From: an uncultured virus (IMG/VR IMGVR_UViG_3300035498_000616)
Lineage: Duplodnaviria; Heunggongvirae; Uroviricota; Caudoviricetes
DNA: 64,000 nt
Strand: one strand, 5' to 3'
IMG/VR virus record: IMGVR_UViG_3300035498_000616
Part shown: positions 1-64,000 of the stretch, piece by piece
Layout: every line of letters starts with the position of its first letter
Numbering within the stretch: position 1 is the stretch's first letter
Made by a program: the position numbers and the translations under genes
The notes under the pieces: model-generated
Databases searched by the model: none
What the model saw: the letters and a program-made list of their open reading frames with translations, nothing else
What the model was told of the DNA's origin: nothing

Positions 1-195
1 AGTGGACGCGAATTAACGTTTGATAGCAGTCAAGTAGTAGATTTGTTTCAAGCTTCAAATACCGACGACGTATTTGATTTAATTTGGGATTGTGTAGGTA
101 AAAATGATACGAACGAATTAGTTTGGAGAAATACAGAAGCAATCAAAAAACGAAAGGAATCTAAAAAATCTGATAAACCATTAGGAATATTATGA
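1..195 (+). CDS. partial hypothetical phage protein (5' end outside window)
   Basis: Frame 1 is open from base 1 (SGRELTFDSSQ...KPLGIL) to TGA 193-195, which overlaps the next ATG (ATGA). Confidence 0.7.
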   Translation, partial: SGRELTFDSSQVVDLFQASNTDDVFDLIWDCVGKNDTNELVWRNTEAIKKRKESKKSDKPLGIL

Positions 196-491
196 TAGTA
201 GCAATAGGAAGTAACGGAGCAATAAAAATTACAGACGAACCTCATTTTAATGAAGGTTTAGAAGTTTTTAAATCGCTATATGAAAAATTCCATAAATTAA
301 ATCCTGAGAAATACGATTTAAAAGGATTTATTCTTTTAGCTAGTGATTTAGTTGAAGACGAGGATTGTGAAGATATAGATAAATATATACAGAACTATGA
401 ATTCATTGAGACTTTTCTGCCAATTTATGATGGAATTCCAGAAGAGATAGAAATCTATGATTGTGAAGTTAAAAACAAAATTGATTTATGA
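192..491 (+). CDS. hypothetical acidic phage protein
   Basis: 99-aa ORF with ATGA overlaps on both sides. Confidence 0.75.
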   Translation: MIVAIGSNGAIKITDEPHFNEGLEVFKSLYEKFHKLNPEKYDLKGFILLASDLVEDEDCEDIDKYIQNYEFIETFLPIYDGIPEEIEIYDCEVKNKIDL

Positions 492-859
492 AAAGAGCTG
501 ATTTTAGTGTTAAAAAAGCAGATTTAACTAAACTATCCACATATCCAGAAGATTGTGAGTATTTTGATACTTCTATAACTAAAGAATTATTAAATACACT
601 TTTAGTTAACATCATGTGTGATTACGCTTCTGCTGTTTATCCATCATCTAGAAAGTTCTTTTATTCAGAGAATGGAAAACTGTATGAAAAAGTATTGGCT
701 TGTAATAATCAAGCATATACTTCAGAAGAAGCAATATTAAACTTTTTAACTTTTCAAAATAAGCTTTCAATTATAAACAAGAAAGTAGAGCTTCTAGAAT
801 TTAAACGTGTTGAAGATGGTGAGTATTTAATTTTATTTGTTATTGAAAATGAAATTTAA
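488..859 (+). CDS. hypothetical phage protein
   Basis: 123-aa ORF, translationally coupled to its neighbours. Confidence 0.75.
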   Translation: MKRADFSVKKADLTKLSTYPEDCEYFDTSITKELLNTLLVNIMCDYASAVYPSSRKFFYSENGKLYEKVLACNNQAYTSEEAILNFLTFQNKLSIINKKVELLEFKRVEDGEYLILFVIENEI

Positions 860-1352
860 AGGAGATCTTATAATAGCTGATCCTGCAATGTTTATTCCCG
901 AAGAAGATTGGGATGATTTTGTAGAGTATGATGGACATCCAAAATTAAAAAATTATTTGTGTAAAGAAGCAGATGATGGTTTGGTAAAAGTCTGTCAAAC
1001 AAACTTTGATCCAGAAATTATTCGTAACTTTTTAATATCAGTTAAACGTTATATGGATGAAGTTTTTGAACCAGAAGATAACTTTGATAAGTATGAAGTG
1101 GACAAACGTATTACAGAAATATACGATTCAGCATTATTAGAAAATGCAGGTAAAGAATCTGGAAAAGTTCCTGTAGAATCTGGACAAATCGGAATCTTTT
1201 CACTTAGTGAAGTTTTAAGTATAGCTCCTGATTTTAAAGACGGAGTAATCATTAACGATTTTAAAGGAGACATTAGAACTTATACAGATTGGTACGGTAA
1301 TAGTTATTTTATTGGAGTTGGAAATGGTTATAGTAATTTCTTTACAATATGA
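849..1352 (+). CDS. hypothetical phage protein (FKGDLIIADP... ESGQIGIF)
   Basis: ORF 837..1352; the likelier start is ATG 849 (MKFKGDLIIADP). Confidence 0.75.
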   Translation: MKFKGDLIIADPAMFIPEEDWDDFVEYDGHPKLKNYLCKEADDGLVKVCQTNFDPEIIRNFLISVKRYMDEVFEPEDNFDKYEVDKRITEIYDSALLENAGKESGKVPVESGQIGIFSLSEVLSIAPDFKDGVIINDFKGDIRTYTDWYGNSYFIGVGNGYSNFFTI

Positions 1353-1609
1353 TTAACGAAGAGTTGTTTGATGATCCGAAAGATGCTCAAATAGCTAAAC
1401 TCAAATTAGCTATTGAAGCATTTAAGGAATATGATGAGAAACGTAAAAAATATTATAAAGATCTTGCAATAAGAGCTGGAGAAATGGAAGCTTATATTGA
1501 AGAATTATCAGAAACTAATGACCTTCATAAGAAACTTCTAGCACAGCGTCGTGAGATACGTAAACTTAACGAAAAAATTGCTCAATTAACAAATGATCGA
1601 AGTTTATGA
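1349..1609 (+). CDS. small coiled-coil protein
   Basis: 86 aa, heptad-like K/E/L-rich sequence; overlaps the polymerase start. Confidence 0.75.
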   Translation: MINEELFDDPKDAQIAKLKLAIEAFKEYDEKRKKYYKDLAIRAGEMEAYIEELSETNDLHKKLLAQRREIRKLNEKIAQLTNDRSL

Positions 1610-4600
1610 TTTGGAATGTTTAAGTAATCTTTTTACTTATACAGGATATGATTATAAACAAGACAAATGGTTTCAATATGTAATTTCAGAATGGAGAAAT
1701 GACTACAATGAACTTGTAGAACATTTATCCAAACTGGAATTACAGATTGGATTCAACAATCTTGGTTATGATTATCCGTTAGAGCATCATTTAATTAATC
1801 ATTATAATGAGTATTCCACGTTAGGTGGACAATTATTAGCTCAGAATCTATATTCGAAGTCACAATCTATTATTGAATCAGAGTTCAATGAAATAGCTGA
1901 TAAAAATTCATTTATACATCAAATGGATTTGTTTCGTATCTGGCATTACAATAACAAGGCACGCAGAAGTTCGTAAATTCTTTAGCGAACTATAAACCAA
2001 TTAAATTGCGGGAAACTCCTTAGAGACCTAACTACGGCAGCATGTAGTAATACAATGTGTAGCAATAAAGTTAACGCTTTATGGATCGTAAAAACGTTAG
2101 GTATTGGACAATCACATTAAAACGCAGCCAAGTTTCCTAAATTAGGAAAAAGGTTCAACGACTATCCTGTAAAGGAGTAAAAATGTATATAATCAATACA
2201 TTTTGAAAAAGTTGGCATAATATTTTGCACTTTAATAATTTATAGTATATTTGTGATTGTATTTGATAGATATGGAAGATTTATAAACACTTTTGCTTTT
2301 CAGAAAGACATTGCTAAATTTATAAACTGTTCTGTATCTAATTTATCACATTGTAAAAATTTAAAAGTTATTAAAAATTATTATGTATTTGATTTAGATT
2401 ATGATTATATGTCTATTATTGATCCAATAAGACAAGAATATGAATTTATAGCTACTTTAAATCAAGTTCCTAATAAAATTATGATGTATGACAATTTTGA
2501 CAATTTCATAGGATCTTTTGATTCTGTACAATCTGCATCAGAAATAACAAAATTAAATGAAAATTCTATTTATAATGTACTTTGTGGAAAAAGAAAACAA
2601 ATAAAAGGTTTTAAATTTAAATATTATGATGATATAGTCTAAACTATATAGAAATATATAGGTAATTTTGGGTTAATTTGATTAATTAACTATTTAAACA
2701 AAATTACAAATTTGTAAAGGACCTAGAAGTAGCAATGAGGATGGATGAGGTAGAAGAAATGCCTATTCATCATACTACTTGGTGTAAATCTGGGGATGAA
2801 GAAATAGTGCTAGCATATAACGCAAACGACGTTTTGGCTACGTATAAGTTTTTTCAGGTGACTCTTGGTCGAACAGACTATTCAATCTACAAAGGTAAAA
2901 ATAAAATTGAATTACGTCAAACTTTGTCAAAGAAGTTTCATGTTAATTGCTTAAATTTACCCGATGTAGGAATTGGTGCTGAATTGATGTTGACTTTGTA
3001 TGCTAGAGCTGTAAAGAAAAATCCATACAGTATCAAAAAATCTGGCGGAACTCCTAGAGCTAGCATAGATTTAAAGGAATGTGTTCCATTTTGGTGTAAT
3101 ATTCAAAGTAAGGAATTTAATAAATTTCTTGATTTGATTAATAATACAACTATTAAAGGAGTTAAAGGTGAATTTAGTAAGAGTATTATTTTTCACGGAA
3201 TCTCGTTTGATTTTGGTACAGGAGGTGCTCATGGATGTATTAAACCAGGAGTATATGAATCTAATGATGATGTAATGATTTTAGATTTAGACGTATCATC
3301 GCTATATCCTAGTGTAGCAAGATCATTAAATCTTTATCCAGAACATTTAGGTCCAGAATTTATGCAGTTATATTCTGGATTTATTGATGAACGTATCTCT
3401 GAAAAACATAAACCTAAGAATGAACGAGATAACGCTTTGATTGAAGGTTATAAGCTTTTGCTTAATGGTACATATGGTAAGAGTGGAGAAGAATCTTCTT
3501 TTATGTTTGATAGACTTTATACATATAAAACAACTATTGCTGGACAATTGTTTATATGTATGTGGGCTGAGAGAATGGTAAAAGAGGTGCCTAATTTGAC
3601 TTTTATACAAATTAACACTAAGTAACCGTTGGTGTTGTAAAACCCCGTTAAATGCAGGAAACTCTTTACAATTTAACTACCGCACATAATGGTAACATAT
3701 ATGGTAGCACATAGTGTAATGACTATGAGATGGTAAAAACGTTAAATTTTAGACAATCCGCAGCTGAGTATCCATTTATAATGGATAAGAGTTCACAGAC
3801 TATTCCGAAAGGAAGTACAAGCTATTCAACGGCTTGGAAACACGGGGCAAATTAATGATTATATTTATTTTTAGCAAAAAGTTATCTTATTTGTTGATGG
3901 AATTATTTTTTATTATTATATTTGTTTATAATAATAAATTAATGATTTTATGAAACAAGTAAGAAAAATTGTATTTGATTTAAGTAAAATTAACGATTCT
4001 GATTTAGAATCGGTAGGAGTGTACAAAATTATAAATAAAGAAAATGGACATTTCTACATCGGTAGTTCAGATAGAACATTTAAAGAAAGATTTAAAGAAC
4101 ACTGTAGATATTATGAGATGTACAAAGAAGGTAGTAAACAAAATCAACATCCTAAACTTTGGAGTGCTTATGATAAATACGGAATAGAAAATTTCTCAGC
4201 AGAATTAGTTGAAATTTTAGATGGAAAAACTTCAGAAGAAATATTACAAAGAGAAGAATATTATATTTTAAATTTAAATCCAGAATATAATATTTGTAAA
4301 TATCCTACACAAGGTGGAAAACCAAACTTAGATAGAAAATTGTCAGAAGAATGGAAACAACATATAGGAGAAAAATCTAAATTATATAAACATTCTGAAG
4401 AAACTCTAAAGAAAGTAACTGATAATAATAAAAAGAATGCTGTCAAATTAATCTTTATTTCTTTACATGATAAAGAATTAAAACATAGTTTTAACTCTTG
4501 GAAAGAAGCTAGTGAATTTTTTGGATTAAAAGCTCCTACTTCTTTAATAAATGCTTATAAAAGAAAAGGACAATGGAAAGAATGGATCATAGAAAAACTA

Positions 4601-6419
4601 TCTGAACAAAAGAAAAAAATAAAAGTATTTTTAGAAGATGAAGAAAAAATATTTAATTCGTATTCAGAATGTGATAAATATTTTGATATGTGGAGAGGAT
4701 ATACTTCTGAACTTACACAAAAGAAATCAAAACAATTAATAAAAAATAAATATGAGTTTGAGTTAATTTGAAGAGATAGTCGGTACATTTATTAAAATGT
4801 AAGGATGGAATTACCGTAATGATACCAAGAAGTCAATTAGAGACTATCAGAGCTGTTAACACTCAACTTACAAAAGAAACATCGCTTGTAATTGAAGAAT
4901 CTTTCTATACTAAGATGGTAGTGAGGGACGTAAAATATTTGCGTCGTAACCCTTTTAACTGCTGGGAATCTGTAGCATAAGTTGAGAAACTAAGTGTATG
5001 ACAATCAGCAGCCAAGCTTAATCTATGATATAATAGATTTTGAAGGTTCAGAGACTATCGAAAAGCATATTTTATATGAACTGAGTAGAGTACATCGCGT
5101 AATTGTGATGGAAACGGAGGGTAATAGTTATTACTAATAATTGTATAACAATTATTTGATTTTAAATTTCAGAATTAATATCTTTACAAAAAAGGTATTA
5201 AATATGAAAATCGAAAAATCAAATTGTAATTTTCCTGGAATTTATGTAATTAAAAATTCTATAAATGGAAAGATCTACGTTGGTAAATCAAAAAATTGTT
5301 ATAACCGATTACATCAACATTTAACAGATATTAGAATTGAAAGTAGACAATATAATGAAAACATTCATTTATTAAACGCTTTTAAAAAATACGGAGAAGA
5401 TAATTTTGAATATTACATTGTTGAAAAATTTGACGAAAAAGATCCAAAAATCTTAGAAAAACTTTTATCTGATAGAGAATTATATTGGATGATTGAATTA
5501 AATTCTTTAGATCGAGAAAAAGGTTATAATTTAAGATATGATTCACAAGGAAAATGTTTTTGTTCTGAAGAAACTTCTATTAAAATTTCTAATAGACTTA
5601 AAAAAGAATGGGAAGAAGGTATAAGAGATGGTCATTCTGATAAATTGAAAGAATATTGGAAAAATAATAATGAAAGAAAAGAACAACAAAGCAAAATTAT
5701 GTCAAAAAATAAAACTAAATATTCATATATTATTTATGATCCTAATGGAAATTTAATTACTGAGAATGGAGATTATACTATGTTAAAAAAATTAAATTTA
5801 ACAAGTGTACTAAGTTCATTTTCAAGAAAAAAATCTGATGATGTTTTTTGTAAAGAATATCGAATTATTAGAAATACTATTAAAGATATAGTCCAATCCA
5901 GTTAGAAATAATTGGGCAAATTGAAATAACTATATAGCGGTATACGATGATTCTACACCTGAGAATGAACACATTAAACTAAAAGGATGCTTTGAAATTG
6001 ATAAAGAATTTCATAAAGATCCATCTATGCGTATTGTTCCATATGCTTTGAAACAATATTTTGTGTATAATGTTCCTATTGAAAAAACTATTAAAGAGCA
6101 TAAGAATATATTTGATTTCTGTTTACGATTGAAAACTAATTCGGGGTGTACTCCGTATTATAATTATATTGATGGAACAGAACTCGTACATCAACCTCTT
6201 TCTAGAACAACTAGGTATTATATATCAAAAACAGGAGGATCTTTAACGAAAGACTTTGGAGACGGACGTGTGACAGGCGTCAATGTTGGTTACGTAGTAA
6301 CCTTATTTAATAAATATGTAGATAAAGAGCAATATAATATCAATTATGATTTTTATATTACAGAAGCAAAGAAGATTAAAAATACAATCTGCGATGGGCA
6401 GTTATCTTTATTTGATTAA
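1593..6419 (+). CDS. polB: family B DNA polymerase, spliced from 4 exons: 1593-1974, 2715-3619, 4804-4931, 5924-6419 (636 aa)
   Basis: Exo I YDLE, motif A DLDVSSLYPS and motif B KLLLNGTYG are present. Splicing restores ARRSS|LKDLEVAM, motif C QINT|DGITV and RDV|NNYIAV...KLKGCF. Exon lengths total 1911 nt = 637 codons. Confidence 0.93.
2224..2253 (+). promoter_or_regulatory. putative Bacteroidota sigma70-type promoter inside intron 1
   Basis: TTTG (2224-2227), 18 nt spacer, TATATTTG (2246-2253); matches the -33 TTTG / -7 TAnnTTTG consensus. Confidence 0.35.
2253..2642 (+). CDS. intron-encoded protein with two NUMOD1-like DNA-binding repeats and no nuclease domain
   Basis: FDSVQSASEITKLNENSIYNVLCGKRKQIKGFKFKY is NUMOD1-like, with a second degenerate copy at the N-terminus. 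In-frame TAA at 2190 upstream leaves no room for a catalytic domain. The ORF end overlaps intron P7'. Confidence 0.65.
   Translation: MIVFDRYGRFINTFAFQKDIAKFINCSVSNLSHCKNLKVIKNYYVFDLDYDYMSIIDPIRQEYEFIATLNQVPNKIMMYDNFDNFIGSFDSVQSASEITKLNENSIYNVLCGKRKQIKGFKFKYYDDIV
3890..3924 (+). promoter_or_regulatory. putative Bacteroidota-type promoter for the intron 2 endonuclease
   Basis: TTTGTTG (3890-3896), then TATATTTG (3917-3924), 25 nt upstream of ATG 3950. Confidence 0.45.
3950..4771 (+). CDS. GIY-YIG homing endonuclease with NUMOD3-like repeats
   Basis: GVYKIINKENGHFYIGSS, a conserved R..H, E in ILQREEYYI, N in PEYN, and KLSEEWK/KHSEETLKK repeats. Confidence 0.92.
   Translation: MKQVRKIVFDLSKINDSDLESVGVYKIINKENGHFYIGSSDRTFKERFKEHCRYYEMYKEGSKQNQHPKLWSAYDKYGIENFSAELVEILDGKTSEEILQREEYYILNLNPEYNICKYPTQGGKPNLDRKLSEEWKQHIGEKSKLYKHSEETLKKVTDNNKKNAVKLIFISLHDKELKHSFNSWKEASEFFGLKAPTSLINAYKRKGQWKEWIIEKLSEQKKKIKVFLEDEEKIFNSYSECDKYFDMWRGYTSELTQKKSKQLIKNKYEFELI
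4932..5923 (+). mobile_element. group I intron 3 in polB
   Basis: P1 is GACGT(4927-4931)/GCGTC(4941-4945). Core elements are AACTGCTGGGAA, AATCAGCAGCCAAG, GTTCAGAGACTA and AAGATATAGTCC (5883-5894). The intron ends in G at 5923. Confidence 0.9.
5204..5905 (+). CDS. GIY-YIG homing endonuclease
   Basis: GIYVIKNSINGKIYVGKS...RLHQH...RELYW...GYN. The likelier start is ATG 5204. It ends at TAG 5903, with TAA two codons later if TAG is read through. Confidence 0.92.
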   Translation: MKIEKSNCNFPGIYVIKNSINGKIYVGKSKNCYNRLHQHLTDIRIESRQYNENIHLLNAFKKYGEDNFEYYIVEKFDEKDPKILEKLLSDRELYWMIELNSLDREKGYNLRYDSQGKCFCSEETSIKISNRLKKEWEEGIRDGHSDKLKEYWKNNNERKEQQSKIMSKNKTKYSYIIYDPNGNLITENGDYTMLKKLNLTSVLSSFSRKKSDDVFCKEYRIIRNTIKDIVQSS

Positions 6420-6421
6420 AC

Positions 6422-6772
6422 ATGACAGTAGAAGAATTTCACCAAAAGAGAAAACCGTTTTATATTGATAGTGATACACTCATTATTAAGTTCCCAACTT
6501 CAAAATACATTAACGAATCTCATGCGAAATGGTTTAGTGAAGTGGGGTATCCTTATTTACATACAGTAAGAGGATATTTATCTGAAGATGAATCATATGT
6601 AATGTTGTATTGGAACGATTTTGAAATTCCGAATATCAATATAACAGTTTGTTGCTATTTGTTTGATTATTTTACTAAAATCAAATGGATAGGTGTCGGA
6701 TGCAACAAAGGAAAACCAGGAGAAATTTGGACTCCGAAACTTAAAGTTTATAGAGGCGATGAAAGTTTGTAA
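6422..6772 (+). CDS. hypothetical phage protein
   Basis: 116-aa aromatic-rich ORF directly after the polB stop. Confidence 0.75.
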   Translation: MTVEEFHQKRKPFYIDSDTLIIKFPTSKYINESHAKWFSEVGYPYLHTVRGYLSEDESYVMLYWNDFEIPNINITVCCYLFDYFTKIKWIGVGCNKGKPGEIWTPKLKVYRGDESL

Positions 6773-6980
6773 ATATGAACACTGTAAAGTATGGACAAAA
6801 ACTGTTTATGACATTCCAGAAATTAACAAAGAAAATATGTTATCTATAGAAAATGAAACAATAAATCCGACAGATTTTGAAATTTTATATGATACATTTG
6901 AAAATATTTCGGAAAGTAGTCATCCTACTATTGAATATGAAGATGAAAATGGAAATCCTATAAATATACCAAATGAATAA
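6759..6980 (+). CDS. hypothetical phage protein
   Basis: ORF 6693..6980; the likelier start is ATG 6759 (MKVCKYEHCKVW). Confidence 0.65.
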   Translation: MKVCKYEHCKVWTKTVYDIPEINKENMLSIENETINPTDFEILYDTFENISESSHPTIEYEDENGNPINIPNE

Positions 6981-7530
6981 TTTTGAATTATTAGAAACTG
7001 AAATACTTCATGATGTTAATGTTGTAACAATATATGACGGACGTTTTCAAACTAATCCTATGATTTTTATTGTTACTAAGGATAATATCAAAAGAGAGAA
7101 ATTTAACATTGAAAGAATCTGTGATGCTTTGGGAGCAAGAGCTTTAGTATATCCGAATTATTTAGACATTAATACTTTATCACAGTTATTTATTAATGCT
7201 TATGTTGATAATATCAGATTCAAAGATTACACATTTGATATGGTTAATAGTAGAGTTTTAAACAATCTTTATCGTTTTCAAGCTAGTTATTATCAAATGT
7301 TGTATATCCCAAAAGGAAATAAATTATATGATATTCCAACTTCTCAACTTGATGAATTAATTGGAAAAGATCATAAAACTTTAACTGGAACAGATTTTAA
7401 ATATATTTTGTTAAAAGGACATTTTGATTTTGATAGTTTTACTAACCGGTGTGCTAGTGAAAATTTTGAAACTCACGATATTACTTTGCAACAAGAAGAT
7501 TGTTTACTACCGTTATATGGAAAATTTTGA
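6973..7530 (+). CDS. hypothetical phage protein
   Basis: 185-aa ORF overlapping its neighbours. Confidence 0.75.
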   Translation: MNNFELLETEILHDVNVVTIYDGRFQTNPMIFIVTKDNIKREKFNIERICDALGARALVYPNYLDINTLSQLFINAYVDNIRFKDYTFDMVNSRVLNNLYRFQASYYQMLYIPKGNKLYDIPTSQLDELIGKDHKTLTGTDFKYILLKGHFDFDSFTNRCASENFETHDITLQQEDCLLPLYGKF

Positions 7531-7930
7531 AACATCATTAGTTAATTATTTATGCCCGATTTGCACAGATGTAGCAGAACAAGGTATTATTCTTAACTCG
7601 TTATTAACAGAAGAAGCAGCTAAAGAAGTTGCAGAATTAAACGGAAAAGCTGTAGGATTCGCGGATCATGCTTGTGATGAATGTGCTAAACATAAAGACG
7701 CAATTTATCTAATTGGTATGGATCCAGATAAGAGTGAAGGATATACTTTGAGTACAATATATCGTTCGGGTAAAATTGTGGCAGTTAAAAGAGATACGGA
7801 ATTCGCTAAGCGTTTAGTAGAACAAGGCTACGTACAAACACTTAAAGACGGAGTATCATATAGCTTTATTGAAGATAGTATTATTGATTTAATTGGAAAA
7901 CAAACAGGATTATGGAATACCAAAAAATAA
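7517..7930 (+). CDS. putative Zn-binding protein (CPIC...CDEC)
   Basis: Two CxxC pairs; the likelier start is ATG 7517 (MENFETSLV). Confidence 0.7.
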   Translation: MENFETSLVNYLCPICTDVAEQGIILNSLLTEEAAKEVAELNGKAVGFADHACDECAKHKDAIYLIGMDPDKSEGYTLSTIYRSGKIVAVKRDTEFAKRLVEQGYVQTLKDGVSYSFIEDSIIDLIGKQTGLWNTKK

Positions 7931-8592
7931 ATACATTATTCATGCGGGATGATAAGAAAATTATTATGCCTGATTCATTTTCTAAAGACGAGTTTCGTTA
8001 TTTATCTGAAAACTTGTTTGAGTGTACAGAAAAAATTGATGGAACAAATATTCGTATAGAAATTACTAATGGTGATAATGGAATTTGTGTTAAATATAAA
8101 GGTAGAACAGATAATGCTAATATTCCAGGAAAACTATTAGAAAAACTTAATGAATTATTTCCAAGAGATTTATTAATGGAAGTATTTAATTTAACTGAAG
8201 ATTCTCAAAATGTAAATATTACTATCTTTGGAGAAGGTTACGGAGCTAAAATTCAAAAAGGTGGTGGTAGATACATTTCTAACGGAGTCAGTTTTATACT
8301 TTTTGATGTAAATATCGACGGATGGTGGTTATTACGCAGTAATCTTGAAGACATTGCAGAGAAATTAAATATTGATATTGTTCCGTTAGTTGGATATATG
8401 AATATTTATGACGCAATTGCATATGTACGTGATGGATTTCTTTCTAATATTTCTGAAGATAAAACATTACCTGCTGAAGGACTTGTATTAAAAACTCCAC
8501 AAGGTTTATGTTTTAGAAATGGAGAACGAATTATTGCTAAAATTAAAACTTGTGATTTCGAAAAATATAACAAAGCTTATGCCAAGAAATAA
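7912..8592 (+). CDS. RNA ligase (Rnl2-like nucleotidyltransferase)
   Basis: Motif I TEKIDGTN, motif III IFGEGYG, IIIa FILFDV, IV AEGLVLK, V KIK. Confidence 0.85.
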   Translation: MEYQKINTLFMRDDKKIIMPDSFSKDEFRYLSENLFECTEKIDGTNIRIEITNGDNGICVKYKGRTDNANIPGKLLEKLNELFPRDLLMEVFNLTEDSQNVNITIFGEGYGAKIQKGGGRYISNGVSFILFDVNIDGWWLLRSNLEDIAEKLNIDIVPLVGYMNIYDAIAYVRDGFLSNISEDKTLPAEGLVLKTPQGLCFRNGERIIAKIKTCDFEKYNKAYAKK

Positions 8593-8755
8593 AGAGAAAT
8601 GTTATAATGCAGTTATGGAGACAGCCAAAGTGCTGTCTTCATTTTTATTTGAGCAAGATTGCGAAGCTCTTACATTCTGTAAAAAAGAAGACATTGCAAT
8701 TTTAAGAGAAGCAATCGAAGCATTAAAAAGAACAGCTAATAATATTAAAAAATGA
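8579..8755 (+). CDS. small hypothetical protein
   Basis: Fills the gap between ligase and kinase; likely ATG 8579; TGA overlaps the next ATG. Confidence 0.55.
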   Translation: MPRNKEKCYNAVMETAKVLSSFLFEQDCEALTFCKKEDIAILREAIEALKRTANNIKK

Positions 8756-9468
8756 AACATCAATTTATTATTTGTCAAGGAATTCCTGCAAGCGGAAAAT
8801 CAACATGGGCAATTCAATGGGCTAAAGAAGATCCTGAACACCGAATTCGTATTAATATGGATTCAATTAGAAATATGTTTGGAGAATATTGGGTGCCTGC
8901 AAGAGAATCGTTAGTTCGAAGTTGTATGAACCAATGTATTGAAACTGCAATGCTTATGGGATTCGATATTGTTCTTGATAATATGAATCTTAATGAATAC
9001 GAACAAGAGAGAATCAACGAATTAATTAAAAATTGTAGTAAAACGTTTGACTATGAAATTAAACATAAACAATTCTTTGATGTATCTCTAGAGGAATGTA
9101 TTGAAAGAGACAAACATAGAGAAAATCCCGTTGGTGCTGATGTTATTACAGGAATTTACAATAAATATCGTGATATTCTAGAACCAAAAAAGCAAAAATT
9201 TCTTTGCTGTTTCTGGGGAAATTGGGCAGGTGAAAATGAAACTTACAGAGTAGAAGCAGAAAATGCGTCAGATCTTGAGCAAATTTGTGAAGATGTTTTA
9301 AACGATTTAATTATTGAATGGGATGGCTATCAAGAAGTTGCTGATGAGTTGGGTACTGACGACGATGATATTATTTCTGAGAAGATTGGAGAATACTTCG
9401 GATACAGAATTGAAGAATATTGTCCGAAAACAGATTATGCGTGGGACGATTATAAAGACTTACTATAA
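8752..9468 (+). CDS. polynucleotide kinase-like P-loop protein (AAA_33 type) with an acidic C-terminal extension
   Basis: GIPASGKST Walker A, D-x-x-R (DSIR), IVLDNMN, and lid CIERDKHRENPVG as in the T4 PNK kinase domain. Confidence 0.85.
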   Translation: MKHQFIICQGIPASGKSTWAIQWAKEDPEHRIRINMDSIRNMFGEYWVPARESLVRSCMNQCIETAMLMGFDIVLDNMNLNEYEQERINELIKNCSKTFDYEIKHKQFFDVSLEECIERDKHRENPVGADVITGIYNKYRDILEPKKQKFLCCFWGNWAGENETYRVEAENASDLEQICEDVLNDLIIEWDGYQEVADELGTDDDDIISEKIGEYFGYRIEEYCPKTDYAWDDYKDLL

Positions 9469-9680
9469 TGGATAATTACCCAGTTGGTGCAAAAGATGAT
9501 CCTAGAGCACCTTACAATGAACCTTTAACTGAAGACGAGCCTTGTGACGTGAGTATCTCTTTTAGTTTTACTGATGAATACCATAACGAAAAATCAAGAG
9601 ATTATTATACAGAATTAATTGAAAACGCATTTAGATACTTTCCTAATTTAAATATAGACGAAATTCATGAACTTAATTGA
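9468..9680 (+). CDS. small hypothetical protein (NYPVGAKDDPRAPYNE)
   Basis: 70-aa ORF coupled by a TAATG overlap. Confidence 0.7.
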   Translation: MDNYPVGAKDDPRAPYNEPLTEDEPCDVSISFSFTDEYHNEKSRDYYTELIENAFRYFPNLNIDEIHELN

Positions 9681-10626
9681 TAGCAGTGTAGAAGTATGGA
9701 ATCAAGGTAATACTCTTACAGACATTTACAAACATATCGAGCGATGTGGACGTGTTTGTTATAAATCTGAAGACAAAATTACAAGTGATTCTTATAAATC
9801 ATTTATCGAAAGAATTAAGAAAAGTGGTCACGGATCTGTACTTGAACACGGAACAGTATATTTAAAAACTTACAGTGATGATGTAGCTAAGAGATACAAT
9901 TCTAATAAATATTCTATTTGTAATAGTATTGATAATAAGCATTTTATCACTACAAACATGAGAGTAATTATTGAAAATGGTTGGGAGAAAGATTTAATCT
10001 TTAGAAGTGAGCCAGATAAAGTTTATCATGAGCCAAGAATTACTATTCATTTTGTATTATCAAGAGCTATTGCTAATGAATTTGTAAGACATAGAGTTTT
10101 TAGTTTCAGTCAAGAATCTCAAAGATATTGTAATTATTCACTCGATAAATTTGATAAACAAATTCTTTTTATTACTCCGAGTTGGATGGATAAATCTAAA
10201 CTTGAAATGTTTAAGAATGATATAAGCTTAATTACTGAATACGCGTGGGATTTTAATGAATCTGAAAAAGAAACTTCAAATATTGCATTATTCTTAAATC
10301 AGTTGGCAGAAGCAGAAGGTGATTATTTTCGAATGATTGAAAAAGGCTGGAAGCCTCAACAAGCTAGAGAAATTTTACCAAATGCTTGTAAAACAGAATT
10401 AATTATGACAGGTTTTCTAAAAGATTGGTTTGGATTTTTCAAACTAAGATGTGCAGAGTCTGCTCATCCTGATGCGAGAAAATTAGCCAATGAATTATTT
10501 AGTAAACTATTTGGTAGTTTTGAAAAAGATTTTAAAGCTTGGTCAAATTTATCAAAAATACATTATAATTCAGCTTTATTTTGTAACGTTCCACTAAAAA
10601 ATATATACGGTGATGAAAAAATTTAA
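9667..10626 (+). CDS. thyX: FAD-dependent thymidylate synthase
   Basis: GHGSVLEH, the ThyX signature RHRVFSFSQESQRY, AREILP and LRCAESAHP. Confidence 0.95.
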   Translation: MNLIDSSVEVWNQGNTLTDIYKHIERCGRVCYKSEDKITSDSYKSFIERIKKSGHGSVLEHGTVYLKTYSDDVAKRYNSNKYSICNSIDNKHFITTNMRVIIENGWEKDLIFRSEPDKVYHEPRITIHFVLSRAIANEFVRHRVFSFSQESQRYCNYSLDKFDKQILFITPSWMDKSKLEMFKNDISLITEYAWDFNESEKETSNIALFLNQLAEAEGDYFRMIEKGWKPQQAREILPNACKTELIMTGFLKDWFGFFKLRCAESAHPDARKLANELFSKLFGSFEKDFKAWSNLSKIHYNSALFCNVPLKNIYGDEKI

Positions 10627-10912
10627 TGTATTAAATTTCGATATAAATAGAAACAGATTTGTTGAATACGACGTACTTCCTTATTTACGTCGTTGTTATG
10701 ATGAATCTGACCAGAAGCCTATTACAAAGGATGAATGGAAGCAATTTGTTAAACGAGAAGCTCAATATCGGTATTGGTCAAGATGTGAATATGAAATTAT
10801 TTTAGTAGATTGGCCTTGTAAAAAGACAGAAAAGAAAATCGACGTTTATCAACAAATTATGATGAATTTGGATATTATCGTTGACATTTTATATTCCGAG
10901 AAAGCCAACTAA
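10613..10912 (+). CDS. hypothetical phage protein
   Basis: ~99-aa ORF (YRYWSRCEYEIIL...KIDVYQQI). Confidence 0.75.
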   Translation: MKKFNVLNFDINRNRFVEYDVLPYLRRCYDESDQKPITKDEWKQFVKREAQYRYWSRCEYEIILVDWPCKKTEKKIDVYQQIMMNLDIIVDILYSEKAN

Positions 10913-10917
10913 AAAAT

Positions 10918-10974
10918 ATGTTCCAGACACTTATAGAGACTCATAGAGAGACTTTCTATACCTGTCTGGAACAT
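10918..10974. repeat. intergenic inverted repeat / long stem-loop
   Basis: ATGTTCCAGACA (10918-10929) is the exact reverse complement of TGTCTGGAACAT (10963-10974); inner TATAGA/TCTATA extends the stem. Confidence 0.75.
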
Positions 10975-11012
10975 CTATATGTTCATAAAAAATTTTTAAA
11001 ATAACAGCCTAT

Positions 11013-11408
11013 ATGGATGATATTAGAAATTACAATATTGGAAAGTCTGATTATTCAAGACATAAAATTCAACCTTGGGATATTTGGTTAGAATATAATC
11101 TTAATCCTTGGGATGCTGATATTATCAAACGTATTCTTAGAACAAAAGAAGAACCAAATATGACTCCAGAAGAATCTAGAATATTAGATTATAGAAAAAT
11201 AATTCATATTTGTAAGGAACGTATTCGACAATTGGAACCTAAACAACCAAAAGTTACTTTTGAATTATCAGAAATAGAATCTAGTAAATTATTAAAAGAA
11301 GAGAATGTTAAATCAGTAACATTTGAATATGGAACAATTGGAAACAAGGTTATACTAACAAAAAAAGACGGAACACAAGTAAATATTACAGATGTATCAC
11401 AATATTAA
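11013..11408 (+). CDS. DUF3310-like protein
   Basis: SDYSRHKIQPWDIWLEYNLNPWDADIIKRILRTK...DYRKIIH resembles DUF3310 (T7 gp1.7-like nucleotide kinase family). Confidence 0.65.
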   Translation: MDDIRNYNIGKSDYSRHKIQPWDIWLEYNLNPWDADIIKRILRTKEEPNMTPEESRILDYRKIIHICKERIRQLEPKQPKVTFELSEIESSKLLKEENVKSVTFEYGTIGNKVILTKKDGTQVNITDVSQY

Positions 11409-11456
11409 AAGGGGAATCTCGGTAGCTTCGGCTGCCGGGGTTCCCCTTATTTTTTA
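11407..11456. terminator. bidirectional intrinsic terminator between the convergent blocks
   Basis: GGGGAATCTCGGTAGC-TTCG-GCTGCCGGGGTTCCCC stem with a cUUCGg loop, flanked by an A-run and a T-run. Confidence 0.88.
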
Positions 11457-14400
11457 CTTTTGATCTCTTAACCACATTGTATAAGTGTCTTTAAACGAAC
11501 GAGGCAAAGCTTGAGATCCAATTGCTAACTATCCTAAAGTTTTATCTCCAAATATAAAACTAAATAAATCATTATAAACTCGTGACATTAATTTATAACT
11601 CGCAGGATTGGTAGAATTACCGAAATAATCTAATACCGCAAATGGACCTTTAAAACCATCCCACGAATTACTTGCAGCTTTATAAGTCATTTCAATTAAT
11701 GCATTCTAAACAACTTTAGTTCCGTCACCATTTGTTTTATGATCTTGATATTCTTCTGATAACCAGCATTTAAACATTGCAGCTAATAATCCTCCAATAC
11801 TAATATGACTTAACAACTTACGAAAATTAGCTCTTTGAATTTCATTAGCCCATACATTACTTTTAAAAGATTCCCATCCTCCATTTTTTAATTCTTTAAT
11901 AGTATCAGCTAATGTATAAAAAATTCCTTGAACCATAATTGGAACATCTTCCATAACAGGTAATTTTTCATTACCACCTTCTTCAAGTGTTACAGCGTTC
12001 ATATTTTCATCAAAATACAATTTATTACCTGCTGCGTCAGTTTCTTGTTTCCATTCAGTCTGAGAATTAGTTACTTGTCGTTTTTTACTATAAGTATCTA
12101 CGATTCCGTTAAACCATGTTGAAAACACACAGAAATTTCTTCCAATTGCTGTATTCTCATATTTAGCTTTCTAGCTCTAGTTATATGATCCGTAGATATT
12201 ATCAGCAAATGTTTTAAATGTTTGAATCTATCCTAATGTATAAGCATCAGGAAGATCATCTCCTTCAACTAATTTTGTATTGTTTTCCTAATTAAACTAT
12301 CTAAGTAAACTTAAATAATTACTCCGTTCTGTCCAATATTCTTTTTTACTCTAATCTCCAGATAAATAATTTTTAAATCTCTGATCGAGTTTCCAATCAT
12401 ATTTTAACTTTCCATCAACAATAGAATATGCTTTTTCTACTCCATCATGATGCATTTTAGCAGAAAATAATACCATTCTATTTAAATAATCAGGTCTTCT
12501 TAATGTAGAGAATAGCCAATTTTCATAATTTATGATACCACCTCTTCCTGTTTTCTAACCTTCGGAGATTCGAGCGACATCAATGTTAGAAAAACGATAT
12601 TTAAGATTAAACTAATTAAGTTTAGTTATAGACATTAAATTAGTTGCCCCTTCTTTAAAGACAGTTCCGTAACCATGAGCAATATCAGAAGCATTTAAAT
12701 CAGTTTGAAATTTAATACAGGCAGCAACAGTATTTTCTAACATACCTTGCATTGTATCACGAATGGCTGCTACAGGATTTGCTGCAATATAACACATAGA
12801 AACTGCTTTTCTAATCGGAGCAATAACAGCTTCAACTTTCTAAGAAGATTCTTCCATAATAGAATGATTAAACACACTCACATCAAGGAAATCTTCAATA
12901 GTTTTGATAGTACGTTTAATATTATCTTGATTACCTTCTGTTTCTCCACGAAGATACAAGTCAAGTAATATTCCTTTTGAACGTGTAAGCATTTTATTAT
13001 ATTCAACTGACTAAATATGTTTTTCTAAGAAATCAATAATTAAATTTTCAACATTAGTTTCAAAATAATCTGTTCCTTTTTCAGAAATATAATTTTCACG
13101 TCTATTCTAATCTTCCGATCGAATAAAAGGATTATATGCTTGAAGATTTTCTATATCTCTATTACGAGCTTCTTTTTCCTCATCATTTAATAAATCTTCT
13201 GAAAATTCTTCAAATGCTCCTTTTGGATCTTTTAAACGTTTTGCCCATCTTCTAAAGAACTCGTTAAATCCATGTTTCACATTAGTTCTTCTAGTGGCTA
13301 AAGAAGCTCTTTCAAGAGGAATATCAAGATAATTTGTAGTTGTAGTATTTATATCCTAAGCAATTTTAGGATCATTATAACTTTTATATTTAAAATCTGC
13401 TCCGCGCATTTCAGCACGAATTTTATTAAATTCAAATAGAATTTCTTTTAAAAATTGTAATTCAGCAGGTTTTAATTCATTCTAAACTTCAGGAGAATAA
13501 GGATTTTTAAATCTCATTGTTTTCTCTCCAGTAGTTTTATCAATTTCTAGAAGATTTGTAAATACTCTATTTTGATTACCAATAACACTATTTTCTAATG
13601 GAGTGTAACCAATAGCATCATAATATTTTTTGATAATTTTCTTAATAGGAGCATAACGATCCATCATCTAATCTGCAATAACGTTAGCTGATTTTTGAAA
13701 CATATATCCAACTACTCGAACGTTAGTGTTGCTAATATCCTATGGACGTTTAAAATATTCTTCGAACGAATCAAAGTTCTCGTTAAACAGACTAATGTCT
13801 CCATTGTACACATTAATTGCATGAAGACAAGAAGTATATAATTTAGATACAGATGCAATCAATGGGTTAGGATCGTGACACTATCTCGTTAATTCTTTCG
13901 GGGCAAGTGATATACCATTAGATTCCGCAATATTAGTTAACTAATCAATAATTACTTGTAATTTTTCAAGCTTCCCTTCAATAGTTTGTTGCGATTCAAG
14001 TCCATCAATAATTGTTCCGTCAGTTTTTACTTTTTTAATAATATTATCTTCAAGTCCTTTAATTTCATTTAAATTTACATTAGGATAATCATTAAATACT
14101 TCTTTCCACTATTGAATAAATGTTTCACTTGGATCAATTACATTATCTCGTTTGAAATTATTTTTATCATCAAATGTACTTTCATTTTTCTTAACCACTT
14201 TCAAAATTGTTTCAAACTATGGTAAAAGTAACTACATATTAAACATAGCTCCTTTAGTATTACGATAATTACTCAACGATAATACTTTTAAGTCTCCAAA
14301 TTTAGGTTGAAATGAAAAACTCGGAATAATTTTATTAATTAATGTTAATGTTCTAATTGCTTCGATGTTTCCAAAATTAGATTGCATTGTGAAATTTTCA

Positions 14401-16040
14401 TTATTTAAATCTGGAATAAACTATCCTAACAAATTATCACGTCCTTTAGCTTTACTTGTTTCAGCAATATCAAAAGGAGTTAATGTAATTACATCAACCT
14501 AATTAGTAATCTTGTGTCGAAACATTAAAATATTAGCATTATGTAATACTTCGTTTTCGATAAATTCCCATTTATAATCTGGATCTTCATCAGTGCTTGT
14601 GTTATTAGTTTCAAAATACTTCTGTAAGCTATTACTAATCATTGAATAATTAGATCCTTTAGAAGATGATGTAGAGAAGAATCTTAACTTTTGTCGAAAA
14701 GATTCTTTAATATCCTGAATTACACGTCTAGTAGATTTTTCCATTGCTTCTTTTCCATATAATTCTTCTTCTCTATCACTTACTAAATTAATTAATTCTA
14801 TGTTTTTGTCACCAACATGAGTATCGTCAATTTTAATAATTTCTTTTTCTCCAGGAAGTTTAATATCCCATCCTTTTTGTCCATCTGATCTAGGTTTAGC
14901 AATTCCTTTCCAATGCTATCTTACCCATCCAGTAGCAGATTGTTTAATTCCATGTGAGAAAATATTTGTTCCTCTACCTTGAAAAATTGTACTGAGTTGT
15001 TTATTAACAGATGTAAATATATCTCCTTCTATCACATCAATAGTTGCGTTTGATTCGATAAATTTAGCTGCAACCTTATCATATTTTTCAAGATTATATA
15101 TAGAGTCTTTACTATCGTAACTTTTAGTTCTTCCTACTTCAATATCAATAACGTTATCCAAATTATCATCATATTTTAATTTTACAGGAATTAAATTTAC
15201 ACGAATATTTGCTGCGTTAATTCCGTTAAATTCAAGAATACGTTTTAAAAATGCTAATTGATATTTATACTTTTCTTGTTTTACTGCTCCCCATTCTGAT
15301 TCATTATCTAATGAAGTTTTTAAATTAAATATTTCAATAGTTCCATCAGGTTTAACAGTTAAATAGTCAATATGTCCTAATATTTTTTCAGCTTCTCCTT
15401 TTATTTGTGCTTCAATATTAATATTTCTAAGAAGCTAAGTTTTTTGTCCATCAACAGTTCTATTTCGAAGAAAAATATTTCTCTCAATTTCTGATGTTGC
15501 TGTTTTCATTTTATCATAAATATATTCAAATGCTGTTCCTTGGCATTTTTGAGCAAAACTATAACTATCGTTATCACCTCTAGATGAAACAGCAATTTTA
15601 TGAAAATCAACAGCATTTTTTGCAATTTTATCTTTCCAGTTTTTAGTTAATTTGTTTAAATATTGATCAGCTTCATCCTCTGACATTCCTTCATTCATCA
15701 ATCTAGTTTTAATTAAATCTTTATATTCATCAATAGATAACTGAAACATTGGACGTTTTCCATCAATAGTAAATTTACCAGAATCAACAAATGTTTGAGT
15801 AGTATAATTTGTTCCAGAATTAATATCTGGATCATCACCTAACACATCGTCAGAAGATTTAAAATCATAGTTTTGATTTAAGTCTTTAATCTTATCAACC
15901 GTTTTACTTTGCTAATCAGTTTCTAAACTAAACAAGATAGATAATATATTTGATAAATCTTCGTTAGAAAGTTTTTTAATAAGATTATCATATCCTTCAA
16001 CTACTTCGTTCGTAGCTGTATTTCTATATTTACATGCCAT
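11454..16040 (-). CDS. giant virion RNAP-cluster/cargo protein with a PD-(D/E)xK-like domain, 1528 aa (TAG=Gln)
   Basis: Six ORF-track fragments share one frame and end in TAG. Start MACKYRN at 16040, TAA at 11454. GHIDYLTVKPDGTIEIFNLKTS...YKYQLAF lies at ~15250-15380. Confidence 0.8.
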
Positions 16041-16043
16041 ATA

Positions 16044-18692
16044 TTAACAACCGTATTCTATTATTTTTCCATCCTTGATCATCTATCTTACTAACTAAGA
16101 TAATTTCATATTCTTCTTAACATCTGTTATGTTTTCTGAAATTAACTAACTCATCATATCAACAAATCCAAGATCATTAGCAGATTTTCCTTGTTCGATA
16201 TTTATCCGTTTTTTTAGATTTGTTGTAATAAATTCAAAGTCTTTCTAAATTTCAGAACCTAACTATTTTGCATCAAGCATAGTAAGAAGTTCTTTTTTTC
16301 TAAACATTTTCTTAGCAATTAATGTAACAACTGCTTCTTCAATTTTATCCTATTCAGCAAAATTAGTATATACACTACTAATTCGATTAAGCTCTCCTTT
16401 AAAAGTTCCTAATCCTACGTTCTTAATATAATTAGAAATTATAGTTTGGTATTCACTAGGATATTTAGCTTTAATTACTCCTAGAAAAATATGTGAAATT
16501 TCATGAAATAAATCAGATAAATCTCCATCAGTAGTATTTATATATATTTCTCCATCATGAACAAACCCTCTAATATTATGTAGTTTTTCAGAATTTATTC
16601 CAAGTTTATTTTTATTATTAAATTCTACTAAATCATTAAATGTTAAAGTATGAATTTTAAGTCCTGGAATTTTTTCAACAAAGTAGTTTACAGCATTTTC
16701 CATCGAAGATGTTAAAATATGATTTGCGTCTGTATCGTCATCATAAGTTCCAGAAACATTAATATCGTTTCCGTTATCTTTTAAGAATTTGACAATACCT
16801 GTATTCTAGCTAAGTTTTTGTTCGATAATATATGATACACGCTTTGCTTCACTAATTTGTTTTATGATCTACTCTAAATCTTGACGATGTTTATTTAACT
16901 CTTCGTTTAATTCTCCGTTACCAATTGCTTTATAAGCTAATAATAAAAATGACATTCCATCTTCAGGAGTATGTAAGTTTTCAATACCTTTTAAATAAGA
17001 AAATGTTTGTTTAACAGTATCAATTGTTCCGTTATATATTAATGACTAAAATGTCGAAGGCAATAAAGATAACTTAACTTTAGGTAATTCAATATCTTTA
17101 ACAGTAACTAATCCACCTTCCTGAAATTTTCCATCAATGAACATGACACGTGATTGTTCTTGTTTCATACGATGTAATCCGTTCTCTAATAAATTTTCAG
17201 TTTTATTTAAATAATCAATTTTCTATTTTGCAGCATCAATTGAATCATAAATAGAAGGATATGTTTCAGGATTTACATAATAATTAGAAACTAAATAAGA
17301 TATTTTATTAGTTTTCGGGTTTACATATTTATAAATAAATCTTCCGTTGTACAATCCTTCATTAACAGAACCATCTGAAGTTGTTACTGGAGTAAATAAT
17401 CTTTTAGTATTATAAGCAAAATCATACGTTTTATTTAAATTAGTATATGGAAATTTGATTAATACTGTAGGATTGGAAACTTTTGTAGTAGTCTAATCAG
17501 CAAGAGTATATTTCGCTGTAATATTCCCTTTTTCATTTAAACTAATAGATACGGAATCAGCTATATTTCCTTCATTATCAGTATAAGGATGATTTTGAAA
17601 ATATTCATTTAACTTATCAACTACTTCTTGAGCGTTCTCTTTAACAGCTTTTTTATATTCTTTTGCATCCTTATTATCATTATTAATAGTTTTCCAAACT
17701 AAACTTAAATCTTCTTTGTTAATAGTTTTAGTTTTATCAGAAGTTTTAGTTGTTTCTTTTCCAGAAAATATTGTGTCAAGTTCGTATTTAACAAATTTAG
17801 GATCATCCTAGAAAACTTCTTCTAATACTTCATCAAGTTCTTCTTTAGTATAAGTTTTAAATTTATCATATTCATCAATATCTGATTTGTAATTTTTGAT
17901 TACGTCATATAATTTTTTCATATTAAATTTATAATCAAATTTAGAATCAGAAATATTAATATTATCCAAAGCCATTCTCAAATCACTTTTTCTAATATTA
18001 TATTCAAAATCATCAGTTAACTAATATAATATTTCATTTAAAACTCTTGCGGCATTAATAATTCGTTTGTTTTGCCCTTCTCCAATTTGAATTAAATGAC
18101 AATATTCACTTTTATTATTTAAATAATCAAGTAAAATTGCTTTGGGAGTTGATTTAAACGCTTTAGCTATAACATCCATATCTGGAAATTTCTAAGCATA
18201 ATCTTCTATTAATGCTTCCCCGTTAAGAATATTACTTAATTTCTTTTTTATATTTAAATAATTAAAAAATTTTTTAGCTCCTGCATATCCATTAATTACA
18301 AAAACTTCTTTTCCGTTTGCATCTATTGCTCGACCAAAATATTCAGATCCATTAATTCTCATTTTACTAGCCTAAACAAGAATATAATTATCATCAATAT
18401 CAGCACCTATATCTGGGAACTATTCGGCTAAACTAGGCCATTTCTTTTGCATTGTTTCTAAACTTGTATTGCTAATCCATCTTCCTTCTTTAACATCATT
18501 TTCAGTTAAATTTTTTGACTAACTAGTTAAAATTTCATGTGTTAAAGCATTTCTTGTTTTCTTATCAAGATTAACAATCATATTTGCTATCTGTTCAAAA
18601 GATATAGACTCTCCGTTTTGAATCAGAGAGTCTACATCTTTATTTAATAGCAAAGTTCTTTTATCAAATTTAATTTTTAATTGACAAGCCAT
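16044..18692 (-). CDS. virion protein with a zincin-like metallopeptidase domain, 882 aa (TAG=Gln)
   Basis: Start MACQLKI, end ...IEYGC-TAA. RGFVHDGEIYIN...LFHEISHIFL (HExxH at 16491-16505) with a downstream EEAVV. Confidence 0.8.
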
Positions 18693-18695
18693 ATA

Positions 18696-21600
18696 TTAAC
18701 ATTGAATAAATACGTAAGCCTTACTATTTGTAGAATAATTAGTTAAAATAGTTTTAATAGTATCCAAAATTTCTTGCTTTTGCGCATCATCGAAATCATC
18801 AAAATTTCCATCATAATCAATAGCAGTGTGTAATATAAACTATTTCTACATTTCAGGAAATTCAAATGGACTATTCTCGTAAAAGTTTTTCATTCGCTAT
18901 AATTTTTCATCATTAGTTTCATCGTCAAATTTATTTGGTAAATAATTAGTATATTCTAGATAATCATTATTTCCATATTTAACTTTGACAATATATCCTT
19001 GAATAGGATCTTTAACTTTAATGAATTTTTCTGTAGCAAATCGTTCAGAAAACGAACTAATGGTTGGAGCAATATTAATTAAATAATCATTATTGCTATA
19101 ATCAAAGTTATCTTCGAAACTCATATCACCATCTCCAACAAATTTAAGATATTTATTTAAAATATTATCCTAACCAGATGTTTTCTAGAATATTGTAGTT
19201 AAACGATCGCTACCATATTGATTATAGTTAACTAATAAATTATATAACTACAAAATGTCAGCAATTGTATAGTTAGATTTATCATATTTAATTCCTTCGA
19301 ATTGTGCAATTCCTTGAAGAATTTCTCCATATCCATACTTGGAAATGTTAGATATGTCAGGATTCATCAAGTCAATGTCAGTTGCCAATACTGATCCGTG
19401 ATCATTAGCGGTAACTTTTAAATGTTTTACTAATGGATTAGAACCATAATTATCCTATAAATATTTTAAAAATTCATTTTCAACGAAATGTTTAAACGTC
19501 ATAATTCCGTCTATTGAACTAAGATCAGCATAATCAGTAGTAATACTCTAATAATATTTGTTGAATCCCATTACATATTTATGAAACGGAATAGGACCAC
19601 TTTTCTCAGATCCATCAGTCATTAAGTGATTAGCAAACTAGATAATTTTATATTTATCATAGAAAGAACTTATTTTTCTAAAGTTTTCTTCAGTTAAGTT
19701 CTAATTATTTTTTCGAATTGATTTAAAAATAAATCGAGTTTTTTGTGCAAATTCATTTGAAGCTACAACCGAATTAAATAAATCAAGAATAGCAGAATAC
19801 TAAGGTAGAACTTCCATCATTTTAAAGATATTTGTAGTTCCCATGATTAAATCATAATAATCCGCAACGTGTTTACGATATGATTTATCAGAAAGATATT
19901 TTAAAATATCAAATTTATTAATAATATCTTCATATTCATCAAAAGTTTTTTCTGTAATTTCTTTATTCGGATTATTCTCTTTAAGTTTCTACACTAACTC
20001 TGATCTATTTTTCATAATAATTTCGTCAGATTTTTCTTTCTTTGGTTTATTCTTTCTGTTATCTTCAAACATTTCATTATCCTACTCAACATCATCGTTA
20101 ACTACGTTACTATTTTTAAATATGTCAGCTGCAACGATACCTAATTTGTTTTCACGAGATGTAACAATTCGCTACATCTTATTTAACTTATTAACAATTC
20201 CAACAATATCTGTAGGAATACCTTGATTCAATGATAAAAATGCTGTAGCAAAATCAGATAACTCTGAAGATAAATCATATAATTTTTTAAATTCAGCTAT
20301 ATCTTCATAAAATTCTTGAACTGTTGAATATTTATCGTATGTTTGTCTAAGTTTTTTAATTAAATTTTGACAATAATTTAAATACTAATTCATTTCAATA
20401 TCATTAACTTCAATTTCTCGTAAGTTAATATTTGTATCAGACAAAGCCAAATTAATAGCAGCTCGCATTGCTTTAGAAAGAGGAACAGAATTTATGTCGT
20501 CAACGTTAACTCCGTCGTGTTCAGCGATCCAATTTTTAATTTTATCTTCTCCAACATACTCAAGAACTCTATTTGCAACATAAGTAGATTTCGCAGTAGT
20601 ATAAGATTCATCTGTATCTGGATCATATTCGTAATAACTTCCATGTAAAAATTTACTATGACCAACAATACCTTGAGCTAGATTAATAGCCATAGAAGCA
20701 TTCTTAAACGTTGAATTATTAGAAAATACATTTCGATTAGCTTGACTATCAATAAATTCAGATACGTCAGAAGTCATAAATGATACTAAATCATCAACAT
20801 CGAATCCCATAATAAAACCAAAAATATACATTCTCGCAAAGTTTGTTCCAGAATTAATACGCGCAAGAATTAACTCTTTAGCATTATCGGTTGCCGCTGA
20901 CAATAACTAAGAAATTTTCTAATCAACATAACTATATTTAAATTCATCGTCAGTTACTCCAAATGTATTCATTAATTCTTTTCGAATTCGCTCGTCTTTC
21001 CAATTTAAATCAGGTAAATGATCAATTGTTGTATTTTCTAGATTTTTCTTAGCGCGTCCTTTAATACGATTAAATTTAACATTAAATTTTAATTCATTTC
21101 CTCTACCCTTTTTAAGCATTTCGTTCCAATAATAGAACATATTAAACCAAACTTTTTCACCATTTGCTGCAATACTAATTACGTTTTTACCAACAAGATT
21201 CTAATATTGCATAATATATTTAGTAAAAGGATTTAACATATTTAATGTTTTAACCTAACCGTTTTTTGGAGAATTATTAGCAGCTTTCTACAAATCAGCC
21301 ATTGTTACTGCTGTGTATGCTTGATCTCGATTTCGAATATCATGAGCTACTGCGTAAATATTAGCTGAAGCAGAGTTTTTATATATAGCTTCTGATAAAT
21401 TATGTGGAATAGGAGTAAACTCATGTCTATTAATTTTATCAATTACTTCTTGAGCAAACTCTTTATCAGAACCATCATATTTAACATTTACTTCTTTATC
21501 TTCATCAGTTACATTTACATTAGATTCAACCGAACGAATAATTTCAACCAAATCAAGTAAATCATTGCTAGATTGATATTTGTTAACCGCTTTGGTTATA

Positions 21601-24600
21601 TCAACATCTCCATCTTCTGTTAAATTAACTTTAATTTTCTTTGGTACTGGAATTTGTTTACTTTTTTCAAATGATTCTGATGTACTATAATCAAACAATG
21701 TACTCCATCCAATATAACCTCCATTAGAATCGTAGCTTTGTCCCATGATATATGCTTTATCAATATCAAGGTCAGATCCTTGTAAATAGAATTGGAAGTG
21801 ACTCACATAAGCCATATTTTTATCATTTAATGTCCATCCAACATTACGCATAGACATAAATGACTAAAGTGTTTGAGCAGGGATACGTGAAGAAATAAAA
21901 TTTTGAGAATCTAAGAAAGAAATCCAAGTTTTATGTGCTAATTTTTTATTAAATTCTTTTTCTAGCTACTATAATTTTAATTTATTTTGTTTTCTATTCT
22001 CAGCCCTAACTTCTTTTCTTTTCTTTATTTGTTCTTCTGTAAGTTTAGCTTTTTTACCTTTTTCATCTAAAACAACAGAATCGTCGTCAGTATCAATAGC
22101 ATCAAACTGTGCATTTAATAAATCTTTTACTGCTTGATCAATATAATTATTTGAATCAATAAAAGAACATGCAGTTCTTAATTTTTTAATATCTTTATCT
22201 GAATATTTACCGTAACGATTTAAATGAATATTACGATATGATCCCGATTGAAACATATTTAATAATATTTTAGCACGTTGTTTTTGTGCGTCTTTCATTA
22301 ACTATGGAAAGTTTGGATCATCAGAAGATATTTCTTTTCCGTTATTAAAAACTTTAATAAAAGTATCAATAGGAGCTAGTTGATAAAGAACATTATCTTT
22401 ATAATAAACTTCTTTATCATTAGTATATTTATCCATTACTCGATATTGATTAACATACATAACTTTTCTTTTTACAGATGTTAAATCTTTTGGATTATCG
22501 AGCATAAACATATTATCCTCTTCTGTATAATTATTACCTTTGTTATCGTAAAATATTAATTTTCCAACACCGTTTCTTTCACAAGTAACAGTATCGTCAT
22601 CTATCCAAGCTCCGACTTTATATAAAGGATGATTATTTTTTACAAGATAAATTTCTCCTTTTTCATTTGTTTGTAACTGATTGTTATTAAATTCAACCTT
22701 TCGAATTAATTCTGATTCTTTAACTGGTTTAAATGTTACAAGCAAATTTTTCCCATCTTCATTTAAAAATGCTAAATCATATCCAGAATATTGAGGAGGA
22801 ACAAATTTATTAATTTTTTTCAAGAAATAATCTTCACCTTGTTCTAATATTTCAGATAAAGATTCATCTTTAATTCCGAACTTATCTTTATACATATTAG
22901 ACAAAATAAGTTCAGCAGCTGTATTTTCTAATGTTCCCTTTTCAATATCTTTAACTACATCATCGTCGTCAGTAAATTGTCCAGCTTGAATTCTATGTAA
23001 TTCATCCTAAATTAATGTACGATAATTAACATTTTTAAATTCAGGATTTGTATATGCTTCACGAATATGTTTAAAATCAAAAATATTACGATATTTAAGA
23101 TTTCCATTAGCATCAGCATATTGCCATCTGATTAAAGAAGGACGTAAATTGTGAGCTTCAGTTACGTTCACTTGATAACGATAACGAGACGTTTCTTTTA
23201 CTTTTTTAAATTCGTTTACTGGAATTACTGAAACATTATTATCTTTATCAAAATAAGCAACTTCATAAGGTTCTCCGACTTTTTCAAAACCATCAACTGT
23301 AGAAATACGATTATAACCAGAAATAGATCCTTTAGTTAATCCACCACGTTTAGTTTTTAACTGTTCTTCCGTTGTCGGAGATAATCTTACAACAGCATTT
23401 AACGGAAGAATATCCAAAGATGCGTTAAGCAATCTCATTTTTTGTTCTTCTGTAAACTAAACATCAGATCCCCAAGGAACTCTTCTTTGAGTCGTTTCAT
23501 CAAAATTTCCAGTTCTAAAATGTATATTATATTTACCAGTTGGAGTAATGGTTTGTTTTCCATCTTCATCAGTTTTAGTTAATACTTCTCTTTCAATTCT
23601 AAACGATGCATTAGGACTATCGTTTAATATAATATCAAATTTTCCTTTTTTCCAATCTGATTTAATTTTTACATTGTAATATCTTTCAGATTGAGTAATA
23701 TTACTTTTAAAACGATAGTAGTCATCTAAGCTATCAAGTTTGATAGCATCTCCAACCTAATTTCCTTCACTATCAATCAAATTAACTATATCGGAAGGCA
23801 TAAACCAAGAATAATCATCAGTAACTTCAATTTCGTTCTACTTTTTCTTAAGATAGTTACGAATCATTTGTCGATCGTTATCTAATTCATATTCTCCTTT
23901 ATAAGCCTTCATTGCGTTAACTAACTCAACACGAGTTCGGAAACTACTATTTAAATAATATTTTTTATTTCTGTAAGTAATAACAGGAATCTTACCTCCT
24001 CCTTTTACTTCTTCTTCAGTATATTCTTTTCTAGCTTTAAGAATTTCCCACAATTCATTATCATAATCCTATTTTGCTTTCTTTAAAATATCCCAAGACA
24101 TGTATTTCTATCCATTTAATTCAAAATACATGGCTGAACCATAAGCTCCAACTAAGACTGCTCCTGTTCCAGGATGTTTACGTTTAATAGCTGTTTTATT
24201 AACAGTTGATGCAATTGTTGCAATAAAATCAGAATATATATTTGGATCACTAAAAGGAATTTTTACAGAATCATCATTATGATTACTATTTTTATAAAAT
24301 ACATTATTTACAGCTTGTAATATAATGTGCTATAAATTCTCTTTATTTTTAATACTAGCATTAGCCATAAGAATTCTTCCGACAGCTTCATAAAATTCTG
24401 ATTTAGCTTTTTCAGGATTATCAGTCTATGATAAAAAGTTCTTTGCTTTATCAAGCAACTACCTTTGAGATGAAACGGCTGCATATCCTAAACTAGAAAA
24501 AATTTCAGTCGGATAAGGAGTATATCCATAAGCTGAAGTTGCTGTAATTACCTATGAAAACTCTGTTAATTCAGAATCAATAACTTCGTGATCTGCATTC

Positions 24601-27600
24601 ATTTGCATACCAAGACCATCAGTATCTGCGTCAAAAAAAGTTAATTTAGAATCATCAGTCCAAGCAGATGTTTGATTAATATTTTTTGCTCCGTTTTTAA
24701 CAGCTGTATTGTTTAAAACATATCCAATATGATATTTTTTTAAAGGTTGAACATAGTGCGTTTGATTAATAATTTTAGATTTATCACCTTCAACTTTACT
24801 TCCTACATTATTCATAAATGAAACAACAACTTCATTTACAAATTCAGAAGCATTTCCTTTCTAATCGACACAATGTAAACCTCCTAAACTTTCCCATAAT
24901 TCATATAAAGAATTAATAGTCCGTTTGTCAGTTAATTCTTTAGGATAATTCTAATCAATACCCAATTCTGTTTTAATATGTTTACCGTTTTCATCAAAAG
25001 TGTGATATACTTTCTTTTCAGATCCGTCAACTAAAGATTTAATATTTTTTTCAATCGTATAATAAGTTCCGTGACTTTTTCCGAATCCAATTATTTCAAT
25101 TGTTTCTCCATATTCATTTTTATAGAAAAGACGATTAGAATTAGTCCAATCATCTCCATCTTTAGTATTTTGTAAAATACAACCTTCCCAGTATTGAGTG
25201 CTCTTATTTTGCATATCACCTAATATATAGTGATGCATCAAATCAACATCGCCTTCCCACTATAAATCAGTCATTTTCTTAAATAACTTTAACAAACTAA
25301 AGTCGGAATTTTGAGACATTAACATAGCTTCATTGGTAGTTGTATTGGTAGCAAATTTAGCTAAAAATGCAGTACATCCATTTGCGTCAAAACTATGCCA
25401 AATAGGTTTCTTTGTAAATCCTACTGCTTGTGAACCTAACGCTTTATTTTCTAAGATACACTAAAATGGATTGATATATCCTAATCCATCATGTGGTTTC
25501 TAATTATCTGATTCTCCACGATAATTAAAAACTGGAGCTTTCATATCATAAATAACAGCACATTTAGTCTTAGCTAAACATCCATCAATAGTGTCGCCAG
25601 ATAAATACTACAAGGTTGCAGGAATAATTACATTACGTTTGAACTGCGTACCTTGTGCTGTATTCATAATAGAAGTCATCGTATTTTCATAAACTGCTCT
25701 TAATATACTGTCGTTATTAGCATCTTTCAAGTCACTAACTGAACGAGTACCCAATATTTCATTACGAATATTCTAATATATAACTTCACTAAGTTGTCCA
25801 TTTGAATCACGAAATAAATCTTTTGATTCTTTCAAATCATTGAGAGTTTTCGCTTTCTTGATAAGATTATATAAATTTTGAGATTTATCAGGATGATTAA
25901 TTTCAGATCCAGTTAATGACATACGCATATTATTAGAATATAATCCTTCAAGATAAAAGAATTTATCTAATAAAGGATTTAATTCTACTGAATAATCATG
26001 ATTAATTTTATCATCAATAATATTTGTTACTGTTCCGTCTTCATTTGTTTGTTTACCTAAAATTAAATATCCTGTTTTTTCATCAACCCAATTTTTAAAG
26101 AAATCTGATCTATCAGAAAATTTAGGAAATACAGCATAAATAATTTTTAAAATTTGGTTGTTATAATCAACTTTACTATTTGGATTAAGAAAATCTACAT
26201 ATTTCTAATTGAATCCTAATACCTAAACTAAAAAATTAGCATTAATCAAGTTGTCAATAAAGAATTTCTTCTAATTTTCTAATGTTTTGTCTAAATTATC
26301 ACGATTAGCATATAAATCATTAGCGTAATATTCGAGAATTTCATTTACGTCAAGATATTCCTTATTATCACTTCCTTTTAATTTTCTATAATCTTTATCA
26401 AGTTCAAAGTCAACTCCAACTTCTGATCCTAACTAAATCAATTCAGATTCATTAATAGAATGTAATAATTGACGAATATCATAATTTGTTCCATTATTAG
26501 CATTATAATAATCGGTTACCGCCTATAATTTCTGTTGATTATCTCTCCAAATTTCTTTATACGTTTCTCCAACAGTTGAGATATATTTATCAATAATAAT
26601 ATCTTTATAGTTATCACTTTTTAAAATATCTCTATCATTTGCAGTTTTAGCATCAATTAAATTGGTAGAAATTAAATAATTAATAAAGGTTGTTTTATCA
26701 GAATATGTTGTCGGCTATATAATTACATTTCCATCCTAAACATACTATCCCCAAAATTTATTAAACATAGCATGGTGAAACAATTCTCCAGAAGTAAAAC
26801 TTTTAACAGCAAGTTTATCAAGATTAGCAGTAGTTACTTCTAAATCATGCGGAATAGATTTAACTAAACTACTATTTTTAACGAATAATAAATTAGAAGC
26901 ACTATTAGAGTCACGCTATTTTCTTAAATAATACATTAATTCTGTTCCAAGTTTATTTACTCCGTTGTTAGGAATGTTATTACCTTGATTATCTTTAGTT
27001 GTTGATTTAGAAGCATCGCCAGCAATAATAGATTTTGCATCAGCTAATTGCTATAATACACCATCACTATAATTAGCAATAACGTATTTAACTTCATTGA
27101 ACATTTCCGAAAACCATTTGTTTTTTAACTTATTATTTCCATAAGTTAAATACTATGAATTTTTAGAATCAGTTAAATATTGTTTTAGTGTTTTGTCGCC
27201 TTTTTCTTCATATTTTGAATTAACGTATGCAGCTCTCATTGCTAATGCTACTAATGGTTCTAAATAGTATTTACCACCAGTATCATCATTTTGAACATAT
27301 CCTTGTTTGTACGTACTTAAAACAGGAAGCATTACGTCAGGATTTGTTGTAAATCCAAGTCCAAGATGATCATCAATAAACTCTAAAACAGATTTTAAAA
27401 GTTTTTCATCATCACTATAAGTAAAATTATAATCCGCTAAAGTTTCTTTTTGATCTTTTTCAAAAATATATTTCTACTAAAAATCAATCAGGTCAATATC
27501 GTTTAATCGTTTAAATAAGTCCGAATCAGAAAAATCAAGATTTGCACTATTCTCAAGAATTCCTCCAAGTACAGCATTTTTACAAGTTAATGTAAATAAT

Positions 27601-29561
27601 TCATCGCCAATTTGTACACTGTACTCTAGATTATCTACGTTTTCAGAATATTTAAAATTATATTTCTAACGTAAATTAGCGCATTCTTCAGTAGTACGAT
27701 CTGCATTAACTTTTCTATTTATATCCTGAATGAATACATTAGTAATTTTATTATTAAAATATTTTCTTTTAATTTTAACATGTGTAGTTCCATCGGTTCC
27801 GATATTACATTCAAGGTAATCCATAATAGTATTTCTATCAGCAATAGATGCAATTTCAGAACACAACTAATAAATTTTTCCAGTTCCTTGAGCAATTGTT
27901 CTAGTTTCTGTATTAATCAACGATTCAGAATTTTCTTTATCGAATACTGATTTAAATACTGAATACAATACGTTAATATCTCCAGGAGTTAATAACTTAG
28001 TTTTATTAATTTTGTCAATTAACGGACTAGTTGGATTAAACAAAGCATTTAATATATTATAATATCTTTCAGTAGGAGCTGCGTGAATTTTAAACGCGTT
28101 AGTGTATAATTCTTGCACAGATTTATTTGAAATAGAATCTCCTGACCATTTAATATTATTAAATAATAAATCGTAAGTTAAATGTTTTAACGCAAAAATA
28201 AAAGATACTGGGTTTGCACGTTTATTAATATATTTGCCAGAATGATAATCGTATATGTGAATTTGGTTCAAAATATTTTTAGCTAACGTAGCCATATATT
28301 TTTCTGCGTCAACACTTTCTCCTTGTTGCCAAGATGCTTTTTGACTAGAAATATCGTGGTGATATGAATACTTTTTCGGATCTCCGTCCTCAATTCCACT
28401 TAAACCTCTACTAATATTAAAATCTTTCCCGAATGTTTTCTTTAATAACTCATCAAAATGAGTAAGCATTGTATAAGCCTGCGAAGCGGTTAATAAATTT
28501 CTAGAATCAGTTTCAATATCTTCTAATACTTCAAGAACTGTTTTATCACCAATTTTAATGGTTTGTAATTCAGGTTTAGTATTGATTAATCGTCTAATAA
28601 ATTTATAATATCGTGATTTTTCAGAACCTTCAAATAACGACACTTTAGCTGAATTGAAACCAGTATTTCCAAATTTATTTTCTAGTCTTTTCTTAAAATC
28701 TTCATTTGAATCAATTAACGTGCTAACTAATATTTTATATAAATCGGTTTTATTCTTTCTATCCTCGTTATTATTTAATTTTCTCTAAGCGTCGTTAATA
28801 TCAGTTTGAAAATTATTAAGCTTTTTTACATAGTTATAAAATATATCCTGAGCTAAATAATATTTTGGACCAATGAATTTACCTGTATCATCAAACATAA
28901 AATCGGGCAAATTCTATATTTTACTATCTGAAGGCATTTCTTGTTTGAGAAACGAAACCATCTATTTATAGAATATATTTTTAATATTCTGCATGTTATG
29001 ATTTAATATAGTATTATCTCTCGCAACAATAGTTCCATCGTTTGAATTTCTATATGCTGCAAACATAACCCAGTCAGTAAATTTTTCTTCAATACTAGAA
29101 ATAATATTATAAGATCCATTTCCATATAAATCTTTATAATGCTCATTTAAATCATTAACAGCTTTATCGTGAATTGCAGAATCAGTTCTGGTTTCTTGAT
29201 CTTCATCTTCAAGAACTTTAATTTTTTGAGATTCATCAATTTCAATCTAAAATTCATTAGATACATATTCTTGCAATTCTTTTAAATCTGCTAATGTAGC
29301 ATTTTTAACTCCTCCTGCATTAATCTTAGCTGCATATTTTCCAATAAGAGAATTAAAGTCCTCCATGAACTAATCCATGGAGGCTTTATATTCTTCGGTT
29401 GAATTTTCTGTTTTTACAACTGTTGCTTTGAATCCTTTATTAGTTAACCAAGTTCCAAAACTTTCAGTATCTTTATTTTCAGAAGATAAATATTTTCTTA
29501 TCTCATTATTCAAAATTATTTTATCGCCAGATTGATACGATATTCCACATGTTTTTTTCAT
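18696..29561 (-). CDS. virion-packaged DNA-dependent RNA polymerase catalytic subunit, 3621 aa (TAG=Gln)
   Basis: Thirteen fragments share one frame. Catalytic GSDLDIDK (~21756-21779), SRIPAQTL(Q)SFM, HDGLGYINPF (~25460-25495) and SAATDNAKE are typical of crAss-like RNAPs. Confidence 0.88.
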
Positions 29562-32500
29562 TAGCAATTATTATCAATTAATTTCTCATAATATTCGTCA
29601 TAATTGTCTGACAAATAATCGTTAATCTCTTCAAATTCATCACCAAATAATTCTCTTAATTTATTAGCTTTTTCTTCATCAGATATTTCTAACTAATTAA
29701 GATCATTCAAAGTTTGTTTAAATGATTCAACTAAATCGGAATCTACCGAATCACCAAAATCAATTTTATTAATATAATCAATTAATGTTTCTCCATCATA
29801 TTTTTCTGATTCCCAGTATGATTTTTTAGTTTCTACAGGTTTTTTAGTTTCTGTCGTTTCTTCAGATTCTGTAAGAGTTCCATTTTTCATTAAATAACAT
29901 TCAGAATTATCATCAAATTTAAATATTACTTTATCTGTTGTAGACATATAATCTACAACTTTCTTTCCAAATAACTATTCAATATATTCTAATGGAGTTA
30001 CCGTCATAACATCACCTGAATCCGGTAATATGTATAAAGAATCACTATCAGAATTAAATAAAGCTTTTAAGTTAGATACACTTTTTGCTTTATTGTAAAG
30101 ATTATTTAAAATTGATTTATTCTAATCATTAATTAATTCATTCAAACCTGCAATATCGTTCGAGTATAAGTCGTCAAATTCATTTGCTCTTGCTAAAAGT
30201 TCTGATCCTTTTGGATATGCTGTTTCAAAACTTTCTCCTTCTTTTTTAGTTGGAGTTGTAGGTTTTATTTCATCTCTTCCAAAATCATCACTAAGTAAAA
30301 CGTCTAAATTTAAACTAACTCCTGTATGTCGCATATCCACATCAACAGTGAAAAATGAAGGATCGGTATTTCCAGTATAAAAAACAGCTTTTTTATCATC
30401 ACCGTCAATCGTAATCACTTCACCTTTTTGAACAATATCAGGATTAACAAAGAATCCGTTTTTAAATCGAGCGTCAGTCATTTGCATTACTTTTCCGCCG
30501 CCCACTGAAGGTTTATGAATATCTTCAATAGTTCCGTGAAAAATTAAATCAAACATATCAATTAAAGATCTATCAGGTAAATCTTCCGATCCTAAACCAG
30601 TATCTCGTTCGGTTTTAAGAGCATAAGCTCCGCCTTCACCGTTAAACCAAGATGTTAATTGAACATGTTTAACTTGATCATTTCCATTAGAATCTTTTGT
30701 GAAAATATCAGCAGATTTAGGAATATCTGCTTCCCAATTTTCAGTATGTCTTTGCATCCATGTAGTACCACGAATAATCGTAGTTACTAATTTAGGCACA
30801 GCGGACCACAGCATTCCATCAGGATAAGCAATACTAGAACCGTCAGCTTCAATAGTTAATCCACTACTTTGTCTATATTTAACTACATCAGATAAACTAC
30901 GTCTATGTGAAGCTTGTTCTAAATCAATTAATTCTTTTTTGTCCCAAGGATTCTTTTTAACTTTCTTACCATCAACTTCTTCAATATCATGATATAGTTT
31001 TAATCCTAAACCTACTTCAGATGTTAAATAAGGATCAATGATAAGCCTCATCATACTTTGAAATTTATTAAGTGTTTCTGGATCAATTACTAATAAATTT
31101 GCTTTATCAGTATCATAACAATTACCAACGCTAAATTGCTAAATGTGAAATCCATTTTTATCAGAAGCACCTAGTCTAAATGTAGGTATATCTTTTAAAT
31201 CTTCCAAATTAAATTTGTTAAGATTCTCAAGATCACTTTCTGTTACAGATTTTCCAGATAAATATCGTGCTCGTTCATCAGAACTAATTGTAGAATTTCT
31301 ATATAAATAATTTTGAGCTTCTAGAATATTTGTAACTTTATTAGAGTCATAATGATTTTTATTTACCCATTCGTCGTATTTATCTTTAAACTAAAGCATT
31401 GCTGCATTAAAGTTCCACATTGAAACAAACATTGAGATTCCTAAATAGTTTTGTCTAAAAGGAAGAGCACTTTCTTTTCCTTCTGCAAATTCATCTAAGA
31501 ACTTCTAATCGCACATTTGTCCCATTGTGATACCGTAATTATTTAATTTAATCATACGTACTCTCGGAGTATGAAGCTCAGGATTTTGTTTTTGTTGAAC
31601 GTATAAGTTAGGTAAATCATCAGGCGAAAGTGTCATATCATCCGAGACAAATATAACAGCTTTACCGCTAATTTTCTAATCAACGTTAATATAATTATTT
31701 TTTCCTGAATAAACATATACTTTAGATATTACATATCCAGGATTTTTATTTGTAAAAGTAACACTGTCAAAAGTACCAGTTTCATTAGGATTTCTATATC
31801 CATCAAGTCTAATATCAGATCCAGATCTTTTCTTAAACCATGTTTTCTAATTAAGACGAATCATCGAGCTTGGAATTTTTTTGTAAAATTTTCCATCGCT
31901 TTCAAATTGGTCAATCCATGATTGGAATTTATCCTTATATTTACTAGCTTGTGTATCAATCGTGTCTCTAATATTTGTTAATCTTGTTTTTTCTTCGCCT
32001 GTAGCTTTAGCAATTCTTTCATTTAAATTATTTTTAATCGTAGAAAGATTATTAATTAACGTCCTCGGATTATTTAATCCACAAATGTCAAAAATACATT
32101 CTCTTCCTGCTTTATTTTTTACTTTAAATACAAGATTAACTATATATCGTTTTCCATTCCACTCAAGACCAACTTCTTTTAATCCACCAATCGGAGTAAG
32201 TTCGTCTGTTTGTCTAATTTCAATTGCATATTCTCCATTTTCCCAATCTTCTTTTCTGAACTTATTACGAATACTATCATCAATTACATAACGACCAAAT
32301 TCCTCTTCATCCATAGTATGATTATATAATAATATGGATTTAAGAGTATATAATCGGTTTTGCATTGCAATTTTTTCAGAATACCAAAATGCTCGTTTTT
32401 CATTTTTTTCATCAGGATCAAACAAAGCTTGACAATTTCGTAAAGGTCCATCAGTAGGAAACTTAATAACCCAAGATTTACCTTTATATTCTTTTCCGTC

Positions 32501-35500
32501 TTTGGTTACTGTTTCTTCTTCACCTTCTTCTGCTCCAATGAATGTAACATCTCCATATCCTTCAAGATCAAACTCAGATGAAGCATAAGAAGTTGTATCT
32601 TTTGAATCATCTTCTATTTCAGATTCAAATTCTTCGTCAAAAAATTCATCAAGTTTTTTATCTGTATCACTTGTTTCTGGATCATGAAAATCAGTTGGTG
32701 AAATAGCAGAATCTGGACTAGTTGTAGGTGACACAGGACTACTAGTTGAAGTTGTTGTAGTAGTAGAACTTGCTGGAGTAGTTGTAGCAGAACTACTTGA
32801 AGTAGTAGGACTAGTTGGTGACGCAGGACTACTAGGAGTTGAAGTAGTTAGATCTGGAATTAATTTATCATCAGCATTAGATAAATCAAACTAATTTAAA
32901 ACATTTAATTTCTTTTCAATTAATCTATCTATTGCAGATTTTCCGTCAATTTTATCATTCAAACTAGGAGCTTTAGCTTGATATTCTGAAATGTTATTTT
33001 TTCCAATGATATTAGATAAACCTCTATCAATAAATATCGCAGCTTCTTTACCGCGACTCATTAATGTATATAAAGTCTATAAAAATTTACGAGCACCTAG
33101 TAAATCATTAACACTGTCAAAATTATGATCAATTACAACATAATCAAACTCCTAACCTTGCATTTTTTCTACAGATAATTCAACAGGATTAATACCTTCT
33201 GCTTTCAACTACGAAAGCGTACTTGAAGTAGTTGGACCAATAAATCCCACTGTTTTAGTCGCAGAAATTGTTTTTAATTTTTTAATAAGATCCGTGTCTA
33301 ATGATGAAGTTATCAAATCACCATTAATTTCATCTCCATTAAATACTCGCAAATTAAATTTGCTCATTGCATTTAGTACATTAGGAAAATATGTACCAAA
33401 TTCAGAAGCTGTGTGTTTTTCAATAAGATCCATTGTTTCATCTAATGTGTTTCCAACAATATCCAAATTTTCTTGTTTTTGAATATTATTATCACGTAAT
33501 GATGTTGTTAATCTTGGAGTTCTTACTGCAAACACATCATATTTTCGAATATTATTTATATCTCCATTTGCTGAATATCCAAGCTAACGAGGATCTCCGA
33601 CTAAGATTAATTCTCCACCTACAGATTTCATATAATTATTAAGAATAGCTGCACTAATACTATTTAAATGTGTAGCTTCATCAATAACAATCATTCTAGG
33701 AATTTTATCAAGTTTCTAGAATGTAATAGGAGCTGTATCTTTTAAAATCGGAGTAGAAAAATCATCTTTGTCAAGCGATAACTCAAAATACGGATTATCA
33801 ACAGTAGGTGTATTATAAGCGTTTCGTAATTCGTTATATGTAGCTTCTCCGACTATTTTTACCATTAATTCGTCAATAGTCATACGAGTATTAACATTTA
33901 ACGATTTTCCGAGACTTGTATATTGTGTTTCAGTCGGACCGCAAGCAATTATATCATCTTTATCTATTCCACAATCAGCAATATGCTTTACAACAACACT
34001 GGTCTTACCTGCTCCTGCTCCACCTGTAATAATTGTTGTATTAGATAAAAATAATTTATCACTTCCTGACTTTTTATAACCATAACTGATAATATCTCTA
34101 AATTGTTGATTAAATCCAGCAAGAGCTAATCTAGCTCCATACTCCTAACTGGTAATTGGAGCAATATTGTGATCATTATCAATTTTCTTTTTAATATAGT
34201 TGTAAAATGTTGCAGGATTCTGTGTTAATACAGAAGCAAAATATAAAAACTTATCGTAATCAGTAAATGATTTCAAATCTGCATTAATTGCAGAAATATT
34301 CTATTTTTTAATATTAGAAAGATCAACTAATTTATCGAATAGCTGCGTTTTCTCTAGAAATTCAGTAATAGTTAATCCGCTATCCTTTAATGCTTTCTAA
34401 AAATTAGAATAAAGTAATTTTTCAACATTATATACAGGAACACCAACTTCATCAGTATCAACTTTTCCTGTATCAATAGAACTGATTCCTTCGAGTAAAT
34501 CATATTCTTTATCATCAACTTTTACATGAAACTTAGGTAATGAATCTTGATAAGTTTCCCAAATTGCTTTTTGAAATGCTTCATCTCCTCTAACAAACTA
34601 TGCAGATTTATTAATTCTGTTTCTGTTTGATAAATTAATCCAAAATTCCAATTCACCCTAATAATTAACTAATGCTTGATTAAAAGCTAATGAATAATCT
34701 GAATCTATTTCAGGCAATTCTTTCCAATTACGTACAACATCTTTATGATTTCTTGCAAATTCATTAATCATTTTATTGTGACCAATTGGATTTTCAAGAT
34801 TAGATGTTGAGGATGCAGCATATAAATATGTAGAAACTAAAGAAAGAATATCTTTAGTATTTTGTAATGTTTTAATTTTAGTTTCATCAAGAGTAAGATC
34901 TTGAATATCATCAATAGTTTCGGCATCGGATTGAATTTTCTACAAAAGTTCAAATGCATCTTTTGCTTCTTTGCCGTCAAGAGTTTTTCCAGCTAATGTT
35001 TTAAATAATTCATCAACAGGATTTATCAAAGTTGTATCAAGACTATTACTGAATTTCACAATTGCGTTATTCTTTATATTATTAATGATTCCAGAAAATT
35101 GAGAATCAGCATATGAATAACGATTCTAAATAAATTGTTTTAAATTAGCATATCCATCATCCAAACTACTATATGTTGTGTGATCAATTGAATCTACATT
35201 AAACAAATTCAATTCTGATGCTAGTACGTCTCCTCCTAAATATCCTTGTAACTAATCAACAATATCCAAGATTTCTTTAATTTTTTCAGGGCTTTCTGAA
35301 GCAATTAACGAATCAGGATTCATACTTGGATCGAATTCATTAAGAGCATATTCTTCTCCTTCTTCATCAGATTTAATATTTATTTCAGCCTATAAAGTAT
35401 TTCCAGATTCAAGTTCAACATGATATAACTTATTAATTAAATCTTTAACTTCAGATCCAGTTTTCTCAATCTTAGATTTATTAATTAAATCAGAAATTTC

Positions 35501-38500
35501 AGAAACATTAGATAAGTCATTTTTTAGTTGTTTTAATCCGCTTCGATAAATATCAGGAATATTATATTCAAGAATTTTTCTTCGAATTACATCCTTTACA
35601 CGAGTTTCAATTTTTCTTTGTAATTGTAATTTAGTAATGGGATCGACTCTAAATCCGATTTTAGATAACTAATCATTAAGTTTATCAATTTGCTCTTGAT
35701 CTCTCTAATCATTTATATCAGCTAATTGTCTAACTCGATTATAATATCTGTTTCTAAATTCTTCATCAGATTCAGGATCTCCTGTTACAGGATCAACTAA
35801 TCGTTTATTTCTGTTTTCAAAATCCTCGTCGGATTCAGTATCAAGTTTTGTATCAAAATTAACATATGATTTTTTTATGTCATTAAACTCTTTACTTGAT
35901 ACAATTTCTGAAAATTTCTCAGCAAAATCTTTATAATCACTGGATGTTTCAGCAATTTCACTAATTATAGGAGATAATATACCTTCTACAGCTTTATATC
36001 GTTCCCAAGCTTCAGGCAATGATTTTTTTAATCCTTCAAGTCTAGCTTCAGGTAATGTTTTAGAATAGAATTCTTGTAAATCTTCTTTAGATACTTCTGA
36101 AATTGTCTTATCTCCAAATTTTTCTTTCCACAATTGATCAATATCAATTTTTAAAAATTGAGAATGTAAAATTGGATCCATTGCAAAATTTAATTTGCGA
36201 GTATAATCTAATGAAGTATCACCAGAGATAAAGTTATCTCTATCCTATCTAGCTTTAGTTAAATTGTCCAAAGCCTTTTGAATATTTGCTTCTCGTGCTG
36301 TTTTTTCTTCAGGAGTTAATTTATTTAAAGCAGTATCGTTAGGAATTCCAGCTCCCTCTGGAGTTCCATCAATTGTTTTCATTGCTTGCTTATAATCTAA
36401 TTCAGCTTTAATAATATTAGTCATAACATTATTAAAATCCTCATAATAATTAGTTGCAGGAGCAATAGATTTGTATTTCCAATATCTTTCTTCTGATAAT
36501 ACCATTTGTTTAAACAAATCATCATCAGTTAAATTTAATTGGTTATTATTTATAATTGTATCAATAGTATTAATTTTATCCTTGATTAAATTTCCAACTG
36601 CGTCGTTTTGTGATTTAGTTGAATCCGTAGTTGTTAACCAAACAGCATTACCGTCTTTATCAATTTCGTAATCAACAGCTGATAACTTTTTACTTCCAAG
36701 TTTACCGTGCTTACGTAAATCCTCAACTTGTTCTCGTAAATCATTAGCATGTCCATTACGAATTAATGTTGCCATTTCAACTTCTGGACGTTTAAAACTT
36801 TTTCCATCAACAAGTTCTTTTCCGTAGAAAGTTGCACCACCGACTGCGCCACCTAAGAATGACATTGCATATCTATCAAAAGCATTATCCCAAGCTCCAA
36901 CATCTCTAGTAGTTGTGTTAAATCCAAATGCTCCAGCTAATTGATAAAGTTGTTTGCAACTGTCAGTTACAAGTTCCTCTGAAACTTCTTCCAAACCTTC
37001 ACCTATTGATTTTCCAAGGAAACCTGTCATGTGATATTTTAAGTCGTCAGAAAAATTACTCATAACTCTTTTAGTGGCATCAGCTCCAGTTTTTATTAAT
37101 TTAAGTAATTTATTTGTAGGCTAATCAGATGAATGTTTAATAGCTTCAAACGCTTTACCAGCTGCTTTAATTTCATTTTTTACAGCAAGTCTGGCTTGTT
37201 TAACAAAATCTTCAGTAGCGTCATCAAAAAATAATTCTCCAATTCCAGCAAATTTATCAACAGCAAACATACCTAATGTACTACCAAAAGCAATTGCGGA
37301 TGCTTCTTTTTTCGTTAATCCGCGATCTCGCATATCTTCATAAACATCCGTATTTGATACTAATGCCATATAAGCTAACGATGCGTCTCGACCTAACTAT
37401 CCAGCATTTTTAGTTGCGGTTTGTGCAGCAGGTAAAAACTTTTTAATACACGCTTGACCAAGTGAACTATTCATCCAATCTTCTGCGCTTTCAGCCGCCT
37501 GTGCAGGAAATTCAGCAGCTTTTGCTTTATACAAAGCTTCTGCATCTTTCATTGCTTCGCCAACATAATCTTTACTGCCACGTAATTTAGTTATTGTTTT
37601 AGCAATCGCTTTTTGTTGTCCCCATTGTAAAGCAACATCGGCAATCAAATTTCCAAAATTTTCAAATGCGAATGTATGTTCTTTTGCATAATCTGATGTA
37701 CTACTAGTTAACTAAGAAGCTTTTGCCGCAATTGTATTCATCCATTTTGGGGCATCACTGTCTGTTATAAGAGCTGTAGTCATATTATAAACCATTGGTA
37801 AACTTTTGGCAATTTCACGACCTACTAATGCTGCTGAGTATATTTCTCCAACTGGGCCTAAAAATAAAGGTGCAATTGCCATTACATTTTTCGCAATAAC
37901 TCCAGGAATACTTTTTTCTATATCATCTGAATCAAAAAAATCATATTTATTAATTCCTTTACCGTCTACAGTCAAAGTATCCAATGAAGATAAAACTTGT
38001 TTACCAATAGGTGAACGTCCATTTAATGTTTCATAATAATATGTTCCATTATCATTTAATTTATTTTCGCCTTTTTTATGTTTAACTTCTCGTTTAGTAA
38101 TCGGATCAATATGTGTTCCGTCTTCATCCCATGTAGCTAACACTAATGGATCTGCAAATAACTAACTAATCCATCCAAGAGGATTACTTGTTAAAGCTTT
38201 ATCGTTCGGAGAATAATCTCGATATTCTCCTGTTTCAGTATCAAAAACTTTCTAAGTTTCAGCTAATTCTGAAACTGAAAATTCGGGAGCACTCCAAATG
38301 TTTACTCCTTCAATACCAACTTTTTGTCTATTAGGATTTACATTTTGTCCTAAATAAAAATGATTATCTCTTATAGGTGTGTCAGAAGTTATATCAGTAT
38401 CAAACATATCCAGTTCTAATCCTGAATATTTTCCTGTCTAAAATTTCTAAAAATCAGACAATTTCTAATTATAATAATTATTAAATTTATCCTCTGAAAA

Positions 38501-38668
38501 ACTTCCGTTTTCATCCTAAAATAAAGGATTCTTTTTAATATAATCCGAATTTAAATAATCTTGTTTGCTTAACATTTGTGTGTTACTTACATCCATTTCA
38601 GCAACATTATGAAAATCAGCAACAGAAAATTCAGGATTATTTATGTTTGCTACTATCCAATCATTCAT
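29561..38668 (-). CDS. giant RNAP-cluster protein with an SF1 (RecD/UvrD-like) helicase domain, 3035 aa (TAG=Gln)
   Basis: Nine fragments share one frame; start MNDWIVAN. Motifs are ITGGAGAGKT (~34001-34030), IVIDEATH, LVGDPR(Q)LG, SVEKMQG(Q)EFD and LYTLMSRG. Gly/Ala hydrophobic segments lie in the N-terminal part. Confidence 0.85.
32700..32850 (-). repeat. Thr/Ser/Pro-rich linker encoded by an imperfect tandem duplication
   Basis: + strand GACTAGTTGTAGGTGACACAGGACTACTAG recurs as GACTAGTTGGTGACGCAGGACTACTAG; protein ...SPASPTSPTTSSSSATTTPASSTTTTTSTSSPVSPTTSP. Confidence 0.7.
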
Positions 38669-40494
38669 AAAACGTCTGCACTTGTATTATTAGCTTTTTT
38701 ATTAAAATTTCTGTATTTAGTTTCTTGCTATACAGCTTCATCGTAATCTAATTTCTAATTTGCTCCATATACAGCAGAATTAACATTATTTGAAATAGGA
38801 ATATAAATTGCTGCTTTATAAATATCTTCTACACCAAACCAGTCAAATGGATTATACCAATCAAATGTATCAATACTTGGAACTTTAGTATTTTTTCCTG
38901 TACCTGTAGTTAAACTACGTTTGATTAAATCAATTTCTTGATCAGAAGGATCTTTTAATTTCTTTACAAAACTAGAATCTTTAATACCATTCTTTTCAGT
39001 TGTATATCCTTCAGTAACCATAAATGCTCCAAATTTATCACGATTCATACTACCATCATCATTATATAAATCAGATAAATCGTATTTATCAAGAATTGCT
39101 TTTCTTTGATTTAAATCGTCTACTCCACGCAGTTCTTCTTGTGCCTATTCAAATTTCTGTAATATATCAAGTCTTACACTACCGTCTTCATTAATAGGTA
39201 AATCAGCTCTAATTAATCCTGTATTATTATAAGTAATATTACCTAGCTAATCCATAGATACTTTCTAATCACCAAATGTAATATTGTGTACATCTTTAAT
39301 AATACTCTATAATCCAGAATCAGCAAGCATAGTTTTTAATGAAGTATCGACAATTGGTTTACCAGCAGGAGTTTTAATTTGCTAATAATAAGTTCCAACA
39401 ACAGACATTTGAATTCCATTTCCTGGATCTATCATCATCGGCTAATCATAGCCCCCAATTCCTTTCATTACATTTAATTCAAGAGATGTTTTCAAATCAG
39501 TATTGTCGGTAATTTTTCCGTTATCTTTAGCATTTTGTTTAGCAGTTTTTCCTCCTTCCAAATCAACATCAAATTGTTTTGTTGCACTAACTTTAGAAGA
39601 TATTAATTTTCCAATTAATTGTCTAGCTCCTTTCTCTGTTCCATCTGATTTAATCTATAATAAGGTTTTAGCATTAACAGGTAATGTGCTAAATATATAA
39701 TCAAAAGCGGCTTCAGCTTGTATAGCCTAATCTTTTGTAAGTAATTTCGCTTTATATAAATCTTCCGTGGTAGCATTATATGTACCAGTAGATTGTTTTT
39801 GAGCTTCCATAAAATCCTCTAATCCTTTAATTAACTCACCTTGTTTGGTTTTAGCATATCCAGTATTAGAATTTTCATTTGAACCTAAACTACTTAACGT
39901 CTAATTAATTAATTCATTAATTGTTTTCATACCAACACCATTTTCAACTAATTTAAGAATATTGGTATTGTAAGCTAATTTAGGATTATAAGCTCGTAAT
40001 TGTAATAATTCTGAGTTAGTTAAAGGAGAATATCCATCATTATCCTTTAACTAATCTATTGTTAATAATTTAAAATCTCCTTCTGAATTTGCACATACTA
40101 ATTGACCTCGATCACTTATTGCATATTCATTTAATCCACCATTAGTGCTAACTTTTGAAAAAGCATTATCGTATTCCTTTTTATTAAAGTTAGCTACTTT
40201 CATTTGATTTAACGCAGATAAATATCTGCTAGAAATACTACTTGTGTTAATACTATTTCCATATTTTTCATCAATATAAAAATTCTATAACATTGTAGTT
40301 AATGTTTGCATATCAGATGGAAGCCCATCTAATTTTTCTAACATTTTCATTAAATCTTTATCTGTTAAATCAGCAGAAGAATCTTTTTCAGCAGCAGCTG
40401 TTGCTTTTGCTGAAGTATCATTCATAACAACTGGATCATAAGAAACAAGAGGAGGAAGTGAAGCACTTCCTCCTTGTTGAAATTTAAGAATCAT
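38665..40494 (-). CDS. putative virion cargo protein, 609 aa (TAG=Gln)
   Basis: Start MILKFQQGG; fragments 40285 and 38755 are in frame; TGA overlaps the next ATG. Confidence 0.75.
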
Positions 40495-43400
40495 TCTATT
40501 ATTTTTACTTTTGGATAACCATATAATGATTTAGAAATTCTATCGAGAATTTTTTCATGTCTTTCAAGAGTTTTCTAAATATTCTTAGATAATCTATCTG
40601 CGTTAGATATTTTAGCTTTTAACTTAGCTATTTCAACCTATCCGCCTTTATCAAACATTCTTAAAGAACCTCCATTTTTTCTAAACCTTGTCGCGTGAGC
40701 AGTCCATCCACTACTTTTAGAAATAGGACTATTAGAATTACTAAATTCACTCCAATCATTATCAGAAATACCATAATATTTAGCTTGTTGTCTACGCATT
40801 GCCCAATCAGCAATCTGTTTAGCTTTTAAATATTTCTTTTGATCTTCTGCATTTAAAGATGAATAAGTATCTTCTCCAGATAATGTTCGATTCCAAACGG
40901 ACAATTCATCATCACTTAAATTATTTCCAGCATAATCTTTAAGACGATTATACACTGAATCTTGAATATCTTGTTGAGCAATCGCATTAGCTCTTTGTTT
41001 ATTTTCCTAAGCGTTTGTTTTTCTCTCATATTCAAATTGTTTAAGTAATGTATCAAGATTAGTAAATTGCTTACTAAGTAAAGCTTGTTTATATTTAGAT
41101 TTATTAGATGCGGCTTGTAACAATGAATTTCTATTCTGCATTGCAACATCATGAGCATTTTTATTATTTTCCCAATCAGTTTGTAACGCACGTAATGAAT
41201 TTTCACGAAGAGTTTGGTTGCTCTTTTCATTTCCCGCAATTATTTTGTCTAATCCTTGTGAAGCTCCTTCTAACTATAATGAATGTTGAGAATTAGGATC
41301 AGAACTTACAGGAGTTTGTGCTAAATGATATAATCTACCAGCAGCGCGATTTCCATTTGTTTCTGCATCTAAATCACTAGTTACAAAATAATTTTTCTTA
41401 AATGGATCCTACAATAATGCTTTTTCATTTTTAAGAGCAAGATTAGTCATTCGTTTATTATAATGATCGCCTAACCCAAATCTAAGAAAACCTAAAGCGT
41501 TATCATTGAGTTTATTAAGTAAATTATCAAGCTTGAGTGAATTTCGTTTATCAGGTTCGTTGTTATTACCGTTGAAAGGATTTGCAGCTGGAGAAGTTAT
41601 TGTCCTTTTATTTGGATCAACTATTTCTTCTTGAATTGGATTAACATATTGAGCAATTTGCTCAGCTGTCAATGTTCCAATTTCTCCATTTTGTTTTTTG
41701 TACACATATCCAGATTTACCTTCTCCAAGATCAATTTTATGAATACGATCTTTCTATCCGTTAAATTCTTCTGAATAAATATCTGGACGTCTTAACCAAG
41801 TAGAAGATCCAACTTTCTATTCCAAATTCTATTGATAACCAATATCCCAAGCATCTTTACCTGAACCACTGCGACTTCCATACATCTATTTAAATAATGG
41901 ATTTATTTCGTTTCCAGTTAATTCATTATATTTACGTTTTTGTTTCCAATAATTATAAATTGAATTAATATTCAAATTATATTTATTAACAAAATCATCA
42001 ATGCTAGAATATTTTCCTTGATTATAATAATTTTGAAGATCTTCTCCAACTTTTCCACTTTGAATATATGCTTGATTTCCAGCAAATGCTTCATTTAAAC
42101 TATCTGCGTGTCCATGTTTTTTATTATCAGTATTAACAATTGATTCACCAGCATTAGCAGAGTTTAACGTAGAATTCCATCCATCTAATGCATTATTTCC
42201 ATCAAATAATTTACTGTAATATTCGGGAGTCTCTCCTCCACTCTAAAACTTTTTTTTTAAGTTTCCTCCTTGCTAATATTTAATTCCAGCATTATTAAGA
42301 ATCTCTTTCCAATTCTCAGCAGTACGTTTATATCCACCTCCAAGAAGATTATCAAATACTAAATTACCTTCAGAATCAACTTTATTCTAATATCTGTTAT
42401 AAGCATGAGTGTGTCCACTTTCAGCAGCAGCTAATCTTTGTTTATAACGATCAATTAATTTAAGTTTATCTTCTAAAGTTCGAACTTCGTGATATTCAGG
42501 AGTTAAACCTTTATTGTGAATATCAAGATTTTTCTGATAATCAAGTATATCAGGAGTAGCAGCATCAAAATTATTTAAATCTTGTTGCGCTTTAGTAACA
42601 TTTTTATTAGCAGTATTAACTTTTTTAGTTACCTTATTAAGTTCAGCTTGTTTAGTAGCAATCTAACTAGTAATTGCAGCTTTCTTAACTTTTGAACCTT
42701 TACCTTTAATGCTAGATAATTGATTATTTAAATCTGATATTTCCGATTGCAAAGCGTTCTACTTATTAACTAAATCAGTTTGTTTAGTCTATCTTTGGGA
42801 AATAACTCCTTGTAAATTATTACGTTGTTTAATTATATTTTCAACAGTAACTTTTCCACCTTTACTTGTAATAAAGTTATTTGCGTCATTTAATTCCTGC
42901 TACATAGCAGCAGATGAACGTCCATTTAATTGTGATTTTACTCCAGCTTCGTCAGCATTAGCTAAACGATTTCTTTGAAACTCAAGACCTTTTTCGTAAC
43001 GATCGCTACGAGTTTTTAAGTCATCAATCACATTTTGTTTTTGCTTAGCAAATTCTGCATCAACAGCTTCAATAGTAGCACCAGGATTTGTTTTATTAAC
43101 AGATGTATCACCTCTTCTCCATCCTTCGTTTACCATTAATGTATTTCCGTTATCCGTACTATAAGCATCACGTACTCTAGCCTAATCAGTAGATCCTATT
43201 GGAGATTGCCATTTTCCATCTTTTCTAACCCATTGTAAACCTTTTTTAGTATTGTTAACTACAACAGAATGTTCTTTCATTCCTTCGTATTTATTTACAA
43301 CTGCGTTAATTTTAGAAGCATCTCCTTTAGCAGCTCTAATTGCGTCTGCATCAGCACCCATAAAACTGTACTTTTTAACAGCTCCAGTTTTATCTTTTAA

Positions 43401-45506
43401 GTCGATAACAACTCTATTTTGTGCTTGTTGTTTAAAATTATTATATTGTTTTTTATTTTTTAATCCTCTGACAGCACCTGTTCCTAAGCCTAATGTTAAC
43501 TAAACTCCGCTAATTAATTTCCGATAATCATCGACAGTTAATTTTTCACCATTAGATAATTTTTTCCAAGGATTAATCAACTAGTCGGCATTAGCAAGTC
43601 CTTGCATTGTCGAAAGTGCTGCAATCATTCTAGATCCGTACTTAGTTAAAGATTTAGTAATTTTTGCTACCTTTGATGTTGTTCCCACAACTGGAATAGC
43701 ACCTAATACATCCAATCCTAAGCCTTTGGCAAAATTACCAACATCACTCCACTGAAAACCATCTTCTTTAATATCAGCGTATAAATTGCCAACATCACTA
43801 GCAATCCCTAATCCGACAGAAGCAGCTGTTCCAACCCCTGGACCAGCAAATGCAGATACAAGAGATCCTAAATCAGCAGCAGCAGATCCTAATCTTACAA
43901 TATCGGTAGTTGTCCATCCTTTAGCGTCATGAGCTAAATTAGATCTGTCTGAACCGACAATGCGATTGTTTGCAACAGATTCTTCTTTGGTTCTACCTTC
44001 TTCTTTTGCTCGATTATTTATAAAACTATCATATTGCTAATTGGCAACAGCTTGATAATCAACGTTTCCTCCAAACTAAAATTTTCCTCCTTGTTTATAA
44101 TATTTAGAAGCAGGATTATCAATATCGGTATCTCCGTTTAGTTTTAAAATTTCATCCCACATTTCTGGAATATCTCCAATGAAACGTCTTTCTAATTTTT
44201 GAGTTGCGGGATTATATACAAATACAGTGTTAGTATGTTTATTATAACCACCATCACCCCAAGGAAGAAATTTTAATGTGTTACCGTCACGATCCGTAAC
44301 ATCTTTAACACCATTCTAGTCAGCATCGTGAAGAAATTTAGTTAATCTTCTCTTATAAGCAGAAGTATTACCAGGAGTTCCATCTTCATTTTTAATTGTT
44401 CCTTCAAACAATTCTTTATAATATTTTGGCGCGTTATCATGATGCAATTTTGCATCTTTAGAACTTAACCATTTTTCATCACTCCAATTACCATCATCAT
44501 CGTTAAATTCATCTGATAATCCTTCTGTATATTTTAAAAATGCGTTAGGATCATTCCAACCTCGTCTTTTCATTGATTCAACATAATCCGAATATTTTTT
44601 ATATTCTGAATCAACAAAATCTTTATGTTTTTTCTCAGATTCTTCTTTTTTACGTTTCTCTTCTTCTTCTTTCTATTTTGCTTCAATTTCCTCTTTTGAT
44701 TTATCCCAATCATCATCTTCAGCAAAATACTATTTATAAAAATCTTGTCCAACACCTAAAGACTGTAATGCTCTTAAATCATCATTATTAAAAGTTCCGT
44801 CGTTTAACAATCCAATAACATTATCAATTGCTTTTTTATATCCTTGCGTGTCTTTAAATGTTGTATCTGCAAAATCATATTTATCGTCCTCAATTGAATC
44901 ACGATATTCAGTTAAACGCTTAGCAAGAAGTTCTGCTCGTTTATTTCTTCCTTTTTTATTTGTATTTGGATCAGTTTCATCCAAATCCCAATATAAATTA
45001 ATATCTTGTTTTCCACCAGCAGGATTTTCTACCTTATTCCAATAATTCAAAAATCCATTTGATCCAAAATCAAATTTGTCTCGCTTTTTATTTTTCTTAG
45101 CATCAGCTTGTGCTCTTGCAACTTTATTCGCGAAAGATACTACTTCGCCATAAGCATTAAATGCTCTAGAAAAATCTTTCTTTTTCTTATTACTTAAATT
45201 ATTATATTCTTCTTCAGAAATAGATTCACCTTTACTATTAACATAACCTGTCGGAATATTAGCACCTCCGAATTCTCCACTTGTATCAATCAAATCTCCA
45301 GTATCAGAAGTACTAAAACGGTTGGATGAATCACTTAACTATTTTGACAATCCTTTAGCATATACATCGTATGCATTTTTGAATTGTTGTTTCTGAGAAT
45401 CACTCCAACCAGATTGAGATTCTAAGAAACTTCCTACATTATCACCTAGGTTATAAATGTAGTCGTCCAAATCTATATCGTTTTGTCCGTATTTGTATGT
45501 TGCCAT
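40491..45506 (-). CDS. large putative virion cargo/ejection protein, 1671 aa (TAG=Gln)
   Basis: Start MATYKYGQND; five fragments in frame; several KxQxGG motifs; Gly/Ala hydrophobic segment at ~43790-43900. Confidence 0.75.
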
Positions 45507-45517
45507 AGAATATATAT

Positions 45518-45556
45518 TAAAAATAAAGGGACATACCTTAATAAGTACGTCCCTTC
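45518..45556 (-). terminator. intrinsic terminator after the small Gln/Gly-rich gene
   Basis: Minus strand AAGGGACGTAC-ttattaag-GTATGTCCCTT followed by TATTTTT. Confidence 0.7.
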
Positions 45557-45571
45557 TATGTAGAACTTTTA

Positions 45572-45832
45572 TTACTTATTAATTCTACGTACTAATCTTC
45601 CACCTCTTCTATAAACAGGTTCACCTTGCTGAGGCTCGCCACCTTGCTCTTCAGGAGCTTGTTCGGGTGCTCCACCACCGCCACCAAGTTGTAATAACAT
45701 TTGACAAACTTGCATTGCAATTTGACAGTCTTGACCTTGAACAGCTTGTTGTGCTCCCTGCATCAGCTGTGCCATAGGATCCTCGCCACCACCAACGGGA
45801 CCACCTTCTTGAAATTTCTGTTTTAAAATCAT
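45572..45832 (-). CDS. small Gln/Gly-rich protein (86 aa), probable virion cargo
   Basis: Intact ORF starting MILKQKFQEGG and ending YRRGGRLVRRINK. Confidence 0.8.
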   Translation of the reverse strand: MILKQKFQEGGPVGGGEDPMAQLMQGAQQAVQGQDCQIAMQVCQMLLQLGGGGGAPEQAPEEQGGEPQQGEPVYRRGGRLVRRINK

Positions 45833-45942
45833 AATTAAAATAAATTAAAAATTAATGCACTAATCTTTATCAATAGAAAGTATAAATCTTTATATATCAA
45901 AATAATTTGATTCATATATTTTAATTATTAAATATCATATTA

Positions 45943-46527
45943 TTATTCTGGAACATCAACATATTGAGGAGCCTAAGTATCCTATTTATGTAATACTTTA
46001 AACATATATTTACCTAATGCTTTACAGTATTTGTCGTAATTATCCTTTTTATGTTCATGTGCTTTTTTAGCTTTTTTAATCAGAACTTTTGTGTGAATTC
46101 GACTACAAATACGTTCTCCTCCTTGTAAAAACATTTGTGTTGTTCCATCTGGAGCTAACACCTTCATTTGAAATTTGTCAAGCGTTTCATCATCAATTTC
46201 AAAATCGTCACCTTCAGTTATTCCTGAATCAGTATTTACTTCAAGAATATATTTACAACTAGGAAAATTTACCAATGTTTCATCTTCAGGTTGTGCTTTA
46301 TATACTAAAACTACTTCATCATCACTATTTATTCCAATCTAATCTAATGGAATTTTAGTATCTTTCATCCACATTTGGCGAACTCCTTCATCTTCCCAAA
46401 CAAATAACATACCTTCATCAGGTTGTAGATATTCAACATTTTGTAAACCTTTTTTTCTATCTTCTTCTGATTCAGCTACTTGACAATTATATTCTTTATC
46501 TCCAACAAATACTTTTACACGTTTCAT
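45943..46527 (-). CDS. DUF192-family protein, 194 aa (TAG=Gln)
   Basis: VAESEEDRKKGL..GMLFVW..MWMKDTKIPLD continues through TAG 46339 into KYILEVN; TAA at 45943. Confidence 0.82.
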
Positions 46528-48389
46528 CGTCTAGGAATCAATTTGCCGCCTCTGCGATTAACAGGAACGGTTTGAAGAATTTCATAAGCTTTATTATCTC
46601 TATTTCCTCCAACTACAGGCTAACTCAATGTCGGAACCTCTTTAGAATTTGAATCCAAGACAACAACCGTATTAGGATTACGTTCACCAGTTTTTAAATA
46701 GGGTTGTCCGTTACTTGCAGGAACAACGCCAGTTCTCATGTATTCACTAGTAGGAGATTCTTGTCCATCATAATAAAATTCTTTAGGACGTTCTTTTCGT
46801 TTACGATTTGATTTCTTGGGTTCAACTTTAGTTGTAATACCTGTTCTTAAAATAGGTAAATCATTTTCAAATGTAAGTTTAGGCATTTCATAAACTTGTT
46901 TTCCGGGAACACGAACATCTACAAAACTTTCTTTAGGAGTTTCAACAATTTGAGTTCTATAGCCAGGAATTTTATCAAATTCAGTAGGAGTTACTTTTGG
47001 AGACGTCGTTCGGTATCTAGGTTTGGTAGTTGAAACTTGTGGTCTTTCAACACGAGCCATTACATAATTTTGATTTTGAGTTCTAGTTCCGTTTTCAATA
47101 ATATTCTGTGCTCTGAATGTTCTTGCTTGAGGATCAACAAAACTAATATCGGTAGACGGTTTAGCATAAATAGGTTCTTCATCGACAATATACATCGGTC
47201 GATCTCCAGTTGAAAATCTACCAGCATATCGTCCGTTATTTCTAACCATTGCGTGCGATTGACTAGTATATGGATCTTCTCCTACTAATTGTGTACTTCT
47301 CTCTATTTCGTGCATTGGAAGTCTTTCAGTATATCCACCTTTTTCAACAGTTCTTCCAGGAGTATATTTTGGACCAGCTTTAACCATTGCAACTGCGGAC
47401 ATCGGATTAACTATATCTAATCCCATTTGTACTAACGGATTAAGATTATCAACTCTATCGGCAACAAGACTTCCTAAACCAATTGACGTATTACCGTTAG
47501 CCATTCCATCCATAGTAAATGAATTAACATAATCTTTCCAGCTATATTTTTCAGGAGTACCAGCTTTAATATTTTCTGCTATTCTAAATAAACCAGTAAT
47601 AGCATTATTTGGAATATTTATCATTCCGTTAACCATATTAGATCCTACAACAAAGCGTTTAGCTCCAGCAACTCTGTCATCATATTCTGTTCCAACTTTT
47701 CTTTCATATTCTTGTCTAGTAAGCTGATTAGCTTCGTTTCGATTAGCTTGATGAGCTAAATCAGCTGTTTGAGCCATTCTTAAATCACGCTATCCTCCGC
47801 CATCAGATTTAACAAATCCCCAATTACCTTTCTGAACAACACTAGGATCAAGCGTTCTACCTTGTACATTACCATACATATCAGTAAGATAATATTCTCC
47901 AGTTGTATAATTTTTATATACACGTGTTGAACCATCGGGATTATTTTTATCCTAAGTTTTAACAGGAATAAATCCTGATTGATTAGGGCTAATTTTCGTA
48001 TATGTTGCAGTAACTCCAATTTCGTTTCCAGCATTCTTTTTAAAATCATCGGAGTTCATCCACTTTTGAGCTTCATCGAAAGAATTAAAACCTTTTAAAA
48101 CCTAACCAGTAGATTTATCTACAGCACCGTACATACCAGACTACTTGTCTTTTGTAATATAATATCTATCAGTAACAGTTCCTTGTCTAGTTCCAATTTT
48201 TTCTCTTATGTTTCGATTATTATCACCTCTGTTTGCATAAACAGACGTAGCTTTTGCATTAGGACTTTTCATTTGCGTACCAAATTGCTACACAGTTCCT
48301 GTTTTAGGATTATACCATTCAAATGTTTGATCACCATTTCTTTTAGCCTAAGCAAAAGCTTCATTAAAACTACCTTTGTAACGGTTCAT
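46524..48389 (-). CDS. putative virion protein, 621 aa (TAG=Gln)
   Basis: Start MNRYKGSFNEAFA(Q)AKRNGDQTFEW, in frame with ORF 46620..47777; ends NRRGGKLIPRR-TGA. Confidence 0.72.
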
Positions 48390-49087
48390 TATTTAATTCT
48401 ATTTAAAATATTAACTAATTTCATTCCATCTTTACTAGTATAATTATCATCTACTCCGTTTAAATAATTTAACATGGATTCTGGTCTCCACCACATTCCA
48501 TATAATATTTGTGTCGGAGTTAACCCTTTAGTATTTTTTCCTTTAGTCTATTTCTAAATATCTCTAGCCATTCTACAAGCTGCATCAATTTGAGCATAAG
48601 GATCTTTAGCAAACTATTCTTTTGTTAAGTTAGGTGAATATTTTTTCCTAGTTCCATCTACAAATTGAAACAATCCAATACTTGTTGAATATCCACCTAT
48701 ATTAGGAATATCTGTCTTAAATCCTGATTCAACTTGTGCAATTTTAGTTAAAGAATCTTCTAAATCTTTATATTGTGGATTTTTTGTCATATAGTCAGAC
48801 ATAACTTTTTTAAATTCAGCGGGTGCATTTCTAGATTTAAATGTATTTTCAGAACTATTATATTCAGAACTATTATATGTTGTTGGCTAATTCATTCTAG
48901 AATTAGTCCATCCCTACCATCCGCTGTTATTATTTGTCGGAAGTTCAGATTTTTGTTGTTCTTTGCGCTAAATATAATCTGTCATTCGACTATATCTATC
49001 AGAAGTTGGAGTTACTTCAGGTTGAGTATTTACTATCTTATCAGGCACAACCTAATTATATGATACTAATAAATCATTCAGTTCCAT
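48389..49087 (-). CDS. lytic transglycosylase (SLT/lysozyme-like) protein, 232 aa (TAG=Gln)
   Basis: IAQVESGF (catalytic Glu) ... SIGLFQF; start MELNDLLVSYN at 49087. Confidence 0.8.
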
Positions 49088-50693
49088 TTAGCACACCTCC
49101 ATTTTCGCATTTATTTATTAAGCCTGTGTTATCTTCTGTATTAAACAATATCTATTCAGTTAATATTTTACCTGCTTCTATTGCATATTTATCATCTTTA
49201 GTTTCGTTATATTGTTTATACAATTCTTCTAATTTTTTAGTTACTTCTAAAGAGAATATAATTTCATCACATTCAATTTCTGCCTACTATTCACCGCTGT
49301 TATCAATTACAGGAATACCTTTTTTAGTAATATGTTCGTCATTATCCATATGATGTTTACGAGCGTGTAAAGCACCTTCAGGAATTACATTTTTCTGCTC
49401 AGATAATACTCCTCCGTTTTTAAAACTGATTTTTGGTTTCCACTCTACTTGAACTGTTGGAATCTAATTTACTTTAATTGTCGGTACCCAAGGTGAAGCT
49501 GGTTTCTTTTGCCGATAATAATATCTATCACCTTCATATACCAAATCATGAGTTTTCCATTTAGAATGTGGATTTTCGTGATCGTTGTAAATATCAGTTT
49601 CCCAATGAACTTCATCGTTATCCTCTTCTCTACCTAATTTTACAAAAGCATAATCACCGTTATAAAGTTTAACTGTAGAACCAAGATGATTAATCAAATT
49701 ACCTTTCTCATCTTGTTTAGCCATTTCTGTTTCCCAATCTATAGCATTAGTAGCATTTTTCCATCGCTCTAATTGGTCAAATGGTGTATGTTCATAAGCT
49801 AACTTTAAATCGTAATCCGGACTCAAAAAATCAGGATTAACTTCTTTAACCCATTCTTCGTAACTAGGTTTAATTTTAGCTCCGTTTTGAATTTTAGGTT
49901 TCCAAGTTTCCGAAATAGTTGGTTGCCATTCAAGCTTACCACCTTCTTTAGCAGAATATAAATAATCGTAACCTCCATTTAACTAATTTTCATAATTAGT
50001 GTAGTTAAGATCATTATCTCCCATGTATCGTTCATCACGTGCTTGATCAGAAATTTGTCCTAATTTTACTTGTTGTAAATTAGCTTTAGCAATAAGGTTG
50101 TTAGCACTATGTCTACTACCAGCACTCATTACTCCATATTTCTTATTGGATAACATTTCAGCTTTATTTGCTAATTTCTGAGAACCACCATAAGAGCCTC
50201 CAACATTTTCCATTGCATCTTTGTTAAGATAGAAACTGTTAGATTTCTTACCAAATCCTCCATTTAAAGCACCAATATTCCAACTAAAGAAATTACTATC
50301 CATAATCTAATCAGTTGTTGTCATTTGGTCAGTACCTGTATTAGCAAATTTCTATAAACCTTCTCCAACAAAAGCACCTACTTTCATGGCTCCTCCGACT
50401 ATTGTACCAATCGGAGCATAAGCCATGATAGAGGTGGATATTCCGTCATATATACTATTCGCAGTATTTGTAGTAGCAGAATCATTTTTTGAAGCTAAGA
50501 AAGATTTACCAAAATCAGCGACTTGTCCTACTGTACTCCATGCTCCTCCGCCATTTACAGTTAAACCGCTTCCAGGTGCATGAACTGTAGGACCATTATA
50601 CTGTAATGTTGATGGGAGTGACGAAGGAGCTGTTATACTACTTGTTCCAGCCTAACATTTTAAAATCTTTCTAACTCTTTTTGTATTTATCAT
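49074..50693 (-). CDS. putative virion cargo protein, 539 aa (TAG=Gln)
   Basis: Fragments 49983 and 49464 are in frame; C-terminal NVIPEGALHARKHH...AEIECDEIIF domain; several xxNGG/EGG motifs. Confidence 0.75.
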
Positions 50694-53600
50694 GCAAAAC
50701 TAACTTGATATACTGTATTTAAGAAATCAATTACTGCTAATTCATCTCCAGTGTATCTAATTCGTACTTTTAAGAATTTATCTTTCAAATCTACTTCTTT
50801 TCTGTTATGATGATTTCCGAAATCATATCCATACACATTAACATCCTATAACCAGTCTGTACTGTCAATTGCACTTACAGGATCTTCATATAATCCTGCT
50901 AAAGCATTATCATCATCGTCATTAGGAAATTCAATTTCACCTTTCTGTTTAATAACGTTAGGAATAGGTGAATTGTTAATATTTAAATTAGGTAATCTAG
51001 TCTTACTATTTTTTGCATAAGTCCAATCAGAATTTTCAGGAGATATTAATAGATTACCAACTTTCTTAGTATATTCATTTTTATAACAAACTACAATTGG
51101 ATTAATGGTAACTTTCCATCTATCTTCTAAATATCTACAATTACCTGCAATTAATGCTCTTGCCCCAGAAACAGAGTGATCTGTATATCTTGAATCAGTT
51201 TCATCTGTTGGTAAATCGTCTATATCAACAGCTAAAGAGTGATTCCATACACGATATTCTTGTCTATTAGGATAATAAACAATTTCTGCTCCAGATAAAT
51301 GTCTATAATCTCGGTTATCAGAGTATGTTGCTTTTACATAATAATCTTCAATTTCATTAATTGTATCCTAGCGAGCATAATAATTATGCGGTAAGTCTGC
51401 TGACCTAGGTTGCTATTTCGGCTATACTTTTAAGAAGTTTCTATCATAAGTAATGTCAACCCCGTTGTATTGCCATAAAGCTTTTAATGCTTCCTATCTA
51501 AAGAACATATTTACTTTGTCTCTAGCAAAATCATAACTCTCTCCGATTACTTCATAATGGAAAGATTCAGGTCTAGCTTTATTTGCTACTAATTCAAGAT
51601 TCTAGAATATCTTATGTGTTGCAGGATCATTAACAACAATACATTCAAATTCAAACGGATGTTGCTTTCCATACCAATAAGCGGGATAAATATCATCTGC
51701 AATATCAATAAGTCCAGCTTGTCCATGTTTCCAGAAATCTGTAGATAAGAACTATGTATTCCATTTAGTAGTAATAGCTACCATAGATTCATAATATCCC
51801 ATATCTATTAAAGAAGTATTAGTATTATATCCTGCTTGTAAATTATAATAAGCATCACTCAAACTAGTTTCTGAACTATCAGTAATAGCTTCAATATTAG
51901 CTCGAATATTTAAATAAGTTACAATTTTATCAGGATTAATCTAATCTGCTTTATCTAAAGTAGGACGTTTACCACTAATGTCTTTATAAATAGCAGTAAG
52001 TTCTGTATTTACTTTACCATCTTCAGGAGCTACTTTATTGCTGTCATAATCAGCATAAGTTCTGTTTTCTTTATTTCTGTAATATAATTCTGAGTGTAAC
52101 TGACTAACATCACCTTTTAAATATAATCCGTAAATCGGATGAATTTTATTTGGATCGTCAGTAGGATATTTCATATCATTAATTATGGTATTATTTTCAT
52201 AAGTATATTCAATCTGTTTAATTTCAAACATTTTATAATTCGATTGAATATCTCTAACTAATTCAAAATTAATTTGATAATCATATCCAGTTGGTAAGAT
52301 TCGATTAGTTAAAGTTAACATTCCGACAAATCCTTCTTTCTAGTCATCATTAAGATAATAATTAAAATAACTAGTTTCTCCAGATTTATTAATATATGAA
52401 ATTTTTAAATTGTAATCATCAACACTTTCATCATTATTAATTATTACATTAGATAAAGTTACTCCGTCAGCAAATGAATTATCTGCGTGACTAACTCCTA
52501 ATTTAGCAATATATTTAGACGTATTTCTATCAAATGAGAATGGAATATTATTTATATTTTCCATATAACTAGGAACCCAACTATAGAATGTTATAAATTT
52601 CTAAAGTAATTCATTCCAACATAAATTCCAAACTTTCTCTTCAAATCCATACGTATTGTCATAGAATGTAAATAACACATCACATTTATAAGCATTATAT
52701 AATGTTTTCACATTTCTAATGCCGATTTTTGGTGTAAGCTCTCTTTCACCAAGAGTAATATTATTATTTAAGAACTCTTGTACTTTTAAATCAGAAATAC
52801 ATTCAAACTAACTTCCATTCGTTCTCCAAATTTTCTTTGCAGCTGTATCAACTCCATACACATATTGATTATTGTTTCCAGACTTTCCTGGAGTCTTTAT
52901 GACACTTTCAGCCCATTGACTACCAAACATATCAGAGAGTACCGTAAGTCCACCATCGAGGACGTTAGAGGTGTTTATATAGATTTTTCCACTACTTACT
53001 TCTCCAGCAACAGCTTTTTCATTAACACCTATTCGAGCAACTCCGTGTTCAAATATACAAATTAAATATGAATCCATTGATATAAGTTTAACAATTTCAC
53101 CATATTCTCTTGTGTAATCTTGATAATGTTTAGCCTAGAATACTCTAAATCCATTTTTATAAGCATCATTAATATGTATATCGGAATACATAATACGAGT
53201 TCCAAACCAATTTTTAATATGAGGAACATTAGGTAATTCAAAGTTCCATTTTTCACTAAGTGATTTAGCGAAACCTTTATTATATACCTAAGATTCTGCT
53301 GTTTTATAACTACCTTCAACACTCATTGGAAGATAAGGGAAAAATCCTTTTGGATGACCACTCATTGCAGTTTCACTAACATCAGAACCATCTAATGTTC
53401 TAATATTTAAATTATTACTTGAACGAACTCTAAATGTACACCACATTCCGAGAGGAACAGCGTTTACATCACCCAAGTTAATTGATTCATATTTTTCTGT
53501 ATTTGACGGATCGTAATTATCTTTCCAAGTATCTTCGTCAACAATTTCATCGTTATATGGGGCAGAAGGATCATTAAAGTTTCTAATAACTCTATGAGTT

Positions 53601-56476
53601 ACCTAACATAAATAACAATCTCCTCTATATAAGTTAAATTGAAATTCTGAAGTAACACTTCCTAAAATATCAGTATTATCTTTAATAACTTCGCTAATTT
53701 CATATCTGTCACTAATAGCATTAAAAATTGAATTATCATTCATTCTAATTTGCATATAGTCATTCATATTAGCAGCTGAATATTCAGGAATATAAATATT
53801 TACTGTTGTAGCTGGAGAGAATTTATTACTTTCATCATTAAAAGCTAAATAAGTTCCAAATACACCTCTAACAATATCTGTATTTATTTTCTTATTAGAT
53901 TCCGTTTCATCATCTGTAACTGTTTCGGAACTTTTAACTTTCTCTGATTTATAATCTTCTCCAATACATTCATATCTCCAAGCTTCTTCTGCTTCACCAG
54001 CTCTTGATCGGAATTTTAATCCGTCAATTCCAACTACTTTAACATTATCGGGAACACCGATAACTTTAAAATTATATCCGTATGTACTAGTGTTATCGTA
54101 GTAAGAAGTAATGTAGAAATGTCTATCAGCATTATTAAAGAAATTATCACTATATCCTGTTAAATCATTACTACTCTATGATATTGCTGTTTCAATATAA
54201 TGTTTATTTCCAGTAAATATCTAGTTAAAATGTGGTTGATTTACTTCGTAGTCAGGACATAAAATACCTTGAATTTTAACATCATTACCATCTCTGATAA
54301 TAATTCGCTAGTCAAAATCTTTAACTAATTGTCTAGATTCATCAGTTTCAACACGTTTATATCCAGAAGGAATTTCTGTATTTCTGCCTTGAAGTTTCTT
54401 TACAGCAGTTGCTCTCTACGCAGCATATTTAATTTCATTAACTACATTATATCCAATTGCTGTAGCAACAACAGCTCCTGCTCCAATAGCTACTCCAACA
54501 CCAATTGCACTAGCAGCAGCTCCGACAGCAGCGATACCTGAAGCTAAAGCTCCGCTAACTACTAATGTTCCAGCCGTAGCAGCACCAGTTGTGGCAGCCG
54601 CGCCAGCAACAGTAACTAATCCAGCAGCACCAGCAGTAAATACACAAGCAGCCGCAACAGCGACAACAGCTACTACAATAGCAGCAACTTTTAAAACGCT
54701 TCCCCAACCTGAAGATTTTTTCTTTAATGTAAATGTATATCTCTAAAGAAATCCTTCAGTAATATAGTTAACCCCATTAATATCTTCAGTTTCTACATAA
54801 GTATCATCTAAAGAATCTGCTAACTATTCAAGTAAACCCCCTTGTGTTGGAATACATGGAGTATAACCAACTTGGTCAACACCAATTGTAATACCTTGTG
54901 CTAATACTAATGGAATACGTTTCTATCTTACAAAGAAGAAACCTTTTACTATTCCATGAAGATAGTCTAGAGTTTCGCTATCAATTCGAATATCTAAACT
55001 GTATATTTTATTAGTATCACCACCAACAGGACTCATTCGAATAACACCTTTTACATTTTCATAAGAAGCAGTAGATTCAGAATTATCTTTCTAAAGTCTA
55101 AATGTTTCTTCGTCGTATGTAATATAATTACGTTGTCCGTCTTTAGTTTTTAAATCAACTTTTGTATAGAAATTTTCATCATAGAGACCAACGTCATTAG
55201 CTCCGCGTATATTAAATACAGGTGTTAATTCTCCGTTTGGTAATATGTAAACAATACCGATACGATATAATTCGTTAGGCCAATAACCAGTTTTATTATA
55301 TATAAATGTTGGATCGTAGTAACCTCTATTAACAGATGTGATACTATAATCTTGATCCATTGATAGAGTATAATCCTCATAAGATACAAATGGTAAGAAA
55401 CGTAATGATAAATCAGAAAGTTCTTCGTAAGGAATATCTTGTCTATGAACATTAGCTAAGAATAACATGTTCTAACAAGTTGCAGATGTTACAGCTGAAT
55501 CAACAATATTATAATCGAGATTAATATCAGAAGAATCAACTTCGGAAACTTGTTCAAATCCTGTAATTAATATATTACAACATCCTGCGTTATTTACTAA
55601 AAACTTTTTCTCAATTTTCTCATAAACTGTATTGATATTCTCATTACCTTCTGCGGTACTTCGAGAATAATAAACAGAAACATAATTATAAGAATAATCA
55701 ATATTAGAAATATAAAACTAAACGTTTTTATAACTATTTTCATTTTTCTATCCAGTATGAATACTTGAAGGAATATCAAATCCAATAAATACACTAACTA
55801 GTCCAGATTCTCCAACAAAATCTGTTTCGTTACCATCTGCATCAGATAACTTAAAATAGAAATGATAATTTCCAACTTTTAAGTTACCTCCAGATGTATT
55901 GCCTTTATATGTAATTTTAGGAATTCTAGTTACACGCTTATAAAGCGATGTATCAATATCAAACTATTCTCCCTAATCATATATATTTGTATCATTATCT
56001 CCTTTTCTATCTACAATTTCGTAGGTATTTTTTCCAGTAGCACTAAATCTACTGTTAATTAATCTTGGAATATTCTTTCCATCATTTAATATAAGATTTA
56101 CAGAGCCGTCATAACTATATTGCGGAATTATATGAACAGGATGTTCTAAATCAAATTGTAATTCGTCAGTATCAAAATCAATTAGCTATCCTTTCTCATA
56201 TAATTCAGGTAAATCTCCTTCCATTTGAACTCCATTTTGAAGCCAATATTGAGGATTTTGTGGATCGTTAACAGTTATTTTAAATTTCTCTGCAAGTTCA
56301 GATTCACTATAATATTTTTCTTTGTAATAATATTTATTCTCTGATAATCTATAATTTCTAAATGGATTATATTCATAAACTAATTTACCACTTGTTGGAA
56401 GTGTATTAGTTAATACTTTTGGATAGATATTCTAATCCAAAACGGATTCCCAAGGAATTTGTACCCAATCTGCCAT
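50690..56476 (-). CDS. tail stabilisation/muzzle-like protein, 1928 aa (TAG=Gln)
   Basis: Five fragments share one frame; beta-rich; YVYGVDTAAKKIWRT and C-terminal DKFLKVRIRYTGD resemble crAss-like tail stabilisation proteins. Confidence 0.75.
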
Positions 56477-59400
56477 TAATCGTTAACCATTTGATAATCA
56501 GGTAATAAAATTTCATCTTTTCTTAAATGTCTAATCATAGCACTATTATTTTTACCAATTGAATAGAAATTAGATCCTCCAGATCTAGAAGTTGTTGTTA
56601 ATGTTAAATCTCCATTAGAATATTTAAACCATTTAGTTATATTTCCAATTGGACATAAATAATATTCAGATTCTCTATCAACGTATAGTGTATCATCAGA
56701 ATCACGTTTATAAATATATCTTCGTTGTTTATATTGGAAAGATGTACTAAACGGAACAAGCTTTTTATTTTCAAAATAATAGATTGATGAATCAGATAAT
56801 CCAGTTTGAGAAATTATATCGAAATCATTACTATCTCCGTCACCTGTAATATGATAAACTTTTACATAATTTTCAGTAATAGTTGTAGAGAAATCAGGAT
56901 TTTTATAATTAACATTTAACTAAAGAGGAACTGTTTTTGTACATCCTTGTAATTTAATATTAACATTATTCTAAGAAATATCGCTAATATTGTCACCCAA
57001 TTCATCAATACGACTCATTAATATATCTAAATAACCTTCTTTTTCTTTATTATAAAGGAATCCTTTCATTAATATATTAGAATTCACATCAGAACTACAT
57101 GTAATCTAATATACAAAATCAGTATTATAAGAGGTTGAGTTGGCAGTTAAATATTGAATACTATCAGTTAAAAATATATTCTATTTCTCATCATTTTTAT
57201 AAACATATAACTAAGTAAACGGCTCTGCGATTATATGTCCAAGTTGCATACTTGAAAAACCAGGAAGATGTTGAATTTCAGAATAATTAGAATTATTTGT
57301 TTGAACAACTTGTTGATTAGAATATGATCCGTTTCCAAAAGTTCTAAAATAAGTATTAAAGAAGTTTACTTCTCCATTACTATCTTTATAACCAATTCCT
57401 AATCGTGGATAAGTTCCTTTAAAATTGTCTTGACCATAAGTATAATTTCCGTTTTTAGTTCCAACTGGACCACTATTAAACTTCCAATTTCCATTCCAAT
57501 ATTTACGAACCGATGAAGATGTTTGAATAGCTCCGACGCCCGATCGTGAATTTCCGTTATTTTCATCATAACCATAATCCTCGGCTGAATCACCGTGATA
57601 ATTCTAAAACGTCCAAATAAAGAATCCATTTGAGAATATATCACGATAAGCATCAATTTTTGACTATTCTTCGCCTTGAAAATAGGTGTTGTCGTTTCCT
57701 TGATATTGTGAATATTGCCAGTTGGATTTTCCGTTTTCAGCATGTATATAGTCAATATTTTCCTATCCACCATTACTTTCCCATAGAACTGTATTAATAG
57801 AACCATCATCTTTATAACTCGCCCTGTGAATATTTTCGTGAAAAACATGACCTTTATATAATTCAAACAACTAAGCTTGATTAAGATAGATTTTATTATT
57901 GCTATACATCATTCCGAATTTATCTAAATCAGATGAAGTATAAATTAACGGTTTAACTACAGCTAATGTTTTAGTATCTTTACTGCAAGTTTTAATGTAT
58001 TTACTGAAGTTAATTAATTCAACGTCAAAAGTAAACTCTGGATTTTCCATTGTAAATTTCTTATAATTATAACCATCTAATGTATTATATTCTCCACTAG
58101 AATTTATATAATATAAGGAATCTTCGCTAGAATCGGTAATATCAAGATCAACTTTAAATGAATTTTGATATAGTTTATAATTCTCAGAATAAATTTCTGC
58201 TCCTATGCCTTTATATACGTTTTCTCCAAATAAACTATCAAGTAATGTTTGACTATAATCAGTTAAAACTAAATCATCAGTTGTATTAATTGGAGCAATT
58301 TCATCATGATTATTAAATGAACTTAATTGAGATTCTTGATAAGTATAATTAGATGTTTTTAAAGTTTTTTCTGCTAATGTTACTTTTACATCAATATTTT
58401 TAACACATTCTGTTGATAAATTAAATGTATTATAAGTATCTTGTAATCCAGCAGAAACAATTCCTTTAATTTTAGTTTTAGCATATTGTACTTGAGCACC
58501 AAGATTATCTAATTCAGTTCCAACAACTAAATCGGGATTTGAATAATCAGTTGATTTACTTACATAATCGTCTATAGTATAACTAACTCCACAATCAAGA
58601 GTTAATTTAGCTTCAAGTTCATTGAAATCATTAGTATTATAATAATACTAATTAAACATAGAATTAGTCCAGAAATAACGGTGAAAATATCTAAAATCAG
58701 ATTTATTATTTTCATCATAATTTCCGTCTGCATCTTTATAACAATATTTAATTACTATTCTAGCAAAATATAAGAGGTTAGAATACAAAGTTCCACCATC
58801 ATTAAAATATAAATCATTAACATTTATAACGTCTTCTGTTGGGTTTCCTGTTTCATCCAATTTACAAAGTACACCGTTATCATTAGTTCCGTAAACATTT
58901 TCAGGTTCATCAGGATTAAATACATTAGTTAATTTAGTATTAGGAGTTAATGTATCATAACTAAACGGTAAACCTTTATGATAAATTGGATTATCATTTG
59001 AATCCTTAGCAGTTAAATTCATATTCGAACTAGCATTGTCCGTGAAAATAACATCCGTAAAAGTTCCAGAATATGAGTTTCTATTTGCAATATGATATGC
59101 AGCACATATTCCGAGATTATCGTAAAATTCTATAACTACTTCTTTAATACCTTTATTCTCTTCACAATAAGCATCTAAACCTACTGTTAAAGTTGTACTA
59201 TTTCCAGAAGTATAGTATTTCCATTTGTTTAATTCAATAGATCCAGTTCCAACCTTTTTAAAATCAATTGAACCTGAATAAGCTAAACTTTTTAGCAAGC
59301 CATAAGACATTGCGGGTGTTATTTCATAATCGTAGACTGCGGTTTCAACATTATTTGGAATTTCAAATGTGTGAAATTCTTTATTTATAGACTAGCCATA

Positions 59401-60489
59401 AACATTGTGAATGGTAATATCAGAAATTTTTGTTTCCGCAATAGTTCCATCATCATTAACTTCTCCAACATCGTACAATCCTTGTTTGGGAATTCCATTT
59501 TCATAATATTGTTTTGCGTAAGGGTATTGGTCGTCTTGATCCGTAGGACGAGTTATTTCTGAGTAGTAATATTTGGTCTCATTAAAAGCTGTAGGAATAG
59601 TTATATCACTAGATATTTTAGATTTAGTTAAAACTATCCATTTTGGATCTGCACTATCAGTTGACCAATTAAGATTCCAAAACAATGTGTGGGTATTTCC
59701 TGTATCTGTTTTATTAGAAAAGATTTGATAAGTACATTCAAAACTATTTATTTTCTCCAGTTCAATTAGTAATGCTAATTTTCCAGATACTTTACTTTGA
59801 AATATTGAATATCCAGATTTTGTTAAATCGCGATAACTATCAATGTCTACTTCGTTAGTTCCAGAAACTTTAGATGTATTTATGAAATATTTGTCATACC
59901 ATTTAACATCAGAATCAAGATAATTAATTTTACCCGAATCTTCAATAGCAACAACATGAACATTAACAATACGATTAGTTGTTTTATCGTCATAATAACT
60001 TAACTTATCTTTGTTTTCATCAACCTAATCCGCATTATCAACATAAATCATAAATTTATCTCCTGGATTTAACTTAGTGTTCATTAATTCCTTTTTAATA
60101 GATTCAGCTTTTATTTCTCCGTTTTCTCCTTGAAAATCACTATTAGAAACACAAACATTTAAATCAGATTGTTCATCACTACTAATATTTCTTTCTGGAC
60201 TAGGAAAACATCCAATCTAAGATCTGTTAATTAAAGGATTATAAGAAACTACATAAATAATATCTCCGTATTCACAAGTTCCAACAGGTATATATCCATC
60301 AGGTAATCTAGCTGTTTCTACTCTACCGTTACCCATATCCTATTGTAATGACATTTCATTACCGTTAAATGTTAATAACGTTGCATTTAAGGCAGAAGTC
60401 ATAAATGTAGCTTGCGTATTATCTGGAACAAAATCCATTACTAAACCATCACCAAAAGTATTTTTAGCGGTAAATGTATTATTTTGCAT
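56476..60489 (-). CDS. tail structural (stabilisation-like) protein, 1337 aa (TAG=Gln)
   Basis: N-terminus MQNNTFTAKNTFGDGLVMD...NATLLTFNGNE...PVG..EYGDIIYVVSYNP...IGCFPSP. Confidence 0.75.
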
Positions 60490-61097
60490 TAATTACGCTT
60501 TTTACATGTTCTATTTTTATCTTTAATAAATTGATAATCATAATTAAATAAAAGAATATCTTTAAGCTTTAAAGGCTCTCTTTCTAAAATTAATTCTGCC
60601 TTATCCGTGTCTAGTTTTTCGATAAACATAGTATCACCTTTTTCAATAATCCACGGAACACGAAATACAACTGTTTTCGAACTTTCTCGGATACAACATT
60701 CATCGTATATTTTATAGAGGAGAATCTTTTCAAAATGAAAATGTTTTCTAGGTCTTCCTCGTTTATGTTTCTAAGCTAAATAATCCTAATACTGTTTATT
60801 GTTTAACGCAAAGTAATAATATCCATCCCACTCAACGTGTTTACGTTTATATAACACTTTAAGTTTAATAGACATCTTTCTTTTATAATAGTAAAAGAAT
60901 TTTAATGAGTCATTCATTAAACGCCCGCAATAAAACCAGAAATCTTTTTTTCTTACTAGAGTATCACCTCCATAACTATTGATTAAATATAATTGTTTTA
61001 TTCCATAAAGCATAATTTTTTCAATATCTTTTCTGGGAATTGTAGGATATAAATCAGCAATTTGATCGTAATAATCGTTAATAGTTTTCTAAATCAT
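60489..61097 (-). CDS. basic protein, possibly IHF/HU-like, 202 aa (TAG=Gln)
   Basis: Start MI(Q)KTINDYY; in frame with ORF 60786; TAATG overlaps at both ends. The function is inferred from crAss-like synteny. Confidence 0.6.
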
Positions 61098-61543
61098 TAA
61101 TAATTCTTTCCTTCGTTTGTGTGATCAGTAATCTTCTATTTCATTTTAGGATTAAGGTAAATCCATTTCTCTCTAGGAGTTCTCTTTTCACTTTGTAATT
61201 CTAACATTAACTAGTAACCACAAAAATCAGAAGTTAAAAAATCCACATCTCTAAATTTACCATTTCGAAATGCTCTTTTAAATTCATCTTCTTCTGTGCG
61301 TTTCATATACATATAACCTTGGGATTTTCCTACTCCAGGGAATTTAAAATGTACATTATTTTCTATAATATCATCTACAATAAGCTTCAATCCACTTGCA
61401 AATATAGATGCTGATAAATCTCTTTTGGATCCATCAGAATAAATTTCTTTACATTGTTCACTAGACATTTCTAACTTATCTACTGAGAAATTTAAGAAAA
61501 ATTCTTTAGTAGAAAAGGCATGTCCCATTGCGTAATTTGACAT
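61097..61543 (-). CDS. IHF/HU-like protein, 148 aa (TAG=Gln)
   Basis: IFASGLKLIVDDIIENNVHFKFPG has an HU/IHF-like helix-strand pattern; reads through TAG 61211 to TAA 61097. Confidence 0.65.
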
Positions 61544-61579
61544 AAAAATAAAAATAGGGAGACAAATTGCCTCCCTATT
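61544..61579 (-). terminator. intrinsic terminator
   Basis: ATAGGGAGGC-aattt-GTCTCCCTAT followed by TTTTATTTTT on the minus strand. Confidence 0.75.
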
Positions 61580-62273
61580 ACATTATCGGTTTATAAGATT
61601 TATTGTGTGTCTTTCGGTTAAATGATGATTGCACATCCAAGATTGCATCCATCTCTTCTTGAGATATATGTTCTGGAACACGTGCGGCATCACAATGAAA
61701 TAACCATCTTTGATGTAAATCTGTAGCCATTTTAAGCAATGCCTAATTATTTGTCTGAATTGCTTTCTAATATGTTTTAGTATAAGCAATAAATTCGGCA
61801 ACTGCTAAGGCTTCTTTATTGTTTAAATAAGGAAGATCATCTTCATCTAGTATCTATTTATGATATAGAATGTGAACTCTACCTAATCCTTTATTTACGT
61901 ATAATTTGTCTCCTACTCGTTTATATTTAACGAATTTTCCGCTTACGTAAAAAGGAGAATTGAAAGCTTTTGTACTTTCTATGTAGTTTTCAACAAACAG
62001 TGAATTTGTATCTCCGCCTTGACCATGTTGATTACTGGTATAATTCCAGTCTTCAGGACCACAATATGTTACAGCTTCTATTCTAAATACATCACATGGC
62101 AATTGAATAGAACCGTCTTTGCAATTAACTGGTAAAATTTCATGTACTAGATAGGTATTTTTATTTCCTATCATATTGTATCCAACTAAACCAATTTCTT
62201 CAAGATCCTCTAAATCACCTTCAATTTGATACAAGGTCTAGGCAAGACTTATAGCGTAGTGAAAATTTTCCAT
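61578..62273 (-). CDS. tail tubular/ring protein, 231 aa (TAG=Gln)
   Basis: Start MENFHYAISLA; IQLPCDVFRIEAV...ILDEDDLPYL..KEALAVAEFIAY pattern of podovirus ring proteins. Confidence 0.7.
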
Positions 62274-62965
62274 TATGTTATATATTGCTAATCATTCGGC
62301 AACTTAGGTGCAGCTGCTTGTCTGTAATAATAAAGCTTTTCTTTTGTCAATTTATCTTTAACTAACTAATCAATGAAAGATAGATTAACATCAGGTCCAT
62401 TTAACTCTTCAGTATTACAACAACTATACTAATTAAGTTGTCGCGGGTCTTTAAAAACTGCTACAACAGAAACCTATTCTAAAAAGGGTGCATTAAATAT
62501 AAAGCAATCTAACATTCCGTTTGCATTAGGAGCATAATCTATCCAAACATAGGGTTTGTTCTATGCTCGCTTTTTATATTTACGAGTTTGTAATTCAGTT
62601 AGCGAACTAACAACCTAAAACTAATTGCGTCTATCAGTTGAGCCTATATATTCAATAGATTGTTTACCAAACTATGAAATAACCTGTGGAATTTGGAAGT
62701 GGGCTACCACTGTATCATTGTCATTATGTTTTCCACATTTACATCGCTCTAATGATTCACAATCTACATCTATACAGTTTATGGCAATTAACAAATCTTT
62801 TATCGGATAAATGCCTTTTAAAAAGTATTCGTTAATTATCTATAGTCTACAAGCAACAATTTCATCTTGTAACTATTCCATATTCATAGATAAGTTCTGG
62901 TGATAACCTCTTAAACCAGAGACTACATCATTTCTAATCTACGATGCTAACTTCTCAATATACAT
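62273..62965 (-). CDS. putative ring/structural protein, 230 aa (TAG=Gln; absent from the ORF track)
   Basis: MYIEKLAS(Q)IRNDVVSGLRG...VVAVFKDPR...KLYYYRQ; TAATG overlaps at both ends. Confidence 0.72.
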
Positions 62966-63384
62966 TATAAATCGTTTGGATTGTTTTTGATTCTGTGTTC
63001 ACAAGTAAAATTGTAACACTTTATACCGTTTAAATATGCAACTTTTGATTTTAGTTCTGCAATTTCGTTACACTTTGCAGAAATAGCTTTGGATTTCTCT
63101 AACATTATACTTTCAACTTGTTCTCTTACCTGTGAAATTTGTTTACGGAATTCTGCTTCCAACTCATGATAATCTTTTATATATTTATCACAAGTTTTCT
63201 ACAAATAATCATACTAATCCTATCGTAAATCCGTTATCTTTTGCTAAACCTCGACTTCCGAGTTCTCTGCCTCTGCTGCAATTTTTCTGTTTTTACTTTT
63301 AAATGTAAAAATATAAGTTATTGTTGCTCCGAGTCCTCCACTTCCAATAATGGCTAAAATCCATTCTAAAAGCTACTATTCCAT
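62965..63384 (-). CDS. membrane-anchored coiled-coil protein, putative holin/lysis protein, 139 aa (TAG=Gln)
   Basis: ME(Q)(Q)LLEWILAIIGSGGLGATITYIFTF (one TM helix), then a coiled coil and a C-terminal CYNFTC. Confidence 0.62.
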
Positions 63385-63391
63385 AAAAAAC

Positions 63392-63422
63392 TAAAAATAG
63401 CAGGGAATTTCACCCTGCTATT
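63392..63422 (-). terminator. intrinsic terminator after the capsid-associated gene
   Basis: ATAGCAGGG-tgaaatt-CCCTGCTAT followed by a T-run on the minus strand. Confidence 0.78.
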
Positions 63423-63428
63423 AATTTA

Positions 63429-64000
63429 TTACGCATTTAATTCATCATCTTCAGAAGTTGCTTCGCTAGCTACTTCTTCATCAGACGGTTTTTCAGCTGA
63501 AAGTACAATGTCACCAATGGTACCAAGAGCTTCTTCCCATGCTTTAATTAAATCCTCATCGTGTTTAACCCAGAATACGTGAGTAGTATAGCTAGTCAAT
63601 CTCTGACCAACAGCCTGCAAACCATCGTTAGTGGCAGGAGAACACTGCTCGATAATATACTGATCGTAGATAGCTCCAATAATCGGAGTTTCTGCGGTAA
63701 GAATGTGAGTCCAATTAGTATGCTCAGCGGTCGGCAAGCGAAGATCTTTAACAAGCTGTGAATAAGTACCAAAAGAATTGTAACCTCTGTTTACTAACAC
63801 AACATCTTCAATATCTTCATCAGTCGGATCAAGATATGCAACTAAATCTGCATATTCAGCAGTTTCATCAAATACCTCGATGCCAATTTTAGCAAAACGC
63901 TGATATTCACCAGTACCAGTGAGAATCAATTTAGTACCGTCTGCTTCAACATCCAAAAGTTCTTTGTCGTGAAGGAAAGTACCACTCTTCTTCAATTCTT
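63429..64000 (-). CDS. partial capsid-associated structural protein (5' end outside window)
   Basis: Open frame to the window edge; FGTYSQLVKDLRLPT...YDQYII...TTHVFWV resembles the conserved gene downstream of the major capsid protein in crAss-like phages (synteny-based). Confidence 0.65.
   Translation of the reverse strand, partial: ELKKSGTFLHDKELLDVEADGTKLILTGTGEYQRFAKIGIEVFDETAEYADLVAYLDPTDEDIEDVVLVNRGYNSFGTYSQLVKDLRLPTAEHTNWTHILTAETPIIGAIYDQYIIEQCSPATNDGLQAVGQRLTSYTTHVFWVKHDEDLIKAWEEALGTIGDIVLSAEKPSDEEVASEATSEDDELNA

Follow-up and report, generated by a model that had tools for sequence, protein, structure and literature searches.

A crAss-like phage of the Zeta group appears to translate the amber (TAG) codons of its late genes as glutamine by means of a suppressor tRNA whose gene is split, within the anticodon, by a group I intron. 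The phage is represented by a stretch of 64,000 nucleotides (the window). The tRNA gene lies beyond it in a public contig, G003 (L004 in Table 1), which extends the genome and shares 14,327 of 14,327 bases with the window. Our explanation as a whole is that of a Zeta phage whose late TAG codons are translated as glutamine via the intron-split tRNA(CUA) in a host using the standard code, with the intron as a passenger; we put its probability at roughly three in four. The recoding itself is known, and the suppressor tRNA split in its anticodon by a group I intron is what is new here.

TAG as a glutamine codon of the late genes

Coding density of the whole window rose from 0.37 to 0.96 with translation table 15, the threshold for this code being a rise of more than 5%. 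ORFs of at least 100 aa covered 0.276 of positions 11454-63384 with table 11 and 0.991 with table 15. Table 4 was ruled out for the late block by its coverage of 0.310. For positions 1-11453, coverage was 0.772 with table 11 and 0.797 with table 15. Read with table 15, the late block forms 18 tiled minus-strand genes with 17,235 codons, 272 of them in-frame TAG; the two shifted frames of these genes contain 754 and 2,701 TAA and TGA codons. With gene 63429-63995 included, the 19 late-strand genes meet at 18 junctions, where the overlap is TAATG in 6 cases and ATGA in 4. The in-frame TAG breaks, the gap-free genes obtained by reading through them and the overlapping junctions described in the original prediction are thereby borne out. 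Its claim that the whole late block is recoded was slightly too wide: TAG occurs across the block, but genes 45572-45832 (0/16 glutamine codons) and 63429-63995 (0/6) are free of it.

TAG accounts for 272 of 757 late glutamine codons and for none of 90 early ones (Fisher p 8e-17), the early set being 21 plus-strand ORFs hand-picked among 48 listed. These genes had been said to lack in-frame TAG and to stop on TAA or TGA except for the endonuclease of intron 3, and indeed 20 of the 21 end in this way; the remaining one, the GIY-YIG gene of intron 3, closes with TAG-AAA-TAA. Homologs of the early genes contained 0 TAG versus 113 CAA/CAG. Three group I-type introns split the PolB gene of this block, with genes of the NUMOD1 (2253-2642) and GIY-YIG (3950-4771, 5141-5905) types inside them; Rfam at the gathering score missed all three.

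The motif sites at which TAG had been proposed to occupy glutamine positions were present as described: GDPR*LG at 33584, RIPAQTL*SFM at 21864, KF*SGG and KY*QGG at 42254 and 42281, and KFQEGG at 45817 and 17129. Relative G008 has CAG opposite 33584; opposite 21864, CAA is found in G008, CAG in G022 and TAG in G018 and G021. Over all homolog columns the log-likelihood was -575 for glutamine, -752 for lysine and -963 for alanine (232 non-TAG homolog residues, 331 aligned columns). Glutamine was the best of the 20 residues by 176 log units, and lysine, alanine and every other assignment were rejected. That the TAGs are true stops, in decayed genes or through assembly errors, or encode another residue, we consider next to impossible. 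Homologs show glutamine or TAG in just 172 of the 331 well-aligned columns opposite window TAGs, which could speak for this reading, but the columns of the window's own CAA/CAG codons behave alike (248/452). The 99% coverage, the coupled junctions and the identical independent contig argue against it, as do the MCP-flanking loci of the relatives, all of which require table 15. At the level of sequence, the reading of TAG as glutamine in the late genes is confirmed; for two other crAss-like phages, glutamine at TAG has been shown by peptides (PMC9523058).

Table 1. Features of the window and of contig L004 (positions with the prefix L004 lie outside the window)
Position	Strand	Feature	Details
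192..11408	+	Early/replication block	No in-frame TAG; PolB, RNA ligase, polynucleotide kinase, thymidylate synthase, small genes
1593..6419	+	PolB, four exons	~1596-1964, 2696-3619, 4804-4932, 5925-6416; limits approximate, from alignment to the unbroken PolB of G022
5903..5911	+	Sole TAG stop of 21 early ORFs	TAA two codons later; read-through gives 2 extra residues
11454..63384	-	Late/virion block, TAG as Gln	18 contiguous genes, 272 TAG
11454..16040	-	1528-aa gene, large-protein (transcription/ejection) block	27 TAG; no family match
16044..18692	-	882-aa gene	17 TAG; HExxH-like motif FHEISH
18696..29567	-	3623-aa putative virion RNA polymerase	DLDID; 61 TAG incl. 21864
29561..38668	-	3035-aa protein, superfamily 1 helicase domain (AAA_30, Viral_helicase1)	35 TAG incl. 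motif site 33584
38665..45506	-	609-aa and 1671-aa genes	13 and 25 TAG; KF/KY-Q-xGG motifs with TAG or CAR
45572..45832	-	86-aa Gln-rich gene inside block	No TAG; 0/16 Gln, p 0.002
45943..50693	-	DUF192 gene, 621-aa gene, SLT transglycosylase, 539-aa gene	3, 7, 7 and 8 TAG
50690..60489	-	1928-aa and 1337-aa large structural genes, probably tail	29 and 14 TAG; role suggested by gene order
60489..63384	-	Five short structural genes	Incl. CrAss_Ring_1 at 61578-62273
62965-63384	-	Membrane-anchored coiled-coil gene	TAG 6/10 Gln; TAG at codons 3 and 4
63429..64000	-	335-aa structural gene, 3' part	No TAG; full gene 10/10 Gln as CAG
L004, ~44-45 kb past window position 64000	late-block strand	Split suppressor tRNA	Outside window
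L004:2723-2753		Host-type promoter-like site	
L004:3053-3087		Split tRNA, 5' exon	
L004:3088-4056		Group I intron in suppressor tRNA	969 nt
L004:3103-3900		HNH gene inside tRNA intron	PF01844, above cut-off
L004:4057-4095		Split tRNA, 3' exon	

The split suppressor tRNA gene and its intron

Recoding had been predicted to need a tRNA(CUA) absent from the window. ARAGORN and RF00005 (Rfam) accordingly found no tRNA there, nor in contigs G001-G004, where they missed the split gene; the tRNA was located, interrupted by its intron, at the head of the late strand in G003. The intron lies between tRNA bases 35 and 36, inside the anticodon. Both halves match the intact suppressors of relatives, and the exons pair perfectly as a cloverleaf. 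Among 144 junction pairs tested, three combined an exon-final U, an intron-final G and an ARAGORN call, and the 3087/4057 junction alone gave a full-length tRNA with a 7-base loop and the anticodon CUA. The intron mode of ARAGORN proposed a Lys(CTT) tRNA with a distorted stem; it was rejected, because no terminal G is present at that junction and the position of the break is set by the intact alleles. From the observed structure we infer that the CUA anticodon would exist solely after splicing. The identity set of E. coli GlnRS is U1-A72, G2-C71, G3-C70 and U35 with G at base 73; the split tRNA has all four elements and an A at base 73. Small genes flanking the suppressor had no family and no usable look-alike. 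An exact-match search with 30 bases of the window's left end retrieved no contig.

Contigs from four metatranscriptome assemblies were searched for this locus. Two cross the boundary between the 5' exon and the intron, with 0 and 4 differences and a depth of 3-4, and may represent precursor or DNA. One spans the anticodon arm without the intron, and its differing T-arm shows that it comes from a relative. A joint across the tRNA intron was found in none of the assembled contigs, which thus speak neither for splicing nor against it.

The intron has the P3-P4-P6-P7-P8 core with a G-binding P7 that defines group I. In six introns, 98.3% of the cells in core helices P2-P8 were paired versus 36-42% in slid controls, and 21/40 core pairs (2/6 in P7) were compensatory (0/500 shuffles), the scored structure deriving partly from RNAalifold on the same alignment. 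Rfam group I models did not match the tRNA intron at E 5 or E 0.5. A pattern search of IMG/VR returned 40 matches, of which 17 are split at the same tRNA base and all 17 rebuild CUA; the D-arm pattern also retrieves tRNA-Gln(CUG) loci, 23 among the 40. The 17 split loci hold 14 distinct introns, ten loci with introns of ~1 kb and seven of 219-245 nt. The site has been taken by introns of two different types. A GGA guide stands at the expected place in 17/17 introns, and the U-G pair is kept in 5/5 short ones. The terminal omega-G is present in 17/17, the 3' search itself having required a G. In L096 a long P1 extension folds, and the minimum-energy duplex moves the exon pairing by one base. 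When 14 carriers of a split tRNA were searched, 11 had a crAss TerL match, and all 11 of these TerL genes are TAG-laden.

The intact suppressor pattern had at least 112 matches versus 17 split ones, and ARAGORN confirmed CUA in 78 of 80 among the matches listed. In relatives, the late-strand CUA tRNA was intact in 16 of 17 pattern matches, with the same layout. The HNH gene of the intron starts in the P1 extension, and a homolog stands free beside the intact suppressor of G022. The endonuclease of the cyanobacterial tRNA-fMet intron is of HNH type. Because at least 112 matches fit the intact form, the intron looks like a passenger rather than a timer.

Comparison with known phages and introns

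Judged from its markers and its relatives, the phage is a Zeta-group crAss-like phage. The markers considered for crAss-like phages were the capsid, ring/tail proteins, TerL, portal, PDDEXK and a large RNAP with DxDxD. PF23898, PF24228 and PF12705 scored above cut-off (the portal was weak), and TerL matches Crassvirales; it shares 44-46% identity with two unclassified records and 23-29% with the classified families listed. A Megablast search of GenBank phages with positions 40000-64000 gave no match. The Zeta criteria (genome of 145-192 kb, many tRNAs, high intron load) were judged via the PolB introns and the complete relatives, which have 175-193 kb and 11-29 tRNAs. Relative G008, with an MCP at 83% identity, shows the same order of tRNAs as phage_1 (Ivanova 2014, subgroup zeta_4; PMC7886860 supplement 4), with Ala alone missing. 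The putative virion RNA polymerase (18696..29567) had no PHROGs or Pfam match, and its assignment follows from the DxDxD motif (here DLDID) as described in PMC7886860. Like the code-15 Zeta phages described there, the phage has TAG as glutamine in late genes and many group I introns. It differs from them in its PolB (among the four complete relatives found only in G022), its lower TAG share of late glutamine codons (about one third, versus about half or more in G008, G018 and G021) and its intron-split suppressor.

Every element of this layout has been published: recoded late genes, an early block that can be read in either code, and a suppressor heading the late strand (PMC7886860, bioRxiv 10.1101/2022.06.29.495998). 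The latter study (Mgcod), in which 225 of 303 genomes had Sup-CTA, as a rule at the late-strand head, called the switch soft; its dual-coded early block corresponds to what had been termed the code-neutral early block of the present phage. Its tRNA search would miss a split gene, and its accessible text does not mention introns. Group I introns in anticodon loops are known from cyanobacterial tRNA-Leu and tRNA-fMet and from Azoarcus tRNA-Ile (PMC3984707). With these bacterial introns the present one shares the position after a U, the G-U splice pair, the terminal G, the P3/P7 pseudoknot and the optional endonuclease, whereas all phage group I introns known to that 2014 review were in protein-coding genes. 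Unlike the bacterial cases, ours sits in a phage suppressor tRNA, splits the anticodon itself (35/36) and has no Rfam match. Patescibacteria tRNAs reportedly carry group I introns at 35/36; our literature search retrieved no such report. Lak phage, also of code 15, has tRNA introns, but in Tyr and Thr tRNAs, and they were called enigmatic in the accessible part of PMC6784885. Theta ribozymes are likewise tied to suppressor maturation, but trim 3' trailers, and the main text of PMC10879173 does not contain the word intron. No report of a split suppressor emerged from our literature search, although the bioRxiv and Lak supplements might mention one. A phage release factor or GlnRS, which the original prediction had suggested looking for, did not turn up: RF-1 and tRNA-synt_1c (PF00472, PF00749) were absent from all 18 records, 17 of them near-complete relatives. 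In this the phage would differ from the Lak/Jade-type code-change modules with RF2 or GlnRS.

Timing of the recoding and competing explanations

In our preferred explanation, a single phage tRNA(CUA) on a tRNA-Gln body would be made with the late transcript from the head of the late strand, charged by the host GlnRS and set in competition with host RF1. In this lineage its gene is interrupted at 35/36 by a mobile, HNH-bearing group I intron. In-frame TAG would have been purged from early genes because these act before the tRNA exists; late TAG would be tolerated and accumulate by CAG-to-TAG drift in an AT-rich genome. Since read-through is presumably incomplete, TAG may be excluded from the virion proteins of highest abundance, and the timing would follow from the location of the tRNA gene. 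The tRNA is known from contig G003, and introns can vary among strains.

The original prediction of an early-to-late translational switch stands as far as glutamine, the late bias and the external tRNA(CUA) are concerned; a selected switch is not supported. TAGs are evenly spread along genes, 5' enrichment being rejected (KS p 0.20), and are rarer than C-to-T drift predicts (TAG:CAG 272:45 vs Leu TTR:CTR 985:62, Leu codons being themselves biased). They are absent from MCP (0/15 Gln) and two neighbours (heterogeneity over 33 genes p 4e-6). TAG stops in relatives' early genes are not depleted (26/306 vs 5/45 in crAss001, p 0.57). Across genes, TAG share and a proxy for expression were uncorrelated (Spearman -0.11, p 0.56), and 52 of 59 MCP matches of relatives contain 1-3 TAG. 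The early strand of relatives has 37-63 TAG each in a whole-genome ORF tally that includes possible calling artefacts. A back-up stop within 8 codons followed 19/26 TAG stops vs 133/280 others (p 0.014), with a cut-off chosen post hoc (rank test p 0.067).

That recoding is a selected timer, in which splicing gates the late proteins until the ribozyme frees the suppressor, is unlikely. The suppressor does lie on the late strand away from the tRNA cluster, the early block lacks in-frame TAG and two intron types have settled at one site. TAG share is also highest in a lysin-like (5/8) and the membrane gene (6/10), neither significantly, and a lysis-gene bias was reported by Borges et al. (bioRxiv 10.1101/2021.08.26.457843). 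Against this stand the preponderance of intact suppressors, even among sister phages of the same layout, an intron with its own endonuclease whose homolog can live beside an intact tRNA, and the even spread of TAG, the codon 3-4 TAGs of 62965-63384 not being conserved. It is just as doubtful that the ribozyme gates the code, its splicing rate deciding from what time virion and lysis proteins can be produced; GTP, Mg or the translation of the HNH gene could influence that rate.

A modest chance remains with the proposal, made in PMC7886860 and PMC12386605, that the suppressor is kept mainly to harm host translation or defence by read-through, the late TAGs being a by-product. The same sources describe Zeta phages with a CUA tRNA yet no recoding, and TAG below the drift expectation fits as well, but placement on the late strand equally suits the phage's own late genes. 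This proposal is compatible with our preferred explanation. A dead split tRNA, with the reading of TAG left to a different phage tRNA, to a suppressor of the host or to a host deficient in RF1, is quite improbable. Judged from the size of relatives, ~75 kb of the genome lies beyond the sequence examined, a further CUA-like tRNA occurs in some relatives (L082:12205-12275, G008:19976-20046), and the contigs of the four metatranscriptomes yielded no spliced RNA. However, the exons form a perfect cloverleaf, the intron core, U-G splice pair and terminal G are kept in 17/17 loci, and purging early TAG would be senseless in a host that already reads TAG.

The recoding by itself lengthens a known list of Zeta phages by one, and the split suppressor matters more. 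At 95% read-through per codon, the 61 TAGs of the RNA polymerase would leave a computed 4% of full-length product; the tRNA alone may not suffice, and an RF1 antagonist may exist. Together with the lack of a release factor or synthetase in relatives, this sharpens the question of how host RF1 is outcompeted. The split suppressor can be tested as a small construct, with no need to culture the phage. If splicing did gate the code, hidden split genes would explain part of the recoded phages without a detectable suppressor. Placed inside the tRNA gene of a phage, the group I intron would make the entire late programme hang on one splicing event.

Recoding of the late block

Coverage of the late block by ORFs of at least 100 aa rose from 27.6% under translation table 11 and 31.0% under table 4 to 99.1% under table 15, which reads TAG as Gln. 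Across the first 11.4 kb it was nearly constant (77% under table 11, 80% under table 15). The late block is tiled by 18 minus-strand genes with 272 in-frame TAG codons in 17,235 codons; TAATG or ATGA overlaps occur at 10 of the 18 junctions between 19 minus-strand genes. Gln codons were TAG in 272 of 757 cases on the late strand versus 0 of 90 in the early ORFs (21 plus-strand ORFs, hand-selected out of 48; p 8e-17). Twenty of these 21 stop on TAA or TGA, the exception being the intron-3 endonuclease (TAG-AAA-TAA). The original prediction was thus right about late recoding and about early genes free of in-frame TAG, and its cited TAG sites are all as described. Recoding of the whole block was overstated, since two minus-strand genes are TAG-free. 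The 86-aa gene among them (45% GC, TAG in 0 of 16 Gln codons) starts with the KFQEGG motif common to several large late proteins; a family search with it gave no match.

The predicted reading as Gln was borne out by homologs. Eighteen late proteins, with X at TAG, were aligned to five relatives and only well-aligned columns were used. Facing 331 TAG columns were 99 TAG, 73 Gln and 32 Lys, other residues being fewer; 452 columns with the window's own CAA/CAG had 128 Gln and 120 TAG. A Gln profile fitted the non-TAG residues best (log-likelihood -575 versus -752 for Lys and -963 for Ala), and the tally at loci flanking the major capsid protein (MCP) gene agrees with Gln. Proteomics has demonstrated Gln at TAG in two other crAss-like phages (PMC9523058). 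Beta, Delta and Zeta phages read TAG as Gln in their late genes, with an imperfect suppressor match (PMC7886860), as the original prediction had said of some crAss-like phages; a timing model is proposed and TAG suppressors are found in 40% of such genomes (Borges et al.); a dual-coded early block, with a suppressor heading the late strand, is described (Mgcod preprint); and Zeta suppressors are tabulated (PMC12386605). Related work includes PMC6784885, PMC8346664, PMC10879173 and bioRxiv 10.64898/2026.08.21.746148. The recoding as first written is therefore known; in the window it is real and ordinary.

A split suppressor tRNA beyond the window

The public contig G003 (62,416 bases; L004 in the table) agrees with the window in all 14,327 bases of their overlap and continues 48 kb rightward. 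It carries a crAss capsid gene (PF23898), TerL, portal, PDDEXK nuclease and reverse transcriptase genes. The reverse transcriptase gene lies amid tail-fibre genes, probably as part of a diversity-generating retroelement. Relatives share 80-84% MCP identity (one 58%), measure 175-193 kb when complete, require table 15 and carry 11-29 tRNAs. The tRNA order of one complete relative, G008, is that of phage_1 (subgroup zeta_4; supplement 4 of PMC7886860) minus Ala only, and PolB is interrupted by three group I-type introns. Because of these traits, the phage likely belongs to the Zeta group. The large RNA polymerase-block proteins are nearer to the complete relative G018 (42-50%) than to G008 (31-37%), and short structural genes are nearer to G008; by these sequence comparisons, module exchange is possible.

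In relatives a CUA tRNA heads the late block, on the same strand as the late genes and away from the tRNA cluster. ARAGORN and Rfam found no tRNA in G003. BLAST with the relatives' suppressors located two halves 969 bases apart, separated by an insert with an HNH gene and, 3' of it, a compact core. Among 144 junction pairs, three combined an exon-final U, an intron-final G and a tRNA call; of these only 3087|4057 yielded a full-length cloverleaf whose loop has 7 bases; the anticodon reads CUA. The rebuilt body has U1-A72, G2-C71, G3-C70 and U35, the GlnRS identity set. The suppressor predicted to lie outside the window is thus present in the identical contig as an intron-split gene. A nearby site, the sole one of its kind in G003's first 8 kb, resembles the Bacteroidetes promoter consensus; a site in PolB intron 1, just upstream of the NUMOD1 gene, matches it.

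The code, the contrast between early and late genes, and the tRNA gene's location and architecture are established; the split suppressor would be spliced to a functional tRNA, charged by host GlnRS and expressed late. Assembled RNA contigs from 4 metatranscriptomes yielded none in which the two exons are joined, which counts neither for nor against splicing. A phage release factor or GlnRS gene, which the original prediction had proposed to look for, was not detected, PF00472 and PF00749 having no match in 17 near-complete relatives; because of this, the tRNA would compete with host RF1, barring an unrecognised antagonist. A small gene lies on either side of the suppressor. The one upstream, kept in 6 of 6 genomes compared, is shortened in G003, where its codon 9 is TAG; its downstream counterpart has a TAG stop and TAA six codons later. 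The early strand of two relatives has an additional, divergent CUA-like tRNA; three relatives encode a tmRNA-like gene, which could be relevant to ribosomes stalled at TAG.

Coordinates of the features
Feature	Location	Remark
Late block	window 11454-63384 (-)
Virion RNA polymerase and helicase-domain genes	window 18696-38668
TAG-free 86-aa gene	window 45572-45832 (-)
TAG-free gene	window 63429-63995 (-)
Promoter-like site, PolB intron 1	window 2224-2253 (+)
RAGATH-14-like RNA, then type III hammerhead-like ribozyme	L004:1010-1259 (-)	early strand; 74.6 bits, E 8e-12, below gathering score; ribozyme directly after, 40.6 bits
Promoter-like site	L004:2723-2753
Upstream small gene	L004:2759-2995
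tRNA 5' half	L004:3053-3087
HNH gene	L004:3103-3900	PF01844
tRNA 3' half	L004:4057-4095
Downstream small gene	L004:4099-4404
Reverse transcriptase gene	L005:128-1339	identical contig
Intact tRNA(CUA)	G022 148025-148098 (-)	complete relative
CUA-like tRNAs	L082:12205-12275 (+); G008:19976-20046 (+)
tmRNA-like genes	L073:900-1232; L075:11716-12047; L078:4032-4431
Unannotated split tRNA	L159:2440-3500	GenBank PV686213, Bohxovirus
Suppressor 5' half, apparent intron	L186:101-228

Spread of the intron

IMG/VR was searched with the suppressor 5' half followed by any base but A. Of 40 matches, 23 were intact tRNA-Gln(CUG) and 17 were broken at the same base, each of the latter with one 3' half and CUA restored (17/17). 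These loci hold 14 distinct introns; the insert is about 1 kb with a 265-301-aa ORF in 10 and 219-245 nt in 7. In six long introns, 98.3% of cells in helices P2-P8 were paired versus 36-42% when slid, and 21 of 40 pairs were compensatory; RNAalifold, run on this very alignment, supplied part of the structure scored, and P7 was placed by hand. Five aligned short introns retain the P1 U-G, and their P7 is invariant. crAss TerL was found in 11 of 14 carrier records searched, with in-frame TAG in all 11, and GenBank MT835539 carries the same split. Another tRNA 5' half, ending CUCU, precedes an HNH gene, a group I-like core and a 3' half (L159); this intron apparently ends in A, and the join step demanding G missed it. 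The apparent intron in L186 starts with A.

The intact suppressor is far commoner (at least 112 matches; 78 of the 80 listed confirmed) and makes up 16 of 17 matches among this phage's relatives. In G022 a homolog of the intron HNH gene stands free 19 bases past the intact tRNA; it contains two in-frame TAG and may be where the intron endonuclease came from. Because of the commoner intact form and this homolog, the distribution is that of a mobile element, and the intron is most likely a selfish passenger. As of 2014, phage group I introns were known in protein genes only, according to a review (PMC3984707). Our literature search, mostly of titles and abstract openings and with few subscription journals, found no publication describing a phage suppressor tRNA interrupted by a group I intron. 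The intron-split suppressor is a well-supported variant not found in print.

TAG use and timing

Selected timing, implied by the predicted early-to-late switch, is a less likely reading of the TAG distribution. For the polymerase gene (18696-29567, 61 TAG), raising read-through from 95% to 99% lifts the computed full-length yield from 4% to 54%. TAG share (33% overall) is heterogeneous across 33 late genes (p 4e-6), and MCP, two MCP neighbours, PDDEXK, Cpn10 and the intron HNH have none. In relatives' MCP genes TAG is depleted, still present (74 of 616 Gln codons), with 1-3 TAG in 52 of 59 loci. TAG positions along genes are even (p 0.20), TAG share did not correlate with an expression proxy (p 0.56), and the TAG:CAG ratio of 6:1 is under the C-to-T ratio of Leu codons, 16:1. 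Code neutrality of the early block, also predicted, holds firmly for sense codons but weakly for stops, because TAG ends 26 of 306 early ORFs in four relatives, similar to 5 of 45 in crAss001. These data are better explained by tolerated drift, combined with counter-selection of TAG in early and abundant proteins, than by a tuned switch.

Follow-up and report, generated by a model that had tools for sequence, protein, structure and literature searches.

Paired cysteines at facing protein ends may join the RNA-polymerase block of crassviruses into a reducible head-to-tail chain

Four giant proteins, here called A, B, C and D, are encoded by consecutive genes of an uncultured crassvirus and carry cysteines at both sides of each of their three junctions: the upstream protein ends with a cysteine, and the downstream one has a cysteine at residue 3 or 5. 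We propose, as a reasonably probable reading, that the facing cysteines form head-to-tail disulfides, and that the resulting reducible A-B-C-D chain would serve the joint packaging and ejection of the four proteins. All positions refer to the window, i.e. the whole analyzed stretch of 64,000 nucleotides (IMG/VR record IMGVR_UViG_3300035498_000616).

Long genes appear on the minus strand of the window, between 11454 and 63995, only when TAG is read as glutamine (code 15). Four of them, all on this strand, form the block. Gene A (29561..38668; 3,035 aa), an open reading frame in code 15, encodes the first link of the putative chain, and contains a superfamily-1-like helicase domain (Pfam AAA_30, residues 1544-1734, E 3e-12). 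Gene B (18696..29561; 3,621 aa) encodes the virion RNA polymerase (RNAP): the DxDxD catalytic motif of this large protein, as read from the translation, is GSDLDIDK, and the region is kept in relatives. Gene C (16044..18692; 882 aa) features a zincin-like HExxH motif (H730, E731, H734), and gene D (11454..16040; 1,528 aa) encodes the last link. The chain spans positions 11454-38668, a wider range than the 16030..29570 indicated in the first-pass annotation. In other crassviruses, the RNAP is followed by a homologue of D (profile match over 92 columns, probability 97%, E 1e-10). For A, the equivalence to the gene that opens the block in three-gene relatives is positional, since its N-terminal half (residues 1-1,500) shows no homology to that gene, with a profile match probability of only 4.6%. 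B, C and D have no matches in Pfam or PHROGs, and flanking-gene profiles built from the three-gene relatives do not match the window proteins, when these are searched as single sequences.

The window is assigned to a crassvirus because of matches to the muzzle gene (PF25731, at 50690-56476) and to the ring gene (PF24228, at 61578-62273). Two cargo-like genes, located upstream of A and outside the chain (38665..45506, minus strand), encode proteins of 609 aa, with one internal cysteine, and of 1,671 aa, with none; their position after the muzzle gene suggests that they are cargo. A, B, C and D probably make up a crassvirus virion RNA-polymerase block, and are probably injected. Their presence in virions is suggested by the crAss001 counterparts: gp47, gp49 and gp50 are listed among the virion proteins of this phage, for which a reducing gel with bands near 150, 270 and >300 kDa is described (PMC6235969). 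Within the crAss-like phages, the window is a probable member of the Zeta group, judging from its relatives, which include contigs up to 185 kb, use codes 11, 15 and 4, and have RNAP genes interrupted at the DxDxD motif: contig size, codes and broken RNAP genes are all among the features described for that group (PMC7886860). The block as such, its location in the virion and its variable fusion are already known in crassviruses.

The six terminal cysteines reported in the first-pass annotation are all present, on the minus strand and in code 15. At junction 1, where the genes overlap in TAATG (29561), A ends with LIDNNC and B starts with MKKTCG: the two codons are those of Cys3035, the last residue of A (29564..29566), and of Cys5 of B (29547..29549). 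At junction 2, B ends with VFIQC (18696) and C starts with MACQL (18692), with Cys3621, the last residue of B, at 18699..18701 and Cys3 of C at 18684..18686. Junction 3 is formed by the IEYGC end of C (16044) and the MACKY start of D (16040), with the codon of Cys882, the last residue of C, at 16047..16049 and that of Cys3 of D at 16032..16034. The outer ends of the chain, i.e. the N-terminus of A and the C-terminus of D, are free of cysteines, as had also been claimed.

Cysteines amount to 11 in A, 15 in B, 3 in C and 8 in D (0.34-0.52%), for a total of 37 in 9,066 residues. As 31 of the 37 are internal, the terminal cysteines are not the only ones of these proteins, and the depletion of internal cysteines is relaxed in the window. 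C contains Cys3, Cys198 and Cys882, the second being private to the window. When the cysteines of each protein are placed at random, the probability that all six ends contain one ranges from 1e-10 (terminal windows of 6 residues) to 2e-9 (10 residues), which bears out the earlier statement that the match is unlikely by chance. Among 15 other late-block genes, none encodes a cysteine within the first 7 residues, and one out of 15 within the last 6; this single gene (60489-61097) encodes a small, Cys-rich protein.

Conservation of the terminal cysteines in homologues had been set beforehand as a test of the pattern, and they turned out to be kept across distant relatives. These were retrieved by their RNAP core (27-55% identity), and comprise 2 phage records, 35 viral contigs and 69 metagenome contigs. 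A facing pair was scored when a cysteine was found in both the last 8 residues of the upstream protein and the first 8 of the downstream one, at loci where both sides of the junction are visible, the window being included. The pair is present in 90 of 90 loci for A-B, 89 of 89 for B-C and 83 of 83 for C-D. Since many loci are near-identical, counts of distinct junction sequences are fairer: 20/20, 17/17 and 15/15, respectively. In 18 aligned homologues of C (17-37% identity), Cys3 and Cys882 are invariant (18/18), among 14 invariant columns; the invariance of Met1 together with Cys3 supports translation starts located upstream of the cysteine. For B, Cys3621 is the sole invariant column among 10 homologous C-termini. 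In one relative using code 11, one cysteine is found in A (2,967 aa), two in C and one in D, every one of them terminal. When protein C was the sole query against viral contigs, none of the 23 candidate stretches proved to be a relative, and the nearest record (G001) gave no RNAP match. The window contains a four-gene block with a relaxed avoidance of internal cysteines, yet in every locus examined the terminal pairs are retained.

The same arrangement is found in named members of Crassvirales. In phi14:2 (g067/g066/g065), three proteins totaling 5,398 aa contain four cysteines, all at facing ends (1797 of 1797; 3 and 2179 of 2180; 3 of 1421). crAss001 has five, four of which are terminal: Cys2339 only in gp47, Cys5, Cys1334 and Cys2404 in gp50, Cys5 only in gp49. 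Here gp47 lies on the opposite strand, its end about 11.6 kb from the start of gp50, and the terminal cysteine is still present; inverted genes with retained cysteines occur in crAss001, DAC15 and IAS. Fourteen further named genomes, from Steigviridae, Suoliviridae, Intestiviridae, Fipvunavirus and one unclassified phage, fit the pattern where the ends are visible. Among the named genomes, IAS contains a run of N, and in crAss002 and bajarodcaudo virus 1 the cysteine follows a later methionine than the annotated start.

A position-based tally across the order drew on 87 loci, through 41 representatives; it did not include IAS virus (L046), whose RNAP gene is interrupted by the run of N. The pair between the RNAP and the next gene is found in 28 of 29 cases. 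Between the previous gene and the RNAP it is present in 9 of 12 by the strict rule, and in 10 of 12 if a later start is allowed; beyond the RNAP-adjacent junctions, a further link shows the pair in one case out of two. Outer ends carry no cysteine (C-ends 0/27, N-ends 0/11), and internal cysteines of the RNAP reading frames are 58 in 130,528 residues (0.044%). As for the misses upstream of the RNAP, L041 is the one needing a later start, L048 has its sole cysteine 31 residues from the end, and L074 features an overlapping break without an N-terminal cysteine. In L076 and L097 a gene is inserted, and the distal cysteine lies 290-400 residues from the end. Genetic codes were chosen automatically in the tally, where some miscalls are possible. 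One is known at a locus absent from it, L090: its apparent fusion with an internal cysteine pair was discarded as a code 4 misreading, code 11 giving three genes and both pairs.

The pairs follow the way in which the block is divided. One lineage encodes A in two parts, and a further pair marks the boundary thus created in 25 of the 26 split loci; in the sole miss (L142) the break falls within the P-loop, leaves a gap of some 500 bases and is probably an intron. Intron-type breaks of B, at the catalytic motif, show no cysteine pair. When A is fused to the RNAP, the N-terminal cysteine is absent (8 of the 9 long RNAP reading frames) and the C-terminal one stays; the ninth (L083) forms a pair with a large upstream gene. 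The A+RNAP protein of Fpv3 has one cysteine in 4,287 aa, at its C-end, while RNAP+D fusions keep the N-terminal end cysteine only. Three full polyproteins (A-like + RNAP + D-like, 5,472-5,623 aa; L089, L119 and L124, one complete and two cut at the 5' end) contain no cysteine at all. The pair occurs where a peptide bond is missing, and the order of linkage is the order of fusion. Because inversion keeps the cysteines, fission adds them and fusion removes them, the signal resides in the proteins, as a replacement for the peptide bond; and because the pair is found where this bond is missing, the two cysteines would serve each other. Pairing of the facing ends is therefore strongly implied by the sequence comparisons; the first-pass annotation, which had put forward a C-to-N chaining, had left the choice between a disulfide and a metal site. 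In practice, a break of the block flanked by facing cysteines may be annotated as a true gene boundary, a break without them as a likely intron or error.

As to the nature of the link, 58 distinct junctions of the clade, which had been selected as having a pair, were compared. In all 58 the cysteine is 0-5 residues from the upstream C-end and at residue 3-7 of the downstream protein, and exactly one is present per side within 15 residues. Histidines are found near the junction cysteine in none of the 58 upstream sides and in 10 of the 58 downstream ones, and no second ligand is conserved. A solved precedent is available in cyanophage A4 (Anabaena phage A-4L), where a disulfide between Cys1715 of gp27 and Cys5 of gp26 is described by cryo-EM (PMC12002296); a check of the sequences shows that neither protein contains a cysteine other than Cys1715 (of 1717) and Cys5, respectively. 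This precedent, the single cysteine per side and the absence of upstream histidines favor a disulfide over a metal site, and we consider it moderately likely that the facing cysteines form one. Inter-subunit disulfides are described in crAss001 virions, where those named in the text belong to the tail and portal vertex, the cargo proteins being unresolved in the map (PMC10172136).

Structure predictions are consistent with contact at junction 2, where hydrophobic residues alternate at both ends, which probably pair strand against strand. The complex of B 3575-3621 and C 1-57, modeled for this junction after the first-pass annotation had suggested predictions on the terminal peptides, scored 0.44 (runs 0.58, 0.10 and 0.44), against 0.02 for the best of 3 controls; runs share at least 52% of contacts, with a partner pLDDT of at least 43. 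Of 157 solved complexes, 116 reach the mark used, as do 2 of 215 mismatches, counts that hold roughly, as own alignments were used; at 0.60 or below, a range that includes the present score, it is reached by only 18 of the 157 solved complexes, yet by both mismatches. The AlphaFold model of C (pLDDT 70.9, pTM 0.36) has ends at pLDDT 41-43; a fold search with it gave no match at E <= 0.001, the A4 chain being found at E 1.8.

Other explanations differ in where the signal resides and in what the cysteines bind. The least credible, to the point of being negligible, is a nucleotide-level by-product, either a translational coupling motif or stop read-through into one polyprotein: junctions 2 and 3 of the window are in frame and have the same short spacer, as would suit it, but over the 58 junctions gaps range between -19 and +18 and fall in all three frames (11 are in frame), both cysteine codons are used, offsets vary, and the cysteines persist with genes on opposite strands. 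On these grounds, both read-through of the stop codon and a DNA motif at the junctions were rejected. The cysteines might instead act within one protein, closing an N-to-C ring, or between identical copies, or as sites of lipid or thioester modification. B and C do carry a cysteine at both ends, and the model of C is uninformative at exactly these ends; A and D, however, have one terminal cysteine each, fusions retain the cysteine only at the end that remains free, and when genes are fused a pair is lost as a whole. Such uses are quite improbable, and the replacement of a missing peptide bond argues in particular against rings and homodimers.

The cytoplasm where virions are assembled is reducing, and gut anaerobes are the likely hosts; as to the source of an oxidant, both points count against a disulfide. 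A shared metal ion, bound as a zinc clasp between neighbors or between two chains, would work in both settings, and this counts in its favor. Moreover, several copies of each cargo protein are described as packed in crAss001 (PMC10172136), so that four thiols could meet. The ligand set, with one cysteine per side and no upstream histidine, and the disulfide of the solved A4 analogue stand against the clasp, which we regard as improbable. A larger, still minor share of probability goes to disulfides that do form, but only as static staples, either of the complex packed before ejection or of the ejected one, without setting the order of threading. The A4 bond is described as adding stability to a helix-in-cleft contact of the outer pre-ejectosome layer (PMC12002296), and all the comparative results fit a staple equally well; yet a staple need not sit at chain ends, where the cysteines of all the pair-selected junctions are found, nor would it require linkage to follow the order of fusion.

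According to the preferred reading, a reducible chain, the C-terminal segment of each protein would dock on the N-terminal segment of the next, bringing the two terminal cysteines together, and the disulfide would form, probably in the released virion. The product would be a linear chain, A-B-C-D, with 9,066 residues and a mass of about 1,036 kDa, equivalent to the polyprotein of some relatives. The chain would hold the pieces at a 1:1 ratio, and together, both in packaging and in passage, unfolded, through the narrow tail; during ejection one piece could draw the next, and the reducing cytoplasm could separate them without a protease. The cargo of crAss001 is described as having to unfold partly to pass the tail (PMC10172136): partial unfolding would break non-covalent contacts, which a covalent end-to-end link would survive. 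Fused crassvirus polyproteins are, on the other hand, thought to be likely cleaved (10.1101/2020.03.07.982082), so that a fused protein is not necessarily ejected as a single thread. The timing of oxidation, ordered ejection and release by reduction are weaker parts of the proposal. In a bolder form, which we put forward tentatively and with clearly less confidence than the chain itself, the terminal disulfide would be an interchangeable, reducible substitute for the peptide bond: a megadalton thread would be assembled in gene order, pulled in one piece through the tail and undone by host reductants, with each split of a gene adding a link.

The system closest to this one is that of A4, where adjacent ejection genes similarly encode a cysteine near the upstream C-end and one near the N-end of the next protein. 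There, one link joins two proteins of a phage from another family, and in the sections of the report consulted no virion RNAP is named and the bond is presented neither as a rule nor as part of a chain. In the window, three putative links would join four proteins, under a rule that follows gene fusion and fission order-wide; A-D have 31 internal cysteines, an excess not seen in A4 or phi14:2, and the fold search of C showed no homology to A4 (E 1.8). Compared with crAss001 gp47/gp50/gp49 and phi14:2 g067/g066/g065, the block likewise follows the muzzle and two cargo genes, contains the RNAP motif and has a homologous D; it differs in its number of genes (four instead of three, the HExxH protein of 882 aa being separate), in the helicase domain of A and in its larger number of internal cysteines. 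Fusion of the crassvirus RNAP block into one polyprotein is described for some phages (10.1101/2020.03.07.982082). Schitoviridae (N4, DEV) also eject a giant RNAP, and suppression of cysteines has been ascribed there to the oxidizing periplasm (PMC11445570, PMC13434306). Theirs is a single polypeptide with essentially no cysteine and a T7-like RNAP, while B has 15; the resemblance is to those crassvirus polyproteins that are fully fused and Cys-free, rather than to a linked chain.

The first-pass annotation knew of no description of such an arrangement. For crassviruses none was found in a literature search of openly accessible papers, and terminal cysteines go unmentioned in the text portions consulted of PMC10172136 (main text), PMC12386605, 10.1101/2020.03.07.982082, PMC7886860, PMC6235969 and PMC13434306; a single link of this kind is, as seen above, already described in A4.

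In crAss001, the order of ejection is described as likely set by packing and protein interactions (PMC10172136), and the structures of crassvirus ejection proteins are still said to need resolving (PMC13434306, 2026). The problem at stake is the ordered delivery of a cargo of several MDa via a tail narrower than 50 A. The cysteine pattern, which cultured phages share, specifies which residues are involved, which proteins are partners and in what order. If the bolder form of the proposal is true, it would be a general, redox-cleavable polyprotein system, setting the order of ejection in the most abundant gut phages.

Among the relatives and other crassviruses compared with the window, the proposed chain of RNAP-block proteins, in which a cysteine at the C-end of one protein faces another at the N-end of the next, shows some variation. 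An inserted gene separates the RNAP gene from the next chain gene in three loci (L068, 14499-16232; L076, 11922-15413; L097, 16105-17874); the inserted genes are similar at the N-terminus and have no terminal Cys. In L076 and L097, a stretch of 290-400 residues separates the RNAP's distal Cys from the end of the protein. Longer chains, with extra proteins carrying Cys at both ends, are found in L075 and L076. In p-crAssphage (L040, 551-3124), crAss002 (L041, 513-2186) and Fpv3 (L045, 2096-3892), the first cargo gene features a single Cys near one end, and the next gene has no facing partner.

The RNAP gene itself is split, precisely at the catalytic DxDxD motif, by intron-like inserts containing a 231-235 aa ORF in L001 (23100-24230) and in many of the loci L003-L037. 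In the window, a NUMOD protein, a DNA polymerase B fragment and two GIY-YIG endonucleases are located on the plus strand at 2253-5905, probably a polymerase region broken by an intron. Gene A contains, after its helicase domain, a low-complexity linker rich in Ser, Thr and Pro (approximately residues 1950-1995).

Thioredoxin-family genes are annotated close to the RNAP block in several crassviruses (L040, L198, L202, L203); a scan of 22 small ORFs of the window revealed no such gene.

Four late proteins of the window, all encoded on the minus strand, share a K[FY]QxGG motif, with six occurrences in total: the products of the two cargo-like genes upstream of gene A (38665-40494 and 40491-45506), of 45572-45832 and of chain gene C (16044-18692). 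Forms resembling the motif are present in the counterpart genes of L001 and L002. K[FY]QxGG is possibly a signal for the packaging or processing of cargo proteins.
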